A stretch of 64,000 nucleotides of DNA. It comes from Rhodosorus marinus CCMP1338 (taxonomy: Eukaryota > Plantae > Rhodophyta). Made by a program: the position numbers and the translations under genes. Of this stretch, positions 1 to 64,000 are shown in pieces. The notes under the pieces are model-generated. The model saw only the letters and a list, made by a program, of their open reading frames with translations. It ran no database searches and was not told the origin of the DNA. Position 1 is the first letter of the stretch; each line of letters begins with the position of its first letter. The stretch spans positions 1 through 64,000 of the forward strand of contig JAMWBK010000009.1 of the NCBI GenBank assembly GCA_029953675.1, in the 5' to 3' direction.

Positions 1-1800
1 GTTACGAGCCAGGCTCGTGAAGATGAAATCGAGAATGGTTCCAGCCACTAGAAGGTCTCCACGAGGGAGGACGACTGGGGGAATGCCCCCACGGAGGGGA
101 AGCGAGCCTCCTTCCAAAGAAATCCACGCCGGAGCCAACTCCGAAAACGCGTACGCCAAATGCCCCAGTCTCCGCCCTCCTTCAGGACATAAGACTGTAG
201 ATCCATAGGCTGCGACCTCGCAGCCGTGCCTGGAGCGCTAATCGTGCTTCTCCCCCTTAGACCCGGGGGAGTCGGTCCTCGCTCTCTTACCTCCTATCCG
301 CACCAAAGTCGTGAGCCGCCCACTCCGCGAGGCTCGCGGAACGGATCCCCGGGCTGCAGCAAAGTAACCTGGGCGTCCTCCACCGACATGCCCTCAGTAT
401 GCTCCCCTGCCTCACCACTCTCGCTGGAAGTGCTGCTGGAAGCAGAGCCCTCCAAAATCCCCAACCGCTGCAGCTCTGTCTTGTAGCGCGAAGTCAGCAC
501 AAGTCGCCTCTCCAGATCGAAGAAGCTGGACACCGCCATGCGCAGGTGACGAGGGCCCGACCGGAACCGCTCCAACAAGATCCTCTCAAGGCGCTGAATC
601 CGTAGCCAATGGATCGCTGGGGTTACGCTTCACGCTGCTCTCATGCTCAGCGAGCCCTGCCGTTTCTCCCGGAGACAGGAAATTGCCCGAGAAACGGACA
701 AAATCGAAATGCAAAACCACCTGCGAGTTGCAGCGCATGCCACCGGGCGCTCTCAGGCCACTGCTAGGCTTCGCCAGCAAAGCCTCCAGGTACTTGGCGG
801 CGGTTGCGGAGACCAAAAACAGCACATCGCGGCCCTCATATTTTGCGAAGAAGAAATCACCCCGGCTGCACCCTAACGATTCCGCAAAAGTGTCCCGGAA
901 ATCTCGCATAGACGGAACCTGGCCTCGTGTAGTTTTGCGCCGGACATTTCGCACCCACAGAAATTGGAGAGTGGTCTCCACAGGTCCACCCTGAGGCTCG
1001 CGAGATGGTAGGAAACGGAGCATAGCCGTCGTACGTGTGGCAGTGGTGCCCTTCCGCAAGACTGATGCGTACGAAGGGCCCCCCTTGCGGCTACCACGTG
1101 CCCCCGCAGTAGCCGGGAGCTGGTGACCACCTGAGGGCTGGTCGAAGAGAGGGAAGTCCAGAGGGAACTCCACAGCTGCAGTCTCCTCCACACCGGTTGC
1201 CGCACAGTCACCACCACCATTGCCTCGAGTCCCCGAGCGCTGAAGCGCGTTTTGGCCCTGCCTGCCGCTCCCCAACGTCGTACTGTCCCGCGCAGCAGCA
1301 AGCGCCCTCGCCTGTCCCGGGACAGGTTCATGTTGATTGACCTGATGTTGACTGCCTTCAGCCAACGCTGCCACTCTGGTGCAATTCAAATTCTCGTCCG
1401 AATTTGAATTTGACCTGGCCAGCAATCCCGATTCCAGCCCACCTGGCTTCTGGGTGAGCTGAGGGAGCACTCCACGATCACTCGCAGCCGTGATCAGGCT
1501 GGTGACAGCGGAGATAAGTGCACGCGCCTGGGTGCCAGAAGCGCCTTCCAAGTCAACCTCGGAAGAAAAGGTGCCGCTGCTGAGGCGAACACGGAGTCCC
1601 CCACCTGGCAGTGCCTCCTTGGGATGAGGCTCCGTCGAGCGCGGAGATATCGCTACCATCCCGGAAGAAAAAAGTAGTTGCAATTGCAAACGACGCACCG
1701 CGGAAAATCGAGGGGAAGGCGTACCAGAGGAAGCGCTTCCCGTAAACGAACACGCTCGCGACCGAAAAAGAAACAAAACCCCAATCCTCCTCTCCAGCTT
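1..1800 (-). mobile_element. RLE non-LTR retrotransposon family A, copy 1 (5' UTR, ORF1, start of ORF2; runs off the window edge)
   Basis: Near-identical by eye to 16643-18530. ORF2 ATG at 206 (MDLQSYVLKEGG); ORF1 ATG at 1659, stop at 238-240. Confidence 0.9.
238..1659 (-). pseudogene. Family A ORF1, frameshifted near 600-630
   Basis: MVAISPRSTEP... matches ORF1 of the 13.7-18.5 kb copy; reading frame is broken in the C-terminal part. Confidence 0.75.
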
Positions 1801-2034
1801 TAGCCTAGGACTTGGGGAGTAAAAGAGGTGGCTCCGCAACAGAAAGAAGTCCAAAATCTGAGCAAAGCGTGGTATACGGGCGTGGCAAGCCACTAACCAA
1901 ACATAAACCCAGCCAGAAAAATATTTGTCACGAAAGCATCTAAAATTTAGATGCATCAAGTTGTTACACATGATAGAACAGATGCTATACTTGATCTTAG
2001 CCAAAAGGCCGAGAAGATCCTTATACTCCATTTG

Positions 2035-2330
2035 TAATCGTGAACTTATCTTCGCAGCTGCCTAGGGCAGCGCAAAATAGATGTTACCTCTATCTGAGAA
2101 GAAAGGTCAAGTCAACCCCGCTGCCAGGGTCTCAGGCTACCTTCAAAAGAAAAAACAGGGACCAGTGGATTCCCCAACTGGTTCACAGGGAAAGCGCTCT
2201 AGCGCAAGCTCCGCAGTTCTTCGACAAAATGTCCTGTTCAGCTGAGCTCGCACGTCACTGAGCTCGTTGGTACGGTTTGCACGCTTCTTTAAGTAGTTCT
2301 CTGTTTTCGTTTCACGCGTTGTGTAGCGTT
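2035..2330 (-). mobile_element. Degenerate 3'-end fragment of a family B/C RLE element
   Basis: Matches the B/C ORF2 end (DVRAQLNR..., ccagttggggaatccactggtccctgttttttc), the stop-codon hairpin and the gcagctgcc 3' UTR. Confidence 0.75.
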
Positions 2331-2620
2331 CCAGGCTATCAGAAAAGCCCAGTCCAGTTCGAGAGTCGACCGTCTGCATAGGACATAGCCAAGGCAAACA
2401 CGAATAACGCTTGGATACGTCACAATGTGGGGTGTTTATCGTTCATAGGCGGTGAAAAGCATGGTTGCAACGAATCCATCGAGCGTGGCACCTACTCTGT
2501 CGTTCCCTGCTCATGTTTTTTGAATAGCTTTAAGGCCCTTTTTTTGTATTTTTCGTCCATAAGTACAATGTATAACATTTCTCACGCCGTGTCACTGCAA
2601 TAGTCTTCGCTCAAAGTCCG

Positions 2621-5600
2621 TCAACACTGGGATCGGTTAACTGCAACGATTTCAACTTTGTCTGGACAGGTCTCAGAGATCGCGACTGTGACAGCCTCGG
2701 ATAAGCCCTGAATTCGCTTAGAGGAAATGCTCAATGCGCCGAGAACCTCGTTTGAGCTGATGACGACGCCATCTGCTTGCTCCCATGCAACTCCCTTCGG
2801 TTTTTGAGGCCATTCCCAGGATACCTCAAGGCTCTTCGGCAGGTTCACAGAAGCCTCTGTCGACGAGAAAGTGATCATACAGGCGCTAGCCGTCTCACCG
2901 GAGAGTCTCGTCCAGGATGCAACCTTCTCTACTGAAACCTTGTAAGAACCGCAACCCACTTCCTGCTCTCGGGCCACGGTTTCCAGAAGTGGTAGCCCGG
3001 TCGATGTTTCAGCCGGAGCCATTGTCGGGGACGTCGTAGGAGTCCCAGTATAAGTCGGTGTCGGCGTGGGTGTCTGAGTCGGAGTCGCTGTCGGTGTCGG
3101 GGTTGGAGTGGGAGTCGGGGTCTCATCCGAATCGAAAGAGTTGCACATGATTGGAATTGTCGAGTTGAGGGCGTCGGCAAAGTTCGACCTCACGTAGCTT
3201 CCGGTGAAGTAGAGTCGAATGTTAGTAATGGTGTTGATGTCCTGGAGCCTGGCATCGATCTGATAGTTGCTGAATGGGCTTATGTCGATGAAGTCCTCCG
3301 TTGAGAAGACGGCATTTTGCCGGATGTAGTCGGACGCCATCCACTCCTTGACGCTTAGCTCGTCACTTGCAGGTGCACCCCCGAAGTACATAAACGTTCG
3401 CTTTCGGTTGGCGTGCGTATACTTCTTCACGTAGTACATCGAGTCCTCATCATCTTCCGCCTCTGCAACTCGAGTGACCCCGGACATGCTCTTGTGCGTG
3501 ATGTCGACGACTGGACTCGTCTCATCCGACACGCCGTCGAAAACGACAAACATGCTGTTCATCGAGATCATGGGGAAGAAGAGCGGATCTTCTAGTCCCG
3601 GGAGATTGTTGAAAGCTGGATCCGATGGGTCAACGCAGAAATTGATGGACCCCGTCTCCAGAAACTCCGCCCAGTTATCCTCTCCTACTGTCTCCGCCTT
3701 GATATTGTAAGGGCCCCAGAAGGTGCCATACTCCATCAGTTGGTTTTTCGTATAGGAGGTCTCGTACCAACTCTTGAGTGACTTACGCAGTTGAATGATC
3801 GCGTCTGATGCACAGCTGAAGTATAGGCTCCCTGATGTGTCCAGAAGGGAAGTTTCCCACTCGCAGTCTGCGAGGCTGATGGTATCTACTGACGACATCG
3901 AGCCCATCATGAGATAGTTCCTCGCGGTGAAGACGGCCTCAAGATCTCGGTGAAAATCGGCTATCAGAAGGTTGTAGTTGGTCTGGTGAGCGACCTTAAC
4001 AGCGGGTGCGGCGGGATTTATCATGTTGTTCTTCATCTCGACCGCCAGTGCAGCCACGACGTTCTGGAGGTAGAGCTTTGTTGCCGTGACCTGCTTGAGG
4101 TAGCTCATATAGGAGGAGTAAAGCGCGATGAGGTCGTTCTTTTGGTTGACCCACATCTCCAGCCCATCGAATGCCCGAAGGAATGTAGTCGCCGAGGTGT
4201 AGCACTCCTTTTCATGTACCCCACGTAGTCTTGAAGCTCTTGTCGGTCAAGTGCCACCATCGCACTACTGGCAGAGGTCTGAACATCGCTAACTTGAGCA
4301 GCTAGCGCCACGGCCTCGTCGTAGTCGTCCGCACTGTAGACGCTCTCCAGCGGATCCGCGAGGGTCTCTGTTCCCTCCGTAAGAAGTCCAATGTCGGCCA
4401 TGATCGCGTCGTAGCTCACTTCGTACCCTGACCAGTCGGCGCTTTCTCCAGGCGAAGGGAAGAAGTCCACCATGTCATTCGTCAGCGAAGGTATCATAGA
4501 AAACTTGGCACCGCTCCAGCCATCAATGCCGGAGAACACCGCCTTCGTTGTATCTGAGAGCGAATCACTCTTGGTCCAACCGCCGGCCTTGGACAACACT
4601 TTGGTCACTGCGAATGCCGCGTCAAAGACGCCAGCAAAGAAGCTCACAAACTGCATCACCTTTTCGAACTTGGCACGCTTTTCGACCTTACGCCAGCACT
4701 CATCCATCTCACCCTGCTGCAACTCCATGGTGCTCTGGTACTTCCAAATATTCTGATCAGCTACCGACATCGACCGGTTCACCTCCATGATCTCCTCCAT
4801 CAGAGCCTGCTGCTTGGCCAACTGCGTGGCGATACCCGTCTGCGCGTTGCTCGTCGCATTGGAGAGGAGCTCCATGGAAGCTTCCGAATCCTCGACGCTG
4901 CTTCGGTAGGCGTCGTAGTAGTACTCCAAGGATTCTCCGAGCTGGCGCTGTGTTTCAAGGTAGTCGAGCAGGTACTCAAAGCTCATGACGCTGACCTGGT
5001 TGGCATTCGTACCCGAGGAGGTGGTCAACGGATTCGCCGCCTTGATAATAGAAATCGCCTTTCCAGCTAGCGAGGTGTACTTGGCTTTCTCCGTCTCGTC
5101 TGAAGTCCGATTGGCAACTAGCTGAGCATTGTAGAGCATATCGGAAACCGACAAGAGAATTACGGTGTACGCGTTTTGGTTTTCTTCAGCATCATCGTTA
5201 AAGAACATAATATCCAGCATCCTCTTCGAGAGGCTGAGACCGTAGTCGATGTACGCCAACGGCTGCGGAAAGTTTTCGAACGCAAAGGATCGCGGATCGT
5301 CGTACTCATTGGTGTCCCACTCCTCGACTTCAGCGCCGATTGTCGCTCGGAATGACATCTGTAGCGGGTCGTGAGACTCCTCTCCACTTTTTCCGGCGTG
5401 GTTGGTCAGTCCAACATCGCCGACAAGCGGATATCCTGACGAAACTGTTTCGTAGTAGTTCGTGTTCAGGATATAGTTCTTCTGCCATGTTCTCGTGTAG
5501 CAATTCACCGTGAGCTGACCCCTAATCCGGGATTTCCTGGCTCCCCGCCTGGTCCCCCTCCCCCGGAATTGGATTCCCCATTGAAGTATGCAGCCGCCGC

Positions 5601-6542
5601 CTCATTGCTAAGCCCGTTCTCTTCCTCGCCTCCGATAACAACGCTCGAGTAGATATGTACGGTGCCTGCCAGCCCACCAGCTCCTCCAGTTCCTCCATGT
5701 CCTGCCTGGCCGCCCGGCTGCGGGTAACCCGGCTGATAGTACAGACAGGGCTTCTTATCGCCGTTCATGGTACCCGTTGGACACTCGTTACACCAAGAAT
5801 CCTTGCACTTCCCACCCACCCAGCTGTTCTTCTTGCCACACGCCATTCCATCGATAGGCATCTGCGCGTTACCTCCGTCTCCACCATATCCACCGGTACC
5901 ACCGTCGCTTCCATCAGTTCTTATGGTCATGGTATATCCTCCCTCGACTAGGCTCTCGATGTTCACGTACTTTGCGACCATGGTAAAGCTTCCCCCCTGG
6001 TTGCCCTGGCTGCCGGTGGCTCCCCAACTTCCCATGGTACCCATGTCACCACCCCGAAACGTATTGGGGTCTTTCGTCCTCTGCATCGGATCGAGGGTCT
6101 CGGGTGTCGCTGGTGCGCTTGGAGGAGGGATCGTGACCTCCGTTGCCTTCAGGTTGATCTCAAAATCTCCATCGCTCTGGATCTCAATGATATTCGCCAC
6201 AATCGTCACGTTCGTACCCCGCATTGCAGCAGCTGCCCCAGCCGCGCCCTTGATTAGAACGTAGTACGCGTGTAATAGGATATCCTGCTCAGTTCCAAAC
6301 AATTCTGTCGTGTCCGTCGTATCCGCGGTGAAGTCCATCACGTAGAAGAACGGTGCATAGATTGCAAACGTTCCGTTCTCAACACCATCCACGTAACCAG
6401 AACTCACATCCTGAACCATCAAACAAGTCGTATTAGAGAATCCCCATCCATCACACACGCTCTCAGCATCAGCTCTCACTCCTCCGACGCAGAGAAATAT
6501 TGCTAGGGTTATACACCCAATCACCGTAAATGTTCGATTCAT
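2621..6542 (-). CDS. Large secreted protein (~1307 aa after repairing two 1-bp frameshifts): signal peptide, Gly-rich/Cys-rich region, helical region, TcA-like C-terminal domain, Pro/Thr linker, CBM2-like domain
   Basis: Three overlapping same-strand ORFs (5505-6626, 4105-5508, 2621-4156) join if one base is added at a G4 run (~5519-5522) and at an A4 run (~4209-4212). ATG at 6542 begins MNRTFTVIGCITLAIFLCVGGVRA. Confidence 0.8.
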
Positions 6543-6798
6543 CTTGGTTGAACGAGGAAAGACGGCCAGGGCGTTCCCAGATCCAAAAGCGAACCAGAAC
6601 CCACAGATTCCAGAAGTCCGAAGCACTCAATTATCAGCGAATTATCGTAGACGGACGCTTGCAAATCGCAACAAGTAACCTTTTCATTGCTCGCTCTGAT
6701 TTGTTCCCTTCAAACCTCCAGCTACTTTTTGCTTGACCTATATAGGTCTTCAACTACCTCGTTGAGCTAACCGAGGTGTTTTGGTGGTGGTTGTGCTA

Positions 6799-6848
6799 GC
6801 TATGCTAGTAAAGCCCAGTAAAGTCCAGTAGAGTCCAGTAAAGCCCAG
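6799..6848 (+). repeat. Four tandem 10-bp units (AGTAAAGYCC), a family A 3'-tail remnant
   Basis: gctatgct followed by agtaaagccc/agtaaagtcc/agtagagtcc/agtaaagccc; matches the family A terminus ggctatgctagtaaagtccagt. Confidence 0.75.
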
Positions 6849-7309
6849 CTATCCAAGGACTAAAGACCATCCAAGGAGTCGACCACCACATCATTTGGAA
6901 CCTTTCTGATTCCAAAATCCGCTTATCGCGAGAAATGAGCAACGCAGGCTGAGTGCCATGATGATGTGAAGGGCGGAACATACTCTCAAATTCTCAACTA
7001 AGATTCTGCGATGCGTAGTGCGCACCACCCAGAAGCCTTCCCCAGATAGTGATAGAAATGAAAAATTTCTTTCAGAAAAATTAAATAAACCCTGTTTGGA
7101 AAAACGATTAAGCGCCGCGACAGTCAGGCGCAATCAAACTAGGAAATATTCTGTTCTGGCATTATGAATGAATAGAACGCGGTTGCCTGGAAAACTTGCG
7201 CTCATGTCTCCTCTCAGAAAGAGAAGCTATGGAGCTTCTCTGGCAAAACTAGTAAATCGCATTTGTTGGAAAATTCTATAGGAAATTTCCTGACACCAGA
7301 TAGAACGCC

Positions 7310-7815
7310 CATATTACAACGAATGAACGAATGGTTTAATCGGAGGCTGAAAAACAACCCCGAGGGAAAAAAAGACTAAGTGCGGCGAAGAGCTCGCGCC
7401 TCCAACATCAAAGAGGCATTCATGCGCCACAGTAGGAAACTCAAGCGGGTAAACAACGATTGAAGATGGTCAGGGCGTTCGCGGAACAACTCCCGAAGCC
7501 AGCGAGAGCCAACGGAGTCCATGAGGTACCAAGCGATGTGCTAGTGCCGAAGCACGAACACCAGGGGAAGACAAAGCCCCCGCGTATTTGATCTCTTTGC
7601 GACGTCTCATACTGGCGGCGGCAGATCCACGGCGCTCCCCCGCAGCCGGGAGATAACGACTAGCTTGAGGATTAGGAACAGCAAGATCGACGTATGTGGT
7701 ACGGCGACTGTCGTCACAGGTGATCACCAGGTCTACACGGCGTTCATCATTTTGAAAGTCCGCGACGGGTAAAGGTTTCTCACGTTCGATTTCCAGACCG
7801 GCTTGCCGGACTATA
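7310..7815 (-). mobile_element. RLE element family E, 3' fragment
   Basis: Encodes LVITCDDSRRTTYVDLAVP...KEIKY (RLE motifs); direct repeat of 8790-9320. Confidence 0.8.
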
Positions 7816-7899
7816 GGCTGTATTACAATAATGCATCATATTGAGCGCCGTGTTTTTGGCGCTGCCAGTGTGCGTCAACACATGGAGGTGACGTTAGTC

Positions 7900-7941
7900 T
7901 GTAGACGGGGTCCGGGCGCGAGCGCCCGGACCCCGTCTACA
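7900..7941. repeat. Perfect 20-bp inverted repeat with a 2-nt loop
   Basis: tgtagacggggtccgggcgc-ga-gcgcccggaccccgtctaca. Confidence 0.95.
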
Positions 7942-7959
7942 ATATTTTTTTTTGTTTTC

Positions 7960-8085
7960 TCGCTTGAGTTTCTTGCTGTGGCGTGTGAACGCTGCATTGG
8001 TTTTGGAGGCCCGCGACCTTCGAGATGCTTAGTCTTTTTCCCTCGGGGGTTTTTCCTTTAGCCTCCGAATAAATCATTCATTCAA
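7960..8085 (+). mobile_element. Family E 3' tail fragment (opposite orientation)
   Basis: tttcttgctgtggcg...cttagtctttttccctcggggg...gcctccgaataaatcattc; reverse complement of the 7320-7430 and 8800-8910 tails. Confidence 0.75.
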
Positions 8086-8784
8086 CAGAATGATGTTCCA
8101 TCCGGAATCCTCACCTTCAAGCGGGACATAAAGAATCGCAACAGAATATTGAATCGGGTATAGCCAAGACGTCAGCGCCGCTAATTTATGCCATCGGGAA
8201 CCCCGTAGAGTCAGTCCAACCTGCACCCCCAAAGCGATTCCCTTCATTTGTAACTGAATTCATTAAAAACAAAAACCATCCCAATATAGAAATAATTGGT
8301 CAAGAAAATTGACCAATTATTTCTCAGTTCGTTCCCGAAGTCGAGTGTCTATTGGGTCACTCTGCATCGCTCTGCGAATGGACTCATGCGTTCATATTGC
8401 ATATTTAAATATCAATTCTATATTGAACGAATTGAGCAAAGTGCTGAGTGAATGCCTCAACAATTGTTTTCAATTCGAGACTCGAAGAAAAAACCGGAAA
8501 GGGAAAAAAGCTATGATTGGTGAACATTGTGGATCCAATTTCAACGCGGCGTTCATCCAGCCTCCGATTAAACCATTCGTTTCGTTCATCCAGCACAGTC
8601 GGGGGTGAGTAGCTAGCAGTTGCATGGTTGTGGCTCTCCTTTCCCTCTGCCAGGACGCCCACTCGGGGTTGTTAGTTTTCAAACAGAATCCGGCACAGCG
8701 GGGAACTTTGATTTGAAAGATTTAATTGGACTCTAAAGGAAAAGAGCTTTGATTTTGGGTTTGTAGAGCTAGCAGTAAGAAGGT

Positions 8785-9400
8785 GACACGTTCTGTATTC
8801 GAACGAATGGTTTAATCGGAGGCTGAAAAAAAAAACCCCGAGGGGAAAAAAGACTAAGCGCGGCGAAGTACTCGCGCCTCCAACATCAAAGCGGCATTCA
8901 TGCGCCACAGCAGGAAACTTAAGCGGGTAAACAACGATTGAAGACGGTCATGGCGTTCGCGGAACAACTCCCGAAGCCAGCGAGAACCAACAGAGTCCAT
9001 GAACCCAAAGCACTCAATGATCAGGGGTACCAAGCGATGTGCTAGTGGCCGAAGCACGAACACCAGGGGAAGACAAAGCCCCCGCGTATTTGATCTCTTT
9101 GCGGCGTCTCATGCTGGCGGCGGCAGATCCACGGCGCTCCCCCGCAGCCGGGAGATAACGACTAGCTCGAGGGTTAGGAACAGCAAGATCAACGTATGTG
9201 GTACGGCGGCTGTCGTCACAGGTGATCACCAGGTCGGCTACACGGCGTTCATCATTTTGAAAGTCCGCGACGGGTAAAGGTTTCTCGCGTTCGATTTCCA
9301 GACCGGCTTGCCGGACTATAGGCCGAAGTTCCCGGTATAACAGGTTCAAGATCCGTGTATGGCGGCGGGTTCGAGCACCTTTCTGTACTAACGCGTGTTG
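8785..9400 (-). mobile_element. RLE element family E, 3' fragment
   Basis: ORF 9014-9409 has RTRRH...RRVADLVIT...YVDLAV...KEIKY; homologous to 43390-43980. Confidence 0.85.
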
Positions 9401-9401
9401 G

Positions 9402-11395
9402 TGATCCAAAATAGTTCAAATTCCCTTTTAGACTACTATTATTAGCCCTGTCCGTACAATATCTTGTCCACTGAGCGCATCATAGACGTACACTATAATT
9501 TGTACCCATGGTGGTTATTTTTTTAGCTCACCAATATGTTTAGCCAGATGTCATGTCAGCACGTCACAACTCCTCCCCACTGCAAGAAAGAACTATCCGG
9601 TGGAAGAAGAAGCTGCCTTGTGGAGGTTTGTATAATACCGAATTCGTTTCTTGGTATTCTGGTTCTGCGGTAGTTGATGGTAGGGTAACCATCTCAAATC
9701 GTCCGTTGTTTCGCCTTCAAAGTAAACAAAGTATTTATTCAGGCCCTTTTCATCTAGACGATGTCCCAATACAGACTTCACTTCCCGTTGTGGTACTACT
9801 GGTTGTAGTACAGGAACTACGCGCGAGCCTTCAGGTTCAGGTCCATTGAACTTTCGTAATAGTGATACATGAAAAACATCATGCACCTGAGAATCCTCCC
9901 GTGAGCTCCAGCTTATATGCAACGTTACCAATTTTGCGTAGAATTTGAAACAGTCCGACATATCTGGGTCGAAAAACCTTTGAATCTGGTAATTGTAGAT
10001 TCCGCGTAGATAGTAGCACAAAATCGCCGGTTTGAAACTGAACGTCTTTCCTGCCTCGATCATAATAGAAGCGTTGGCGTTCTTGGGCATATCGTAGGTT
10101 GGCGCGGGCTAGGTCTCGTTGGTCTTGTTGTCGTTGTAACATAATGGTTGCGGCTTCAGGTAAAGACAATGAAGAGCCGCTAGCATCGGGGACTGTAAGA
10201 TCGGGAGATAAAGTCGGGTTCCTTCCGTAAAGCAACTCGAAGGGGGAAAACTTTGTAGACTCTGAAACTTGGCAGTTGTAGGCCAGCTCTGCCGTAGGAA
10301 GGTCGTCCGCCCAAGTTGTGGTTGTTGAATTACATCGCAGGTACGTTTCCAAGGTCTGGTTCGTTCTTTCTGTTTGTCCGTCTGATTGTGGATGGTAGGC
10401 AGTACTCAGCTTTTGTTTTACCTGCAGGAGCGTCATTAAATGGTTCCAGAAGATGCCAGTAAAACGTGAGTCGCGATCCGAGATGATGTCTTTTGGCACC
10501 CCTGCGAAACGGATCCAATGGCGTAGGAATAGTTCGGAGGCTTCTGGCGGAGCTTCTGGCGCAGTAACCTTAGTTGTGGTCGGGATGACGTACATCTCAG
10601 GTACGTCTCTAGGGTTTGATTTGTCCTCTCCGTCTGTCCATCCGTTTGGGGATGGTATGCAGTGCTTAAGTTTTGCTTGACCCCCATTAACTTCATCAGC
10701 TCCTTCCAGAAAAGTCCCGTGAATCGCGTGTCCCGATCTGAAGTGATATCGCTAGGGACTCCCGCGAACCGAACCCAATGATGGAGAAAGAGCCGTGCTG
10801 TTTCGTGCGCCGTCGCGGTTGTCCTTGTCGGTAGGAAACGGGCATACTTTGTGAACCGATCGACGATCACGAAGATCGCGTCGAACCCGTCCGATGTCAC
10901 AGGTAGGTTAGTAATAAAATCCATCGATACGGATTGAAATTTCCCGTCGGGAATTGGTAGTGGTTGTAATGTTCCTGCTGCAGTTCGTATTGGTTTTTGC
11001 CGCTGACAAATCTCGCGAGATTTAACCAATTCTTCTATATCTCCTTTCATGGTTGACCAGTAGTACTTCCTTTTCAACAGGTTCCTGGTTTTTGTAACGC
11101 CAAAGTGGCCACCCGTAGGTTCATCGTGATAGCTTCGTAAGAGGTCCGGTACGACACTCTCTGGTACGCAGAGCCGGTTATATAGGTACAGGCTATCTTT
11201 CCGTCGGATGAAGCCTTGTTGTCGGTATTGTTCGGGGTGTTCGTAAATGCGGCTGAACTCTGGATCACGTAGGTAGGCCGATGCCCATTCTTGTTGGCTG
11301 ACAACTTCAGATACGGCCAATTGTTGGATGGCATGACGACTCAACGCATCCGCTATATTTTCCGTCCCCTTCCGGTATTCGATTGTAAAGGTGTG
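9402..11395 (-). mobile_element. Ty3/gypsy (chromovirus-like) LTR retrotransposon fragment: RNase H end, integrase, chromodomain, PPT and 3' LTR
   Basis: TIEYRKG..N..ADALSR; HDEPTGGHFG zinc finger; SMDFIT...IVDRFTK, SDRD..F, TAYHPQTDGQTER core; HDVFHVSLLRK plus chromodomain-like tail. PPT ggggaggag at 9567-9575 is followed by a TG-starting LTR at 9565. Confidence 0.9.
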
Positions 11396-11692
11396 GCGTA
11401 CGGGGCAAATGGTACAAGAGTTCCTCCGCGACAGCTGCAAACACCTGCTGCACAGGAGTGAGGAGCTGAGAGACGTGAGATCCCAGATAAACCGGCAACT
11501 ATGGCGAGGTAACGCAGAGATAGCAGTAGGCGTTTTGCGAGTGGACCAGTTGGAGAATCCGCTGGTGCCTGTTTTTTCTTTTGAACGTAGCATGAGACCC
11601 CGGTAGCGGGGTTCCAGTAAGTTTCTCCCTAGATAGGATTAGACGTAGTGTTGCGCTGCAGTAGGCAGCTGCCCAGTAAAGCTTACGGTTAC
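11393..11692 (+). mobile_element. 5'-truncated family C RLE insertion (~300 bp), antisense within the gypsy pol
   Basis: Matches 32765-33060 (GQMVQEFLRDSCKHLLHRSEE...MRPR* plus 3' UTR). Confidence 0.9.
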
Positions 11693-11699
11693 ATTCACA

Positions 11700-11812
11700 G
11701 GATATCTGATTGAAAATATTCCCAAAAACAGGTCCGATTGCGCCTCCGCTCAATTCGTCCGGTAAATCGTCCGATATTCAATCAAAGTTAACCTAAAAAT
11801 CAATCATCTCTG
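11700..11812. mobile_element. Terminal fragment of a putative DNA transposon (same end as 40300-40405)
   Basis: aaaaacaggtccgattg...ataaatcgtcc..atattcaatcaa..aatcaatcatctc is shared with 40318-40405. Confidence 0.6.
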
Positions 11813-11814
11813 TT

Positions 11815-12000
11815 GATGCCGCTGCTGTTGCAGCAGCTCTTTCTCCTTCTCCATTTCCCACGTACCCGAGGTGTGTGGGCCCGGGATCACAAGAGGCTCG
11901 GGGTACGGCCCGCGTACCTTCCTCACAATCATACTTGTAACTGCTTATAAACTTTTACCGTTGTTTTCCACAAACAAAGCCGTCCAAAATTGTTTTCCAA
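11815..12000 (-). mobile_element. 5' UTR and ORF1 start of a family C/D-like RLE element
   Basis: Minus strand reads MIVRKVRGPYPEPLVIPGP, matching ORF1 of the 28.2 kb element (MIVREVRGPYPEPLVIQGP). Confidence 0.75.
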
Positions 12001-12860
12001 CCTAACCCCGTAGCCTTTATTCGGCTGCTATCTACGTAGCGCACTACTAAAACACTATGTACGCTCTAAACTTACCCCCTGTCCAGGGGTCTCATCTAAA
12101 TCTAGCTAAAGGAAATATTCTCCGGTCTACCCGGTCCTTCTCGATCGCATGTTCGACTAGCTGCGCATTTTGCTGCCATAAAACGCGGTTCAACTGACCT
12201 CTTACCGATGAGAGAGGTGTGTTCCCGATCATGAAGATGAGCAGTCGCCTTTCGCAGAAACTCTAGCCCTGCCTGTCCCAGCCGCCCGTATGTCTCAACA
12301 ATGAATGGTACCAGTATCACCTCCCTCCGTTCAGCGCTTATTACCTCCTGGTAGTGTGCGACTTTGCTTTGCTCCCCTTTCTCCGCTGCATATCCGTTTT
12401 TCCAGCTCGTTTGTCTCAGTTGATGACGTTGAAGCGGCGACGTCACCATTACGTCCACCACGTACACATGCCCGCTCGTCGGGTGCCTTGCTACAATATC
12501 TGGTCGAATACCTGACCCGGGAAAGAACCCTTGCGGCTCCACTCGTAGGTCCGTAAAATTCCACAGGTGCATCCATCGGCTCAGCTCCATTTTTAGTCCA
12601 TCATGTCGCTTTGTTCGCATGCCTGACGACGTTCGGCGGTGATGCAGACATTGAATTCCTCTTACATCGTGAGCTTGTTCACAAACCGTGTGCGTGTATG
12701 TCCGACCTAGCCCTGGTAGAGGTAGCCCGAACAGCATCCGCATGCTCCAGATCATCTCACCTCTGTTCAACTGCTCGGCCCTGTGCTAGGAAAATCTCGC
12801 AGCCATACCCCACATCCTGTTCCGGCTGCGGATCGGATACGCGCCCGGTCAATATCTTCC
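12000..12860 (-). mobile_element. RLE element family D, 3' fragment
   Basis: ORF 12102-12770: HHRRTSSGMRTKRHD...IRPDIVARH...VVDV...KVAHY...VPFIVETYG; tail aataaaggctacggggttag. Confidence 0.85.
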
Positions 12861-12879
12861 AGTGTAGGATCCCCAGTAA

Positions 12880-13725
12880 GTACCAGACTCACGTAACCGT
12901 AAACTTTACTGGGCAGCTGCCTACTGCAGCGTATCACTAATTCTACTACTGTCCAGGGAAAATCTTATTCTAACCCCGCTACCAGGGTCTCATGCTACGT
13001 TCTAAAAAAAAAACAGGGACCAGTGGATTCTCCAACTGGTCCACGCGCAAAGCCCCTAGGGCTATCTCCGCATTACCTCGCCAAAGTTGCCCGTTGATCT
13101 GCGATCTTACATCGCTCAGCTCCTCACTCCTGTGCAATAGGTGTTTGCAGCTGTCCCGCAGAGACTCCTGTGCCATCTTTCCCGTCCGCCCAAACGTTTC
13201 TACCGCAATTGGGATGAACTCGTCATCCGGGTGCTCTATCGTCATCGCCTCCTTGTAGTGCGCTTTCTTCCAGCTCTCTGCACATCTTGCTGCGTATCCA
13301 TTCTCCCCCTCACTACGCCTCAGATACTTCCCTTGCAGAGGAGACACAACCGTCACGTCCAGCGCATACCGTTGCAACGTCCTCGGATGCGTAGCAATGA
13401 TGTCTGGCCGTAGACCGTAGTTTTCAAAGTACTTCTCTGGCTCCTGTTCGATGTCTAGAAAGTTCCACCTGTTCAGCCACCTTGCGATCTCCGTGCATAT
13501 CTCTTCATGCCTACGTTGCCACAGCCCAGTCGACGTGGGGCAATGATGAAAGCGTTGTACTACATTTGCACCGTGTTTACCACGGCATCGAGTACACTTC
13601 TCCGTTGTCCGCAGCCCCGGAATCGGTAGCCCCGGTAGTTGTCGGATATTAACCTGCATTTCCGTCGAGCTCAGCTTTTTCGGCTCCAAAGTCGGCAGTT
13701 CTCGCAGCCAGACTCCCGACCCCAG
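12880..13725 (-). mobile_element. 5'-truncated family B-like RLE element
   Basis: ORF 12979-13743: CTRC...HHCPTSTG...RRH, LRPDI, ALDVTV, KKAHY; 3' UTR and tail at 12883-12970. Confidence 0.88.
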
Positions 13726-13776
13726 ACTGGACTTTACTAGCATAGCCTGAAGCGCTACGCAAGGCGTGAAGATGAA

Positions 13777-16700
13777 CTAATAACTAGGGAGGCAAGCATG
13801 CAACCCCAGGCGCCGATGGCGCGCCTCGGAAAGCATGTCGCTGGAATATCGCCAAAGGGAGACACTTAAACGCCTCAAGAGCGCCAAATATTCAGTAGGA
13901 TGCTCAGCAAAACATTTCCGCAACCACTCTAAACCCGACTTATCCACGTGACCAAAGCTTTCCACAATGAATGGCTGGAACCGGTGAGAGCGACCCTCAG
14001 CGCAAGGCAGACTGGCCATGCTCTCAGCATACCGTCGTTCCTTAACTCTTCGAAGGGCTGAAGCCGCGGCCCCCCGGCGGCGGGCGGCTGCGGTGAGGTG
14101 GGCGCTGGCCACGGGGCAGGTAATCGCAAGGTCCACATATGTTGAGCGTCTGGCAGCAGCGTCGGAGACGAGGAGATCGGCTATACAACGGGGCGGTGCA
14201 GAGTCCGAGATGGATCTGGGCAGTTCCGACTCAACCTCAACCGTATGCCCTATCCGAGTCAAAGATTCGCTGAGGATGTACTTGAGGCGAGTGTGACGCC
14301 TCGTATGGAGACCTCGCAACAGTCCGCAGGAACCCAGGAAGTGGTAGCCACAAGCGTCAATCCGGCTCTCACATCCCTGACAGAAAGACGGCCGATTAGA
14401 GTGCCACGGAGCCTGTGGCAAACCGAGATAGATCCGTGCGGCAGAACGGAACTGGAAAGCATCGAGACGATGACTCAATGACGACGGTAGAGTGGTTAAC
14501 CACAAGTGCGAGAGGTGGCCTCCCATGCCGCGGAGACGAGCGGCAGTGGTAGGCGGCGTGAGAGGAGAATTGAGCATGACTGTGTGAGCGGCACTGTGTT
14601 GGCCCCAGGTGAGGCTATGTTGAATCACATCAGTGCGGGAGCTCCACAATCGGCTCAAACCCGGGTAGTCTGCAACAGGGGACCCGGGGCTAGCCTCTCC
14701 GTCATCGGCAAGAACTCGGTCGAGGGGAAAATCCTCAATCGCTTCAGCTCGTCCCCATAACAGCTCCCCCCAGGAACGAAAGCGGGACCGATTTGCGTCC
14801 GGCACGGCGTTGCACCTCCTGAACGCGTGTTGAAGACCATCATAAATTGTCAAAAGCGGGGGCGGCAGGGTCACTGGATCCTCGTTGGTCAAAGCTCGAG
14901 CCAAGAGGCAGGCACTTCGCATCCGGAAGGTCACCAACGTTCGCAGCGCGGTAGCCCAGGAGGCAACCGCCGCTGGCGAGCATACCAGCCCACGGTCTGC
15001 GACGCCGAATCCCCCTAATCGCAACGGTAGAGCGATCTGTGCACGAATAAAGTCCCTGTCGGGAGCAGCTTCAAGATCGAGGGGCTCATCCAAGAGCGTT
15101 CCCCAGTGTTGCAGGGTCATTTCGTCGGCTTTAGCCGCGATCCACGAGCCCCAAGCTGGAGGCAGGCTGCGCAACCAGTAGTTGAGTCTGGGACCGGCAC
15201 AAAAGCGGGAAAGCAAGCAGGCCGATTGCAGCATGCTGTCGGGTAGGTGCTCAATGGCGTCGGTGAGTTGCTTGTGCCGTGCCAAAACTCGCTCACAGGA
15301 TGCTTGGACAAAGTTGTCAGTCCCCAATCCGACGCCGTGGTGTTCGAACCCTTCACGTTCGCTGATTAGTCGCAGAGTGGGTGGCAGAGAGTTCAGCGAC
15401 ACGTCCCTCGGGGGGGAGAAAGCGACATTTTTCTGTTTCAACAGTCAAACCGACGCGACGTGCAATCGCTTCGATCGCGGTCAGTCCCCTAGCCAGGGTG
15501 TCAGGGGTGCCCAGCAATGTTACGTCATCGTGGTACGCGCAGATTCGAAGATCCGAGACCTCAGTCGAAAGACGTAAAAGTACGAGCTGTAGGGCACAGG
15601 CATGAAGAAGAGGTCCGCAAGGGTCGCCTTGTTGGACGCCAGTATGTGCTTGAAAAACAGTGCCCTCCGTTGTCAAGTAGGGGAGGCTCTCCCCTCCGTA
15701 AATACCCGATAGAAACGGCCACGCCTCCGGAAACACACGTCGGAGCACCTCTAGCGCATGCGTCCGCGACACGCTGTTGAATGCGTTCCGGAAATCAACC
15801 ACCAAGACTCCCCACTCCGGCCTACTGGCGCGTTCTAGCTCGATCCTATGGGTGATCAGTTCGCAACCCCCAGAAAATCCCACCCCTACTTGCAAGGGCG
15901 CCATAAAAGCTGTGACGCGCTGGCGAAGGCGCTGGCATAGCCACCTCCCGGCTAACTTCCGTAGGCTCTCCACCATCCCGATCGGCCGGAGACGCGGGTG
16001 GGCCGGCTGGTGGTCAGGTTTCGTGAGCAAGCAAAGCTGTGCCTGCCGGAGATGTTCCCATGGCGCGGACGCACCCGATACGCCCTGGAACAACTTGTTA
16101 AGGATCCTCAGAAGCGCGCTCTGGCCAGGCTGGCTCAGGGCCTGCAATAGCTCTGTTCTTAGTCCGGAGGGTCCAGGACAGCGTCCCCGACGCGAGGTAC
16201 GAAGCAAATCCTCCAGGTCAGACTCACTGAGGGTCAGATCGATGCGAAACCTGGCCAACTCCGGACGGTCCAAGAATACCTCGAATTCAGGGGACAAATC
16301 CACGTCGGACTCAGGGAACAAAGACGACACTGTCTGGGCGAGACTATCATCGTAGGGGAGGACAGGCGCCTGGCCCTCCAAAACCCGCGCCGCTCGACGT
16401 AAATCGCCCACTGCTACCAATTTCTGTACTCGAGCTGGCACGGGCGACACTGTGCCATGCCGAGTCCGACGGGCGGATGGTGCTGACGACGCCAAATAGC
16501 TGCGCTGTAGTACTTCGAAGTCTCCCTTCAAGAACAGGGCCAGTCGGTCTCGTACTCGCCATCTGCGCTCCGATGTGTGAATGGGGGCCAGAATCAGGCG
16601 CGGCATGACCCCCAGAAAAACCCAAATGACTGTGTCCCGAATGTTGCGAGCCAGGCTCGTGAAGATGAAATCGAGAATGGTTCCAGCTACCAGAAGGTCT

Positions 16701-16849
16701 CCACGAGGAAGGACGACTGGGGGAATGCCCCCACGGAGGGGAAGCGAGCCTCCTTCCAAAGAAATCCACCGCCGGAGCCAACTCCGAAAACGCGTACGCC
16801 AAATGCCCCAGTCTCCGCCCTCCTTCAGGACATAAGACTGTAGATCCAT
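13777..16849 (-). CDS. Family A ORF2: reverse transcriptase plus CxxC..H...C zinc knuckle and RLE; one frameshift at a G run near 15410
   Basis: RLRPIG, QVGVG, VDFRNAFNSV, GVQQGDPCGP, AYHDD; QIALPLRLGGFG; CQGC...HFLGSC...RRH; ADLLV..YVDLAI..KERRY; FIVESFG. Confidence 0.9.
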
Positions 16850-16880
16850 AGGCTGCGACCTCGCAGCCGTGCCTGGAGCG

Positions 16881-18289
16881 CTAATCGTGCTTCTCCCCCT
16901 TAGACCCGGGGGAGTCGGTCCTCGCTCTCTTACCTCCTATCCGCACCAAAGTCGTGAGCCTCCCACTCCGCGAGGCTCGCGGAACGGATCCCGCGGGCTT
17001 CAGCAAAGTAACCTGGGCGTCCTCCACCGCCATGCCCTCAGTCTGCTCCCCTGCCTCACCACTCTCGCTGGAAGTAGTGCTGGAAGCAGAGCCCTCCAAA
17101 ATCCCCACCCGCTGCAGCTCTGTCTTGTAGCGCGAAGTCAGCACAAGTCGCCTCTCCAGATCGAAGAAACTGGAAACCGCCATGCGCAGGTGACGAGGGC
17201 CCGACCGGAACCGCGCCAACAAGATCCTCTCAAGGCGCTGAATCCGTAGCCAATGGATCGCTGCCGCCTTCACGCTGCTCTCATGCTCAGAGAGCCCTGC
17301 CGTTTCTCCCGGAGACAGGAAATTGCCCGAGAAACGGTCAAAATCGAAGTGCAAAACCACCTGCGGGTTGCAGCGCAGCCACCGGGCGCTCTCAGGCCAC
17401 TGCTCGGTAGGCTTCGCCAGCAAGGCCTCCAGGTACTTGGCGGCGGTTGCGGAGACCAAAAACAGCACATCGCGGCCCTCATAGTTTGCGAAGAAGAAAT
17501 CACCCCGGCTGCACCCTAACGATTCCGCAAAAGTGTCCCGGAAGTCTCGCATAGACGGAACCTGTCCTCGTGTAGTCTGGGGCCGGACATTTCGCACCCA
17601 CAGAAATTGGAGAGTGGTCTCCACAGGTCCATCCTGAGGCTCGCGAGATGGTATGAAACGGAGCATAGCCGCCGTACGTGTGGCAGTGGTGCCCTTCCGC
17701 AAGACTGATGCGTACGAAGCGCCCCCTTGCGGCCACCACGTGCCCCCGAAGTAGCCGGGAGCTGGTGACGACCTGAGGGCTGGTCCAAGAGAGGGAAGTC
17801 CACAGCTGCAGTCTCCTCCACACCGGTTGCCGCACAGTCACCACCACCATTGCCTCGAGTCCCCGAGCGCTGAAGCGCGTTTTGGCCCGGCCTGCCGCTC
17901 CCCAACGTCGTACTGTCCCGCGCAGAAGCAACAGCCCTCGCCTGTCCCGGGACAGGTTCATGTTGATTGACCGGATGTTGACTGCCTTCAGCCAACGCTG
18001 CCACTCTGGGGCAATTCAAATTCTCGTCCGAATTTGAATTTGACCTGGCCAGCAATCCCGATTCCAGCCCACCTAGCTTCTGGGTGAGCTGAGGGAGCAC
18101 TCCACGATCACTCGCAGCCGTGATCAGGCTGGTGACAGCGGAGATAAGTGAACGCGCCTGGGTGCCAGAAGCGCCTTCCAAGTCAACCTCGGAAGAAAAC
18201 GTGCCGCAGCTGAGGCGAACACGGAGTCCCCCACCTGGCAGTGCCTCCTTGGGAGGAGGCTCCGTCGAGTGCGGAGATATCCCTACCAT
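16881..18289 (-). CDS. Family A ORF1 (no recognisable gag knuckle); frameshifted near 17700-17760
   Basis: ORF pieces 17516-18364 and 16881-17702; the WVRNVRP motif is homologous to the B/C ORF1 LRNVRPP. Confidence 0.7.
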
Positions 18290-18559
18290 CCTGAGGGAAT
18301 CCGCCAAGGAAACGTTGCACCACCAATATGAAACCGCACCGAGAGAATAATCGACCAAACCCAACCCAAATAGGAAAGGCCCCGCAACTCACCCACCCGG
18401 AAGACAGAAGTAGTTGCAAATGCAAACGACGCCCCGCGGAAAATCGAGGGGAAGGCGTACCAGAGGAAGCGCTTCCCGTAAACGAACACGCTCGCGACCG
18501 AAAAAGAAACAAAACCCCAATCCTCGACAACTAGCATAGCCTCGATACCCCAATTACTA

Positions 18560-21185
18560 GCCCAGACTAACGCAACCGTAAGCTTTACTGGGCCGCTGAC
18601 TACTGCAGCGCAACACTACGTCTAATCCTATCTAGGGAGAAACTTACTGGAACCCCGCTACCGGGGTCTCATGCTACGTTCAAAAGAAAAAACAGGCACC
18701 AGCGGATTCTCCAACTGGTCCACGCGCAAAGCGCCTACTGCTATCTCCGCGTTACCTCGCCATAGTTGCCGGTTTATCTGGGATCTCACGTCTCTGAGCT
18801 CCTCACTCCTGTGTAGTAAGTGTTTGCAGCTGTCGCGGAGGGACTCTTGTGCCATTTGCCCCGTACGCACAAACGTCTCTATCGCTATCGGGATGAACTT
18901 GTCATCCGGTTTCTCGATCACCATCGCTTCCTTGAAGTGAGCGATTTTCCACTTCTCCGCAGCTCTCGCCGCGTATCCGCTATTAACTTGGCTCCGCCGC
19001 AAATATTTTCCCTGTAGTGGTGACACCACGGTCACATCCAGCGCATACCTTTGTTTGATCCTCGGATGCCTAGCAACGATATCAGGTCGCAGTCCGTAGT
19101 TCTCGAAGCACCCCTCAGGTTCTTGCTCTACGTCCATGAAGTTCCATTGCCTCAGCCACCGTGCCAGCTCTCTGCAGATTTCGTCGTGTCTACGTTGCCA
19201 CAGTCCAGTTGATGTTGGGCAGTGATGAAACCGTTGTACCCCAGTCCTTCCGTGTTTACTCCGGCAACTAGTGCACTTCTCGGTGGTCCGCAATCCCGGA
19301 ATTGGCAGCCCCAGCAGTTGTCGAACGTTTACCTGCATCTCAACCGCACTCATTTTTTTCGGTGTCAGCGTTGGTATTTCACGCAGCCAGACTTTCGACC
19401 CGGATCCCGCGGCGGACCGTAATCGAGCTCGGTTTTCAGGGGAGATTCGTGGGTTGGTGACCAAGCTTTGGAATGCACAATGGTGTGCCTCTCGAGAGAG
19501 GGTTTGTTGTATTGAACCATTATTCCAAGCTGCAGTCTCGCCCGGTGCGCTTCGAAGAGATGTTTCGCGCGGTTGTTGCAGGGTAGTCAGTGCCAAGATC
19601 CGCGGCGGGGTTTCTGGTCCGAGCCTCCGTTGTATTGCTCGCGACGATGCACATATCTGGTCCGCAGCTGTGCAGTCGACCATCGTTGCTCCATCGGCTC
19701 GTATGTGTCCGGCGAGCGTGCTGCCGAAACTTCCCGCTCTAGTTCAGTCAGGTATGGCCATTCATCTTCATTGTTCCGGAAGGTGTTTCTCCATGACGAG
19801 TAAAACGCGATGGGTTGGACGCGCTTTCGAGTAGCGAAACCCAACCCTCCCCAGCGGCAGGGCAGAGGGATTTGGTCCGAGATCAGCTCTGCGTACTCGT
19901 CGTCCTCTACAGCTGTCGTAGCGAGGCCTCCGAATAGAATTTCCAGATGATATCTGGTCATCACATCCGCCTCGCGTGCCAGAGTTCTTCCAAACTCGTA
20001 TGCGAGGCATCGTAGAACATAGTCTATCCGCGTTTCCGCACAGAACCTGAAGAGGGCAATTTGCGTCGTAAGCTCCGTTTGTGGAAGCTCGGCAATTTCC
20101 TCAAAGAGTTTCTCATGCTTATTTTGCAACCCCCGGCACTCCTGTTCGATATGTTCTCGGCCGCCTATCGGTATCGAGTGGATAGTGACTCCGTCTCTGG
20201 TCACTTGGACTCCAGGAATCTCATGGTTGGCCACTCGCGTGGTAGTCAGTGTTCGCCCGTACACAGTGCACTTGCCGAGTTGCAGGCGTGCTCCAAGAGA
20301 GGGGAGCACAGTTTTTCCCCATGCCAGGGATGCCTTCAAGGCTTGTAGCGACCCGACAATCCTGATATCGTCGTGGATAGCAACAATCGTTTCGTTGGAG
20401 AACTTGGCTCGCAACGCTCTTAGAAAGGGCGCCAGGGATAGTGCATGTAGCACCGGCCCCAGTGGATCTCCCTGTTGGACTCCTGTAGCTGCTTGGAGAG
20501 TCAGGCGAGAGGTGTCGGTTTCGTTCTGTCCAGGGGAAGATCGCCAGCCACAGAGCGTCGGTGAGTCCGCGTTGTCGCTTCCATAGCCAAGCCTATACAC
20601 TGGTGCAAGCTCCGGGAAGTGCTCGTCCACCAGTTGCTTGGCAAGGCGTCGGTCGATGCGATTAAAGGCATTCTCCAGGTCTAGCCGAAGGATCATCGAA
20701 TCGGGTTCGCATGACAAATGGGCCTGGATCGCGTGAAGTGAGCGTTAAGCACCCGCCACTTACTCCAATACCCAGTTGTAAGGGCACCAGGAGCTCACGC
20801 ACCCTGTTCATAACCGCGTGAAGAGTCCATTGCGTTGCTACCTTGCGCAAAGCTTCTGATACTCCGATAGGGCGAACTCCGGGATGTTCCTGCGGCACTG
20901 AACCCTTGTTAGGCTTCGAGAACGGCAGGAGTCGACTGCCGCGAAGGGCGCGGATCAGAGCCGGGGAAAATTTCTCCGGAGCGGTCGCCAGTTGTCGCAA
21001 TACACGAATCAACGCCACTTGCGTCTGTTGAGTTGCACCTTGGAGGTGTTCCGCTCGGAGACCGCTAGGACCTGGGCTCTTGCCCTGAGAAAGACGTGCC
21101 ACGATCGACATGAGGCCCTCGTCGGCCGCTTTTCTTGAATCCCACCGCCGCTTAAGTGTTTCGGTATTCAGAGCGAGCAAAGATT
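18560..21185 (-). mobile_element. 5'-truncated, disrupted family C RLE element
   Basis: RT (LDLENAFNRI, GVQQGDPLGP, AIHDD) and RLE pieces in ORFs 20662-21180, 19587-20717 and 18658-19683; near-identical to 30450-33060. Confidence 0.92.
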
Positions 21186-21380
21186 CCAGGGTAACTGTAA
21201 ACTTTACTCGGCAACTGCCTAATGCAGCGCAACACTAATTCTATCAAGATCTAGGGAAAATGTGTGTTTAACCCCTGACTAACGTAACCGTAAGCTTTAC
21301 TGGGCAGCTGCCTACTGCAGCGCAACACTACGTCTAATCCTATCTAGGGAGAAACTTACTGGAACCCCGCTACCGGGGTC
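21185..21380 (-). repeat. Two stacked isolated 3' UTR/tail remnants (B-type ~85 bp, C-type ~110 bp)
   Basis: gtaaactttactcggcaactgcc... followed by taacccctgactaacgtaaccgtaagctttactgggcagctgcc...aaccccgctaccggggtct. Confidence 0.85.
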
Positions 21381-22168
21381 TAACCCCGTAGCCTTTATTG
21401 GGCAGCTACCTCATGTAGCGCATCACACGATCACTACGTACGCACTAACCAAACCTGGACTCCCTGTCCAGGAGTCTCATCTAAATTCTACTTAGGGGAA
21501 ATATCGGTCTATCTGCGCGATCTTTCTCGATCGCGTGCTCAACTAGCGCAGCATTGTGCTGCCACAAAATGCGGTTTAGTTGACCCCTCACCGACAATAG
21601 ATGGGAGTCACGATCATGCAGGTGCGCGCTCGCCGTTCGAAGAAATTCAAGGCTTGCCTGGCCCATTCCACCAAATGTCTCAAAAATGAACGGCACAAGA
21701 ACCACATCTCGGTTTTGCTCCCTCAGCACTTCCTTATAATGCAACGCCTTCGCTTGTTCGGCCTATTTCGCAGCATACCCTCAGTTCCAGCTCGTATGTC
21801 TCAACGGATGTCTTTGAAGTGGCGATGTCACCATCACATCCACCACGTACACGTATCCGCTCGTCGGGTGTCGTGCAACGATGTCTGGGCGAATTCCAGA
21901 CCCAGCAAAGAACCCCTGAGGCTCTACTTGTATCTCCGTGAAACTCCATAGGTGTAACCATCGACTCAGTTCCACCTGTAGCTCGTCGTGCCTCCTGGTT
22001 CGCATCCCTGATGAGGTCCTGCAGTGGTGCAGCCGCTGGATCCCACGCACATCGTGTGGTTGCTCGCAGACTGTGCACGTGTGTGACCGCCCTAGTCCTT
22101 GTAGTGGTAGCCCTAGAAGCATCCGCATGCTCCACAACATCTCATTTCGCGTCAACTGCCGCGGCCCT
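21380..22168 (-). mobile_element. Family D RLE 3' fragment with stop codons
   Basis: CTVC...HHCRTSSG..RRH, IRPDIV, VVDV, VPFIFETFG; same tail as the 12000 copy. Confidence 0.85.
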
Positions 22169-22480
22169 GTACTGGACTTTACTAGCATAGCCTGAAGCGC
22201 TACGCAAGGCGTGAAGATGAACTAATAACTAGGGAGGCAAGCATGCAACCCCAGGCGCCGATGGCGCGCCTCGGAAAGCATGTCGCTGGAATATCGCCAA
22301 AGGGAGACACTTAAACGCCTCAAGAGCGCCAAATATTCAGTAGGATGCTCAGCAAAACATTTCCGCAACCACTCTAAACCCGACTTATCCACGTGACCAA
22401 AGCTTTCCACAATGAATGGCTGGAACCGGTGAGAGCGACCCTCAGCGCAAGGCAGACTGGCCATGCTCTCAGCATACCTG
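22168..22480 (-). mobile_element. Family A 3' fragment
   Basis: Essentially identical to 13726-14030. Confidence 0.9.
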
Positions 22481-22748
22481 TACTAGGACAGTCACGTAGC
22501 CAGACCCCGCACCCCGTTCCAGATGCCGATCGGATCCTCGCCCGGTCTAGGTCGTCCAGTGTTGAATCTCCAGTAAGCTCCTCAAAGGCTTGTCGGTGAC
22601 ACTCTCGAGAGAGCGTTTTTTGGATCGGACCGTCAAACCTTTGAGTACCTGCTGTGTCTTCCGCTGTGCCTTCGGCCGAGTCCTCCAGCGGTTGCCAATC
22701 GGCCAGCCTCTGGATCCGTGCACTGGTCGTCGCTGGCAAACGTCGTCT
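22480..22748 (-). mobile_element. Internal ORF2 fragment of a B/D-like RLE element
   Basis: IQKTLSRECHRQAF...RARIRSASGTGCGVWLR is homologous to B/C IQQTLSREAHHCAF...RARIRSAAGSGSGVWLR. Confidence 0.75.
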
Positions 22749-22750
22749 AA

Positions 22751-25700
22751 TTACCTCAGACTAACGTAACCGTAAACTTTACTGGGCAGCTGCCTACTGC
22801 AGCGTATCACTAGTGCTACTACTATCTAGGGAAAAGCTTAAGCTAACCCCGCTACCGGGGTCTAATGCTACGTTCGAAAGAAAAAACTGGGACCAGTGGA
22901 TTCGCCAACTGGTCCACTCGCAGAGCGCCTATCGCGATCTCCGCGTTCCCCTGCCATAATTTCCTGTTGATTTGAGCCCGAACATCGCTCAGTTCTAGGC
23001 TCCGGTGCAACAAATGCTTGCAGCTATCTCGTAGAAATTCTTGGGTCATGTGCCCTGTACGCCCAAAGCTCTAGATCGCAATCGGAATGAACATGTCTTC
23101 TGGCTTCTCTACGGACATAGCTTCTTTGTAATGCGCAAGTTTCCACCTCTCCGCTCTTTTTGCCGCATACCCGTTCTCTGACCCACTCCGGTTCACGTAT
23201 TTCTCCTGCAGTGGCGATGTAACCGTCACATCCAGCGCGTACGTTTGGAACGTCCTGGGATGAGTGGCAATGATATCTGGTCTTAGTCGGTAGTTCTCGA
23301 AGTACCCCTCCGGTTCTTGCTTCATGTCGATGAAATTCCAGCGATTCAGCCATCGCGCCAGCTCTGTACAGATTTCGTCATGCCTTCGCTGCCATAGTCC
23401 CGTCGATGTTGGGCAGTGGTGAAACCTTTGTACGCCATTAGTACCATGACTACTACCACAACTAGTACACTTCCCCGATGTCCGTATTCCCGGTATCGAC
23501 AAGCCCAACAGCTGTCGTACGTTCACTTGCAGTTCTGCTGTACTCAGTTTTTTTCGGCGCGAGCGTCGGCATTTCCCGTAACCACACTCCTGATCCGGCT
23601 CCAGCTGCGGACCTAATTCTGGCCCGATCTTCAGCCGAAATTTGTCCGTGGGATACCAGTCTTTGGAAAGCTGCATGGTGTGCCTCTCTGGAGAGGGTTT
23701 ATTGGATGGAACCATGTTTCCATGCTGGGGGGTCGGCTTGTTCTGCTCCTGGCGCGGTTTCGGTCCTCTGCGTCAGGGTGGCCAAGCTCCTGATTCGCTC
23801 TGGGGCGTCTGGGCGCAGTCTGCGTTGTGTTGCTGCTGCAGACTCGCGGATTTGGTCAGCAAGCTGTGCTGTCGACCTTTGGATTCTCCTCAGTGTGTGG
23901 TCGTCTGCAGGTGCCTCTGACGAAGATTGCGCTTGTACCTCGGTGAGGTATGGCCATTGCCCGTAATTACCTTTGAAACTTTCGTACCAGGCCGAGTAGA
24001 AGGCGATGGGCTGGATCCGTTGTCTCGTAGCGAGTCAAAGGCCTCCCCATCGACAGGGGAGTGCGATCTGGGCTTGTGTAGAGTTTTCGTAGTCAGGGTC
24101 CTCGGTGTCCGTAGTAGTGAGGCCTCCAAATAGCGTATCGAGGTGATAACGCGTCAGGGCGTCCGCTTCCCGTGCAAGTGTTCTTCCAAAGGGGTAGGCG
24201 AGGCTGCGTAGAAAGTAGTCTAGGCGGGGTTCAGAACAATACCCGAAGAGTGCCATTTTCGTATTCAGTTCCTCAGGGGGCAGGTGAATTATCTCCTTGA
24301 ATAGTTTCTCGTGGTTGTTTTGTATCTTCCGGCACTCGCTTTGGATGTAAGCGCGTGTTCCAATCGGAATGGAATGGATGGTAACTCCGTCTCGCGTTGC
24401 CGTGACGCCAGGGATGTCATGGCTGAGCAGTCGTGGCGTGGTCATCGTGTTGCCGTACAAGGTGCACTTGGCAAGCTGCAGTCGGGCTCCGAGTGAGGGA
24501 AGTAGTGCCTGGCCCCAGTGGAGTGAATCTTTCAGTAGTTGTAGCGGCCCTACGATGGTGATATCGTCGTGTATCGCCACAATGGTTAAATTAGGGGCTT
24601 TGTTGTGCAATGCTTCCAAGAAAGGCGCCAGGGAGAGCGCATGTAGGATTGGCCCTAGGGGATCTCCCTGTTGAACTCCCGTTGTGGCCCGAAGCGTCAA
24701 GCGATGGGTGTCGTCTTGGTCTGGACCTTGTTTGTCTCGCCATCCGAAGAGTGTAGGAGCATCCGTGCTGTCATTTCCGTAGCCAAGCCGGTACACGCCT
24801 TCAAGCTCGGGGAAATGGTGGTCCAGGATTTGCTTTGCAATGCGGCGGTCGATGCGGTTGAACGCATTCTCCAGGTCGAGCCGTAAGACGACGGCGTCAG
24901 GTTCACACGAGAGATGGGCCTGGATCGCGTGTAGTGATCGTTCACATCCACCTCTAACTCCGATGCCTAGTTGTAGAGGTGTGAGCAGTTCGGTGACGCG
25001 GTCGGTAACCGATCGAAGGATCCACTGTGTCGCCACCTTTCGGAGGACTTCGGGGACTCCAATCGGCCGGATGCCAGGTCTCGTTGCAGCGGTTGTGTTG
25101 CTCGTGGGTTTTTCGAACGGCAGTAATCTGCTGCTGCGCATTGCCCAGGTCATCGGGGGTGCAAACTTCTCTGGTGCCGTAGCTAGTTGCCGGAGAACGC
25201 GGATTAGAGCCACTTGGACGTCCTGAGTGGCCCCCTGCAGGTGTTCTGCTCGGAGTCCACTAGGTCCGGGGCTGGTACCTTGGGGAAGCCGGGCTATTAT
25301 CGCGAGAATACCTTCATCTGCTGCTTGTCGAGCATACCATCTTCTCCTGAGATTATCGGTGTCCTTGGAGAGCAGGAGTTGTAGGGCTTGGTCGACCTCC
25401 TCCGGTAGGGAACACTCCGTCGGGTCTGGAAAGAGTTCCTCCAATTGGTGCCACGTAGCGTTGGTAAATGGAGCCAGTTCGGTGGCCTGTAATCGTCGGG
25501 CCGCGTGTGAAAGGCGTCCGAGATGTGCCAATTTCAGGGCCTGTTTTCGGCGCCTTTGCGCCTGTTTCTGAGCTATCTCAGGTCCGCTTAGTGCCGTGCG
25601 AGGTGTCTGGTTGGAGGCGTACTCCTCGAGAGCAGTCCAAACTGTGTGAAACTCGCCTTCGAGTACGTGCGTGACCTGCGTGCCGATATGAAGAGCAGTA

Positions 25701-27620
25701 TACCCGAGGACCAATCCTGGGAGCCCGGAGAGGAAGAGGCTGGCATTCACTGGTGCGCTGCGGTCCATTGTGAGCTGGAGGGCGACCCGAAGGAGGCTGC
25801 TCCAGGCGTTGACGTGTGCGCGAGGCACGAAACCTCGAGTAGGGGCGGGACAGTGTGCGAGACGAGTCCACAACCAACCTCTGTCCGTGATATCGTTGAC
25901 GAAGACATTCCAGCGTTCAATCCAGTCCTGTCGCTTGGAGAAGAAAAGAGGCTCTTCCCGTCTGCGTTTGATTCCCCTACGTCGGTTCGGCATTATTGGG
26001 GGTTGTCTTCCTGACTTGTCTGGATGTCCATCGCATTATCGTGGGCTTCGGAGGGCGTCTGGGCATCGTTATCGCGCTGAGATGCTTCTGGGGCTGCGAG
26101 AGTCATCTCGGTGTCATGGCATGTGCCTGCCGCTGTCACGCGTGTGCGCTTCTGTTGGGGGGGGTCCGGAAAGTTGTGCGGGAGCTCGGCGTGTGGATTT
26201 TCCTCTTCGGCATCCACCTGTGGTAGTTGAGACGTGGCGCTGGAGTCACCCGAAGCGTCAACGGTCCCGCGGGCTTCCTGTGCGGCTCCGTCAGGAGCCG
26301 AGGCTTCTGGGGCTGCGTGTGTAGCTGCTGCAGTCTCAAGGGGTTCCACACTCTCCCCGGGGACCGCTGGTGGATGTTGTAGGCCATGTAACGCTCGTAG
26401 ACGCTCTTCTAGCGTCTCATGGATGGCTGCGAGAGTAGAGAACGACAGGTGTCTCTTTCCGAGCCTCGCGCGAATCCTGATGATCTGTTGTATGGCTCGT
26501 TGCAGCGTCTGGGCTGGGATATCCGCTGGGGTGATCCTTTGCCTTTCGTTGTAGCCCAACAGGTTGTCAGCCTCCAGTCCCTGTCCTGTGTGGAGGGTCA
26601 CTTGCCGGTCAGGAGGTCTCAGTGTGAACGATCCAAAGATCCCTGTTCTGAAAACGCCTCGAGCGATAGCGCTTTGTACAATCGGGATTGCATCCGGATG
26701 GCAGAGCAAACTTGCGTGTGATGAGATGAAATCCACATGCGCGATGTGAGAAGCTGGGATTCCCAGAGCGCGGCAGAGTACGGTGGTGAAGTCCGAAGGT
26801 GCCACATCATCCTGCCTTGGGGGGCGGACGTTTCGAAGGGTGGCAAGGATCGGTTTGGTCTCTGGTCCCCAGGTTGCTCCCTCCACCGTAGCGTGCAGCT
26901 GTCTCAGGGCTGCTTGCTGGGTCTGCGGCCCAGGGCGTCCTACTGTGCGGGTTGGTGCTGCTTCTCCGCGCACTGAGGCTGTCTGAGCCGTGCGCTCAGC
27001 GTAGGTAGGTTGTGCACTCCCATTCCCGATGACTGGGAAGGCCTCTGCGTAGTCCACTGGGACCGTGACACCTGTCCTGAGCGGAAGTTGATTGAGACGC
27101 GTTCCGGCTGCATGTTGATTGATGGCCGCCGCCGGCGGGTGCTGTTGCAGGATTTGGGAAGGGTTCGGTGCTGCGGCTCCACTGTGCCACATATAAGGTT
27201 CTGCTGAAAGCTCGGAGAGACGTGCGGTAATTCCTTCGAGTTCAATGGTGCTGTTAATCCGTGAGTAGAGTTTGAATACAGCCTTGTAGAAGTCCGCGAT
27301 AACTGCTTCGCCAATTCCCAAGTCCTGATAGCACCTGTCGAAGGCGCGAAGTTGGTGCAAAAAGACTGCCGCAGGTCCTGTTGCCTCTTGAGTCTCCATC
27401 CTGTAAGCCTCCTGTGTGTTCACTGCTTCGAAATCCTGGGTGCTTGTTGTCCTGCCGCTCGGTTCTGGCCTCCGACTCCCGTTCGGTGTCCCCACCCCCT
27501 CTTCGCCTGGGCGAGGGCCGTTGGTGCCCGGGTGGCGGAGAGGTGCTCGGTACTTTCCCAGCTTCTCCTTCTCGATCATAAAGCTTTCGTTAATAAAATC
27601 TCACAGTATAATTGTGCTTG
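22751..27620 (-). mobile_element. Full-length RLE non-LTR retrotransposon family B (ORF1 25993-27579; ORF2 from 25993 with nonsense mutations near 24035 and 23700)
   Basis: 528-aa ORF1; RT motifs IRPIG, LDLENAFNRI, GVQQGDPLGP, AIHDD; RLE CTSC..HHC..RRH, LRPDI, ALDVTV, KLAHY; 3' UTR and tail. Confidence 0.93.
25993..27579 (-). CDS. Family B ORF1 (intact, 528 aa)
   Basis: Open frame homologous to family C ORF1 (FLHQLR.FDRCYQDLGI, LRNVRPP); its TAA overlaps the ORF2 ATG. Confidence 0.85.
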   Translation of the reverse strand: MIEKEKLGKYRAPLRHPGTNGPRPGEEGVGTPNGSRRPEPSGRTTSTQDFEAVNTQEAYRMETQEATGPAAVFLHQLRAFDRCYQDLGIGEAVIADFYKAVFKLYSRINSTIELEGITARLSELSAEPYMWHSGAAAPNPSQILQQHPPAAAINQHAAGTRLNQLPLRTGVTVPVDYAEAFPVIGNGSAQPTYAERTAQTASVRGEAAPTRTVGRPGPQTQQAALRQLHATVEGATWGPETKPILATLRNVRPPRQDDVAPSDFTTVLCRALGIPASHIAHVDFISSHASLLCHPDAIPIVQSAIARGVFRTGIFGSFTLRPPDRQVTLHTGQGLEADNLLGYNERQRITPADIPAQTLQRAIQQIIRIRARLGKRHLSFSTLAAIHETLEERLRALHGLQHPPAVPGESVEPLETAAATHAAPEASAPDGAAQEARGTVDASGDSSATSQLPQVDAEEENPHAELPHNFPDPPQQKRTRVTAAGTCHDTEMTLAAPEASQRDNDAQTPSEAHDNAMDIQTSQEDNPQ

Positions 27621-27622
27621 TT

Positions 27623-28118
27623 CCCAGACTAACGAAACCGTAAACTCTCGTCAGAGTAACGTAACCCCAGAAAAAACAGGCACCAGCGGATTCTCCAACT
27701 GGTCCACGCGCAAAGCGCCTAGCGCTATCTCTGCGTTACCTCGCCATAGTTGCCGGTTTATCTGGGATCTCACGTCGCTCAGCTCCTCACTCCTGTGCAG
27801 TAGGTGTTTGCAGCTGTCGCGGAGGAACTCTTGTGCCATTTGCCCCGTACGCCCAAACGTCTCTATCGCTATCGGGATGAACTTGTCATCCGGTTTCTCG
27901 ATCACCATCGCTTCCTTGTAGTGAGCGATTTTCCACTTCTCCGCAGCTCTCGCCGCGTATCCGCTATCATCTTGGCTCCGCCGCAAATAGTTTCCCTGTA
28001 ATGGTGACACCACGGTCACATCCAGCGCATACCTTTGTTTGGTCCTCGGATGCCTAGCGACGATATCAGGTCGCAGTCCGTAGTTCTCGAAGTACCTCAG
28101 GTTCTTGCTCTACGTCCG
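27623..28118 (-). mobile_element. Family C 3' fragment lacking its 3' UTR, capped by telomere-like units
   Basis: Matches C ORF2 up to gtgcctgttttttct, then ggggttacgttactctg. Confidence 0.85.
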
Positions 28119-28123
28119 TGAAA

Positions 28124-31100
28124 TCTGGGGTAAAGTGTACACGGTAAAAAGGTAAAGTTCGTACGGAAGACAACAACAAAAGTTCGTAAGAAAGTTCGAA
28201 GATGATCGTGAGGGAGGTACGCGGGCCGTACCCCGAACCTCTTGTCATTCAGGGCCCGGACCCCTCGGGCACCCGGGAAGTTTTGCAAAGGCACCAGCAC
28301 CAGTCTGATGGCGACGTGCAGGAGACACCAACGGAACCACAAGCAGGCAATGTTCAAGCAAGAACGCGGACCGAGTCTGCAGCCGCAACCGACCCGGCAG
28401 CCACATTCTTGCATCAACTGCGTAGCTTCGACAGATGCTACCAGGACCTGGGCATCGCTGCGTCCGAAATTACAGACTTCTACAAAGCCGTTTTTCAACT
28501 GTACTCGAGGGTCAACAGCTCGCAAGAGCTGCAAGGTGTCACCGGACGCCTTACGGAGTTGTCCCGGAAACCGGGTATGTGGGAAGGTGGAGCCGCTACT
28601 ACGAATTCTGCACCATTTCCGCATGATCTCCCGCGAGATCTCCCGCGACAGGCCGTAGGCAACCACCTCGGCCCCGAAACCCCTTACCGTAACGGTCGTC
28701 TGCCAGGAAGTTATGCCGTCCATGATTTAGGAACCCGGCTCCCTGCGCCCCAGGGAGGGACAGGTGTCCGGGATCTAGGACACCATGCGGAGACATTCCC
28801 AGCCATCGGGGAGGGCCCTACAAGGCCAACCTTCGCCGATTTCGCAGCACAAAAAGAACCAGCGAGAGGAGGAGATGCTCGTTCCAGAACTTGTGGACGC
28901 CCTGGACCCCAGACCCAACAGGCTGCCCTACGGCAACTGCACGCTACGGTCGGGGGGTCTGGCTGGGGACCCGATGTTGCTCCAGTCCTCGCGACGCTAC
29001 GGAATGTCCGACCCCCAAGGCTGGATGAGGTGGCCCCTGCGGAGTTTGCAACGGTTCTTTGCAGAGCACTGGGTATGCCCAGCTCTTATGTGGTGCATGT
29101 GGACTTTATTGCCTCCCATGCCTGCCTGCTGTGCAATTCCGATTCTCCAAAGTGCCATCTCCCGAGGAGTTTTCCGGACTGGGATATTCGGATCCTTCAC
29201 ACAACGACACGCCGATAGACAAGTCAGCCTTTACACTGGCCAGGCGCTGGACCCAGACAACCTTCTGGGTTACCTCGAACGTCAGACCATCGCTCCCGGG
29301 GATATTGCTGCCCACACGCTGAAGCGGGCCATCGAGCAGCTTGTCCGCATTCGTTCGAGGATCCGCAGGCGACAACTCTCCTTCCACACTCTCGCAGCGC
29401 TCTACGAGTATCTGGAGGCACGACTAGAGCTCCTAAAACGCAGACAACATCCGCCTGAGGTACCCGGGGAGTGCGCGGAACCCCCGGGGCCTGCAGCCGC
29501 TTCGAACGCAGACCCTGAAGCCTCGTCCCTTCCAGGGGATGTACAGGCAGACCGTGGGACAGTTTGACGCCCAGGTTGAGACTAGCGCGACTTCCCAAGT
29601 ACCTGAGAACGCAGCACACGAGGACAATCCCCATGCGGAGCTCCTCTGCAACCTTCCGGAGCCACCTCAACAGAAGCGCTCGCGAGTATCCGCCGATGGA
29701 ACCGGACCGGATACTGAGATGACTCCGGCAGCCGTGGAGACTCCACCGGATACCACTGTGATACAGGTTGCCCTTGACGGCAACCATCACGCGATGGACA
29801 CGCAGGAGAGCCAGGAAAACCCAGCGCAAGAATGCCGAGCAGACGTAGGGGAATCAAACGACGCCGCGACGAGCCTCTGTTCTTCTCGGATCGTCAAGAC
29901 TGGATCAGGCGGTGGAGCGTCTTCGTCGACGACGTCACGGAAGGAGGCAGGCAGTGGACGCGCCTTACACACTGCCCGGTTCCCACACGGCGATTTGTGC
30001 CACGCGCCCAGGTTCAAACATGGAGCTGCCTCTTCCGTGCTGCATTAGAGCTCTCTATGGACAGCACCGCACCAACAAACGCCAGCCTGCTTCTTGTCGG
30101 ACTTCCAGGCCTGGTCCTTGGACACTCTGCACTTGATGTTGGCATTCAGGTATCGCATGTGCTTGAAGGAGAATTCTCTACGGTCTGGAGCGCTCTAGAG
30201 GACAAGGCGTCTATGCTGTCGCATACTACCGCACCGCAAGGAGCTGAAGCGGTTCGACGCAAACATCTCGGGCGCCACAAGCGAGCGCTGAAACTAGCAC
30301 ACCTTGGCCGCCTTTCAGATGCAGCTCGGAGCCTACAGGCCACCGAAATGGCACCTTTTACCGCGGCTACGTGGAGGCAACTACAAGCGCTCTTTCCCAA
30401 CCCGGCGGAAGGTGACTTACCAGACGAGATTGCACACGCCCTGCAATCTTTGCTCGCTCTGAATACCGAAACACTAAAGCGGCGGTGGGATTCAAGAAAA
30501 GCTGCCGACGAGGGCCTCATGTCGATCGTGGCACGTCTTCCTCAGGGCAAGAGCCCAGGTCCTAGCGGTCTCCGAGCGGAACACCTCCAAGGTGCATTTC
30601 AACAGACGCAAGTGGCGTTGATTCGTGTATTGCGACAACTGGCGACCGCTCCTGAGAAATTTTCCCCAGCTCTGACCCGCGCCCTTCGCAGTAGTTGACT
30701 CCTGCCGTTCTCGAAGCCTAACAAGGGTTCAGTGCCGCAGGAGCATCCCGGAGTTCGCCCTATCGGAGTACCAGAAGTTTTGCGCAAGGTAGCAACGCAA
30801 TGGACTCTTCACGCGGTTATGGACAGGGTGCGTGAGCTCCTGGTGCCCTTACAACTGGGTATTGGAGTAAATGGCGGGTGCGAACGCTCACTTCACGCGA
30901 TCCAGGCCCATTTGTCATGCGCACCCGATTCGGTGGTCCTTCGGCTAGACCTAGAGAATGCCTTTAATCGCATCGACCAACGCCTTGCCAAGCAACTGGT
31001 GGACGAACACTTGCCGGAGCTTGCACCAGTGTATAGACTTGGCTATGGAAGCGACAACGCGGACTCACCGACGCTCTGTGGCTGGCGATCTTCCCCGGGA

Positions 31101-33064
31101 CAGAACGAAACCGACACCTCTCGCCTGACTCTCCAAGCAACTACAGGAGTCCAACAGGGAGATCCACTGGGGCCGGTGCTACATGCACTATCCCTGGCGC
31201 CCTTTCTAAGAGCGTTGCGAGCCAAGTTCCCCAACGAAACGATTGTTGCTATCCACGACGATATCACGATTGTCGGGTCGCTACAAGCCGTGAAGGCGTC
31301 CCTGGCATGGGCAAAAACTGTGCTCCCCTCTCTTGGAGCACGCCTGCAACTCGGCAAGTGCACTGTGTACGGGCGAACACTGACTACCACGCGAGTGGTC
31401 AACCATGAGATTCCTGGAGTGCAAGTGACCAGAGACGGAGTCACCATCCACTCGATACCGATAGGCGGCCGAGAATATATCGAACAGGAGTGCCGGGGGT
31501 TGCAAAATAAGCATGAGAAACTCTTTGAGGAAATTGCCAAGCTCCCACAACCGGAGCTTACGACGCAAATTGCCCTCTTCAGGTTCTGTGCGGAAACGCG
31601 ACTAGACTATGTGCTACGATGCCTCGCATACGAGTTTGGAAGAAATCTGGCACGCGAGGCCGACGTGATGACCAGATATCACCTGGAAATTCTATTCGGA
31701 GGCCTCTCGCTACGACAGCTGTAGAGGACGACGAGTACGCAGAGCTGATCTCGGACCAAATCCCTCTGCCCTGCCGCTGGGGAGGTTTGGGTTTCGCTAC
31801 TCGAAAGCGCGTCCAACCCATCGCGTTTTACTCGTCATGTAGAAACACCTTCCGGAACAATGAAGATGAATGGCCATACCTGACTGAACTAGAGCGGGAG
31901 GTTACGGCAGAACGCTCACCAGACACATACGAGCCGATGGATCAACGATGGTCGACTGCACAGCTGGCGGACCAGATCTGTGCATCGTCGCGAGCAATAC
32001 AACGGAGGCTCGGACCAGAAACCCCACCGCGGATCTTGGCACTGACTACCCTGCAACAACCGCGCGAAATGTCTCTTCGAAGCGCACCGGGCGAGACTGC
32101 AGCTTGGAATAATGGTTCAATACAACAAACCCTCTCTCGAGAGGCACACCATTGTGCATTCCAAAGCTTGGTCACCAACCCACGAATCTCCACTGAAAAC
32201 CGAGCTCGAATACGGTCCGCCGCGGGATCCGGGTCGGGAGTCTGGCTGCGTGAAGTACCAACGCTGACACCGAAAAAATTGAGTGCGGTTGAGATGCAGG
32301 TAAACGTTCGACAACTGCTGGGTCTGCCAATTCCGGGATTGCGGACCACCGAGAAGTGCACTAGTTGCCGGAGTAAACACGGAAGGACTGGGGTACAACG
32401 GTTTCATCACTGCCCAACATCAACTGGACTGTGGCAACGTAGGCATGACGAAATCTGCAGAGAGCTGGCACGGTGGCTAAGGCGATGGAACTTCATGGAC
32501 GTAGAGCAAGAACCTGAGGGGTACTTCGAGAACTACGGACTGCGACCTGATATCGTTGCTAGGCATCCGAGGACCAAACAAAGGTATGCGCTGGATGTAA
32601 CGGTGGTGTCACCATTACAGGGAAACTATTTGCGGCGGAGCCAAGATGATAGCGGATACGCGGCGAGAGCTGCGGAGAAGTGGAAAATCGCTCACTACAA
32701 GGAAGCGATGGTGATCGAGAAACCGGATGACAAGTTCATCCCGATAGCGATAGAGACGTTTGGGCGTACGGGGCAAATGGCACAAGAGTTCCTCCGCGAC
32801 AGCTGCAAACACCTACCGCACAGGAGTGAGGAGCTGAGAGACGTGAGATCCCAGATAAACCGGCAACTATGGCGAGGTAACGCGGAGATAGCACTAGGCG
32901 CTTTGCGCGTGGACCAGTTGGAGAATCCGCTGGTGCCTGTCTTTTCTTTTGAACGTAGCATGAGACCCCGGTAGCGGGGTTCCAGTAAGTTTTTCCCTAG
33001 ATAGGATTAGACGTAGTGTTGCGCAGCAGTAGGCAGCTGCCCCGTAAAGCTTACGGTTACGTTA
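28124..33064 (+). mobile_element. Full-length RLE non-LTR retrotransposon family C (ORF1 from 28202; ORF2 29832-32974, disrupted at 30696 and ~31710)
   Basis: ORF1 MIVREVRG...; RT VRPIG, LDLENAFNRI, GVQQGDPLGP, AIHDD; RLE CTSC..HHC..RRHD, LRPDIV, ALDVTV, KIAHY, IAIETFG. Confidence 0.93.
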
Positions 33065-34850
33065 CCTCAGACTAACGTAACCGTAAGCTTTACGGGGCAG
33101 CTGCCTACTGCTGCGCAACACTACGTCTAATCCTATCCAGGGAAAAACTTACTGGAACCCCGCTACCGGGGTCTCATGCTACGTTCAAAAGAAAAGACAG
33201 GCACCAGCGGATTCTCCAACTGGTCCACGCGCAAAGCGCCTAGTGCTATCTCCGCGTTACCTCGCCATAGTTGCCGGTTTATCTGGGATCTCACGTCTCT
33301 CAGCTCCTCACTCCTGTGCGGTAGGTGTTTGCAGCTGTCGCGGAGGAACTCTTGTGCCATTTGCCCCGTACGCCCAAACGTCTCTATCGCTATCGGGATG
33401 AACTTGTCATCCGGTTTCTCGATCACCATCGCTTCCTTGTAGTGAGCGATTTTCCACTTCTCCGCAGCTCTCGCCGCGTATCCGCTATCATCTTGGCTCC
33501 GCCGCAAATAGTTTCCCTGTAATGGTGACACCACGGTCACATCCAGCGCATACCTTTGTTTGGTCCTCGGATGCCTAGCAACGATATCAGGTCGCAGTCC
33601 GTAGCTCTCGAAGTACCCCTCAGGTTCTTGCTCTACGTCCATGAAGTTCCATCGCCTCAGCCACCGTGCCAGCTCTCTGCAGATTTCGTCGTGCCTACGT
33701 TGCCACAGTCCAGTTGATGTTGGGCAGTGATGAAACCGTTGTACCCCAGTCCTTCCGTGTTTACTCCGGCAACTAGTGCACTTCTCGGTGGTCCGCAATC
33801 CCGGAATTGGCAGCCCCAGCAGTTGTCGAACGTTTACCTGCATCTCAACCCCACTCATTTTTTTCGGTGTCAGCGTTGGTACTTCACGCAGCCAGACTCC
33901 CGACCCGGATCCCGCGGCGGACCGTATTCGAGCTCGGTTTTCAGTGGAGATTCGTGGGTTGGTGACCAAGCTTTGGAATGCACAATGGTGTGCCTCTCGA
34001 GAGAGGGTTTGTTGTATTGAACCATTATTCCAAGCTGCAGTCTCGCCCGGTGCGCTTCGAAGAGACATTTCGCGCGGTTGTTGCAGGGTAGTCAGTGCCA
34101 AGATCCGCGGTGGGGTTTCTGGTCCTAGCCTCTGTTGTATTGCTCGCGACGATGCACAGATCTGGTCCGCCAGCTGTGAAGTCGACCATCGTTGATCCAT
34201 CGGCTCGTATGTGTCTGGTGAGCGTTCTGCCGAAACCTCCCGCTCTAGTTCAGTCAGGTATGGCCATTCATCTTCATTGTTCCCGAAGGTGTTTCTCCAT
34301 GACGAGTAAAACGCGATGGGTTGGACGCGCTTTCGAGTAGCGAAACCCAACCCTCCCCAGCGGCAAGGCAGAGCGATTTGGTCCGAGATCAGCTCTGCGT
34401 ACTCGTCGTCCTCTACAGCTGTCGTAGCGAGGCCTCCGAATAGAATTTCCAGATGATATCTGGTCATCACATCCGCCTCGCGTGCCAGAGTTCTTCCAAA
34501 CTCGTATGCGAGGCATCGTAGAACATAGTCTAGTCGCGTTTCCGCACAGAACCTGAAGAGGGCAATTTGCGTCGTAAGCTCCGTTTGTGGAAGCTTGGCA
34601 ATTTCCTCAAAGAGTTTCTCATGCTTATTTTGCAACCCCCGGCACTCCTGTTCGATATATTCTCGGCTGCCTATCGGTATCGAGTGGATGGTGACTCCGT
34701 CTCTGGTCACTTGCACTCCAGGGATCTCATGATTGACCATTCGCGTGGTAGTCAGTGTTCGCCCGTACACAGTGGAGTTGCCGAGTTGCAGGCGTGCTCC
34801 AAGAGAGGGGAGCACAGTTCTTGCCCATGCCAGGGATGCCTTCAAGGCTT
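33065..34850 (-). mobile_element. 5'-truncated family C copy joined tail-to-tail to the preceding element
   Basis: ORF 33163-34845 is the reverse-complement match of ~31290-32974. Confidence 0.93.
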
Positions 34851-35139
34851 GTAGTGATGGACGCTGTCCTTGAATAGAGTAGGCCGCACAATTCCATTTT
34901 TCACGCGTTAGTGCAAGTGCGACTCACAACTGTGCGGCGGGCACCTATTGGATTCATTTCATTTGCACTGGGATCTGAACTGCTTATGAACTCCATGCAC
35001 GACTAACTCATCTTCAGCGGTGAACTGGCAGTGGATTACCCTGTTTCTTCGATTCGTTAACCACGAGGCAACTATTTCAGATACATTGCCCAGAACGGAA
35101 TGTCCTCTACCTGGGGTTGCCAATGCCCTAAAGTGCAAA

Positions 35140-35230
35140 AATTGTAAAGCGTAAAAATTGTAAAGTGGAAATAGTGTAAAGTGTTAAATGTGTAAAGTGC
35201 TAAAAGTGTAAAAAGTGTAAAGTGAAAATA
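35140..35230. repeat. Degenerate minisatellite built on GTAAAGTG/TAAAAATT
   Basis: aaagtgcaaaaattgtaaagcgtaaaaattgtaaagtggaaatagtgtaaagtgttaaatgtgtaaagtg... Confidence 0.7.
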
Positions 35231-35591
35231 GTCAGGGCGCAGCGCTGCACATTGACAGTTCTGTCAAACTCCGAGATACACAGCTCTTGCAGTCTACGGT
35301 GACAGTAGAGAGCGCATCATCTTGCAAGAAAAATGCTGGGGTGGGGTTTGGTCCGCCATCTTGGCGATTGGAAGCAAGGAAGTACGTGGGTTACTTCGGG
35401 GTCGCAGACTGGCTTTTAGACCGGAAAGTACCTGGAACCTGCAAGAAAACGCATCAACGGCAGTTTCGCATCCCATACATGACACTCCGTTTAGCCAATG
35501 CAGTTAACAAACAGTGCAGAGCTTAGTCAATTCTACTCCCTCACTAAATCAGAGATCGACGTCGTGATACTGGCTTGCGAGTGATATCTCT

Positions 35592-35658
35592 TCCCTAGTT
35601 ATTAGTTCATCTTCACGCCTTGCGTAGCGCTTCAGGCTATGCTAGTAAAGTCCAGTCC
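35592..35658 (+). mobile_element. 67-bp 5'-truncated family A insertion with a 12-bp target-site duplication
   Basis: Insert equals the family A 3' end; flanked by agtgatatctct at 35580-35591 and 35659-35670. Confidence 0.92.
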
Positions 35659-35907
35659 AGTGATATCTCTGGCGCCCAATGCTCTGCCCCTAAATTTGCT
35701 CGAATGCGCTTCTCGGGTTGTGGTAGTTAAAAAGTGGGCCCGTTAAGAGGAATTGCAGGAGGACGACATAGTCGAGCTTACTCCTATTACTAGTTAAGAA
35801 TGCAGAAGAGCAGCTCAGAGCTGCACACTATAATTGGAAATCTGGGTGCTAATATTCATCAGGAGGCTGAAGTTCTTTTGCAGCGCAGTGGTGAGCGGGG
35901 TAAGACA

Positions 35908-36670
35908 ATGGCAGATGATGAAGAAACGCCTTTGATCCAGGAATTAGCTGAAGACGGTAAGATCTCGAGAGGGGTACTCGTTTTGGTACCTTCCTGTTAG
36001 CGACGAAGGGGGAATTTGGCAGAAACTTCTCCTTTGCTAGATGGTCAATATGCCAACAGCTTCTCAAGCATGCTTCTCTTGCCTTACGTGTGCAACTAAG
36101 AAATGCGTGTCCGTTTCGCTGATTGCAACCTTAGAAGCTGGTGAAGAAACAGTTTCCCGAGGGAAACCTAAGAAGGAGAAGAAGAAGAAGTCTAAGCGGC
36201 GCAAGGATGACGATATCAAAACGCACATGTCGAACGAGCGGACTTTTTTCAAATGGCTCTTTTTCGGCTTCCATATTGGCGGATTTGGGACTTTTATCTT
36301 GACGTTCTTCCCTGCGGGCGGAGGGAGAGTTTACGTAGTATTGTTTGTATGGCTCGTGGCATTTTTCTTCATGTACTATGGCCTGTTCAGATACTTCACT
36401 CGTAGAAGGTGCGTACATGTGCTAGCCGTAGACAAGACTGGAAAACCTATCCTAATGCTGGTAGGGTGTTGCGCGGTGATGGTTTGTTCTGGGTTTTTAC
36501 AGAGCGATGAAGTATGGCGCAGCAAGAGAAGAGGACTGGGATGACCCCATAGCACCAGCGCTAATGACGATTGCGCTTTTTTTAACTGTTGGAGCTATTA
36601 TATTTTACGCAGTGTCCACATCACAGGTATGGCATGGTTTCGATGATACACAACTTCAGTCTTCCAGTAA
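35908..36670 (+). CDS. VTC1-like / DUF202 small membrane protein (spliced; 3' end uncertain)
   Basis: IKTHMSNERTFFKW motif plus three hydrophobic segments; GT-AG introns at ~35958-36132 and ~36410-36500 join the frames. Confidence 0.7.
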
Positions 36671-36949
36671 GAGCGCTAGATTAACGGGACGCTTAGCTTA
36701 CAACGAAAATTGGTCCTCCCTCTGTCCCGTCTATCACAGCTGCCATCAAAGAGCGGCTGGAGGAATCCAGACAAACCGTAGTTGGAGCGCATTCGCGAAG
36801 ACGGTGGGTGAGCAGCTTCCGCATGATGAAGAAGAGCTGTCAACTGCTTCCGACGTGGTCATGGCAGGATTTGAGATCCTCTTTTCCCATGCAATGGTCT
36901 TGGCACTGGCGAAAGAGGATCAAAGTCGAATCGTGTTGCTGGACCGTCC

Positions 36950-37708
36950 TCAGCTTTCCTGACGTCCATATTCTAGGTTCAGAACGAAGAGGAATGAGAT
37001 TTTGCTCAGGAGTAGTTCGTCCTTTTGCGTCGTTGTGCCGATGGTCGTAAATGTCAAACGCACCTTGCTCGTCCCGGGACCGAACGAGTCAAAAGGAGAC
37101 TCGAAGAAAACGAAAACTCGTCGACGATTTCGAAGAACGGGAACCTTCGCAAATCGGAGCTTTTTCCGGATTCCCTCCATTCTTAGTTTATTTGCGCCGA
37201 GGTCAGTTCCTCCTCCGCGGCGGTTGGATCGAAACTGAATTAGGTTATCCCCAGGTGTAAAATAGAACTCGGCATCGTCCACATTTCCGAGGGCATCGAA
37301 GAACTCGATGAGGATGTATCCGCTTCTTGACGTAATTACCCTAGAAGTATACTCAGTTTCTAACAATCGCTCGAGCCGGATCTGCGCGGATGAGCTGGTC
37401 CCATCATATTCCCATGGCTCGTGAAAATGGAGTGGAGCATCATCCTGAGAGCTCACGCAAGAAAAGCTGTCCTCTGGGCAATCCGCTAATAGTCCATCAA
37501 CAATGCCTAGGCATTCTGGGCAATTTCCGTCAATGGGTGGTGCAGGAGCAGCCCCGACCAAAACCATTGAGGTCGCCGCTCCTAGGACGGCCTTCTTTGC
37601 AAAGCCGATCGCTGTCGTGGACAGATCCATTCGGCAACATACGCTAGCACCGGCCACCGCGCGTGTTCTGGGCAACAAGTGCATCAACGCCTGAAAAGAC
37701 AATACCAT
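36950..37708 (-). CDS. DUF1499 family protein, probably plastid-targeted (C-terminal splice likely)
   Basis: CP....CVSSQ, PW.Y, VDDAEFYF, IQFRS.RR.G..DLGANK.R.E.IR; N-terminal transit-like region. Confidence 0.75.
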   Translation of the reverse strand: MVLSFQALMHLLPRTRAVAGASVCCRMDLSTTAIGFAKKAVLGAATSMVLVGAAPAPPIDGNCPECLGIVDGLLADCPEDSFSCVSSQDDAPLHFHEPWEYDGTSSSAQIRLERLLETEYTSRVITSRSGYILIEFFDALGNVDDAEFYFTPGDNLIQFRSNRRGGGTDLGANKLRMEGIRKKLRFAKVPVLRNRRRVFVFFESPFDSFGPGTSKVRLTFTTIGTTTQKDELLLSKISFLFVLNLEYGRQES

Positions 37709-38597
37709 TCCTCCAAGTAACTTACATGCCTATTCCTTCCCGTACCCAAGTAAGAAATCCCTCATAACATTTGGTCATGTTCTCTCCTGCAACCCATGCC
37801 CGAGGTTAATTCTCTTACCAGCCAGGATACAGGAACAATCTATAGAGAAAGCTCACGCCTTGATTTCGTTGTAAATGAAGCATTTAATATTCCGATATTC
37901 GGCACATCGGGCCGGAATGGAGACGGTATTGCTTATCCGGGACTACGTAGAAAGAAAGGAACGGAGCCTGAAATTGGAATGGAATTGGTCTACAGCAGTT
38001 TTTTCCCCGAAAGTAACTTGAAAGACCACCGCCGTGGAAGGCAGGTTTTTCGGTCCAAAGCAAGTTGTGTCCTAGGCTAGCCATGCTTTCCGGGTCCTCC
38101 CGTACGAGCTTGCGGTGTTTGTATTAGCGACAGAAGCGGTCTCTGCTTTGCCTTGATTATTGAGGATACGGAAATACATGCGTTAGCGATAGAGGAGCAG
38201 TCGCGAGAGGTACAAACTAAGGCCGCCCGGAAGACCTCCACCGTTCTTCTCGTACTGACCTTCAAACGGGAACAGATGTCGTTTCCAATTTTCCGTAATC
38301 TCGCATAGGATTGGGAGCCAAGTTGTATCCATCCGTGATCAATATCAAAACTTTTACGCTCATGTCAACAATGAGACTAACGGAGGCTCATTGAACCGAA
38401 AGAGTTCATTGTCATCAAGCAAAGAAATCTGTGCACGCAAACACATAAAATACTCCCATCTGTCTCAACTCCAGGATTCGCAAGGGCTCCATAACAGATC
38501 TCGAGCAGGCATCTCGGACCGCCCCGCCGAAGAAACAGTGTCACAGTACCAATGAAGCGCGTTCCCCTTGAGCACGCGGCTCCCGCACTATATTGAA

Positions 38598-39790
38598 CTA
38601 GTACGCTATGACACTCTCGAGCTCCGAGATTTGAACCTCCAAAGTTGTCTTCTCCTTGTCAAGGTGCTCAGACAGTTCACTAAGGTATCTCACCAAAAGG
38701 TCCTGCTTGTGTGGTTCCCCATACGGCCACTTCTCATAGAAGTCTGACTCAACCTTAGTCTCGGTTATTCTTGCTATCCTATCTTCCCTGTCTTTCCTCA
38801 TCTCCGCGAACTGGTTTAACTTCTCCTCTCTCTCTCGCGTCTCCGCTGCAAGTTGCATCGCCTTCCTGGCTTCTGCCCGTCTGCGTTCCTCAGATTTGGC
38901 AAGCTTGGATTCCTCCTCAGATTTCATTTCCATCTCCTAGCCGACCCGACACAGAAAACGCAACAGATTTAGAAAAGTGATGCAGCATCCCGCACACCAA
39001 TATCCATGGCTCGTACACCATTCATTGCTATTCACGGGCAGAACTCAGTGGCTTGAGAATTTCGCTCTAGTCGACAACTCGCACCTTGAACTTTGCTAGC
39101 AACGCGGAAACGTTTCCCTTCTCTTCTTCATCGACGAAGATTGTTCTTGGCGGACTCGCCGGATCTTGTCCAACTTGTGATGACTCCGCGGGTTCTGGAC
39201 TTTCTGCACTCCGAGCGTGCGAGTCAGCCACGACATCCGTTATAATTTCTGCAGCAACCTCCCCGTCCTCTTGGATTTCTATCTCGATTTCTCCTACCTC
39301 GATTTCTTCGACTGTCGCAACCTCGACCCCATTGATCTGCTCTGAGGCTCCAGTCCCTTTGGAAAGGTTTCCAAGGACACGATTGTTCTCCATATCCAGC
39401 ATTTGCTGTTTCGTGCAGGCGAATGAACAAGGAGGACAAGTCAGAACTGAAAATGAGAAGGAGGGATCAACTAAGAACTGGAGTAATCGTAGTTTCAAAA
39501 AAAAAAGTGCTAACCTTTTCTGTATACAACGAGCTCTTTGCATCCGATATCTTTCCAGTTGCTATGTCGGGCACTATCTCACGCTTTATTTCCTTCTCAA
39601 AGGCTTCCGGTCCTGCTCGGAAGGCTTCAAACGCCTTGGCGGTTGTGTCTTCGGCCAGAGCTAGCTCTTTCAAGTCCCTCATCCTTTCCTTAAGCTTTCC
39701 GACAGCAAGACCCTTCTCCTTGACTTCTTTGCGCAGCCCCAGAATCTGAGGAGATTCCTTGTTCATAGCTTTCATTCTGACCGACATCGT
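38598..39790 (-). CDS. Hypothetical three-exon coiled-coil/acidic protein
   Basis: Charged helical ORF pieces 39467-39802, 39067-39400 and 38598-38933, linked by plausible GT-AG introns. Confidence 0.55.
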
Positions 39791-40289
39791 ATGCGCCCCC
39801 AAAAGATCGCCTTGTGAGATCAGTTACTGTACTAGGAAAAAGAAAACAAGGCAAAGGTCTACTTCACTTATGAATGCAACTTCGTCTATACTGCTAGCTA
39901 TGACGTCAGAAAGACTCCCCTGCTGTCAATGCGCCTTCACCTATAGCATGCATTCGCCGACGCCAATATGCAAAATGTCCCGGCCCATGTCAAAGCTTTC
40001 TAAACGCTGCCACTACGCTCAGAAAGGTCCGAAATTGGTAGGAAGCATCCACAAACGAATTTTTCTGATAAAACAATAGAAATTCATTTGTTCCATTTTC
40101 AAAATCCAGAATTTTGCATTCTCGTAGTGTATTGGGAATACAAACACACGATGTTCGATTTTTTTACGAATCGAGTATAACGACTAGTTCCGGCTGGAAC
40201 TAGTGTTGTCATGGGCCGTCGGATATTGCTTATCGTGAGACGGTCCGATAAATTTTCGGGGTGGATAGACTATTGAAAAACACTATAAA

Positions 40290-41480
40290 ATAATTAGCAG
40301 ATGATTGAAATTTTCGCAAAAACAGGTCCGATTGCCCGTCCGATAAGTCCGTCCGATAAATCGTCCCCATATTCAATCAACGTTAGTCTAATAATCAATC
40401 ATCTCCGGTCCAGGTATTGGAGTCATGATTACTTCTTGTATAGAAAGCCCTCACCTCGCATATCATGAATCATGATTGCTTCTCGGAATGACAAGCTGCT
40501 ACGAGCATGCAATGAATCATGATTACTTCTGAACTCAGCAGGCTGTCATAGCATTGGTTGAGAAGCAGAAGCGAGAACCACCCCAATTGCGATCCCACCG
40601 AAAGAGCATAACGTTGCGTCTTGAAGAAAATCGACCTTAGCCGATTCGGCGCACAAACAGCCCGGAAAAAGATGAAAAGCAGAATCGGTCGTTTTCGGAT
40701 TATTTATCAGACAAAGCCTTCGTTTTTTCTTTTCTATTCAGGTCCGATAAATTCATATCGGACGGAAGTCCGCAGAAAATTCATTCTAGTATTACTAAAT
40801 ACAGGTCCAATAAACGTTTATCGGACGTAATCGGACGTTTCGCATCTACCATTTGTATCAGTATAAAAAAAAAGGCAATACTGATTGGGCTTGAACTACC
40901 TCAAGCGTAATAATTCTTACGGGGAACAATGCTCCGCAACAGCAAAAAAATGTTTGCAGGTGTCATATTCTGCTCCTAAAAAAGGGCCGATTGCGTCCCA
41001 TATTTATCCCAATCTCTGATATAGGCTTGTCGGACAAAAGCACTGCGTAATAATTAGGAGGGTTTCTCCTCGGTGTCCGACGTACATGTATCAGACTTGA
41101 ATTAATATACGAAACAAGGTTCTAATTCTGATAACGTCCAACATTCTTCAATCAACGAAGGCTATTGATTGGAGTTCAATCTTCTTCTCCATCAGCTGTG
41201 TTCGTGCGCGGTCTTCCCCATGAAGTTCCTGGCTTCTTCAACAATCTTGGAGTGCTTCCAAAATTCTGAATCTGGGTTTTCTCAAAAATATTCGAAAGTG
41301 TTTGACAGCCTGTCGAACTCAGAACTAGTAATGATTCAATACTACTTGGGGCCTTTTGAGATATTGGATTACAAAGCTAACCTTAATTGAACATTAGTAG
41401 ACATTAGATGTTTTATCGGACCGCTTATCAGACCGGTAATCGGACACGTGTTTTGGAAGGATTTCAACAAGATACAGCTT
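40290..41480. mobile_element. Degenerate DNA-transposon/MITE-like element with inverted subterminal GTCCGAT motif clusters
   Basis: Cluster at 40320-40365 (gtccgattgcccgtccgataagtccgtccgataaa) is inverted at 41410-41450 (tttatcggaccgcttatcagaccggtaatcggac). Confidence 0.55.
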
Positions 41481-42413
41481 AAATATATACGGTTTGCAAT
41501 TGTCTATCCCACCAAAAAATTCCTAGCATCAGTCCGATAGCTTTTGTCAGACGGTTTATGCCCCATTTGCAGAAGTAGGGGCCTTCAACCCCCCAAAAAA
41601 AAGTATATAGTATATACTATATATTATATAATATACGATATTGGCTTTCCTTACTATATTTTTTCCGGTCTACACAAACCCCTCCTACAAGTATTGGAAG
41701 CAATCGTTGACAAACCACTACTTCCGGATTCGTCAAAATAAGTAACGACGAAACGAGCAGAAACAAAAAAGCAGGGGGGTTACATGGGGGAGCCGCAACT
41801 GGCGAAAGGCGTGAACTGGATAGACTGAAGATGGTGTACGCTGGAGGTGGCCAATTCGGATTTTGCCGTTTGGCCTGAATTCAAGATGTAAGGGATAGTG
41901 TACCATCAGTGAGAGCTTTGAGAGGAAATTCGAGCAAAACCAGCCTCCCATTCGGTTTTTTATGAACTGTTGATTTCCACGCCCCATGGAACATATATTT
42001 TATCTTTATTTGTAGACGCGCGTTATCAGCGTCTCGTCTCTCGCTTCTCAGGGTAGTTAGGCTCTGAATAAACGGATCATCGAACATTCAATGAATTTGT
42101 TTAACATTGGAGCTCAGGAACAAGGCTGAAGACTGCTCTCTTATCCTATTCGCACCTACCGTTGGCAGGAAGGGGAGAAAACCAGTTCCCTAGTCAAGAG
42201 AATATTGACTCCGTAAATCGGATAAAAATGAAGTGATTGATGGTACAATTCCAGAGCAGCACAATGAATCATTCCATTAAAAAAACATGGAAAGGACGCG
42301 GCATAGGGAGCCTAGCATACTAGACCTCAAGAGCTCCTTCCAACAGCTTGTTTTCCCCCAGCTCTTTTCCCGCATGAGGGCCCCCCCTTTTACTCCTGCT
42401 GCGCTTCTACTAC

Positions 42414-42449
42414 TGCGAGAGGTCCCGGGTTCGATTCCCGGAATTCCCC
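42414..42449 (+). pseudogene. 3' half of a tRNA-Pro-like gene (anticodon stem 3' strand, V loop, T arm, acceptor 3' strand)
   Basis: tgcgag-aggtc-ccggg-ttcgatt-cccgg-aattccc-c follows the eukaryotic tRNA-Pro 3' pattern; no 5' half is found upstream. Confidence 0.6.
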
Positions 42450-42479
42450 ACAAACTTTACGGGCAGCTGGTCTCGGAGC

Positions 42480-43980
42480 TCCGTCGGTTGCCTCGTGGCT
42501 TCCTGCATTGCTCGTCGTTGCTTTGTCGATATTGCTGCAGTCAGCGGCTCACCTAGTGGTTCCGCTCGCTCCCGACTCAGCGGGTCGGTGGCTGGCAACC
42601 CGTGCCGACGACGAGAGCTTTGGTGAGCTGTGATACTTCTTAGATGAGGAGTTGGGTCATCTTCCGCGCCCCACCCGTGATATCGTTCGTGCCCAATTGG
42701 GCCTACCCCTACGTCTGGGCCGTCTAGACCTCTGTAAACCGAGCTGTTATCCAACCAGCGGCCGTGGTCGGGTCTTGGGGGACCGCCCTCCCTACTTGAA
42801 CGCGTTGAGCGTGTCCAGTTTCCGAAATTTGGAGGTCAGTCTTTCCAGTGGTGATCTACACTCTAGTGCCCCTGAAAGTCCCTGTGGTTTGTTTCTCGAG
42901 GTGCAATCGGCGAAGTCATCATCTGTACCAGTCTCCCTGCCGACCTGCACATACGCTGGCCGGCTGACGAGCCGTTATTGCGCGGGCTCGCTGCCCCGCG
43001 AGCCGACCAGCAGCCAGTCCTGTACCTCCCGCGCTTGATCTTGTGGTGGCTGGGGAAACAGACTTCCCTCGCGATCCTCCTCATGATGGACCAGGCTCTT
43101 GTAGTCGCGTCCCCGCACGCACGGATGAGTTGCAAAACACCTTTTCTTTGGACTTTTCGCGCGGATGGTCTCATTTTCCCGACATCGCGCCCGCCTGCGT
43201 AGTCTTGGGGGTTGTATTAGATCTCAGTGGCTCATGACCGTCCCCGCTTTTCCGCCACTAAATGACACTCACAGATTGCGAAGTGCGCACTTCTCGGCGC
43301 TTCTTGCATCGGCCGCCCGGGCCTTCCGAGATGGGTTCGCCGTGCCCCTATGCTCTCAGAACGAAGACACAGCGTATTTTGGCACCCACATGCTCACCAG
43401 CTGCCCCGCTGTGAAAGACGCCCGAACCCGCCGACATATGCGGATCTTGAACCTCCTATACCGCGAACTTCGGCCTATCGTACGGCAACCAGGTCTTGAA
43501 AGTGAACTTGAGAAGCCCCTGCCTGTCGCAGACTACCAAAATGATGAACGCCGCGCGGCTGACCTCGTGGTCACCTGTGACTATAGCCGCCGTACGACGT
43601 ACGTTGATCTTGTTTCCCCAATCCCCAGGCTATTTACCGGCTGCGGGAGAGCGCGGTGGATTTACTGCTGCCAGTATGAGACGTCGCAGAGAGTTGAAAC
43701 ATGCGGGTGCTTTGTCTTCCCCAGGCATTCGTATTCGGTTCTAGCTCATCTCCTGGTACCTCTGGTCATTGAGTGATTTGGGTTTATGGACTCCGTTGGT
43801 TTTCGTTGGCTTCAGGAAGTGTTCCGCGAACGCCCTGACCGTCTGTCCCCGGTGTTTACCCGTTTTAAGTTTCTTGCTGTGGCGTATGAACGCTGCTTTG
43901 GTGTTGGAGGCGCGCGATCTTCGCCGCGCTTAGTCTTTTTTTTCCCCTCGGGGGTTGCTCTTTCAGTTTCGGATTAAGCA
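42480..43980 (+). mobile_element. Degenerate family E RLE element (ORF2 C-terminal half and tail)
   Basis: RAQLGLPLRLG; HMLTSC....RTRRH; RRAADLVVT..YVD; tail cttagtcttttttttcccctcgggg. Confidence 0.8.
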
Positions 43981-44775
43981 AAATCATTCCACTAGAAGAT
44001 GCAACTCAAGAGTTAAGTACAGAATCTAGTCCTCAATTCCGAAGCCTAATTCTGAGCATTGCTTCGGCGGTAGGTCGCCCTTCGGTGTCTCATCTAGAAA
44101 AGCATCTAAAAATAGCACCCACGGTACCGGATACGGTTCCAAACTAATCCACGCATTCTAAGTCCATCAAGAACCCGGGGTATCTCTGATGATCCTACAT
44201 CAAGTCCTAGCACTCTAGATGGCCTACAGTTTCCAAATGCGGAAGTTTCACTCTGAGGATCGTTCGACCCCGGGTTTGGCACCAGCAGCTCAATCCATTT
44301 GCCTTCGCTTCCTATTGAGGAACGGTCAACCCCGAGCTTAGCATCAGCTGCTCAATTCAGTTGCCTGCGATTCCCACTGATTGATGAGGATGAATCCTCA
44401 ACAAGCTCTGTCAATCTCAGGGGCAAGTGCAATCTTGACTAGTTACGCTGTAGCGCTACATGGGCTCCGTTCTCCGGGTTTTTTGGTTTCCTCCTCTCAA
44501 GAGTCGCTGCTTTCCCTGAATGAAGAATGTACGTTTATTGAAAGATGTGAGCCGTCGTTTGCAGGGTGGTGAGGGGTTGACAGCAACGTCCGCCCGCGGG
44601 GGTCTTTAATGGTTGAGCTGGTGTCTTACAATTGGGTGCCAGTTACAAGGCACGTTTCTAGCATCCGTGTGGCTACGTGCACTTGTGGAAATGTGAACTG
44701 AATCTGAATCCGACCGGATCAATAGAGGACTCAGCTCCTAGCATTGGGAAGGGGTCTAACGTTGGGAATAGAAAC

Positions 44776-46011
44776 ATGCCTAGCAGAGCGATTGTAGCCA
44801 AGCATGTATTGTTTGCAATGGTCGGGATGGGGTCTGGATGGATGACTAGCGATGCAATTTGGGCGCAGAATCCAACGTTTGTAAAGCGTTTTGCGGCTGG
44901 ATTTCATCTACCGTCTTACCTGGCGATGACTGCTCAAGCATTAAGCGCTGTTACAATTGGTGCTCTGATGCTGCAGAGGGTCATCTACAGGGGCAGCTCG
45001 CCGCAATTTGGGGAGAGCACGTTTCATCGGCGGGTTATACTGATAATAACGTGTCTGCAGTTCGCCGGCCTCACCGCGCTTGTGTTTATGTGGGGAGTGA
45101 CGCTGTATTCTTGGCCCATCGTCTTGTTCATTGTTATTGGTTGCGGGCAAATTATTGGAATCTCCAATTCAATTGTCGTGCTGCCCTTTATATCGACAAG
45201 GTGTACCTCGAACCTAGTCTCTTCCGTCTCGACTGGTGTACAACTAAGCTCAATGATGGCTGGCCTGTTGGGTATTGCGCAGCAGCCAAGTCAGGGCACT
45301 GACGAAGCTTTTTCCACCAGTGTTTTCTTCATGATTTTCGCCGCTATTGCTGGGCTGGCAATCTGCAGCTGGTCCTACGTTTCTGGCACAAACCTGGGAA
45401 TTGATTCCATAGTATCCGAGAAGCCGTTGACTGACGTAGTTGAAAATGGAGAGGAAGCCGATGAAGTTTCTGATGGATCCATTTCGATTGGGTGTATGTA
45501 CGGACTCCTATTGCCTCTGGATATCGCAGCGTGGGGTATAGCGCCGTCGATTTTGCCCTTTGCCGCTGGAACACTAGCCGGCAGTTGTGACAGCACAAAT
45601 GAGGAGGCCCTTCAAACTCTACGGTACGCTATTTCTTTATCTTTTGTAGCCCTTCCGATAGCTGCATTCACCACCGCTGTCTTTCCAACATTTCGAAAAT
45701 GGGTTCTAGCGGCTATGTTCTGTGTTGGTGTATTCGCTTTCGCAATCGAAATGTCGATCCTAATGCGTGCGAAGCTCATTCTAGAGCTTTCTTGGGCTCC
45801 GTCGGTATTAATCGTCGCACATTTCGTGATGAGATTTATCGACACATATTTAATGACTACTGCGTTTCGGCTGATTACCTACAAGTTCTCTCTGACTGCT
45901 GATAAGTGGAGGCACTCCGAGAAACTTGGCTTGTTGCTTTCTATCTGTGGATTTCTCTCAACCCTCACCTCGTTTCTCTTGATTCATGAAAAGGTGATCC
46001 GCTGTGAATAG
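44776..46011 (+). CDS. Multi-pass membrane protein, SLC52/riboflavin-transporter-like
   Basis: About 11 hydrophobic segments; N-terminal GMGSGW...AIWAQNP...LPSYL resembles the SLC52 G.GSW...G.W.E.P...LPSY pattern. Confidence 0.55.
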   Translation: MPSRAIVAKHVLFAMVGMGSGWMTSDAIWAQNPTFVKRFAAGFHLPSYLAMTAQALSAVTIGALMLQRVIYRGSSPQFGESTFHRRVILIITCLQFAGLTALVFMWGVTLYSWPIVLFIVIGCGQIIGISNSIVVLPFISTRCTSNLVSSVSTGVQLSSMMAGLLGIAQQPSQGTDEAFSTSVFFMIFAAIAGLAICSWSYVSGTNLGIDSIVSEKPLTDVVENGEEADEVSDGSISIGCMYGLLLPLDIAAWGIAPSILPFAAGTLAGSCDSTNEEALQTLRYAISLSFVALPIAAFTTAVFPTFRKWVLAAMFCVGVFAFAIEMSILMRAKLILELSWAPSVLIVAHFVMRFIDTYLMTTAFRLITYKFSLTADKWRHSEKLGLLLSICGFLSTLTSFLLIHEKVIRCE

Positions 46012-46390
46012 GCCTTGAGCAGCTTCGAAAGTATTCGCGGCTCTCTCTTCAATTGTTTGTCTATAAATAGAACATTCTGCTTCAGAAACGTGGCTTCTTG
46101 TGCTGAAATCCTACTCAACTCCAAGTTCAAGCTGTGCCTAGTACTTCTTGCTACCCCACACGAATAGAATCCGAGACTTTCATGCAAATTAGTAAGGCTC
46201 ATTGAGGAAAACCGGGTTTGATAGCAAAAAATTTATTCCAGCCCGGCTGGTTTAGCAACGTAGGCCTCTCAGCAAGTGGAGCTTCATTGATCAGTTGCAG
46301 AAGTCCAGAAATTTTGTTAGAGTAGTTCAAACTAAATCCTTCAATGGTTACCAACGGCCTTAGTGCCCAGAGCAGCAGGGTCCTTGCAAC

Positions 46391-46990
46391 GAATAAACTA
46401 AACGCTTTGGTGTTCGTTGCACACCGGGACGCGAACAATCCAATGAGAGGGTACTCACCCGCAACGAAATTATGAAAGAATGATGCAGGAACTCTGTCAC
46501 GCTGGGCACTCGAGTCCAGCAGCAGCAATGGTGTTTACAAATGGCTGTGGTGCCCGGGATAATCACCCGCAAGGAAATTATGATAAGAATGATGCAGGAA
46601 CTCGATCGATCACAAACTAGGCTCACGAGTCCAGCGGTAGCCCTGCCGAGCAATAACTTTTCCTATAAACTCGAATTCTATTGCTCGGCAGGGCTACCGC
46701 TGGAATAAGCTAAACGCTTAGGTGTTCGTTGCACACCGGGACGCGAACAATCCAATGAGAGGGTACTCACCCGCAACGAAATTATGAAAGAATGATGCAG
46801 GAACTCTGTCACGCTGGGCACTCGAGTCCAGCAGCAGCAATGGTGTTTACAAATGGCTGTGGTACCCGGGATAATCACCCGCAAGGAAATTATGATAAGA
46901 ATGATGCAGGAACTCGATCGATCACAAACTAGGCTCACGAGTCCAGCGGTAGCCCTGCCGAGCAATAGAATTCGAGTGTATAGGAAAAGT
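46391..46990. repeat. ~265-bp direct duplication separated by a ~50-bp inverted segment
   Basis: 46391-46655 repeats at 46703-46967; 46656-46704 is the reverse complement of 46942-46990. Confidence 0.9.
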
Positions 46991-47199
46991 TCTGAAGCAC
47001 AGATCTGCGCGTAAGCCAATTCTCCTCTAAAACCACCTCAATTTCGTCTCCGACCAGTGAATTTTCGCTCCTCTCTTCGGGTGTGGAAACAGATGTGCAA
47101 ATGGGCTGGCTGATTTACTATTGGCGAGCTTTGAGAACTGGGATTCTTTCATCGCTCATTATCGAATGCTTTGGTATTTTAGACGGCGCTGTTTGTCGC

Positions 47200-47600
47200 T
47201 GGCTTTGTTAGGTCTTTCACAATGCCCACGGCCGTCGTGACACAGTCAATCTTGACACAGTCAGCTCACGCAGTTGCTGACCCTCTGGCGCTTTTAAAAG
47301 CTGGGCTGTTGCTGGACTCCCATCATCAGCGGCTCCCTTTGTGCTCCTCAGGGTTAGCCCTAGGGAACCTCTTTCGCAGTCCGGGCTTGCTCATCCGTTT
47401 CTCCCCTTAGTTGTAGAGGTCTTTGGATTTTTACATAGCCCTCAGGGTGCTTGGTTGCGTGAGCGTTTCTGTGATCCCCCTGATGCTCTTTCTCGACTGT
47501 ATGCATCTCTGAGTCTGATTACATGCCTTTGTCGTGCTGCTAGTGCTGCAGCCGAGCTCCTTGTGCCCCTCCTAGCATATTGCATGGGCCCCGCTCCCTT
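47200..47600 (+). mobile_element. Old A/E-like RLE element remnant
   Basis: HPFLPLVVEVFGFLH..GAWLRERF.D....LSRLYASLS parallels HRFQPFIVESFGHVD..GLEWLRKCF......LLRRLSVSL. Confidence 0.6.
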
Positions 47601-48404
47601 CCGACCTCCGCTCGAATATGTGTACCTCGGACTAGGCACGCTCTAGACAAAGGCTGCAGCTACCCGGATTGGCGGTATATTTCGACTATGTGGCTAAATG
47701 CAAAATTTCCGCAGGCTTTATGAACGGAACTGGAGTATTCGAAAGTGGAACAGAATTACTTCTGGCGCGTGCACGGTAGCGCTGAATGATGATCCGTTTA
47801 TTCAGAGCTGAATGAGTGTTCCTATGCTGATATCGGTGATACCCAACCGCGAGAACACTTTGAGCTGAAGCTGCAATGCTACTAGCGGCTACTAAATACT
47901 CATGATCAATTCACGGGATATTTTCGATTTCAGCGAATGGCGAAGTCGAAAAGGTCCAGTATTTCACAATAAAATTGACCTGTCCAATCAAGTGTGGCAA
48001 ACCGCCGAAACAATGAATCGTGCGCAAGATATTTTTGTTCCATCGGCCAGTTTGTGGCCACATAAGTAGATTGGGAGCAAATCATTGATTAAAAAAACTA
48101 ACAAACCTTCTGTCGTTCCTTTTGGCCGGAGCTGCAGCTGCGGATAGCTGCACAAGAGAAGGGTTTATCGCTTCGAGAAGGATAACATTTTGCAATTTAT
48201 GGATAAAACATAGTATCTGCAGCCCCTCCACCCTTCGAAATACTATATTCAAATAGCTCGGGATACCGCGTCCTTACTCACAAAAAAGCGAGCCTAAAAC
48301 GGCTGGAAAACCTGGAGAAATCGGCATTTTGATACCGAAGGACACAATCCTTAGTACATATATCAAAAAACTCGTCGCTTCACTGCTACCACAACAACGG
48401 GGAA

Positions 48405-49199
48405 ATGAGGCTAGGGCAGGTTGCGGTGACTAGGAAAGAGTCGAGCGGGCATCGGGGGGCTAGGATGCAGAACAGCGAAATACTGCAGTCGCCCGCTCAA
48501 GGGTTTGCTTATGAGACGCCCAATCTGACGGCATCTATAGATGCGCACGTAACGGCGAGGAAAGATGGTTCAACGGCGGAAAGAGATGGTATCAAAGACT
48601 CCTTTGCTCACTTATTCACGCCGAGCTTTGGAGGAATAACTCCGCTGCTCGGCAATGGGTTGCCTTCTGGGGGCCTCAAGCATTCATCGGGAGCAACGCC
48701 GTCCCTAGCCTACCTGGACGATGCTTTGGTACCGAATGCACGGAAAAGTGAGAATTTATTTTCACCTTCGCTTACTCCTGCATTTATCGAACATGGCGAG
48801 AGAGTCCATGCGTTTGGGGAGATGAGTAGCGAAATTTACCCAAGCTTTGATGACCGCGTAGTACCCGCGGCCAATTTTCCCTCGCGGCCTGAAGTCAAGG
48901 TACAGCGAGGTTCAGCTCTAGTGCCGAAGGCTACCCAAAAGAGGAAACGCCAGCCGCCTACTAAAGAGCCTGCCAAGGACAGTACGCCGCTGAAGGACTC
49001 CAAGAAGGCGAAATTTGACTTGACCAGAGAGACCTTAACGCGAGAGTTGCAGAAAAAGACTAGAGAGGCGGCGATTGTGAGATGGAAACAAAAGAGAAGG
49101 GAGAGGTTGAGGGGAAAACACATTCGATACTCGTGTAGAAAGAAGTTGGCCGATGCAAGGCCCAGAGTCAAAGGGAGGTTTGTAAAGTCTGATTTATGA
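48405..49199 (+). CDS. CCT-motif protein (no B-box or receiver domain seen)
   Basis: C-terminal REAAIVRWKQKR......IRYSCRKKLADARPRVKGRFVK is a textbook CCT motif. Confidence 0.9.
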   Translation: MRLGQVAVTRKESSGHRGARMQNSEILQSPAQGFAYETPNLTASIDAHVTARKDGSTAERDGIKDSFAHLFTPSFGGITPLLGNGLPSGGLKHSSGATPSLAYLDDALVPNARKSENLFSPSLTPAFIEHGERVHAFGEMSSEIYPSFDDRVVPAANFPSRPEVKVQRGSALVPKATQKRKRQPPTKEPAKDSTPLKDSKKAKFDLTRETLTRELQKKTREAAIVRWKQKRRERLRGKHIRYSCRKKLADARPRVKGRFVKSDL

Positions 49200-50535
49200 T
49201 GACCTTTGATTGCTATTGCGTATGTGGTATGTATTAGTGTTAGCGAGAAATCAACCCGAAGAACGAGTAAATGTTTGCGACTATGTATGGTGTGTTTTGA
49301 TCAACCCACTTCTACTTTTCAATTTCTGCGGTGGAAAGAGTGTTTGCTTAAGAGACCTGCCAATCGGTTTCCTCTTCCCGTCGGAAAAGAGTGGACGTTA
49401 ACGTGAGGGTCATATTTGCGGAACGGCCCGTAACTAAGTTGTGGAAAGTTCGATCGAACGGTTTTACCCTAATGCGCACTGTTCGCAAGGAACTGGAGCA
49501 CGGCTTCTCTGTCAGGTTGGCTAGGAAACTTCCACACAGTCAAGCGACAATGGAAGCACCCTGAATCGAGAGCTATATCCTTGAGTGAATCCTAGCCTTG
49601 TCAGCTGATTTCGGAGTCGGTTTTGTGCATATTCGGCGAACCGAATGGTGGGTATCCGAAACTATGTGAACCTGTCATGAACAAGGCCGAACCTGTTGTA
49701 TGGCTGGCGAGGATTCATTGTCGTAACAGCGAAGAAGTTAGAACCCGTTTAGGAACTAACGCCGATAGGACCAGCAAATTTGAAATCTGAAAAGGAAGCT
49801 TTTGCGTCGCCAACGATGCTCAGGTGATCCCTGAGCTCCCCAACAAGCAAAGAAGGCAAGAACTGAAAGACTAGTCAATTTATAATAGCGCCGTGGTAAT
49901 CTTTGTAAGTTCCACACATTTCGTCATCTTGGGTGTCAGCGGAGAAGCCGCCCACCTTGTTCCGCATTGTAAACATTGCTTTCGCTGCAGATAAGCATGG
50001 CATTGCCAACGAACGTTCGGAGAGTCAATCCAGTTCTGAATACCTACGACAGTTACCATATTCTCAAAAAGAAGCTTTTTCAAAGCACTTATGCCAGAGT
50101 TGACACTAGATGTGCTTGCCAGGATCTCTTCTTGAAAACTAAACTTCAAGCCCCAAGTAGGTCGATTGATCTACACATCAATCGAAATTTTGATTGTCCG
50201 TCGCACTAGCTGCGCTCGCGCCAAAAAAACCTCCGCCCAGAATCGAACCCAGCATGCAGGCACGTGCACAATCCGTACGGGGCGGGAAGGATGGGAGCAT
50301 GAACTTTTGACGCGTTTGGAAAGGGTTGAATGTGCGAGGGGGCCTAAGGCAAGTCTGTGATTTGTGCATTGAGAACTTTTAGTCTAGGCCGTTATGAGAA
50401 ACAGGATTTCTGCTGCTGCTCGAATTCGCAATTGATAGGATTCACAGGAGTGCGCTTCGAATCGAGCAAACGGTGTTTTCTCCATTGTGTCAGAGTCGTG
50501 GTCTTACCGTTTGACCTAGAGCGGAATCCTCAGAA

Positions 50536-52149
50536 GTGCGGATTGTGTCTGGTAGACCTTGTGAATCCATTGGTGACGGTGCTGGAGAACGGGTGAGTTG
50601 CTCTATCGACATGAATATTGAAGCAGAGCTTGAGGCGAGATTAGATGGTTTGGATGTGTCCGAAGTTCTTGCCGACGGTACCTTCATTCCGGATCCTGGA
50701 GCTCGGGAAGCTCTTGGTTCCTTACACGCATTGCGGGTTGTAAGCCACGCCTCGGAGGTCAGTGAGCTTAAAGGCGATGCTGGTGAGCTACGAAAATGGT
50801 GTACAAAGTCCATTGAATCACTTGACGCAACTGCGTTCGAGACTAGCAGAATCATGGACGCAGTTGCTGCAATTAGGTCAACTCAGATGGGCTTTTTGGC
50901 AGTGAAGAAGGTTGAAAACCGAAAAGGTGAACCGCGGCGCACACCTCGCCTGGCAATGTCGTTCGCGTAAGTTGACCCTTAGCGTCTGCGTTTTCCTGGA
51001 CTGATCTAGAGTACGAGGAATCAATTGATATCGGTGTAATAAGAGCGAAAAGAAAATTACTTAAGCACGCGGCGAACATTCTGAAACAGCAGGCGCGCAT
51101 TCTCAAAGAATGGGCCCCGAAAGAGAGCGAGTTTGTTTCGTACGTGTGTCCCTATCATTAGAATTTTGTTCTCCACAGCGGCGCCTTTCGGGTTTTAAGA
51201 GCGAGAATGGTCTGCTCGAACTCAGACGTACAATGGACCGTCTCATGGATACGGTGCTTATATTTGCCTGTGCCAATGCCTGCGTACCGAATTTTTGTAG
51301 GTGTATCCTTGCTGTCAGACGCACTTGCGGTGGGATCGGAAGGGAGTCGAAGAAGGGAGATCCGATAGTGGAAGTCGGCGGAGGAAATAAGGTTGTCATG
51401 GTCAGAGGAAGCAACGATCGGCTCACGGAGGCTTCGAAGACGACGATGATCTTCTCTCTGGAAAGAATAACCGACGGTGAAAGAGCCGATGGTACTTTGC
51501 TTCAAAGATGTTGCTTGCCCGTTAGAAGAAGCACATGCTTCAATGAATTGAATCCTTGCACCTCTTCTCTCATGGATTGCTAGGCAATTCTCCAATATCC
51601 CCTGCTTTCGATGTACGGCACAATGAGGGGATCGCAGCAATTGCCAAGAAGTCTGAAGCGTTAATCTCCGCAATCAGACAAGCGAGAGCTGGAACTTTCC
51701 GACGAAAGGTTTTCTCAGAGTTCTTGTCTGATGCTTCATCATCCGCGCATGTGATCGAAGTTGGCACGAGGACGTTAACCATCGAGTGCGGGCCTTATCT
51801 CGTACTCCGGATCAACCAAGGGATCGCAAAGGAAGCCGATCAGAGATATCATTCCAAACCGTCCACAAAAAGTTCTGAACGGAGGTCCCGGCTATTATCC
51901 ATGTCATCGGTTGATGGACATCTACGAAAGAAGCGCACAAAATTCGAACTAGACGATTTCACCCGAGAAGTTTCAGCTCGAGAAGCAGTGCATGACTTTG
52001 AGAAAGCTGTAGATACTGTTTGCGAGTGGTGCGCTACAACTGCTCTGTTATCTCGCGCGTCAGAATTATCCGAACTTTTGGTTTCCTCCGTCGCTAACCA
52101 CCCGTCCGTATTCCAGGCTTCGACTTCGGGCGGAGTGGACGAGATCTAG
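50536..52149 (+). CDS. Hypothetical multi-exon protein; boundaries uncertain
   Basis: Consecutive protein-like plus-strand ORF blocks (50536-50970, 51110-51583, 51556-52149); no family recognised. Confidence 0.4.
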
Positions 52150-53070
52150 TGAAAATTTTGCGCTTTTTCGAGTCCGGATATTCTCAACGGATGCCGATGG
52201 TGATGGACCTTCTGAGCTGCTGGCAACTCTGGAGCCATGCGCAGAGCCTTGCACAAGTACGCCCTACTACCCACGCGAGCTTCAGTGATAGTGATAGCTG
52301 GCAGCATGGAGCACTGACAAACAAGTACTGAACTCTCGTCGTCGAATCGCATGTTCGCTCTTACTTTTTCGTGAATAGTTTTGGTGACCCCCGCATTTGG
52401 CGCGATAATTCCATCTGCAGATATTCTCCGGGTAGGAGGGGAGGACTTTCCAGGATCGTTTCGAACTATCAGTTGTGAGCAAGAGCTCGCTTCAATTCTT
52501 TGTCCTCTTCTCTGTATTCGAGTCCTAGAAGTAAGCCCGATCAAAACCCTGTGTTTCTATGCTCCCAATTGCACGGCCATAACAACCACCTGGTTGACTA
52601 AGTGCGTTTGTGAAATCCGGTCTTTTTCTTGCCATTCTATATAAGGCCCTCGAATCTGCCGCTCAATCGAGCGAACCATCGCTACTTGACTTGGACAGGC
52701 ACGGGTTCACTCTCACCGTACAATGCAGGCGCACAGGACGCCATCTGCGAGCTAAGGTTTGGCCGGAGGGCAACCCGGAGCGACCGGACGTATCCGTTTG
52801 GTTGGATGGCACAGTAGTTAAAATGCCTGCGTTATGCGATCGACTCCTCGCGTGGAAGCGATTGCTTCGAATCATCGTTACTCGAAAGCGATGAACCTTC
52901 AGTCTCCAAGGTGAAGGCCTAGGAGACTGATACGATAGGGGCGAATGCCTAACGACTAGGTGTATCGGATGGAAGGTCCTTGCCCTTAACAGTGCCCACC
53001 CCCTCTAAACCCCGAAATGTCTTATTGGGCAGCTTTCTTCGGAGCTTTATTAAACCAAAATGCAATCGAT

Positions 53071-53611
53071 CTAATAGGTGCCGGCTCTGGCAACGAGCAC
53101 AGGGCATGAGCAGTTTGCGATACAGTGCGCGGAAACAGAACCTCCTAGTCCCCGTACCGATTGCATAGTGTCCCGCCCCACGATGAGAAGGTCTGCCTTG
53201 ATCATGGTGCAGTACTCTTCGAGAACCTGGTGAGGAGCTCCGGGCCTGGTCTCCGTTGTGATCGGAATTCCTATCTTCTCTGCTTCGACCCGCATGTTGC
53301 GAAGAACTTTTTCCCCTTGATCGACTTCCTCCTTCTGGATCCTTCCCCAGTACTCATCCAAGAGGAACGTTCCTACGATGCACATGTGCAAGGATTTCAT
53401 GAGGATGCAAACATGTGAGAACTTCAGAATAACAGCTCTACACTAAGGGAGACAGAGTACTCAGCTCACCAAATCCAAACATAGCCTTCTCCGGAATACA
53501 GTAAATGGCGACAACATGATCATCTGGTTTCAGGACGATCTTGGCTGCCCATTCGAGCAGTTTCTTGGACTCCTCACTTTGGTCCACGGCAACAACAATC
53601 TTTCGAGGCAT
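53071..53611 (-). CDS. Universal stress protein A (UspA) family, two exons
   Basis: RKIVVAVDQSEES...LEWA; G.P...L......ADLLIVG...GSVSAHC...CSCPVLV; intron ~53469-53373. Confidence 0.88.
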
Positions 53612-55406
53612 GGCAGTCCGATTGTAGAAGGTTTCTCGCTCTACCAGTTTTAACGACTTCAAAAAGTAACTCTCATGCACCTCTAAACACGACTTCTGAC
53701 CACCGTGCTCGTATGAAATTCCCACCCAACTGCGAAACACCTAACAAACCGGTTAACGGCAGTCTGCCCATTTCACGCCGTAGGTACCTATATAACTTTC
53801 TTGGTTTTTTCTGGGTTCCATGCCTACAAGCCCCAGGTTCTTGTTTTTGGTATATTATTGATCGACTCCCAAAGGCCCGGTGACCTCCTTTCCACCACAA
53901 TTCATCAATACCTCAGAATATGCGATTAGAACAAACTTTCTGGAGCTGCGGCGCGAATGTTTGAAGGCACTTAGCACTTATGGGTTTACGTAGTCTGGAT
54001 TTCAATTGATTTTGTGCACGAAACGCCGTTGTCCAACGAATGAATATCACATACTAATATGGAGCTCAAACCAATCCTCCAGTAACTCGCTTCCGCCCGA
54101 CTACCCAGCAGAATGGGAATCACTGTCTTGCCGTGTGAGTTCCTGTGCGTATGCAGCGGGGAAGAAAAACCCAGAAATTTACGAAGCCCATCATGGATAT
54201 TCCATCTGACTCACAAAGGCGGAACAGTAGCCAGCGGATGATGAAGCTTTTCGGTTTCTATATCCATAGCCACACACACGTCTCCAACTAGCGTACCCCA
54301 CAGTCGCCTCTTTGCTGAGCACAAAAGGGCGCTGGTTAAGCGAGAGCTCGAGGAAAGTACCACACCCACATAGGAGAGCAGAGCCAGAATCCAGAAGTCC
54401 TCTTTGCACAGTGATCATGCTTTGCTACGAGTTCCAACCGACAGATTAGTTTGTCCCTCGTTTCTTCGGTTGAGGCAGGCCTTTGCAGTATTGGGAAGCC
54501 TGCGATGCATAGCTGGTACAAGAAGCAAAACGCTTACCCCAGACTCGGTATGGCAAATGCGGGAAACCCAACCGATTAGCACATCCGTGCAGAAACGGGA
54601 GAGTCCTTCAAAACCAAAAAAAAACAGTCCTGTTTTGCCGCAGAGCACGATTGGCGTATCCCCTGGTAAGCATTCAATCACGAACTTCTTGGGGTTCTGT
54701 TGGAACCCCTTGAAATGGCCCCACTCCAGATATTTGAGACGTATCGATGGACGGCATAAAAAAGGACGAAATAAGTTGGGAATTCTTATATGTCGCAGAT
54801 GTATTGTCGTAATTTACGTCGCGAACTCCCTAGTTTTTCGCTCGCTGTCTTTAGCAGTTGTTTCTCCTTCCCAACACAGCGCTGCCCTGCGTTAAAGTGA
54901 ATTTTTTGCTCAGCGGAGAAGAGTGCTATCGGGGTTAGAGGGGTTCATTCGCGCGAACCTTGTGGGGATTAGTTGGTGCGCGACTTTACGACTAGGAAGA
55001 GAAGGTAATTGGTAGGTCTTTCCTGTTCGACTGGCTCCCAGAGAACTGGGTTCTATCTGTTTGGGGCCAGCATTGCTGACTTCTAGAGGAGCAGATCTTG
55101 GACGTCCTGGTTGGTGGTGACGACTTCCCGATAAAAGCGGTCGGGAGCCCTTCCGATTTCGCGTTTAGGACTTTCTGTAATGTCCTATTTGGATCAAACT
55201 GGAAGAGGTAAGAAGAATCCTTCCTGAGCTCCGTTTGCTCTATGGGAAGCCCCGCTTTCAGTTGTTGGGATAGTTCAAAGGCTCACATACAACATTTTTG
55301 AGATTCGAACTGTACTGTCAACCCGCGAGTCTCACAATTTGATACTTTTCCCGCTCCCGTTGGGATAGGGGCCAGTTCAAGGCCCCCTCCACAGGCCGCA
55401 GATGGC

Positions 55407-57544
55407 ATGTCGGACTTCACCAGGGACGCGTATGAAATGGCGAAAACCGGAAACCAAGGGCTGGATGAATTGGTTAAGGAAGACACTAATACTAGGTCCC
55501 CGTACTCACCGCAACCGCAACAGCAACAGCAGGGCGATGCGTTCGCGACGTCCACCAAACAGCCTTCGAAAGGGGGCAGTGACGGTCGTAGATTGTTTGC
55601 TGCGTCAATGAAAGGTGACAGTTGGAAAGTTACAATCGTCAAGGCGACAAGCAAGGATCAGGTTGGGCCTCCTAAAGCTAAGCACGTGAGGGCGATAGTG
55701 GAAGGCCTTCAAAAGGGTGGCAGTTTTTCCGACAGGAACTCGTCTGTTGGCTCCATAGTCTATCATTTGAGGAAGCGCTTGCAGGAACCGGAATGGATAG
55801 TTATCGTGAAGACGCTTTCGGTGTTTCATCACGTTTTCCGAGAAGGCAATCCGAAATTTGTTGAATACTTCTCCAACAAAGCTAGAAATACTATCAAACT
55901 GACGGACTGGAAGGGTTTTGGGCAGAGCAGTTTATACGCTCCGTTCATACGTAGCTACTCAGACTACCTCTACCACTGGTGCGAGATGAGGGCGAAGATA
56001 AGGTTCCCTCCTGGTAGGATTGATGATGACGTTTCCTTCGCGACGAGGCATTATTCAGGGATGAGCACGAAAGGAATTTTTCGAGATCTTCCGGTGCTTG
56101 CTGAGACGCTCGAGAAGCTCATTGCCATCAACCTGGACTCAGCAATATCTCTCTCACCAGCTGGAGCTCCGGCGCTCTACATGATTATAAAGGACGTGAC
56201 CTATCTTTGGGTCGCTGTGACTCAGGCCATGCTCAGCCTGATTGATAAATTTTTCGAAATGGACGTAGGCCCAGCAAGGATAAGCTACGGCTTGTACGAG
56301 CAGCATTTGAGCTTGGTTCCAAACGTGCGGAAGTTTTTCGAAAAGCTAAACGGTAGGACTGTTGCGTCAGACTACGCTGACGTCCAGACATTCTATTCTC
56401 AGCAGCTATTGGAACTAACTTCCAAAAGCTTTGTCTACTCTTTTCTTGCTGTGCTAGGCTTAAATCTGAACAAACCGTTACCTGAAGTTGGCATCGTCAC
56501 TAACGAGTTGAGCTCATCAATGAGAGAATATATTGACAATGCGAATGCGCTAGAAGAGGACGTAAACTACAGCGATGAAGAGCTCCCTGAACCGTACTAT
56601 GAGCCTCCAGATGACTACTTTTCTGAGTCAGATCCGGAACCAGAGTACAGTCCCCCCCCGCGGCCGAGATCACAGGTACGAAATCGCTCAGGTCGATATG
56701 ACCTTTAACCGTAACCCACACACACGGTGGTGCAACCCGGGCTTGTAGATGGACGGATGTACAGCTTCCTGAAACAGTTCCGTCGAATTAACTTCATCTC
56801 TTCTATGTACAGAGCACAAGCTCTAGTGACGAGGAAGAGGAAGAGGAAGAGGAAGAGGAAGAAGAAGAAGAAGTGCCAATCCCACAGCCAATCCCGACTA
56901 TGATGCCCCAGCCAAGAGCATTCGACCCGTTGGTTGATCTTCTGGGAATGCAACAGATGACTATGGCGGGAGCACCAATCACGCAATACCAGCAACCTGT
57001 GTACCAGCAACCCGGGTTTCAAAATACAGGTGACGCGCGCGTGCAGAGTATCAAAGCTGTTATGAACGGTGTGCAGCAGCAGCGAGTGATGGCCGCACAG
57101 GGGGCTAATGTGAACTATCAGGCGGTTTCGTTGCCAGCGAGCACAGCTGTGCAGACGCAAGGTGCGGCAATGGGATCAGCCGGGAGAGGAGGGGGCTTGT
57201 CAAACGTGTACGCGCAAATGCAGGCCGCGCAAGTGTACAGAAACCAAACGGCACAAGCTCAGGGTATGCCTGGAGTTCCCGTTCAGCACGCAACTGTACA
57301 GCAGGGCCAGCCGGCTCTCCTAATGAATCAAGCATACGTCACACAGCAACAAGCCCAGCAGATGCAAATGGTGAGTTGCCAGTTGCATGCAGTACTTTCT
57401 GATGGACGAGCTACTGAATCTTCGTGCTCTTGTGGTTGTATCACGGTCGTGTGTTTGTTTGCACCAACTTTCTTTCGCTTGCGCGTTGATTTCGTTCCCT
57501 AATAGAATCAACAAAACTATACCTACCGTCCACCTCCGTACTAG
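55407..57544 (+). CDS. ANTH-domain clathrin assembly protein (AP180/CALM-like), multi-exon
   Basis: IVKAT...PPK.KHVR, W.V..KTL..FH...REG; acidic and Q/P-rich C-terminus; last exon NQQNYTYRPPPY*. Confidence 0.85.
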
Positions 57545-57856
57545 CGGGGTGGCGGCGAGCCTACCTTGTGAGTATGGCAGCAGCAGGAAAGGCTCCTAGG
57601 TCCTTAGGAGTCAATCAAGTTCTCTGGGTAATGCTACGACTAGCAGCTGCTTGCCTTAGTTGGTGCAAAGTTAATGATTGTTTTCTACTGTTAGCGTCTT
57701 TTGCGCTTTAAAGAACATGTTTCTCAGGCAAGAGGTCTCGGCAATCCACTTTGAACCGTCGTGTACAATTTGTGGGGGGAGCATAAGGGCCGCACGCAAC
57801 AGGCACAGGATTCAGTAGCTGCTGGGTTTGTGATTACTAGCTGTGGAGCTTGTCGT

Positions 57857-58900
57857 CTATTGACCTTTCTTCAGCTCCTCCGCTAGCTCGAAGGATCTCA
57901 GGATTAAGTTGACGAATGTTTTCCCTTGAGTGAACCCGAACACATGACTGCCTGGCAAGTACATGACGCTGCTCTTCCCAGCAAGAAACTGGAGAGCAGT
58001 TAGCATATGTTCATTGAGCTGGGGAGTGATGATCTTGTCATGGAGGAAAGCGGCTCCGACAGCAGCAAGTTGTTCATTGGTTTTGTACAAGTCCGTCCGC
58101 TCCCGTACTGATCCCATGAGCGAGTAGCCGACAAAAAGGTCATGGACTTTCTCTTGCGCTTTGGGTCCAAGGTCCCTTTCCATGGCAGCCCAGTCAACTG
58201 TGCCTCTGAGACCCCCGACCGTCATGGTATTTGGTCCGGGGCCACCCATCATCTCAGCAAGCGCAAGCTCACCACCTGCAACAATTGCAGAACCAGTTGC
58301 CATTCCGCCTCCGAAGGACACTCCAGCTACTCCCACGGGGGTCCCGGGAAACTGTTTTCGGGCGAAGCATACCAGGGAGGACCCTTCAGAGATATTGGCG
58401 TTGAAGAACAGTACCAAATCGTGAACAGAGACCAGGTAGTAAGACTCTTGATATGATGGGCGCCTTTTAGCATAAAACGGCAGCATCAGCAGTAAACTGG
58501 TATAGCCTTGTTTCGCGAGCGGAATAGCGTACTGATCTCTTCGAAACGTGTATCCCTTGTCCCCCCATGCAGCCATCAAAACAACTATACCCCGAACGCT
58601 GGTGCCGTCCGGCGGTGTTACCCTGAGCACATAAGCTGTCTTCGATTCTGTGGGTAACTTAGATGCCTCTGGGGATGCAAACTCTCCTTCCTCATAGCCG
58701 ATACCATCACTATCCACTTCTTTGGCGCCAAAGTTCACGTCTATGTCTGACGGCTGATCAACCGCATAATCGGAGAGCTTTTCAAGCTGCCCAAGCCCAT
58801 CTTTGAAAAACTTTTTCTTTTGCTTCGATGCATTCAGGATATATATCCAGTCCAGGATGCCCATCAACCAGCTAAATATCAAGGATAAGAGTTTCATCAT
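57857..58900 (-). CDS. Alpha/beta hydrolase, DUF2048/ABHD18-like
   Basis: GD..Y..RR....PL.K.G..S..L..PFY..RRP..Q; nucleophile elbow GVSFGG; HD..I; GSHV. Confidence 0.8.
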   Translation of the reverse strand: MMKLLSLIFSWLMGILDWIYILNASKQKKKFFKDGLGQLEKLSDYAVDQPSDIDVNFGAKEVDSDGIGYEEGEFASPEASKLPTESKTAYVLRVTPPDGTSVRGIVVLMAAWGDKGYTFRRDQYAIPLAKQGYTSLLLMLPFYAKRRPSYQESYYLVSVHDLVLFFNANISEGSSLVCFARKQFPGTPVGVAGVSFGGGMATGSAIVAGGELALAEMMGGPGPNTMTVGGLRGTVDWAAMERDLGPKAQEKVHDLFVGYSLMGSVRERTDLYKTNEQLAAVGAAFLHDKIITPQLNEHMLTALQFLAGKSSVMYLPGSHVFGFTQGKTFVNLILRSFELAEELKKGQ

Positions 58901-59677
58901 GGAATTAACAAAGAATCCACACTTGTACACCACACACCTGTCAAACCTGGAAACCCTGTCACGTGGTGTACAAGAGCCAAAGAAGAGCGAGTCTTGCGAA
59001 CAACCAAACCCTGCCCTATCCGGAACTACCCTGTGTTTCGCACCGCAACACAAAATGCCAGGCACAAATTTAACTGACTACAACGGGTGCATGACTAAAT
59101 GTGGGACTGATGAATACAACAAAGGCAGATCCACATCCTTTAATTTCGGCAATCAGCTTGTGGTGTATTCAGTGCTCATTCCACGCAGTGCAAAATCATT
59201 GGCTTCTTGAACTCATATTCTAGATTAAAAATGGAGCTCGAGCATACTTGCTTCTCACGATCGACCAAGGAAACGGGAGCCGGGTGAGCGCTGAATTTTT
59301 GTTTGAAGCACGTAACTTGCGTTCGGTAGCTTCGTGCTATCAGAGTAGTTAGTCTTTGATACATGCACTTGTCTTGATGGGGAGAAATGCGGGACTATTG
59401 TTTTCCTTATCCAGGCTCCTCGGCGGCGGCGCAACCTTCTTCAACCTGCTGGCTTCGGCCAGCGAGCAACGGGGTCCTTTCAAAGGGCAGATATCTGCAG
59501 AGGCAGGCTTCGACTTCTTCTAGCGCTTGAAACGCAGAGAACCTTGCGGACAGTGAGAACTTAGAGCGCTACCAAGAACACTCAGTGCCAGAATAACAGT
59601 GCAGGTCGCGACAATGTTTTGCGAGCTGAGTCTGAACCACCATACACAGTACCGGTTCTGGAGCAGAGCGACGCTTC

Positions 59678-60191
59678 TCAGCTCTTTTCGCTTCCCAGCC
59701 TGGCTTCAAGAGCAGTTACGTATTCGTCAAGAAGATCCACAACGGCAGCGAGCTCTTCCGCCCTAGCCTTTGCGTCACTCGCTGCTTCAATGGCAGCACG
59801 AATCTCCCATAGTTGTTGCTTGGCTAGTACAACCTGCTCGGAAGCGGCTCCAGCTCTTTCGAGGAGAAGCTTTGCGTATAGCTCCGCGCTTATGTTTAGA
59901 TCGGAGAGCATGTTGACGTCATGGTTGCCTACTAATCGCACCGTTTCGGAAAGAAGTCCAGTTACAAGGCAGGAGAAAGAACAAACAATCCATCAGACAA
60001 GGACCCTCTATTTCACTGCTGAAGCTCACGAAAACAAAAACACGCGAAATGAAAACAATCGTACGCTCTACTTCTGACCGCAAAAGCTCTCGAAGTGAAT
60101 CTATGAATTCCGTAGCTGCAGTCTCGAGCGCTCCCTGAAACGGCTTCCGCGGCTCTGTAGTGTCGGTAAGTATTTGCTTCGAAGCGGACAT
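59678..60191 (-). CDS. BLOC-1 subunit 2-like coiled-coil protein (spliced)
   Basis: C-terminal EELAAVVDLLDEYVTALEARL and the LN...YAKL pattern resemble BLOC1S2. Confidence 0.5.
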
Positions 60192-61358
60192 TGTTCCTCG
60201 AAAACTAGCCCGGATAGACTCAGTCCCATGCGCCGAGACAAAATCAGCTGCTCGCCTCGCTCTTTAGCCCGCGACCAAGCTCGATCACCATCAAAGCGAT
60301 AAGCTGATGTCAACAGCTCCGCTACTATCCAAACTCACACGGCTCTAAAAAGTTCAACTAATTTCGGCATAGCGACTGACTTACCTAACTCTAAATACCA
60401 CGACGTGCCCACTAGATAATCTCCGAAGCCGCTGAGGGAATACTACACGACATTCTTGAACGAGCGAGAGCACTCATGGCTACCAGTCTTAGCGATTTCC
60501 GAACCGAATCTGTCCAGAAGATGACGATAGGTTGAAAGTGGCCCCACCTTCGGACAGGGGACTCTGACCAGTGGGTGAATCTTTAGTGACCCTCATACCA
60601 TAAAAGCAAAACTTGTCTCATGCCGTTTTTTTCCTTGTTTTGAATCATACGCACTGGTCTCCGAGCGATAGAGCTTGATAAACGACGTGCCCTTCAAAGT
60701 CTGACATATTCGAGGAAGACTAGTCGGTCTGTTTTGCTTTGTTCTCGGATGTTATTGCTTCATTCAAACCTTAGCTAATCTGAGAAGAGGGCAAGCTGAG
60801 CAAAAACTACGCGCTTGATCGTCTCTGGGCACAAAGTTAGCTCCCTGGTCACGAAGTTAGCGCCCTGGTCATGTCCCCTCCAAACAACGAGAAGCCTCTC
60901 CCCCTCCCCCTCCTCCTCCCCAGCCCCGGAGCGCACAACTTCCAGATTATAACGCTTCAGGCGGCGCCAAGGAGCTGAACCAACGTTGTGCAATCGCAAC
61001 TCCATTCCCTCGGCTAAAAAAAGGTAAAAGACACGTGGAGATGATTGGAATCCAAGTCCATGATTGGATCGAGGCAGTTCATGAAGTGCTAATAACCATC
61101 CTAACCATGGGATCATTGGCAGTTTGAGCAGAGGACGGGGATCCGTGGGAGCTTGGTGGAGGTATGGCGTAGTACGGATGTTGAGGAGATCTGGAATTCT
61201 TACCACCTGGCTTTCAATAGGGATAACAGTTTACCGGGTCTTCAGGTTCAGCGCAGGGGCTTGGAATGCTGTCGGCGGAGTTAGACGTGCCGTGAACGTG
61301 GAAACGATCGGGTGGGAGTTGCCTTGATCCGGGTGTAGTGCGTATTAGCAGATCTGAA

Positions 61359-62798
61359 ATGGAGGTTGGATCGCGATCAACGGAAACGGATGACCCAGCG
61401 ACCCAGAAAAATATTCGCACTGAATCTGGTAGTGCCCTCAGGGCGATATCAGTTGATGAGGCGATTGACCTTGCTGGCGGTTTTGGCAGGTCCCAACTCC
61501 GGATGGTGGCTCTCATGGGAGTGACCTACATGGCATGTAGCGTTAACATGTTCCTTCCAGTCTTCCTCGAGCCAAAGGTTCTAGAAATCTGGAGCGACGT
61601 TCGCCCTGTCCAGGCACAAACTCTCGCTTCATTTTTCTTCCTTGGCTTCTGGGTAGGTTTGTTCATTCTGGGTTCATGGGCGGACAGGGCTGGGAGACGG
61701 AAGGTGATAATCGTGTCGTTAATCGGTATGATCATCACTACCTGCGCAACTTTTCTGGTAAACTCGATTACGATGATGATGATAACTCGAGTGGCAGCTG
61801 GATTTGCGACTTCCGGAGCTTTTAATGGTTCGATAGTTATCGTTCTGGAATCTGTACCAAGCAACTGGAGGGTAGGATCCAAGGCTTTGTTAGCATTGTT
61901 CTGGGATGTGGCTCTGCTGACATACGCGGTGGCTGCGTATTTGCTTCGTAACGCATCCTGGAGATACTTGATAGTGATGAACGCCTACAGTATTCTCGGG
62001 CTCCTGCTGACCCAGCTGTTGTTGTCTGAGTCGGCTCGATTCTTGCTGGCTCAAGTATCTCATGAGAGAGCAACTCAAGCGGTGCTCCAGATGGCCCGGC
62101 AGAACGGGAAATCGATCAACTTTTTGTTTCCCTCAACTGATGAGCCCAACTTCCGACTGCGATCACATCCGCATGGAGCCAACGGTAGCACATCCTTCTT
62201 CGCCTTGTGGAAGCCGCGTGTGGCTGTGCTTACCCTGGCTATTGGGTTTGCGCAGTTTGCTGGGACAATGGCCTTCTACGGTCTAACCCTATCGAATGCA
62301 CAGCACGTCACGGAAAACCAGTATATGAATACCGTTCTCGGAGCCTTTGCTGAAGTCCCAGGGATCTTTGTCACGTGGCTCGCAGCTGAGCGCTTTGGGC
62401 GAAGGATAACGTACGCCGCGATTTTGGGTACACTAGGTGTCGCCCTCATTGGGGCCTCGTTGCCCTCGCTGGGCGGCGTGGCGACAGGAATCCTGCTTCT
62501 CGTTGGTAGATTTGCGGCAGCTGGAGCTACAATGATTTGCTACGTTGTGTCTGCCGAGTGCTTTCCAACAGACTGCCGCAGTGCTGGAGTGGCCTGGGGA
62601 AGTAGCTGTGGGCGACTGGGTGCAATCCTTGCCCCATTAACCTTCGATCTTCCGTTCGGAAGTGTCGCGTATTCAGTGATTAACCTATTGGCAATGGTTA
62701 GTACCGCCGCTCTTCTACCAGAAACTCTTGGGAAGAAGATGGACTCCCATGACAGCAACGAAGAGCACGAAGACTACGAAGAGATCGAAACTGGGTAG
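61359..62798 (+). CDS. MFS transporter (SV2/organic cation transporter-like)
   Basis: GGFGRSQ start, G.WADRAGRR motif A, AERFGRR, YV.SAE.FPT..R..G; 12 TM pattern. Confidence 0.9.
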   Translation: MEVGSRSTETDDPATQKNIRTESGSALRAISVDEAIDLAGGFGRSQLRMVALMGVTYMACSVNMFLPVFLEPKVLEIWSDVRPVQAQTLASFFFLGFWVGLFILGSWADRAGRRKVIIVSLIGMIITTCATFLVNSITMMMITRVAAGFATSGAFNGSIVIVLESVPSNWRVGSKALLALFWDVALLTYAVAAYLLRNASWRYLIVMNAYSILGLLLTQLLLSESARFLLAQVSHERATQAVLQMARQNGKSINFLFPSTDEPNFRLRSHPHGANGSTSFFALWKPRVAVLTLAIGFAQFAGTMAFYGLTLSNAQHVTENQYMNTVLGAFAEVPGIFVTWLAAERFGRRITYAAILGTLGVALIGASLPSLGGVATGILLLVGRFAAAGATMICYVVSAECFPTDCRSAGVAWGSSCGRLGAILAPLTFDLPFGSVAYSVINLLAMVSTAALLPETLGKKMDSHDSNEEHEDYEEIETG

Positions 62799-62919
62799 AC
62801 TGAATTGAGTATGGCGAGGTTGGCTGATCGCCGAGCACCGCACCTACATACATGAGCGACTGTTTCAGTGTTTTGAGGAAAGACCGGCGTCTACCTGACG
62901 AAAAGAGGTTGTGTCCAAA

Positions 62920-62941
62920 GTAACCCCAGACTAACGTAACC
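62920..62941 (+). other. Solo telomere-like motif with terminal redundancy (GTAACC-CCAGACTAAC-GTAACC)
   Basis: One 16-bp unit plus 6 bp; exact complement of the family B/C tail consensus. Confidence 0.8.
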
Positions 62942-63613
62942 GCGTACACTTACCCCCAACTGCAGGTAGGCCCTGAGAGTTCCTTTACAGAGCGGTTTCT
63001 AGTCGAGACTTTGGGACAAGGCATTGATGGGATGCGCGGACCTCGAGGGCTGAGTTGCAAGAGTGCACGCTCAGAGCGTGATCTACACGATACTATGTGG
63101 CTTGTCACACCTCCACCCAGTTGGTGACGATGTGTGGTCCCTTTCCAATCTAGCCTCTGCGTAGCAGCACCTTCCCTCGCTGTCCAAAAAGGCAGGACGC
63201 CACAATCACATACGGTGATTGTACATTGGACCGGAAACACTATGGTAGAAAACTTTCATCAGCTATCCGCGAGGTTGTTCCATACGCTTTGAGGACCCCA
63301 TCAATAAAGACAGACATGATAAACCCACAATGTTCTCTCGTTGCTGCCACCCCCATCCGTACCCGAGTAACCCACAACTCTAACACAGTTGGATGTGCAC
63401 GCCGAGCTTTTGATCGATGTTTATCGTGTTCGGGATTGTCACAGGAGCGCGGCCCACTTTCGAATGTCCGGATTCTTTAGTACGGAGCACATTTGAGTGT
63501 GTTTGCACTTGAAACGGTGTGGAGTAATTGATCGTGTTCAAATTTCTAATGACCACGTCGGATTGAAAGATCGGCTACCTTGTTTTCGAAAAGCTCGGTT
63601 TTTACGTTCAGAG

Positions 63614-63799
63614 ATGCCCCGCCCACGAGAGCCTAAGGACTATGAATGGTGCGACAACGTTCCTCTGAATGTTAAATTAACGAACGATCCGGTACCTGTG
63701 CTGAAGGCCATAGCAGAAGGAAGAATTGACACCGCCATTGAAGAATTCTCCTTCAAGCAGTGCGACAAGCAAGCGCAAGAGTTTGTTCGCTGCGCTGAG
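63614..63799 (+). CDS. First exon of a probable CX9C (CMC1-like) mitochondrial protein; incomplete
   Basis: MPRPREPKDYEW...KQCDKQAQEFVRCAE followed by a gt donor; one CX9C motif. Confidence 0.45.
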
Positions 63800-64000
63800 G
63801 TAAACGGAGGCCCTTCAATTGAGTTTCCTTAGCAGCCTAGTCCACTGCTTTCTTGTGCGGCACCTACGTGCTACCCGAATTGCTGCTAATTCACTCTTGG
63901 GTTGCTTCCTGGTTCTCATCCTACAAAGGGAAAGTTTTTCTCTCTGCTGTTTTCCTGCAAGACCGAGAATAGAACGATGCTGGACTGTACGAAAAAATAC

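Follow-up and report, generated by a model that had tools for sequence, protein, structure and literature searches.

Retrotransposons that insert into telomeric repeats have been described in fungi and insects. The MoTeR1 and MoTeR2 elements of Magnaporthe oryzae, and the FoTeRs of Fusarium oxysporum, are non-LTR elements with a reverse transcriptase (RT) related to CRE/SLACS and a restriction-enzyme-like endonuclease (RLE). They are inserted in TTAGGG telomere repeats in a single orientation, with their 5′ ends facing the chromosome end, and form multi-element arrays separated by short interstitial telomere tracts, in which truncated copies carry de novo added telomere and variant repeats sit next to element 5′ ends (PMC7367193, PMC12857005). 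In Bombyx mori, SART1 and TRAS1 insert at a specific register of a 5-nt telomeric repeat using an AP-type endonuclease and poly(A) tails, and the SART1 sense strand is colinear with the G-rich strand. The CRE1/CRE2, SLACS and CZAR elements have an RT followed by a CCHC/RLE region and insert strictly into spliced-leader RNA genes, while other LINEs, such as CR1 and the I factor, end in a short repeated unit, or 3′ microsatellite. Unusually long telomere units are found in the yeasts Candida glabrata (16 nt) and Kluyveromyces lactis (25 nt). A 12-nt unit is reported for Allium (PMC6765143). In red algae, telomere data are "mostly missing or fragmentary" (PMC7046594), and TRAP assays and BAL31 blots with canonical probes failed in three red-algal classes (PMC3622300).

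Here we analyzed a 64-kb stretch of the Rhodosorus marinus genome (the window), which equals positions 1-64000 of the 1.83-Mb contig JAMWBK010000009.1 (contig 9; assembly GCA_029953675.1). An earlier note on this sequence reported that many retrotransposon copies end in a near-copy of a G-rich 16-mer and proposed that the 16-mer may be the host's telomeric repeat, targeted by retrotransposons that build subtelomeric arrays. We find that the reported copies are real, and that the proposed interpretation is supported in part.

A G-rich 16-mer ends many LINE copies at the tip of contig 9

Using a scan for 16-nt-periodic stretches with ≤1 mismatch per 16-mer, we recovered every copy that the earlier note listed, all on the minus strand, at 12883-12898, 18561-18577, 21269-21289, 22753-22772, 27623-27639, 27652-27672 and 33064-33083, plus one it had not listed at 62917-62943 (exact 21-mer at 62921-62941). 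What the note gave as a second arm, at 33055-33064, is the plus-strand sequence GGTTACGTTA. These matches are far above chance, with 0.03 expected against 5 observed for the 16-mer with 2 mismatches, and 0.00 expected against 4 observed for the 21-mer with 3 mismatches. Each copy in the array directly follows a conserved ~110-nt 3′ tail (...gcgctgcagtaggcagctgcccagtaaagcttac|GGTTACGTTAGTCTGGGG) of an RT-bearing element, and the next element's 5′ end starts right after TCTGG(GG)(T), as the note had described. Tandem repeat analysis found no tandem 16-mer array in the window, and the longest periodic run in the array is 21 nt, or 1.3 units. Two tails of the same family end at GGTTAC without the rest of the motif (11695 on the plus strand and 21191 on the minus strand).

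The array spans positions 1-34857, and all members but one have their sense strand pointing to the contig tip. The most proximal member (33065-34857, minus) is a 5′-truncated C-family LINE copy that abuts unique DNA and whose tail ends GGTTACGTTAGTCTGAGGTAA. It is followed by a full-length C-family RLE LINE (28123-33064, plus), the only inverted member, which is preceded at its 5′ end by TCTGGGG(TAA) and whose tail meets the previous tail head-on (1359-nt arms, 99% complementary). Next is a C-family 3′ fragment (27623-28122, minus) cut in its 3′ UTR at ...tgtttttTCT, followed by GGGGTTACGTTACTCTG (1.3 units), 12 nt, and a 22-nt tail end GGTTTCGTTAGTCTGGG. The D-family LINE at 22751-27622 (minus) encodes an ORF1 of 528 aa and an RT ORF of 652 aa followed by two in-frame stops; its 5′ end follows ...GTTAGTCTGGG and its tail ends GGTTACGTTAGTCTGAGGTAA.

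Toward the tip, a 5′-truncated F-family fragment covering the RLE region (21382-22750, minus) has a tail ending ctacGGGGTTAG and is interrupted at 22171-22478 by a 308-nt E1 3′ fragment flanked by ACAG. Two stacked, severely 5′-truncated C-type tails of 111 nt and 78 nt lie at 21191-21381 (minus), with GGTTACGTTAGTCAGGGGTTA between them, and are detected as a tandem repeat of period 93. A 5′-truncated C-family copy (18561-21191, minus; 96% to 30439-33064) has a tail ending GGTTGCGTTAGTCTGGG. The 5.7-kb stretch 12883-18560 is composite. It contains an E1 element (13726-18560, minus), a different RLE LINE family nested in the array, and a separate 840-nt 5′-truncated C/D-related fragment (12883-13722, minus; 79% to C) that carries the motif, with a tail ending GGTTACGTGAGTCTGG. 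A 5′-truncated F-family fragment (12002-12882, minus) has a tail ending ctacGGGGTTAGG, and a C-family 3′ fragment (11380-11695, plus) has a tail that stops at GGTTAC with no GTTAGTCT... following. A tail fragment of a further family (2021-2265, minus) ends ...cacGATTACAAATGGAGTATAAGG and abuts nt 1 of a U2 snRNA. Finally, an E1-like copy (1-1810, minus; 95.7% to E1) runs off the start of the contig with no repeat cap present.

Not all of the co-resident sequences share the 16-mer. The 3′ end of E1 is ...gtaaagtccagt (in the nested copy, ...gctagtaaagtccagt) with an (AGTAAAGTCC)n tail and no 16-mer, and E1 inserts non-specifically, with target-site duplications at unrelated sites; the nested copy is flanked by CTGGG on both sides. 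The third family, F, ends in GGGGTTAG. The block 2621-6626, which we had provisionally treated as a retroelement (family A), is not one, as its ORFs are Gly/Thr-Pro-rich with no RT, and only 2021-2265 is a tail fragment. We also considered targeting of small RNA genes, as by Utopia- or Keno-like LINEs, because of the U2 gene at 1824-2020. This reading was rejected, as it is a single case, the U2 is complete and uninterrupted (model positions 1-192) between two elements, and all other junctions carry the 16-mer. Exact look-ups of the proteins of ORFs 55407-56708, 36950-37708 and 31619-32974, and of the protein P0035, returned no record.

The elements have the architecture of R2/CRE-type LINEs. 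Pfam RVT_1 was found in 24035-25993 and 15353-16849, and the best PDB matches are R2 proteins (E = 1e-15). The RT and CCHC/RLE of the full-length C-family LINE at 28123-33064 were identified by profile match to R2. C-terminal to the RT, profile positions 810-978 align to R2 residues 961-1122 (i-Evalue 0.0077), covering a CCHC motif (CxxC...H...C) and a PD-(D/E)xK restriction-like endonuclease (RHD/RHN, PD..., D-V-T-V), and these motifs are readable in the translations. The only support for the CRE clade specifically is the RepeatMasker table of the R. marinus genome paper, which lists LINE/CRE (CRE/SLACS) at 9.04% of the genome.

The 16-mer forms tandem arrays outside the window

Although the window never shows more than 1.3 units, exactly the unit inferred in the earlier note, GGGGTTACGTTAGTCT, is tandem elsewhere. 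In L011, a related JGI contig, we observe 12.1 copies at 2874-3067 (period 16, 100% match) and 2 further units at 2814-2847; L011 is, however, a short contig of unverified organism and possibly RNA-derived, and an assembly chimera cannot be excluded. In L012, a locus on contig 7 of the same assembly that stops 1917 nt short of the right contig end, 3.6 copies lie at 20868-20935, about 3.6 kb from that end, as two perfect units followed by degenerate GGGGTTAGTTTGTCT, GGGGTTATCT and GGGGTTAT. A second L012 tract at 21411-21442 has 1.5-2 units. L012 also carries a copy 98.3% identical to E1. The period of 16 rules out a longer 29-nt unit (GGGGTAAGTGTACGC + GGTTACGTTAGTCT) that we had considered. 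The note had taken a 16-mer that is never tandem and only attached to element 3′ UTRs as evidence against its reading, and these arrays contradict that condition. An exact-pattern scan of JGI metagenome contigs for ACGTTAGTCTGGGGTTA gave 9 single, unrelated hits with no array, which is uninformative since the collection evidently lacks Rhodosorus. Two distant relatives, L015 (a GC-rich organism whose 3′ end runs off the contig) and L016 (a Tara scaffold with no repeat at the 3′ end), do not bear on the target.

At both contig tips the G-rich strand runs 5′ to 3′ outward. It is on the minus strand at the left tip of contig 9 and on the plus strand at the right tip of contig 7, where L012 is read in the forward direction, as locus tags NDN08_004844/45/46 ascend along it. 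The insertion register is also fixed. In C/D-type copies the 3′ junction is ...(c/t)tac|GGTTACG, and 5′ junctions fall within a 5-nt span, after TCTGG, TCTGGG, TCTGGGG or TCTGGGGT, in the window, L011 and L012. No canonical telomere repeat of any tested type (two or more units) occurs in the window, L001, L012 or L011.

The multi-unit tracts are not attached to element tails. All four tracts of 1.5 units or more, two in L012 and two in L011, are preceded by non-tail sequence: an E1 ORF1 fragment whose homology stops at ...AAGTACCTGG where the window's E1 continues AGGCC, an ORF1 fragment of another family, an RT fragment in L011 that stops at ...CTGGTGGA, and an unrelated 26-mer. Three tracts start directly after 3′-truncated element bodies. 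With 3′ ends distal, terminal erosion followed by healing would predict this pattern, but nested insertion is not excluded. One 3′-truncated piece followed by a unit in the window (27669) has a plausible remainder 6.3 kb downstream, starting 18 nt after the break (21381), and at least that case looks like nesting rather than healing.

These tracts also bear on another possibility, that the 16-mer is simply a LINE 3′ microsatellite generated by slippage of C/D-type RTs on their own RNA 3′ end, with chromosome ends capped by something else. Multi-unit tracts would then be repeat-only, extremely 5′-truncated insertions at off-target sites, which later attracted further insertions. E1 does exactly this with a 10-mer, (AGTAAAGTCC)n, at L012 16906-16994 and at 6807-6848 of the window; every unit in the window is attached to a tail; and the case at 27669/21381 fits nesting. 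However, tail slippage cannot place repeats after ORF1 and RT fragments, including one from a family (E1) that lacks the motif, without extra events each time. It also does not by itself explain the outward G-strand polarity at two contig tips or the confinement of elements to those tips, and no other candidate telomere repeat appears among roughly 50 kb of array. We therefore consider this explanation unlikely. Still less likely is a subtelomeric or other satellite unrelated to end protection, into which the elements happen to insert. Tandem tracts were indeed seen only internally, between elements, but they are very short, always in one polarity relative to the contig tip, and abut broken elements at G-rich seeds, and the unit is G-rich with a GGGGTTA core typical of telomeric repeats.

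The isolated copy at 62906-62941 (minus) is a 36-nt insert, GGGTAAGTGTACGCGGTTACGTTAGTCTGGGGTTAC, in unique intergenic DNA, the 815-nt MFS-Cmc1 spacer. On the plus strand, 62920-62941 is a C-strand 22-mer with a 6-nt terminal redundancy, and it was our only candidate in the window for the complementary template of a telomerase RNA (...TAACCCCAGACTAACGTAACC...). We rejected it because the orthologous spacer of a sister lineage (L014) has conserved flanks but lacks the 36-nt insert, and because there is no fold signal (z = -0.65) and no Rfam match. The insert is thus lineage-specific, and it shows that tiny off-target insertions occur, as the microsatellite explanation would require.

A probable telomeric repeat targeted by several LINE families

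Taken together, GGGGTTACGTTAGTCT is a genuine tandem repeat of Rhodosorus, and we favor, with moderate confidence, the view that it is the telomeric repeat, added to chromosome ends with the G-rich strand pointing outward and used as a landing site by at least three families of R2/CRE-type LINEs (C, D and F). In this view, the endonuclease nicks the C-rich strand within or next to CCCC, and the freed ...GTAACC-3′ end pairs with the element RNA's terminal ...UUAC-GGUUAC and primes reverse transcription. Each copy would therefore end ...cttac|GGTTACGTTAGTCTGGGG in one register, with its sense strand colinear with the G-strand and its 3′ end distal, and its full-length or truncated 5′ end would be joined just after TCTGG(GG)(T). 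Repeated cycles of insertion into the terminal tract, erosion or breakage, re-addition of repeats and re-insertion would stack elements head-to-tail with only 1-4 units left between them, building the 35-kb array. The tandem arrays, their polarity at two contig tips, the fixed register, the RT/RLE architecture and the tracts following 3′-truncated elements are directly observed, whereas the terminal position, synthesis by telomerase and the exact nick sites are inferred, with no telomerase RNA or TERT in hand. Several observations weigh against this view. No tract was seen at a physical sequence end, where contig 9 begins inside an E1-like element and the sequence analyzed from contig 7 stops 1.9 kb short of its end; no junction within the window exceeds 1.3 units; neither proximal array border shows repeats between unique DNA and the first element; and family F carries its own ending, while two C tails stop at GGTTAC. 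The genome paper reports telomeres on 12 contigs but never names the motif, and in the literature library searched no paper contains the 16-mer in the six rotations and complements used.

A more speculative possibility, which we regard as unlikely, is that the tracts do function at chromosome ends but are made by the LINEs themselves rather than by a dedicated telomerase. The terminally redundant 22-nt 3′ end of the element RNA (GGUUAC...GGGGUUAC; GGUUACGUUAGUCUGGGGUUAC, 1.4 units) would, if the transcript includes the 16-mer, serve as a telomerase-like template that the element's RT copies reiteratively onto G-rich ends. The tail plus flank does form a 1.4-unit template with a 6-nt terminal redundancy, what would be abortive products of 15-25 nt are stacked at 27623-27672, the elements make up 9% of the genome, and the tracts are perfect copies. 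However, nothing in the present data distinguishes this from telomerase synthesis, and telomerase subunit genes are predicted in another red alga, Cyanidioschyzon, so that loss in Rhodosorus would need to be shown. If true, the 16-nt telomere would be a retrotransposon product, a living intermediate between retrotransposon and telomerase end-maintenance.

A 16-nt unit would explain the failure of canonical probes in red algae, and would give a concrete probe, a TRAP primer and a template motif with which to look for the first red-algal telomerase RNA. It would also extend telomere-targeted RLE retrotransposons from fungi to Archaeplastida, making R. marinus a natural system for studying how such elements shape chromosome ends.

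Comparison with known systems

The array most closely resembles those of MoTeR and FoTeR elements in its RT and RLE, its predominantly single orientation of elements, its multi-element structure with short interstitial tracts and variant repeats next to element 5′ ends, and its repeats on truncated copies, which in MoTeR arrays are de novo added telomere. It differs in that the host repeat is 16 nt, in that several diverged families share the target, in its red-algal host, of whose genome the elements make up about 9%, and in its opposite orientation, with 3′ rather than 5′ ends facing the contig tip, so that erosion would truncate 3′ sides. The elements share register-specific insertion with SART1 and TRAS1, and colinearity of the sense strand with the G-rich strand with SART1, but have a C-terminal RLE and a structured 3′ tail. 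With CRE1/CRE2, SLACS and CZAR they share the broad RT-CCHC/RLE architecture and strict site specificity, but their target is a 16-nt tandem repeat rather than a spliced-leader RNA gene. Like the 3′ tails of CR1, the I factor and E1, the 16-mer is a short unit at the 3′ end of a LINE, but its multi-unit tracts are detached from element tails and follow truncated bodies of other families. As in C. glabrata, K. lactis and Allium, the unit is unusually long, G-rich and precisely repeated, and would need a template with a short terminal redundancy, but it occurs in Rhodophyta, a lineage whose telomere sequences are largely unknown (PMC7046594).

Organization of the array

The earlier note had listed copies of a G-rich 16-mer at the 3′ ends of retrotransposons in the window, and this observation holds, as we found every listed copy on the minus strand at numbers far exceeding chance (5 matches versus 0.03 expected, and 4 versus 0.00 expected). 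Each copy in the array follows a conserved ~110-nt tail, which holds two hairpins kept across families with one compensatory pair in each, and which ends in ...agtaaag(c/t)ttac directly before GGTTACGTTAGTCTGGGG(TTA). The 5′ end of the next element, full-length or truncated, starts right after TCTGG(GG). However, TRF finds no 16-mer array within the window, and the longest periodic run in the array is 21 nt. The genome paper states that 12 of 17 contigs carry at least one telomere, with roughly 18 contig ends scored as telomeres, but never names the repeat (PMC10250338), and its RepeatMasker table gives LINE/CRE-SLACS as 9.04% of the genome. The contig studied here, JAMWBK010000009.1 of GCA_029953675.1 (contig 9; 1,832,788 bp), begins inside a retroelement with no terminal repeat, and the window is its first 64 kb.

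From the unique DNA at 34858 toward position 1, the array begins with a 5′-truncated C-family copy (33065-34857, -), followed by an inverted full-length C element (28123-33064, +) placed tail-to-tail with the first copy. The two C-family 3′ halves, joined inside the 16-mer motif, form a near-perfect palindrome at 31706-34431 with 1359-nt arms that are 99% complementary and 8 nt apart. A small fold-back, TCTGGGGTAACCCCAGA, occurs in the same motif at 21427-21450 of L012, a locus on contig 7 of the same assembly, and these structures may be traces of end fusion or fold-back repair. The array continues with a C 3′ fragment (27623-28122, -), a D element (22751-27622, -), an F-type fragment carrying a nested E1 piece (21382-22750, -), two stacked mini-tails (21191-21381), a truncated C copy (18561-21191, -), an E1 element (13726-18560, -), a C/D-related fragment (12883-13722, -), and an F fragment (12002-12882, -). 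Beyond these lie debris and an LTR-element remnant (about 7000-12000), a non-retroelement gene (2621-6626), a tail fragment (2021-2265), a complete U2 snRNA (1824-2020), and an E1-like copy that runs off the contig. C, D, and F encode an RT, downstream of which lies a CCHC motif and a PD...D...K nuclease that aligns to the RLE of R2. Two C tails stop at GGTTAC, and F tails end in GGGGTTAG.

E1 is a different family. Its 3′ end is ...gctagtaaagtccagt, sometimes extended as a variable (AGTAAAGTCC)n microsatellite, and it lacks the 16-mer. The family occurs at 13726-18560, 22171-22478, 35592-35657, and 6795-6850 of the window and at 11553-16334, 16340-16994, and 19067-20872 of L012, and it is 98.3% identical between contigs 7 and 9. 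Its copies insert at unrelated sites with short target-site duplications, with an 11-bp TSD at 35592-35657, ACAG at 22171-22478, and CTGGG around E1 itself, and include a 66-nt mini-insert in unique DNA flanked by GTGATATCTCT.

Other features lie within or near the array. The U2 snRNA (1824-2020, -; Rfam 126 bits, model positions 1-192) sits between the end of a LINE tail fragment and, about 15-35 nt downstream, the 5′ end of an E1-like copy, and looks like a U2-LINE chimeric retrocopy made by template switching rather than a normal U2 gene. The gene at 2621-6626 (-) consists of three long consecutive ORFs (373, 467, and 511 aa) encoding Gly-rich and Thr-Pro-rich protein with no Pfam match and no RT; this host-like gene is embedded between array segments at the contig tip. 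LTR-retrotransposon remnants (integrase zinc-binding and core domains, Tf2-type SH3) lie inside the array at 9879-11593 (-), and related fragments occur in the gene-rich part of the window (43165-43956). An A-rich tandem repeat, also with period 16 (TAAAGTGCAAAAAGTG, 5.2 copies, 35129-35232), lies 270 nt proximal to the array border, and its GTAAAGTG core recurs in the 5′ UTR of the C element. In the gene-rich region, a 312-nt unit is tandemly duplicated at 46391-46967 (1.8 copies, 98% identical), and an ANTH-domain protein gene (55407-56708) is about 91% identical, outside one 105-nt intron, to R. marinus transcriptome proteins.

Tandem arrays of the 16-mer outside the window

Using a profile of the element proteins, we recovered one JGI protein (P0054) that is 75% identical to the C RT. 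Its 3.5-kb contig, L011, contains GGGGTTACGTTAGTCT as a perfect tandem array of 12.1 copies plus a further 2 units, on the sense strand of the flanking element pieces; the array may come from the same or from a diverged Rhodosorus lineage. L011 also contains, at 2240-2330, a tRNA-Lys(CTT)-like 3′ half with intact anticodon and T arms whose 5′ side reads TTTAGTCTGGGTTAC, close to the 16-mer. ARAGORN calls no tRNA there, and related stretches occur in the window near the LTR remnants (8797-8880, 43907-43953).

The only annotated R. marinus relative (NDN08_004844, whose longer product is P0067) led to L012, which covers positions 2,188,318-2,210,882 of the 2,212,799 in contig 7. In L012, an array of the same element families begins at about 8600 and runs off the locus toward the right end of the contig. 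It contains the 16-mer in tandem at 20868-20935, as two perfect units followed by degenerate shorter ones, and 1.5-2 further units at 21411-21442. L012 is not reversed, as its record carries no such flag and its locus tags ascend along it, so the G-rich strand runs 5′ to 3′ toward the contig tip at both tips examined. None of ten tested types of canonical telomere repeat occurs twice in tandem in the window, the locus L001, L012, or L011.

The main alternative is that the 16-mer is a LINE 3′ microsatellite, a slippage product as the E1 10-mer is, with the real cap being something else. In its favor, units inside the window are always attached to tails, and one truncated C piece (27669) has a likely remainder starting 18 nt further on, at 21381, which indicates nesting. 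However, all four multi-unit tracts are detached from tails, the polarity is outward at two tips, and no other repeat appears.

Sequences preceding the tracts

In every multi-unit case, the sequence before the tract is not an element tail. The tract at L012 20868 follows an E1 copy whose homology stops inside ORF1 at ...GCCAAGTACCTGG, where the E1 of the window continues AGGCCTTG. The tract at L012 21413 follows the 5′ UTR and first 478 nt of another element, cut at ...GGGAGC, and those in L011 follow an RT fragment cut at ...CTGGTGGA and an unrelated 26-mer. Each tract is followed by a new element whose 5′ end joins after TCTGGGG(T). Because the elements have their 3′ ends distal, terminal erosion or breakage followed by repeat addition would predict exactly such junctions of a 5′ part with repeats, and later insertions into the new tract would bury them, although nested insertion could also account for such junctions. 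These are the dynamics documented for MoTeR elements in Magnaporthe telomeres, where interstitial tracts range from a partial unit (minimum AGGG) up to 18 units and telomeres are added de novo on truncated elements from 1-4-nt seeds (PMC7367193). The difference is that MoTeRs face the other way.

Inferred mechanism of insertion

The 3′ junction is constant, with ...ttac joined to GGTTACG, whereas the 5′ junctions are spread over 5 nt after TCTGG. This fits an RLE nick in the C-strand at or next to CCCC. Priming would then occur by pairing of ...GTAACC-3′ with the terminal GGUUAC of the RNA, and top-strand cleavage would fall a few nucleotides downstream. The structured tail is presumably the RT-binding element, by analogy with R2. 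A distant relative of these LINEs (34% identity) in L015, from a GC-rich organism, starts just downstream of a tRNA-Met-like gene (3125-3208), which hints that other members of the group use other small-RNA-gene targets.

An isolated copy in unique DNA

An exact 21-mer at 62921-62941 lies in an 815-nt spacer between two + strand genes, MFS and Cmc1. Its C-strand 22-mer with 6-nt terminal redundancy looked like a telomerase-RNA template, and we therefore examined this possibility. L014 (JGI 3300016967), a transcript-derived contig from a sister lineage that is about 89-93% identical in the coding and UTR parts, spans the same spacer with conserved flanks but lacks a 36-nt block, GGGTAAGTGTACGCGGTTACGTTAGTCTGGGGTTAC. 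The region also has no fold signal and no Rfam match. The copy is therefore a lineage-specific mini-insert or a captured repeat fragment, not a conserved RNA gene. Its left half resembles the 5′ terminus of the C element (TCT joined to GGGGTAAAGTGTACACGG at 28124), hinting at variant units next to element 5′ ends, as in MoTeR and FoTeR. L014 is a spliced transcript contig that joins the 3′ end of the MFS gene, the whole 760-nt spacer, and the Cmc1 coding region; the spacer is therefore transcribed, or the UTRs overlap, in the sister lineage.

Interpretation and comparison with known systems

The earlier note proposed that the 16-mer may be a telomeric repeat targeted by retrotransposons that build subtelomeric arrays, and our results support this in part. 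The analysis bears out the unit, its tandem nature, the targeting, and the subterminal position of the array, whereas capping of physical chromosome ends and synthesis by telomerase are unproven and, like the insertion mechanism, are inferred. On present evidence, we consider a telomeric repeat targeted by RLE LINEs more likely than not. Synthesis by telomerase would call for an RNA containing ...TAACCCCAGACTAACGTAACC.... Alternatively, the tracts could be functional caps made by the LINE RT from its own redundant 3′ end, and the present data do not separate this possibility from telomerase synthesis. A satellite unrelated to end protection is unlikely, given the shortness of the tracts, their polarity, and the structure of the junctions. 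The 16-mer string is absent from the literature searched. Red algal telomeres are largely unknown; telomere-targeted RLE LINEs were known from fungi and long telomere units from yeasts and Allium, but neither was known from red algae.

Follow-up and report, generated by a model that had tools for sequence, protein, structure and literature searches.

The window analysed here is a stretch of 64,000 nucleotides from the red alga Rhodosorus marinus CCMP1338. Its first part (1-34857) is an array of non-LTR retrotransposons, nearly all of them on the minus strand, and ordinary host genes occupy 35-64 kb (DUF1499, ANTH, ABHD18, and an MFS sugar transporter). Within the array, ORFs, the Pfam RVT_1 match, and a tblastn map delimited a full-length family B element on the minus strand (22757..27622). 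It presents a 5' UTR (27580-27622), ORF1 (25993-27579, with the ATG at 27579), and ORF2, which contains the reverse transcriptase and runs from 25993 down; its tail reads ...tttacGGTTAC followed by GTTAGTCTG (22757-22771). This element lies on the telomere side of a 454-bp piece of family C ORF2 (27669..28122, minus strand), called fragment F from here on.

On the other side of fragment F there is a full-length family C element in inverted orientation (28125..33064, plus strand). Its 5' end, CTGGGGTAAAG..., adjoins F at the 5' break of the latter; the last bases of its tail are ...cttacGGTTACGTTA. Next to the host DNA lies a 5'-truncated family C copy (33068..34857, minus strand), with its tail followed by GTTAGTCTG and AGGTAAC. 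The latter two copies form a 1.8-kb palindrome, with 98.3% identity overall and near-identity close to the centre. We considered a fold-back origin for the inverted element and rejected it: a TAAC:GTTA snap-back would suit the centre, but one arm is full length and the other, beside host DNA, measures 1.8 kb. For this reason, we prefer an independent inverted insertion followed by gene conversion. Further along the array, a family C tail that we call tail b (21275..21391, minus strand) starts at gaccccggtag, which is 16 nt after the break of F in element coordinates.

ORF2 encodes a reverse transcriptase of the non-LTR type (Pfam RVT_1, E=3.4e-10), and its best sequence matches in the PDB are LINE-1 ORF2p and R2 proteins. 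When aligned, the C-terminal 190 residues display an invariant Cys/His knuckle together with RRH(D/E)E, RPD, and D-V-x-V; the invariant positions of the domain are C43, C46, H50, H60/C61, R70-R71-H72, P106-D107, and D122. The model of this domain had a mean pLDDT of 59.5 (72-85 in the core), and its top fold matches were the R2 proteins 9dou, 9nl2, 8gh6, and 8ibz (prob 0.98-0.99, E 1e-3 to 4e-2), followed by PD-(D/E)XK restriction enzymes, all with borderline scores. The modelled fold suggests, at this borderline level, non-LTR retrotransposons with an R2-like zinc knuckle and a PD-(D/E)XK endonuclease. The nearest proteins come from Rhodosorus marinus and from an MMETSP transcriptome. RepeatMasker assigned 9.04% of the R. 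marinus genome to LINE/CRE, the dominant LINEs (supplement of PMC10250338), and it is solely from this label that we take the CRE affinity of the elements. A second kind of element in these arrays, the A-type, presents tails ending in (AGTAAAGYCC)n and is also found at non-telomeric sites with short target duplications.

Fragment F was defined by self-BLAST, mapping to the full-length copy, alignment with five further copies, and the ORF ends. In the 4940-nt family C element it covers positions 4368-4823; it is truncated at both ends and has a 2-nt deletion. Its identity to the adjoining family C element (28125-33064, plus strand) and to the third copy (33068-34857) is 97.6-97.8%. The minus strand from 27680 to 27652 reads gtgcctgttttttct/ggggttacgttactctg, where the slash marks the junction (as it does below). 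The 3' end of F, ...cctgttttttct, is 8 codons short of the ORF2 stop. Intact family C copies go on with ttt gaa cgt agc atg aga ccc cgg TAG (ORF2 ending in ...VPVFSFERSMRPR before the stop); the loop of an ACCCCGG/CGGGGU hairpin contains this TAG, and a UTR of ~90 nt follows, ending in ...aaagcttacGGTTAC. Compared to these copies, F lacks 113 nt comprising the last codons, the stop, the hairpin, and the UTR. The original prediction had described a family C fragment that stops inside ORF2 without stop codon, hairpin, and UTR, and the alignment confirms it. Among ~12 B/C-type fragments in the window, F is the only one truncated at the 3' end. Its 5' break stands head-to-head with the inverted full-length family C element, and CTGGGG lies beside that end too.

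The sequence that follows F belongs to a 16-nt repeat, and this repeat is found in tandem at a chromosome end of the same alga. The terminal 465 bases of R. marinus contig JAMWBK010000007.1 consist of 29.1 tandem copies of GGGGTTACGTTAGTCT, with 99% matches. A search with the ORF1 protein retrieved NDN08_004843 of R. marinus, whose locus (L002) is 5-26 kb away from this contig's end, and the contig end itself (L003) was reached through a neighbouring single-exon gene; the evidence for the tandem array thus comes from one chromosome end. Positions 4-468 of L003 are the last bases of JAMWBK010000007.1 (2,212,799 bp) and read inward as CCCAGACTAACGTAAC. Outward, the G-rich strand runs 5' to 3' as (GGGGTTACGTTAGTCT)n, and this is also the strand of the elements' sense. 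Going outward along the contig, the host genes give way to a 16-kb array built from the same kinds of element, with their sense outward, and the array gives way to the repeat. The window mirrors this layout, with host genes on one side and all the canonical elements pointing away from them. The A-type elements of the window match those of that contig at 97-99% identity, as closely as copies inside the contig match one another, which places the window in this species or one very near to it.

The 16-mer GGGGTTACGTTAGTCT is the Rhodosorus telomere repeat and not part of the element. The terminal array rules out that it belongs to the element UTR or represents a non-telomeric target. Other candidates were also discarded: for a known RNA gene as target (snRNA, spliced leader, or rRNA), Rfam gave nothing at the motif and only a U2 gene elsewhere, and for a hammerhead or HDV-like ribozyme, which CTGACGAG had suggested, there was no match. 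Within the window, GGTTACGTTAGTCTG occurs 9 times with up to 3 mismatches vs. 1.0 expected, and runs of at least 2 full 16-mer units are absent, as are TTAGGG, TTTAGGG, and AATGGGGGG. The 19-mer and the endonuclease profile had no matches in metagenome, viral, and prokaryote contigs. At F, the polarity is the one of the chromosome end: the sense-strand 3' end bears the repeat, with the G-rich strand running from the host genes (35-64 kb) toward coordinate 1, and the minus strand at the junction reads ...ttttctGGGGTTACGTTA.

The R. marinus genome paper states that contigs end in telomeres and does not give the motif (PMC10250338). The published red-algal telomere motifs, AATGGGGGG in Cyanidioschyzon and TTTATTAGGG in Galdieria, are both unlike the 16-mer. 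Outside the Cyanidiales, red-algal telomeres have been called 'recalcitrant to standard analysis', with no telomerase activity and no signal from known probes, and three other red algae gave negative results in TRAP assays run with other primers (PMC3622300). We found no description of the 16-mer motif in the searchable literature, and the use of a 16-nt telomere unit, undescribed there, by mesophilic red algae of this class is well supported.

The elements insert at a fixed position of this repeat. In families B, C, C2, D, and G, the 3' UTR invariably ends in ...tac(G/A)GTTAC (...tacGGGGTTA in family D). Seven tails run on into GTTAGTCTG, of which six lie in the window and in L001 (a transcript contig of a relative with elements at 67% amino-acid identity), and more cases come from L003. 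After GTTAGTCTG there is often (G)GGTTA and then a 5'-truncated element; L001 displays the same pattern as cgTTACGTTAGTCTGGGGTTAt/5'-truncated element. Six other tails stop at GGTTAC against unrelated DNA or another element, and these short tails beside non-repeat DNA imply that GGTTAC is encoded by the element and GTTAGTCTG is not. The 3' junction is therefore fixed at GGTTAC/GTTAGTCTG of the repeat in the window, L001, and L003, where the tail of the last element runs into the 29-unit terminal array. The sense strand coincides with the G-rich one in all copies but two, those at 28125-33064 and 11395-11695; both inverted copies end with the short form ...GGTTAC. At the 5' side, junctions follow GGGTTA(C), GTTA, or GTTAGTCTG, some of them with short inverted telomere pieces. 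The 15-nt GTTAGTCTGAGGTAA that brackets 22751-33062 is suggestive of a target duplication, but variant units of the GGTAAC type recur in L001 and L003.

From this anatomy, the endonuclease would nick the C-rich strand at CTAAC^GTAACC, and the RNA-terminal GGUUAC, which is the same as the G-strand there, would position the template. Reverse transcription would then produce ...tacGGTTAC/GTTAGTCTG and rebuild a full unit at every 3' junction. A rebuilt unit means that the site can be hit again, which would explain the head-to-tail stacks, the GGTTAC-ended tails located before another element, and the inserts of 11-22 nt.

Repeated insertion into such sites raises the question of whether F was simply split by a later arrival. 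An older family C copy could have been divided near the end of ORF2, at the target-like ttGAACGTAGCATGAg, by a 6.3-kb read-through unit (27668 down to 21392), so that the missing tail would be tail b (21275-21391) and 16 nt would have been lost at the site. Tail b is indeed of family C type and starts 16 nt after the break of F, 6.3 kb along the array; GGGGTTA is found at both the start and the end of the block, and multi-element read-through transcripts exist (L001). Against this, GGGGTTA followed by a 5'-truncated element is the normal junction here, and short 5'-truncated tails after GGGGTTA are common (70, 102, and 11-22 nt), tail b being explained as one more of them. Moreover, the unusual variant GTTAGTCTGAGGTAA at both 22751 and 33062 argues that the block was built in place. 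We regard such a split as highly improbable.

At the junction behind F, an in-register window scan located a 15-nt exact match to the telomere repeat, TCT/GGGGTTACGTTA, i.e. TCTGGGGTTACGTTA (27657..27671, minus strand). The TCT (27669-27671) is common to ORF2 and the repeat and may be a seed or a microhomology, and 27657-27668 is repeat only, so there are 12 new telomeric bases, or 15 counting the overlap. About 1.6% of random joins would present such an in-register 3-nt overlap. The next 23 positions (27634..27656, minus strand) are a miniature retrotransposon insertion in the telomere unit, recognised by the recurrence of a 12/13-mer and by tail alignment. It consists of the 12-mer CTCTGACGAGAG (27645-27656; 13 nt with the preceding A) and TTTACGGTTTC (27634-27644), the final 11 nt of a family B/C2-type tail. 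After it, at the usual GGTTAC/GTTAGTCTG 3' junction, comes GTTAGTCTGGG (27623..27633, minus strand), the remainder of the interrupted telomere unit and the first bases of the next one.

The 12/13-mer CTCTGACGAGAG occurs elsewhere only at L003rc 14021, where it starts a 5'-truncated element behind telomere units; GGGGTTACGTTACTCTGACGAGAG in the window equals its L003 counterpart minus an 18-nt palindrome. Its presence at a chromosome-end junction of R. marinus explains the apparent G-to-C mismatch of the first reading. The original prediction was right that the tct/gggg microhomology is in phase with the repeat, and overstated how far the repeat extends: it had counted 17 telomeric bases, of which we retain 12, since 'ctctg' and the next 18 bases are the mini-insertion. 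The element tail end located 24 nt beyond the break of F has the gTttac of the B/C2 form, whereas family C tails have gCttac (5/5), so it is not the tail of F itself. A simple deletion onto F's own tail with no extra unit, the outcome that had been named as contradicting the prediction, is discarded by this tail type and by the G count (it would leave two G's and four are seen). When the insertions are removed, the tract behind F becomes (TCT)GGGGTTAC GTTAGTCTG GG..., a normal telomere start.

Junctions of the same kind are present near the real chromosome end. In L003, an A-type element retains 1.1 kb from its 5' UTR and is cut in ORF1 as ...gccaagtaCCTGG/GGTTACGTTAGTCTG, followed by 4.5 units. 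Three intact A-type copies read ...gtaCCTGGaggcc vs. ...gtaCCTGG up to the break in the cut copy, which gives a seed of 4 nt (CTGG) in register. A B/C-like element, likewise interrupted within ORF1, follows about 540 nt closer to the end and reads ...ccctcgggagc/TTAGTCTGGGGTTACGTTAGTCTG (...gggagc/TTAGTCTGGGGTTAC...). Both have lost kilobases of 3' sequence, and with younger elements outside them they are now 3.1-3.6 kb from the chromosome end. Small deletions are no explanation for losses of this size; break, telomere addition, and renewed insertion account for both junctions directly. Together with F, these two elements cut in ORF1 bear out the claim that the motif can attach without the element UTR, and they are further truncated copies with in-phase repeat, one of them with a verified seed.

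These junctions, located in an independent public contig, also speak against an assembly chimera at F. The region is a repeat-rich array whose repeats are 70-98% similar, a setting prone to such an artefact, but the 44 nt separating F from the family B element are unique in the window, and the register and overlap are those expected of a biological join. We find a chimera barely credible.

We conclude that the junction of F probably arose by a chromosome break followed by de novo telomere addition on a TCT seed, and then by new insertions. A 5'-truncated family C copy would formerly have been at or near a chromosome end, which would have broken or eroded 113 nt into the 3' end of the copy. A telomerase-type enzyme may then have aligned its template on ...TCT-3' and added GGGGTTACGTTAGTCT... 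in register. Later insertions in the new tract, presumably the mini-insertion first, then family B, and then the elements beyond, would have split it and shifted the junction at least 27 kb inward. Several observations favour this healing: the repeat is telomeric, the polarity fits, the overlap is in register, and L003 holds precedents. Besides, taking out the insertions leaves a normal telomere start behind F, and the tail end close by is not F's own. This is in line with Magnaporthe, where capped and later internalised truncated telomeric retrotransposons are documented (PMC7367193). Telomerase-like healing with later internalisation, as originally proposed, is thus the best-supported reading on the grounds of polarity and L003, and it stops short of proof at F, where a deletion from TCT to TCT gives the identical sequence. 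With one interrupted unit left behind F, addition is indistinguishable from loss.

Such a microhomology deletion would have joined the TCT of ...ttttct to the TCT ending the first unit (...GTTAGTCT), removing 129 nt and adding nothing. F would have started as a 5'-truncated copy with its own tail and ~2 telomere units, before a later break or replication slip. This yields the exact sequence seen, with register and overlap automatic; tails with 1.4 units are known elsewhere (21275-, 62920-, and L001 2198), and interstitial telomere tracts are known break sites (PMC7367193). However, there is no trace here of the required pre-existing structure, and a 3-base homology at a distance of 129 nt is a weak substrate for slippage. 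It also leaves the two L003 junctions, which lost kilobases, unexplained. We consider this deletion unlikely as the origin of the junction.

The inverted neighbour suggests another route, in which the junction is coupled to retrotransposition. In one form, twin priming, the inverted element (28125-33064) would have inserted in a telomere tract, and a second cDNA would have been primed from the C-strand 3' end ...GTAACCCCAGA (...CCCCAGA) at a UCU of the same RNA, leaving F as an inverted 5' appendage. In the other form, the 5' joining step of the downstream insertion would have removed the tail of F through the TCT microhomology. F belongs to the family of the inverted element, lies exactly at its 5' end in the opposite orientation, and matches it at 97.6%, vs. 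~96% for other family C copies. CTGGGG abuts both ends of F, the head-to-head join suggests a coupled rearrangement, and other L003 5' junctions bear short inverted telomere pieces. Nevertheless, twin priming does not typically leave a full-length direct segment with a 454-nt overlap, as seen here with F, and the inverted copy and its palindrome partner have common derived bases that are absent from F. A common 'TCTGGGG' RNA start is unsupported, as the 5' leaders of families B and C are not significantly similar (829/2000 shuffles scored as well). Finally, the 3'-truncated elements of L003 have no inverted partner. A coupled origin appears quite unlikely.

Under the preferred reading of a healed chromosome end, the enzyme that built the repeat could still be of another kind. 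The elements' own reverse transcriptase, rather than a canonical telomerase, might copy the repeat-bearing 3' end of an element or read-through RNA onto free 3' ends. The tails ending in 6 nt of the repeat, the tail inserts of 11-22 nt, and the absence of a telomerase signal in published red-algal assays leave room for this, and we hold it to be very unlikely. If true, these red-algal ends would be intermediate between telomerase-built telomeres and the retrotransposon-built telomeres of Drosophila.

The closest described system is that of MoTeR1 and MoTeR2 in Magnaporthe oryzae. These are non-LTR elements whose endonuclease is restriction-like; they target telomere repeats, always in one orientation, and form head-to-tail arrays with short interstitial telomere tracts between them (PMC7367193). 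In the MoTeR relics, de novo telomere addition at a short seed has capped truncated copies, and the resulting junctions were later internalised (PMC7367193). Both systems are alike in telomere targeting, endonuclease type, arrays, seeded capping, and internalised junctions. They differ in polarity: MoTeR 5' ends face the chromosome end and healing occurs at 5' truncations, whereas in Rhodosorus it is the 3' ends that face outward, the sense strand that is extended, and 3' truncations that are healed. In addition, the MoTeR repeat is TTAGGG, compared to 16 nt in a red-algal host here, and the tracts between elements of the window reach at most 1.4 units.

SART1 and TRAS1 of Bombyx mori insert at a single nucleotide position of the telomere repeat and in a single orientation, and target-matching sequence at the 3' end of their RNA determines where reverse transcription begins. 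They have an AP-type endonuclease and poly(A) tails. The Rhodosorus elements share the fixed site and orientation with them and differ in the R2-type endonuclease suggested by the domain model and in the lack of poly(A), in place of which their 3' end, ...tacGGTTAC, mimics 6 nt of the repeat. CRE1/CRE2, SLACS, and CZAR resemble the Rhodosorus elements in having two ORFs, a C-terminal zinc knuckle and PD-(D/E)XK nuclease (a candidate assignment on our side), and strict site specificity, but they target the spliced-leader RNA genes of trypanosomatids instead of the telomere repeat.

De novo telomere addition is known from yeast, ciliates, Plasmodium, and humans, where telomerase extends a non-telomeric 3' end in register using a template match of 1-4 nt. 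Compared to this general chromosome healing, the substrate at F is a retrotransposon ORF and the repeat unit has 16 nt. Long, complex telomere units (16-25 nt) are found in budding yeasts such as Candida and Kluyveromyces, in lineages and with sequences unrelated to the Rhodosorus 16-mer. For a long unit to be reiterated perfectly, the template in the telomerase RNA should be long too. In Drosophila, HeT-A, TART, and TAHRE, non-LTR elements that are 5'-truncated to variable extents, are stacked head-to-tail at the chromosome ends, and broken ends are healed (PMC5537684). There is no telomerase repeat there, and healing consists of the attachment of an element with its 5' end outward, whereas in Rhodosorus a simple repeat caps the ends and the elements are guests.

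The type of event, a break that is then capped, was thus already known from MoTeR relics. What is new to the searchable literature is the lineage and the repeat: a 16-nt telomere repeat of a mesophilic red alga, colonised by CRE-like elements. One lineage of the red algae that have been refractory to telomere assays gains a concrete motif, GGGGTTACGTTAGTCT at a Rhodosorus chromosome end, and this repeat is colonised by site-specific retrotransposons that make up ~9% of the genome. Read as healed ends, the junction at 27669 and its two L003 counterparts are footprints of break-and-heal cycles and show how the subtelomere grows here. The seeds and registers of these junctions allow the telomerase RNA template to be predicted and searched for, and TRAP primers, Southern probes, and telomere checks of assemblies can now be designed for these algae.

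The end of R. marinus contig JAMWBK010000007.1 (locus L003, positions 1-468) is made up of a 16-nt unit repeated 29 times in tandem, which reads GGGGTTACGTTAGTCT on the outward strand. This unit appears to be the Rhodosorus telomere repeat, and no occurrence of the motif was found in the literature searched.

Close to this chromosome end, two retrotransposons broken within ORF1 run in register into telomere repeats (L003 3549-3632 and 3020-3070, or 13423-13506 and 13985-14035 in reverse-complement coordinates). Both are internal, at 3.1-3.6 kb from the end. We verified a 4-nt seed, CTGG, at one of the two junctions; the second of these tracts terminates in a perfect palindrome of 18 nt, GTCTGGGGTAACCCCAGAC.

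The A-type elements (window 6807-6848, 35590-35656, and 22171-22478; 18528-18616 in L002, the locus 5-26 kb from the end of the same contig) share 26-35% amino-acid identity with the family B and C elements, and terminate in tandem 10-nt repeats, (AGTAAAGYCC)n. They insert outside telomere repeats too, with target duplications: AGTGATATCTCT for the insertion at 35.6 kb, and ACAG for a 308-nt fragment nested within a family D copy.

The sequence across the inner edge of the R. marinus array in L002 (10236-10260) reads ...ggttTTACGTCCGGGGTTACGTGCGGGAG, with a 12-nt telomere-like variant repeat where unique DNA meets the first element. In the window, a minisatellite with a 16-nt period, GTAAAGTGNNAAANNT, lies 270 nt beyond the array border (35129-35230, plus strand) and is preceded by CTGGGGTTGCC; the minisatellite resembles the 5' leader of the inverted full-length family C element over the leader's first 35 nt. 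An isolated relic, GGGGGTAAGTGTACGCGGTTAC followed by GTTAGTCTGGGGTTAC, sits in gene-rich surroundings at 62920-62960 (minus strand), 130 nt beyond the stop of a sugar-transporter gene, and corresponds to the final ~17 nt of the kind of tail that adjoins the real telomere in L003, followed by 1.4 telomere units. Finally, a repeat common to 8801-9383 and 43413-43977 terminates abruptly at 7818 (region 7818-7941, plus strand), where the break is followed by 68 nt, by the telomere-like GGTGACGTTAGTCTG, oriented opposite to the array, and by a perfect palindrome with a 19-bp stem, GTAGACGGGGTCCGGGCGC/GCGCCCGGACCCCGTCTAC.

A complete U2 snRNA sequence (126 bits; window 1824-2020, minus strand; flanks 1661-2034) is located 14 nt behind a family G tail (...cacGATTAC|aaatggagtataag). 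An A-type element starts, with its 5' UTR, ~50 nt downstream of the U2 sequence. This arrangement could be a U2-LINE chimera formed by template switching, or an insertion beside a U2 gene. A Ty3/gypsy-type LTR retrotransposon remnant (9593-11593, minus strand), with integrase zinc-binding and core domains and a Tf2-type SH3, is nested in the array and adjoins an inverted family C tail of 301 bp (11395-11695).

A variant, GTTAGTCTGAGGTAA, follows the tails at 22751 and 33062 (minus strand), its only two sites in the window. The copies enclose the inverted family C element, the 3'-truncated 454-bp family C fragment, the miniature insertion behind it, and family B. They represent either a target duplication of 15 nt or a variant form of the telomere unit that recurs. 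The inverted element also forms, together with a 5'-truncated copy, a 1.8-kb palindrome (31275-34857, centre 33065-33067), in which an 8-nt loop, GTCTGAGG, separates the arm ends GGTTACGTTA and TAACGTAACC. Since the arms are ~95% identical at their outer ends and become nearly identical toward the centre, where the final ~460 columns contain a single mismatch, the alignment suggests that the palindrome arms underwent gene conversion.

Follow-up and report, generated by a model that had tools for sequence, protein, structure and literature searches.

In the window (the whole stretch of 64,000 nucleotides analysed here), the host genes encode a CCT-motif protein, a DUF1499 protein, an ANTH-domain protein, and an MFS transporter, and positions 1–35000 form an array of retroelements of about 5 kb. 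The ANTH protein is 83% identical to a protein of Rhodosorus marinus (MMETSP0011) and 38% identical to one of Compsopogon, which places the source among the stylonematophycean red algae, near R. marinus; looking up the ANTH ORF as an exact protein gave no match. The MFS/sugar-transporter ORF lies on the plus strand at 61338–62798 (PF00083, 2.6e-29; PF07690, 4.1e-26), and the 22-mer GTAACCCCAGACTAACGTAACC, read directly from the plus strand at 62920–62941, begins 122 nt past its stop codon, on the same strand. The first AATAAA after this stop is at 63303–63308, so that the tract to which the 22-mer belongs may lie inside the 3′ UTR of the MFS mRNA.

The initial annotation had described this 22-mer as C-rich, with one 16-nt unit followed by a 6-nt redundancy. 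It is present exactly as described, with GTAACCCCAGACTAAC followed by GTAACC on the plus strand, and comparison with shuffled sequence showed the repeat motif to be non-random. On the minus, G-rich strand, 62920–62935 is a perfect copy of the 16-bp unit GTTAGTCTGGGGTTAC, the sole exact copy in the window. It is preceded by CGGTTAC (62936–62942, minus strand), which matches the terminal 7 nt of the LINE 3′ end (aCGGTTAC) exactly and in which GGTTAC is also the end of a preceding unit. Across the locus, the minus strand therefore reads ...CCTG CAGTTGGGGGTAAG TGTACG CGGTTAC^GTTAGTCTGGGGTTAC TTTGGACAC..., and the LINE insertion point falls between 62936 and 62935.

The ORFs of the array elements match RVT_1, and their closest solved structures by sequence are R2 and L1 (LINE-1) proteins. 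At the C-terminus, a conserved C..C..H..C (CCHC) motif is followed by an RPD...D...K region, with C81, C84, H97/H98, C99, R143-P144-D145, D160, and K190 invariant in four family members; the region is a predicted restriction-like endonuclease. In the representative full-length LINE (22766–27619, minus strand), ORF1 occupies 25993–27579, the ORF2 reverse transcriptase 24035–25993, and the CCHC + RPD...D...K endonuclease region 23071–23715. Judged by this domain architecture and by the RepeatMasker label LINE/CRE given to the R. marinus elements, the elements are R2/CRE-type LINEs. LINEs labelled CRE are early-branching, and the class is typically site-specific. Penelope-like or Athena-type elements, suggested by the tandem layout, were considered and rejected, given that the nearest solved structures are R2 and L1 and that the C-terminus is a predicted restriction-like endonuclease. 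A protein-guided metagenome scan with the endonuclease region returned no match. Between 11990 and 28122, every copy lies on the minus strand, with zero or one unit at each joint; the exceptions in orientation are the plus-strand copies at 28123–33060 and the copy ending at 11692. Some of the LINE 3′ fragments in the array are very short, with 15–27 nt at 27634–27660, 77 nt at 21191–21267, and 98 nt at 21284–21381.

Junctions were read on the sense strand of the element, which is the minus strand for most copies. Element 3′ ends have the form ...ACGGTTAC (in family 1, ...CCCAGTAAAG(T/C)TTACGGTTAC) and have no more than one copy of GTTAGTCTGGGGTTAC behind them, after which comes the full-length or 5′-truncated 5′ end of the next element. 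These tails measure 16, 16, 16, 14, 13(17), 11, or 8 nt, or are absent, and none exceeds one unit. On the minus strand, the junction unit GTTAGTCTGAGGTAAT (22750–22765) lies between the 3′ end of the full-length LINE (22766–27619) and a 5′-truncated LINE; GTTAGTCAGGGGTTAA (21268–21283) follows the 98-nt 3′ fragment; and GTTAGTCTGAGGTAAC (33061–33076) is common to two tail-to-tail LINE copies and stands at the centre of a 99% inverted duplication. A variant unit, GTGAGTCTGGTAC(TTAC), at 12880–12892 of the same strand, follows the 3′ end of the LINE at 12893–18560, and a partial unit, GTTAGTCTGGG (18561–18571, also minus), separates a LINE 3′ end from the full-length 5′ end of the next LINE. The junction at 27620–27668 (minus strand) is a patchwork, GGGGTTAC / GTTACTCTGACG / AGAGTTTACGGTTTC / GTTAGTCTGGGAAC, in which the 3′ end at 27620 is followed by GTTAGTCTGGGAAC and the 3′ end at 27661 by GGGGTTAC only; at 27661–27668/27660, GGGGTTAC / GTTACTCTG form a bare unit-to-unit boundary (TTAC/GTTA) with no element between them. 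The 3′ ends at 21191 and 11692 have no unit after them. In the second family (3′ ends at 21385 and 11990), GTTAG only is present, with no full unit, and the end can equally be read as ACGG + GGGGTTAG.

At seven of the ten 5′ junctions, a complete or near-complete unit stands before the element, or the 3′ end of another element adjoins it directly, the 11-nt tail at 18561–18571 being an exception, and three joints (21191, 21385, and 11990) run directly from 3′ end to 5′ end. Six junctions in the window, together with those of R. marinus described below, have a single phase, GGTTAC / GTTAGTCTG.... The tails, the direct joints, and the several tandem units that are left when the insertions are unwound fit insertion at GGTTAC^GTTAG without target duplication. 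A model of 16-bp target duplication would not predict the three direct joints.

The 16-mer is best regarded as target DNA and not as part of the element, because its variants are independent of subfamily and because the LINE transcript ends 3–4 nt past GTTAC. The LINE copies ending at 18572 and 33077 are 95–98% identical, yet carry different unit variants (…CTGGG versus …CTGAGGTAAC); the copy ending at 22766 is 77–78% identical to these two, yet has the GAGGTAA variant in common with the copy ending at 33077. In the R. marinus transcript contig L008, which is polyadenylated and ends in ...CCCAATAAAGCTTACAGTTACGTTA + A9 downstream of an AATAAA signal, the poly(A) comes directly after ...ACAGTTACGTTA, and the RNA carries only 3–4 nt past GTTAC. 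The 3′ end of the LINE RNA reads ...AAUAAAGCUUAC(A/G)GUUAC-GUU(A), then poly(A), and the genomic copies, which are without poly(A), end at GGTTAC. The alternative in which the tail is part of the element RNA was discarded, on the grounds that subfamily does not predict the unit variant and that poly(A) is added to the transcript after GTTACGTT(A). The 16-mer target is probably a tandem repeat and possibly telomeric.

Homologues of the endonuclease region were collected from R. marinus transcriptome contigs (JGI samples 3300016967 and 3300017118), in which the elements have 70–80% DNA identity to those of the window. Contigs L003–L005 contain the joint ...AAAGCTTACCGTTAC / GTTAGTCTGGGGTTAT / element truncated inside ORF2 (...CCGTTAC before GTTAGTCTGGGGTTAT), and 20 nt of the 22-mer region are also found at R. 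marinus LINE junctions. Contig L009 has a GTTAG-only joint, contig L007(-) an isolated unit, and contig L004, at 143–190, a degenerate three-unit tract with unit-like flanks (p=0.002 and p=0.027). Thus, between the species the elements have diverged but the unit has been kept, which is what a host target should show.

Within the window, the exact 16-mer has four near copies with 2–3 mismatches (at 21268, 22750, 27661, and 33061), against 0.26 expected by chance, and none of 100 shuffles reached five. All six close copies of the 12-mer core (0–1 mismatch) are LINE junctions or 3′ ends, or the 22-mer locus. The sequence that the locus shares with the elements is 23 nt long (62920–62942), namely 7 nt of LINE 3′ end (CGGTTAC) plus one full 16-mer, and a sensitive search of 62800–63400 against the rest of the window gave matches limited to junction matches of 18–29 nt. 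The uninterrupted sequence across the insertion point is therefore present on the minus strand at 62920–62942, without element sequence on either side. The initial annotation had also matched the minus strand here to the 5′ flank of its “element C” (28127–28147). This match covers 17 of 20 positions (62939–62958 against 28126–28145) and, with a blastn E of 5.7, is not significant; the idea that the locus is linked to this plus-strand element through its 5′ flank was dropped, 28123–28156 probably being that element’s own 5′ end. The exact 22-mer had no match in the metagenome, prokaryote-genome, and viral contig collections, nor in JGI contigs including the R. marinus transcriptomes, where its absence is weak evidence since TTAT is the ending of the R. 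marinus units. In the literature, the 16-bp repeat, searched in any rotation, gave only unrelated primers and sequences, and nowhere did a long tandem array of the 16-mer turn up.

Beyond the shared 23 nt, an anchored alignment to tandem units finds about 1.5 degenerate units at 62943–62963 (minus strand), G-CAGT-TGGGGGTAAG and, after it, T--GTACG(C), with 62942 as the C in brackets. The empirical p-value of this similarity is 0.013 without GGTTAC and 0.0003 with it, and we hold with moderate confidence that these are additional units beside the 22-mer. The whole tract would then span about 44 bp and amount to some 2.8 units: its 5′ part is degenerate, the last 1.4 units, at the 3′ side, are perfect, and one intact LINE insertion point is included. 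The same kind of alignment against LINE 3′ UTR ends gave p=0.11, with a score of 3 for the locus and of 19–29 for true family members; a 5′-truncated fragment of LINE 3′ UTR, which collinear similarity by eye had suggested, failed this test and was rejected. The base before GGTTAC at the locus is C, as in the family-1 LINE 3′ end (aCGGTTAC), where the unit has G (gGGGTTAC). Because of this C, a 7-nt LINE remnant is inseparable from a plain repeat tract, and the distinction turns on one base.

The 22-mer had also been placed in the loop of a helix. The two arms of this helix exist: gtctacctg at 62889–62897 and caggtaggc at 62963–62971, both on the plus strand, make up a 9-bp inverted repeat (base 62963 belongs both to the right arm and to the degenerate-unit part, of which it is the outermost), and they pair in the minimum-free-energy fold over 9 bp with one G-U. 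The fold is, however, no better than that of shuffled sequence: the z-score is -1.30 on the plus strand, where 19 of 200 shuffles are as good, -0.36 on the minus strand, and +0.52 for 62800–63330. Inside the loop that the 9-bp helix closes, 21 nt are all that follow the putative template, too few for a pseudoknot. No telomerase or other family was matched in Rfam at E<=10 over 61800–64000, no tRNA was found in the window, and no TATA-like or USE-like promoter signal was seen by eye in 62799–62919. The first T4 run downstream of the 22-mer is about 470 nt away. A scan for bacterial promoters and terminators found nothing, a result that is uninformative for a eukaryote. By Rfam, fold z-scores, and loop length, the structural core of a telomerase RNA (boundary helix, pseudoknot, and stem-terminus element) was not found at the locus. 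As for the LINE target, a gene for a tRNA-derived or another small RNA was rejected: there are no tRNAs in the window and no Rfam match at the locus, and no flank is shared beyond one unit.

What lies here is probably a short interstitial piece of the 16-bp LINE target repeat, that is, an unoccupied or vestigial site in the 3′ flank of the MFS gene, and not a structured-RNA gene. Of the three origins that the initial annotation had proposed, the unoccupied target is thus the one favoured, the sequence across GGTTAC^GTTAG being uninterrupted here. The mechanism that we infer is one in which the endonuclease would nick the C-rich strand at the boundary of two units, GGTTAC^GTTAG, the RNA 3′ end GGUUAC(GUUA) would pair with the nicked strand, and reverse transcription would start there. 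Other repeat-specific LINEs use the same pairing and priming at their targets. Repeated insertion could then convert a tandem array of units into a head-to-tail array of LINEs with zero or one unit per joint; the existence of such an array of units behind the joints is suggested by the logic of the junctions, by the one unit-unit boundary (27661–27668), and by the degenerate tracts. The repeat is G/T-rich on one strand, contains TTAG and GGGG, and is like telomere-type repeats in both composition and behaviour. In this alga it may be the telomeric or a subtelomeric repeat; a stray copy of it, comparable to short interstitial telomeric sequences, may be what the locus represents. The window contains no chromosome end, and the R. 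marinus genome paper (PMC10250338) gives no telomere sequence. The locus is, in short, an ordinary by-product or relic of a site-specific LINE system.

Closest to this explanation is an origin by LINE micro-insertion. A LINE in minus orientation would have entered a pre-existing unit and either have lost all but a few nucleotides by 5′ truncation in the course of target-primed reverse transcription or, later, been deleted between GGTTAC microhomologies, with CGGTTAC plus a unit left behind. The C before GGTTAC, found in every family-1 LINE 3′ end and unlike the unit, speaks for this origin, as do the very short LINE 3′ fragments in the array (15–27, 77, and 98 nt) and the known internalised MoTeR relics that end 3′ in a partial repeat (PMC7367193). 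Against it, the flank beyond these 7 nt has no significant similarity to any LINE 3′ UTR (p=0.11), the C-for-G difference is one base and carries little weight, and a pre-existing unit is still needed at the site, which makes this a variant of the main explanation; we regard it as rather unlikely. The recombination footprint that had also been put forward is indistinguishable from an empty site in the present data, one haplotype of one genome. Because the LINEs are without terminal repeats, only the 6–7 bp GGTTAC microhomology could mediate such a loss of an element. A chance resemblance, or a small structured RNA or hairpin unrelated to the LINEs, can draw on the 9-bp inverted repeat that brackets the tract. 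Such an origin is effectively refuted by the 23-nt identity to junctions, by the failure of all 100 shuffles to give five near 16-mer matches, and by the recurrence of 20 nt of the sequence at R. marinus LINE junctions; moreover, the hairpin energy is unexceptional (z=-1.3), and neither a tRNA nor an Rfam family is matched.

The remaining candidate is a telomerase RNA gene, a reading that has only the 16+6 shape behind it and finds no Rfam match, structure signal, or, by eye, promoter-like signal. The plus-strand sequence 5′-GUAACCCCAGACUAAC-GUAACC-3′ would be the template (a unit plus a 6-nt alignment region) for the 16-nt repeat GTTAGTCTGGGGTTAC, and the MFS mRNA might yield it by processing of its 3′ UTR; in Ustilago maydis, such processing of a telomerase RNA out of an mRNA 3′ UTR has been described, which counts in favour of this candidate. 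The locus is indeed a perfect consensus unit with a 6-nt redundancy, the sole perfect copy in the window, and the unit behaves as a tandem, strand-asymmetric, telomere-like repeat targeted by CRE-like LINEs. LINEs of the CRE/SLACS type can target telomeres, as the MoTeRs do (PMC7367193), and the telomere repeats of most red algae are unknown (PMC7046594, PMC3622300). However, Rfam gives no match at E<=10 over 61800–64000, the folding energy is no better than that of shuffles, and between the MFS stop and the template, which lies 122 nt past a same-strand stop codon, no TATA-like or USE-like promoter is visible by eye. Both ends of the tract also coincide with the phase of the LINE junctions (CGGTTAC plus a full unit), a coincidence of about 1 in 16 or rarer for a template and an expectation for target DNA, and the 22 nt on the 3′ side of the “template” resemble degenerate units (p=0.013), which a template does not need. 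The lack of exact 22-mers in JGI contigs, R. marinus transcriptomes included, points the same way, weakly, since the R. marinus units end in TTAT. Finally, one gene is expected per genome of about 31 Mb, as against thousands of LINE junctions and relics. On balance, a telomerase RNA gene at this locus is very improbable. The same holds for the broader proposal, a long shot by our estimate, that GTTAGTCTGGGGTTAC would be the telomere repeat of Rhodosorus-type (stylonematophycean) red algae, 62920–62941 the first red-algal telomerase-RNA template, in or from the MFS 3′ UTR, and the array at 1–35000 a telomere-targeted field. To our knowledge, a 16-nt telomere unit would be the longest outside budding yeasts.

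An interstitial tract of target repeat, the preferred reading, has parallels in several known systems. TRAS1 and SART1 of Bombyx mori insert in a fixed phase of a short tandem repeat, and a few target-like nucleotides at the 3′ end of their RNA set the start of reverse transcription. The window LINEs resemble them in the fixed repeat phase and in the target-like nucleotides at the RNA 3′ end; however, TRAS1 and SART1 use an AP-type endonuclease and 5-bp units, whereas the window LINEs have a putative restriction-like endonuclease and a 16-bp unit. TRAS and SART have been cited as telomere-repeat-specific (PMC7367193). Like them and like the MoTeR and FoTeR arrays of fungal telomeres, the window system combines insertion in one phase of a short tandem repeat with head-to-tail arrays, 5′ truncations, very short repeat remnants, and internal relics. 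With CRE1, CRE2, SLACS, CZAR, and R2, the window LINEs share domain architecture and strict site specificity, but the targets of those elements are spliced-leader or rRNA genes, whereas the target here appears to be a short tandem repeat.

A close likeness is to the MoTeRs, SLACS/CRE-like LINEs with a restriction-like endonuclease that reside in Magnaporthe telomeres, with short interstitial telomere tracts at their joints and internalised relics (PMC7367193). In MoTeR1 and MoTeR2 (Magnaporthe oryzae) and in the FoTeRs of Fusarium, as in the window LINEs, a reverse transcriptase is followed by a C-terminal restriction-like endonuclease, and the elements form head-to-tail arrays with many 5′-truncated copies. 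Very short target-repeat tracts at the joints are another common feature, stable MoTeR joints having at most two TTAGGG (PMC7367193), and the locus can be likened to those MoTeR relics at internal loci that have a partial repeat at the 3′ end (PMC7367193). There are also differences from the MoTeRs: the target here is a 16-bp unit that is a candidate telomeric repeat only, and the host is a red alga; on the element sense strand, the repeat at the 3′ side is in its G-rich form, whereas MoTeR 5′ ends face the chromosome end; and the RNA of window-type LINEs is polyadenylated, with a poly(A) that is not copied. Considered by itself, the locus resembles short interstitial telomeric sequences, in that 1–3 units stand isolated in unique DNA, with one end of the tract perfect and the opposite end degenerate, although the telomeric nature of the unit here is a candidate only. 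It also resembles telomerase RNA templates in having one repeat unit with a short terminal redundancy on the C-rich strand; unlike them, it is flanked by more decayed units, and no telomerase-RNA structure or promoter was found there (by Rfam, folding, and eye).

LINE/CRE elements make up 9% of the R. marinus genome in the RepeatMasker table (PMC10250338 supplement). These red-algal LINEs with a predicted restriction-like endonuclease, about 9% of the genome as reported, appear to choose a single phase of a conserved 16-bp repeat for insertion, and such phase-specific insertion, as it emerges from the junctions, was not described in the literature searched. In red algae, TRAP and hybridisation assays with standard probes have failed (PMC3622300). 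If the unit GTTAGTCTGGGGTTAY were found at chromosome ends, the telomere motif would be settled for the class and the locus would be one telomerase-RNA candidate; the search for the telomerase RNA would then be a search for C-strand copies of at least 1.2 units that do not adjoin a LINE.

The RNA of these LINEs is polyadenylated, as seen in the R. marinus LINE transcript contig L008 of JGI sample 3300016967, in which poly(A) is added 3–4 nt past the terminal GTTAC (L008:2095-2141). The conserved LINE 3' end contains an AATAAA signal, and polyadenylation of L008 takes place 16 nt downstream of it. Since poly(A) is never present on the genomic copies, reverse transcription must begin internally, at the GGUUAC of the RNA. 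In addition, approximately 90–115 nt from the LINE 3' end there is a conserved hairpin, (A)ACCCCGCTRCCRGGGT, with CATGCTACGTTC after it (window 2102-2197, 12960-13055, 18639-18734, 22833-22928, and 33144-33239). It is retained between LINE families that are otherwise only ~80% identical, is also carried by R. marinus contigs, and may be the 3' UTR element recognized by the reverse transcriptase.

On the minus strand at 1824-2020 there is a U2 snRNA that is full-length (model positions 1-192 of 192; 126 bits in Rfam). Within 1796-2035, it lies exactly between two LINE copies, with the 3' end of the first on one side and the 5' end of the second on the other. This second copy begins 28 nt beyond the U2 sequence, and its 5' UTR matches window 18478-18527. 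By analogy with the U6–L1 chimeras, which originate by template switching, this arrangement looks like a U2–LINE chimeric retrocopy of the same origin rather than a functional U2 gene.

The joint at 27620-27668 is a patchwork. It combines half of a 16-bp target unit with the degenerate start of a unit, the terminal 15 nt of a LINE, and a unit of 14 nt. The cut in the preceding LINE falls at ...TTTTTTCT, such that TCT|GGGGTTAC carries on in the unit register; the joint looks like the product of microhomology-guided repeat addition or of template jumping. At 31706-34431, two LINE copies form an inverted repeat (1359 bp, 99% identical), whose 8-nt center (33065-33072) falls within a single unit with self-complementary ends (GGTTACGTTA / TAACGTAACC). 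The arrangement suggests that the inverted duplication arose by fold-back (hairpin priming) where the unit was broken, rather than by two independent insertions.

A C-free tandem repeat of GTAAAGTG-type words (35129-35232; period 8/16, ~5–8 copies) sits where the LINE array gives way to the unique genes. The LINE on the plus strand has a 5' end (28127-28156) made up of similar words (GGGGTAAAGTGTACACGGTAAAAAGGTAAAG). Within the window's unique portion, a 312-bp unit is tandemly duplicated at 46391-46967 (1.8 copies, 98% identical).
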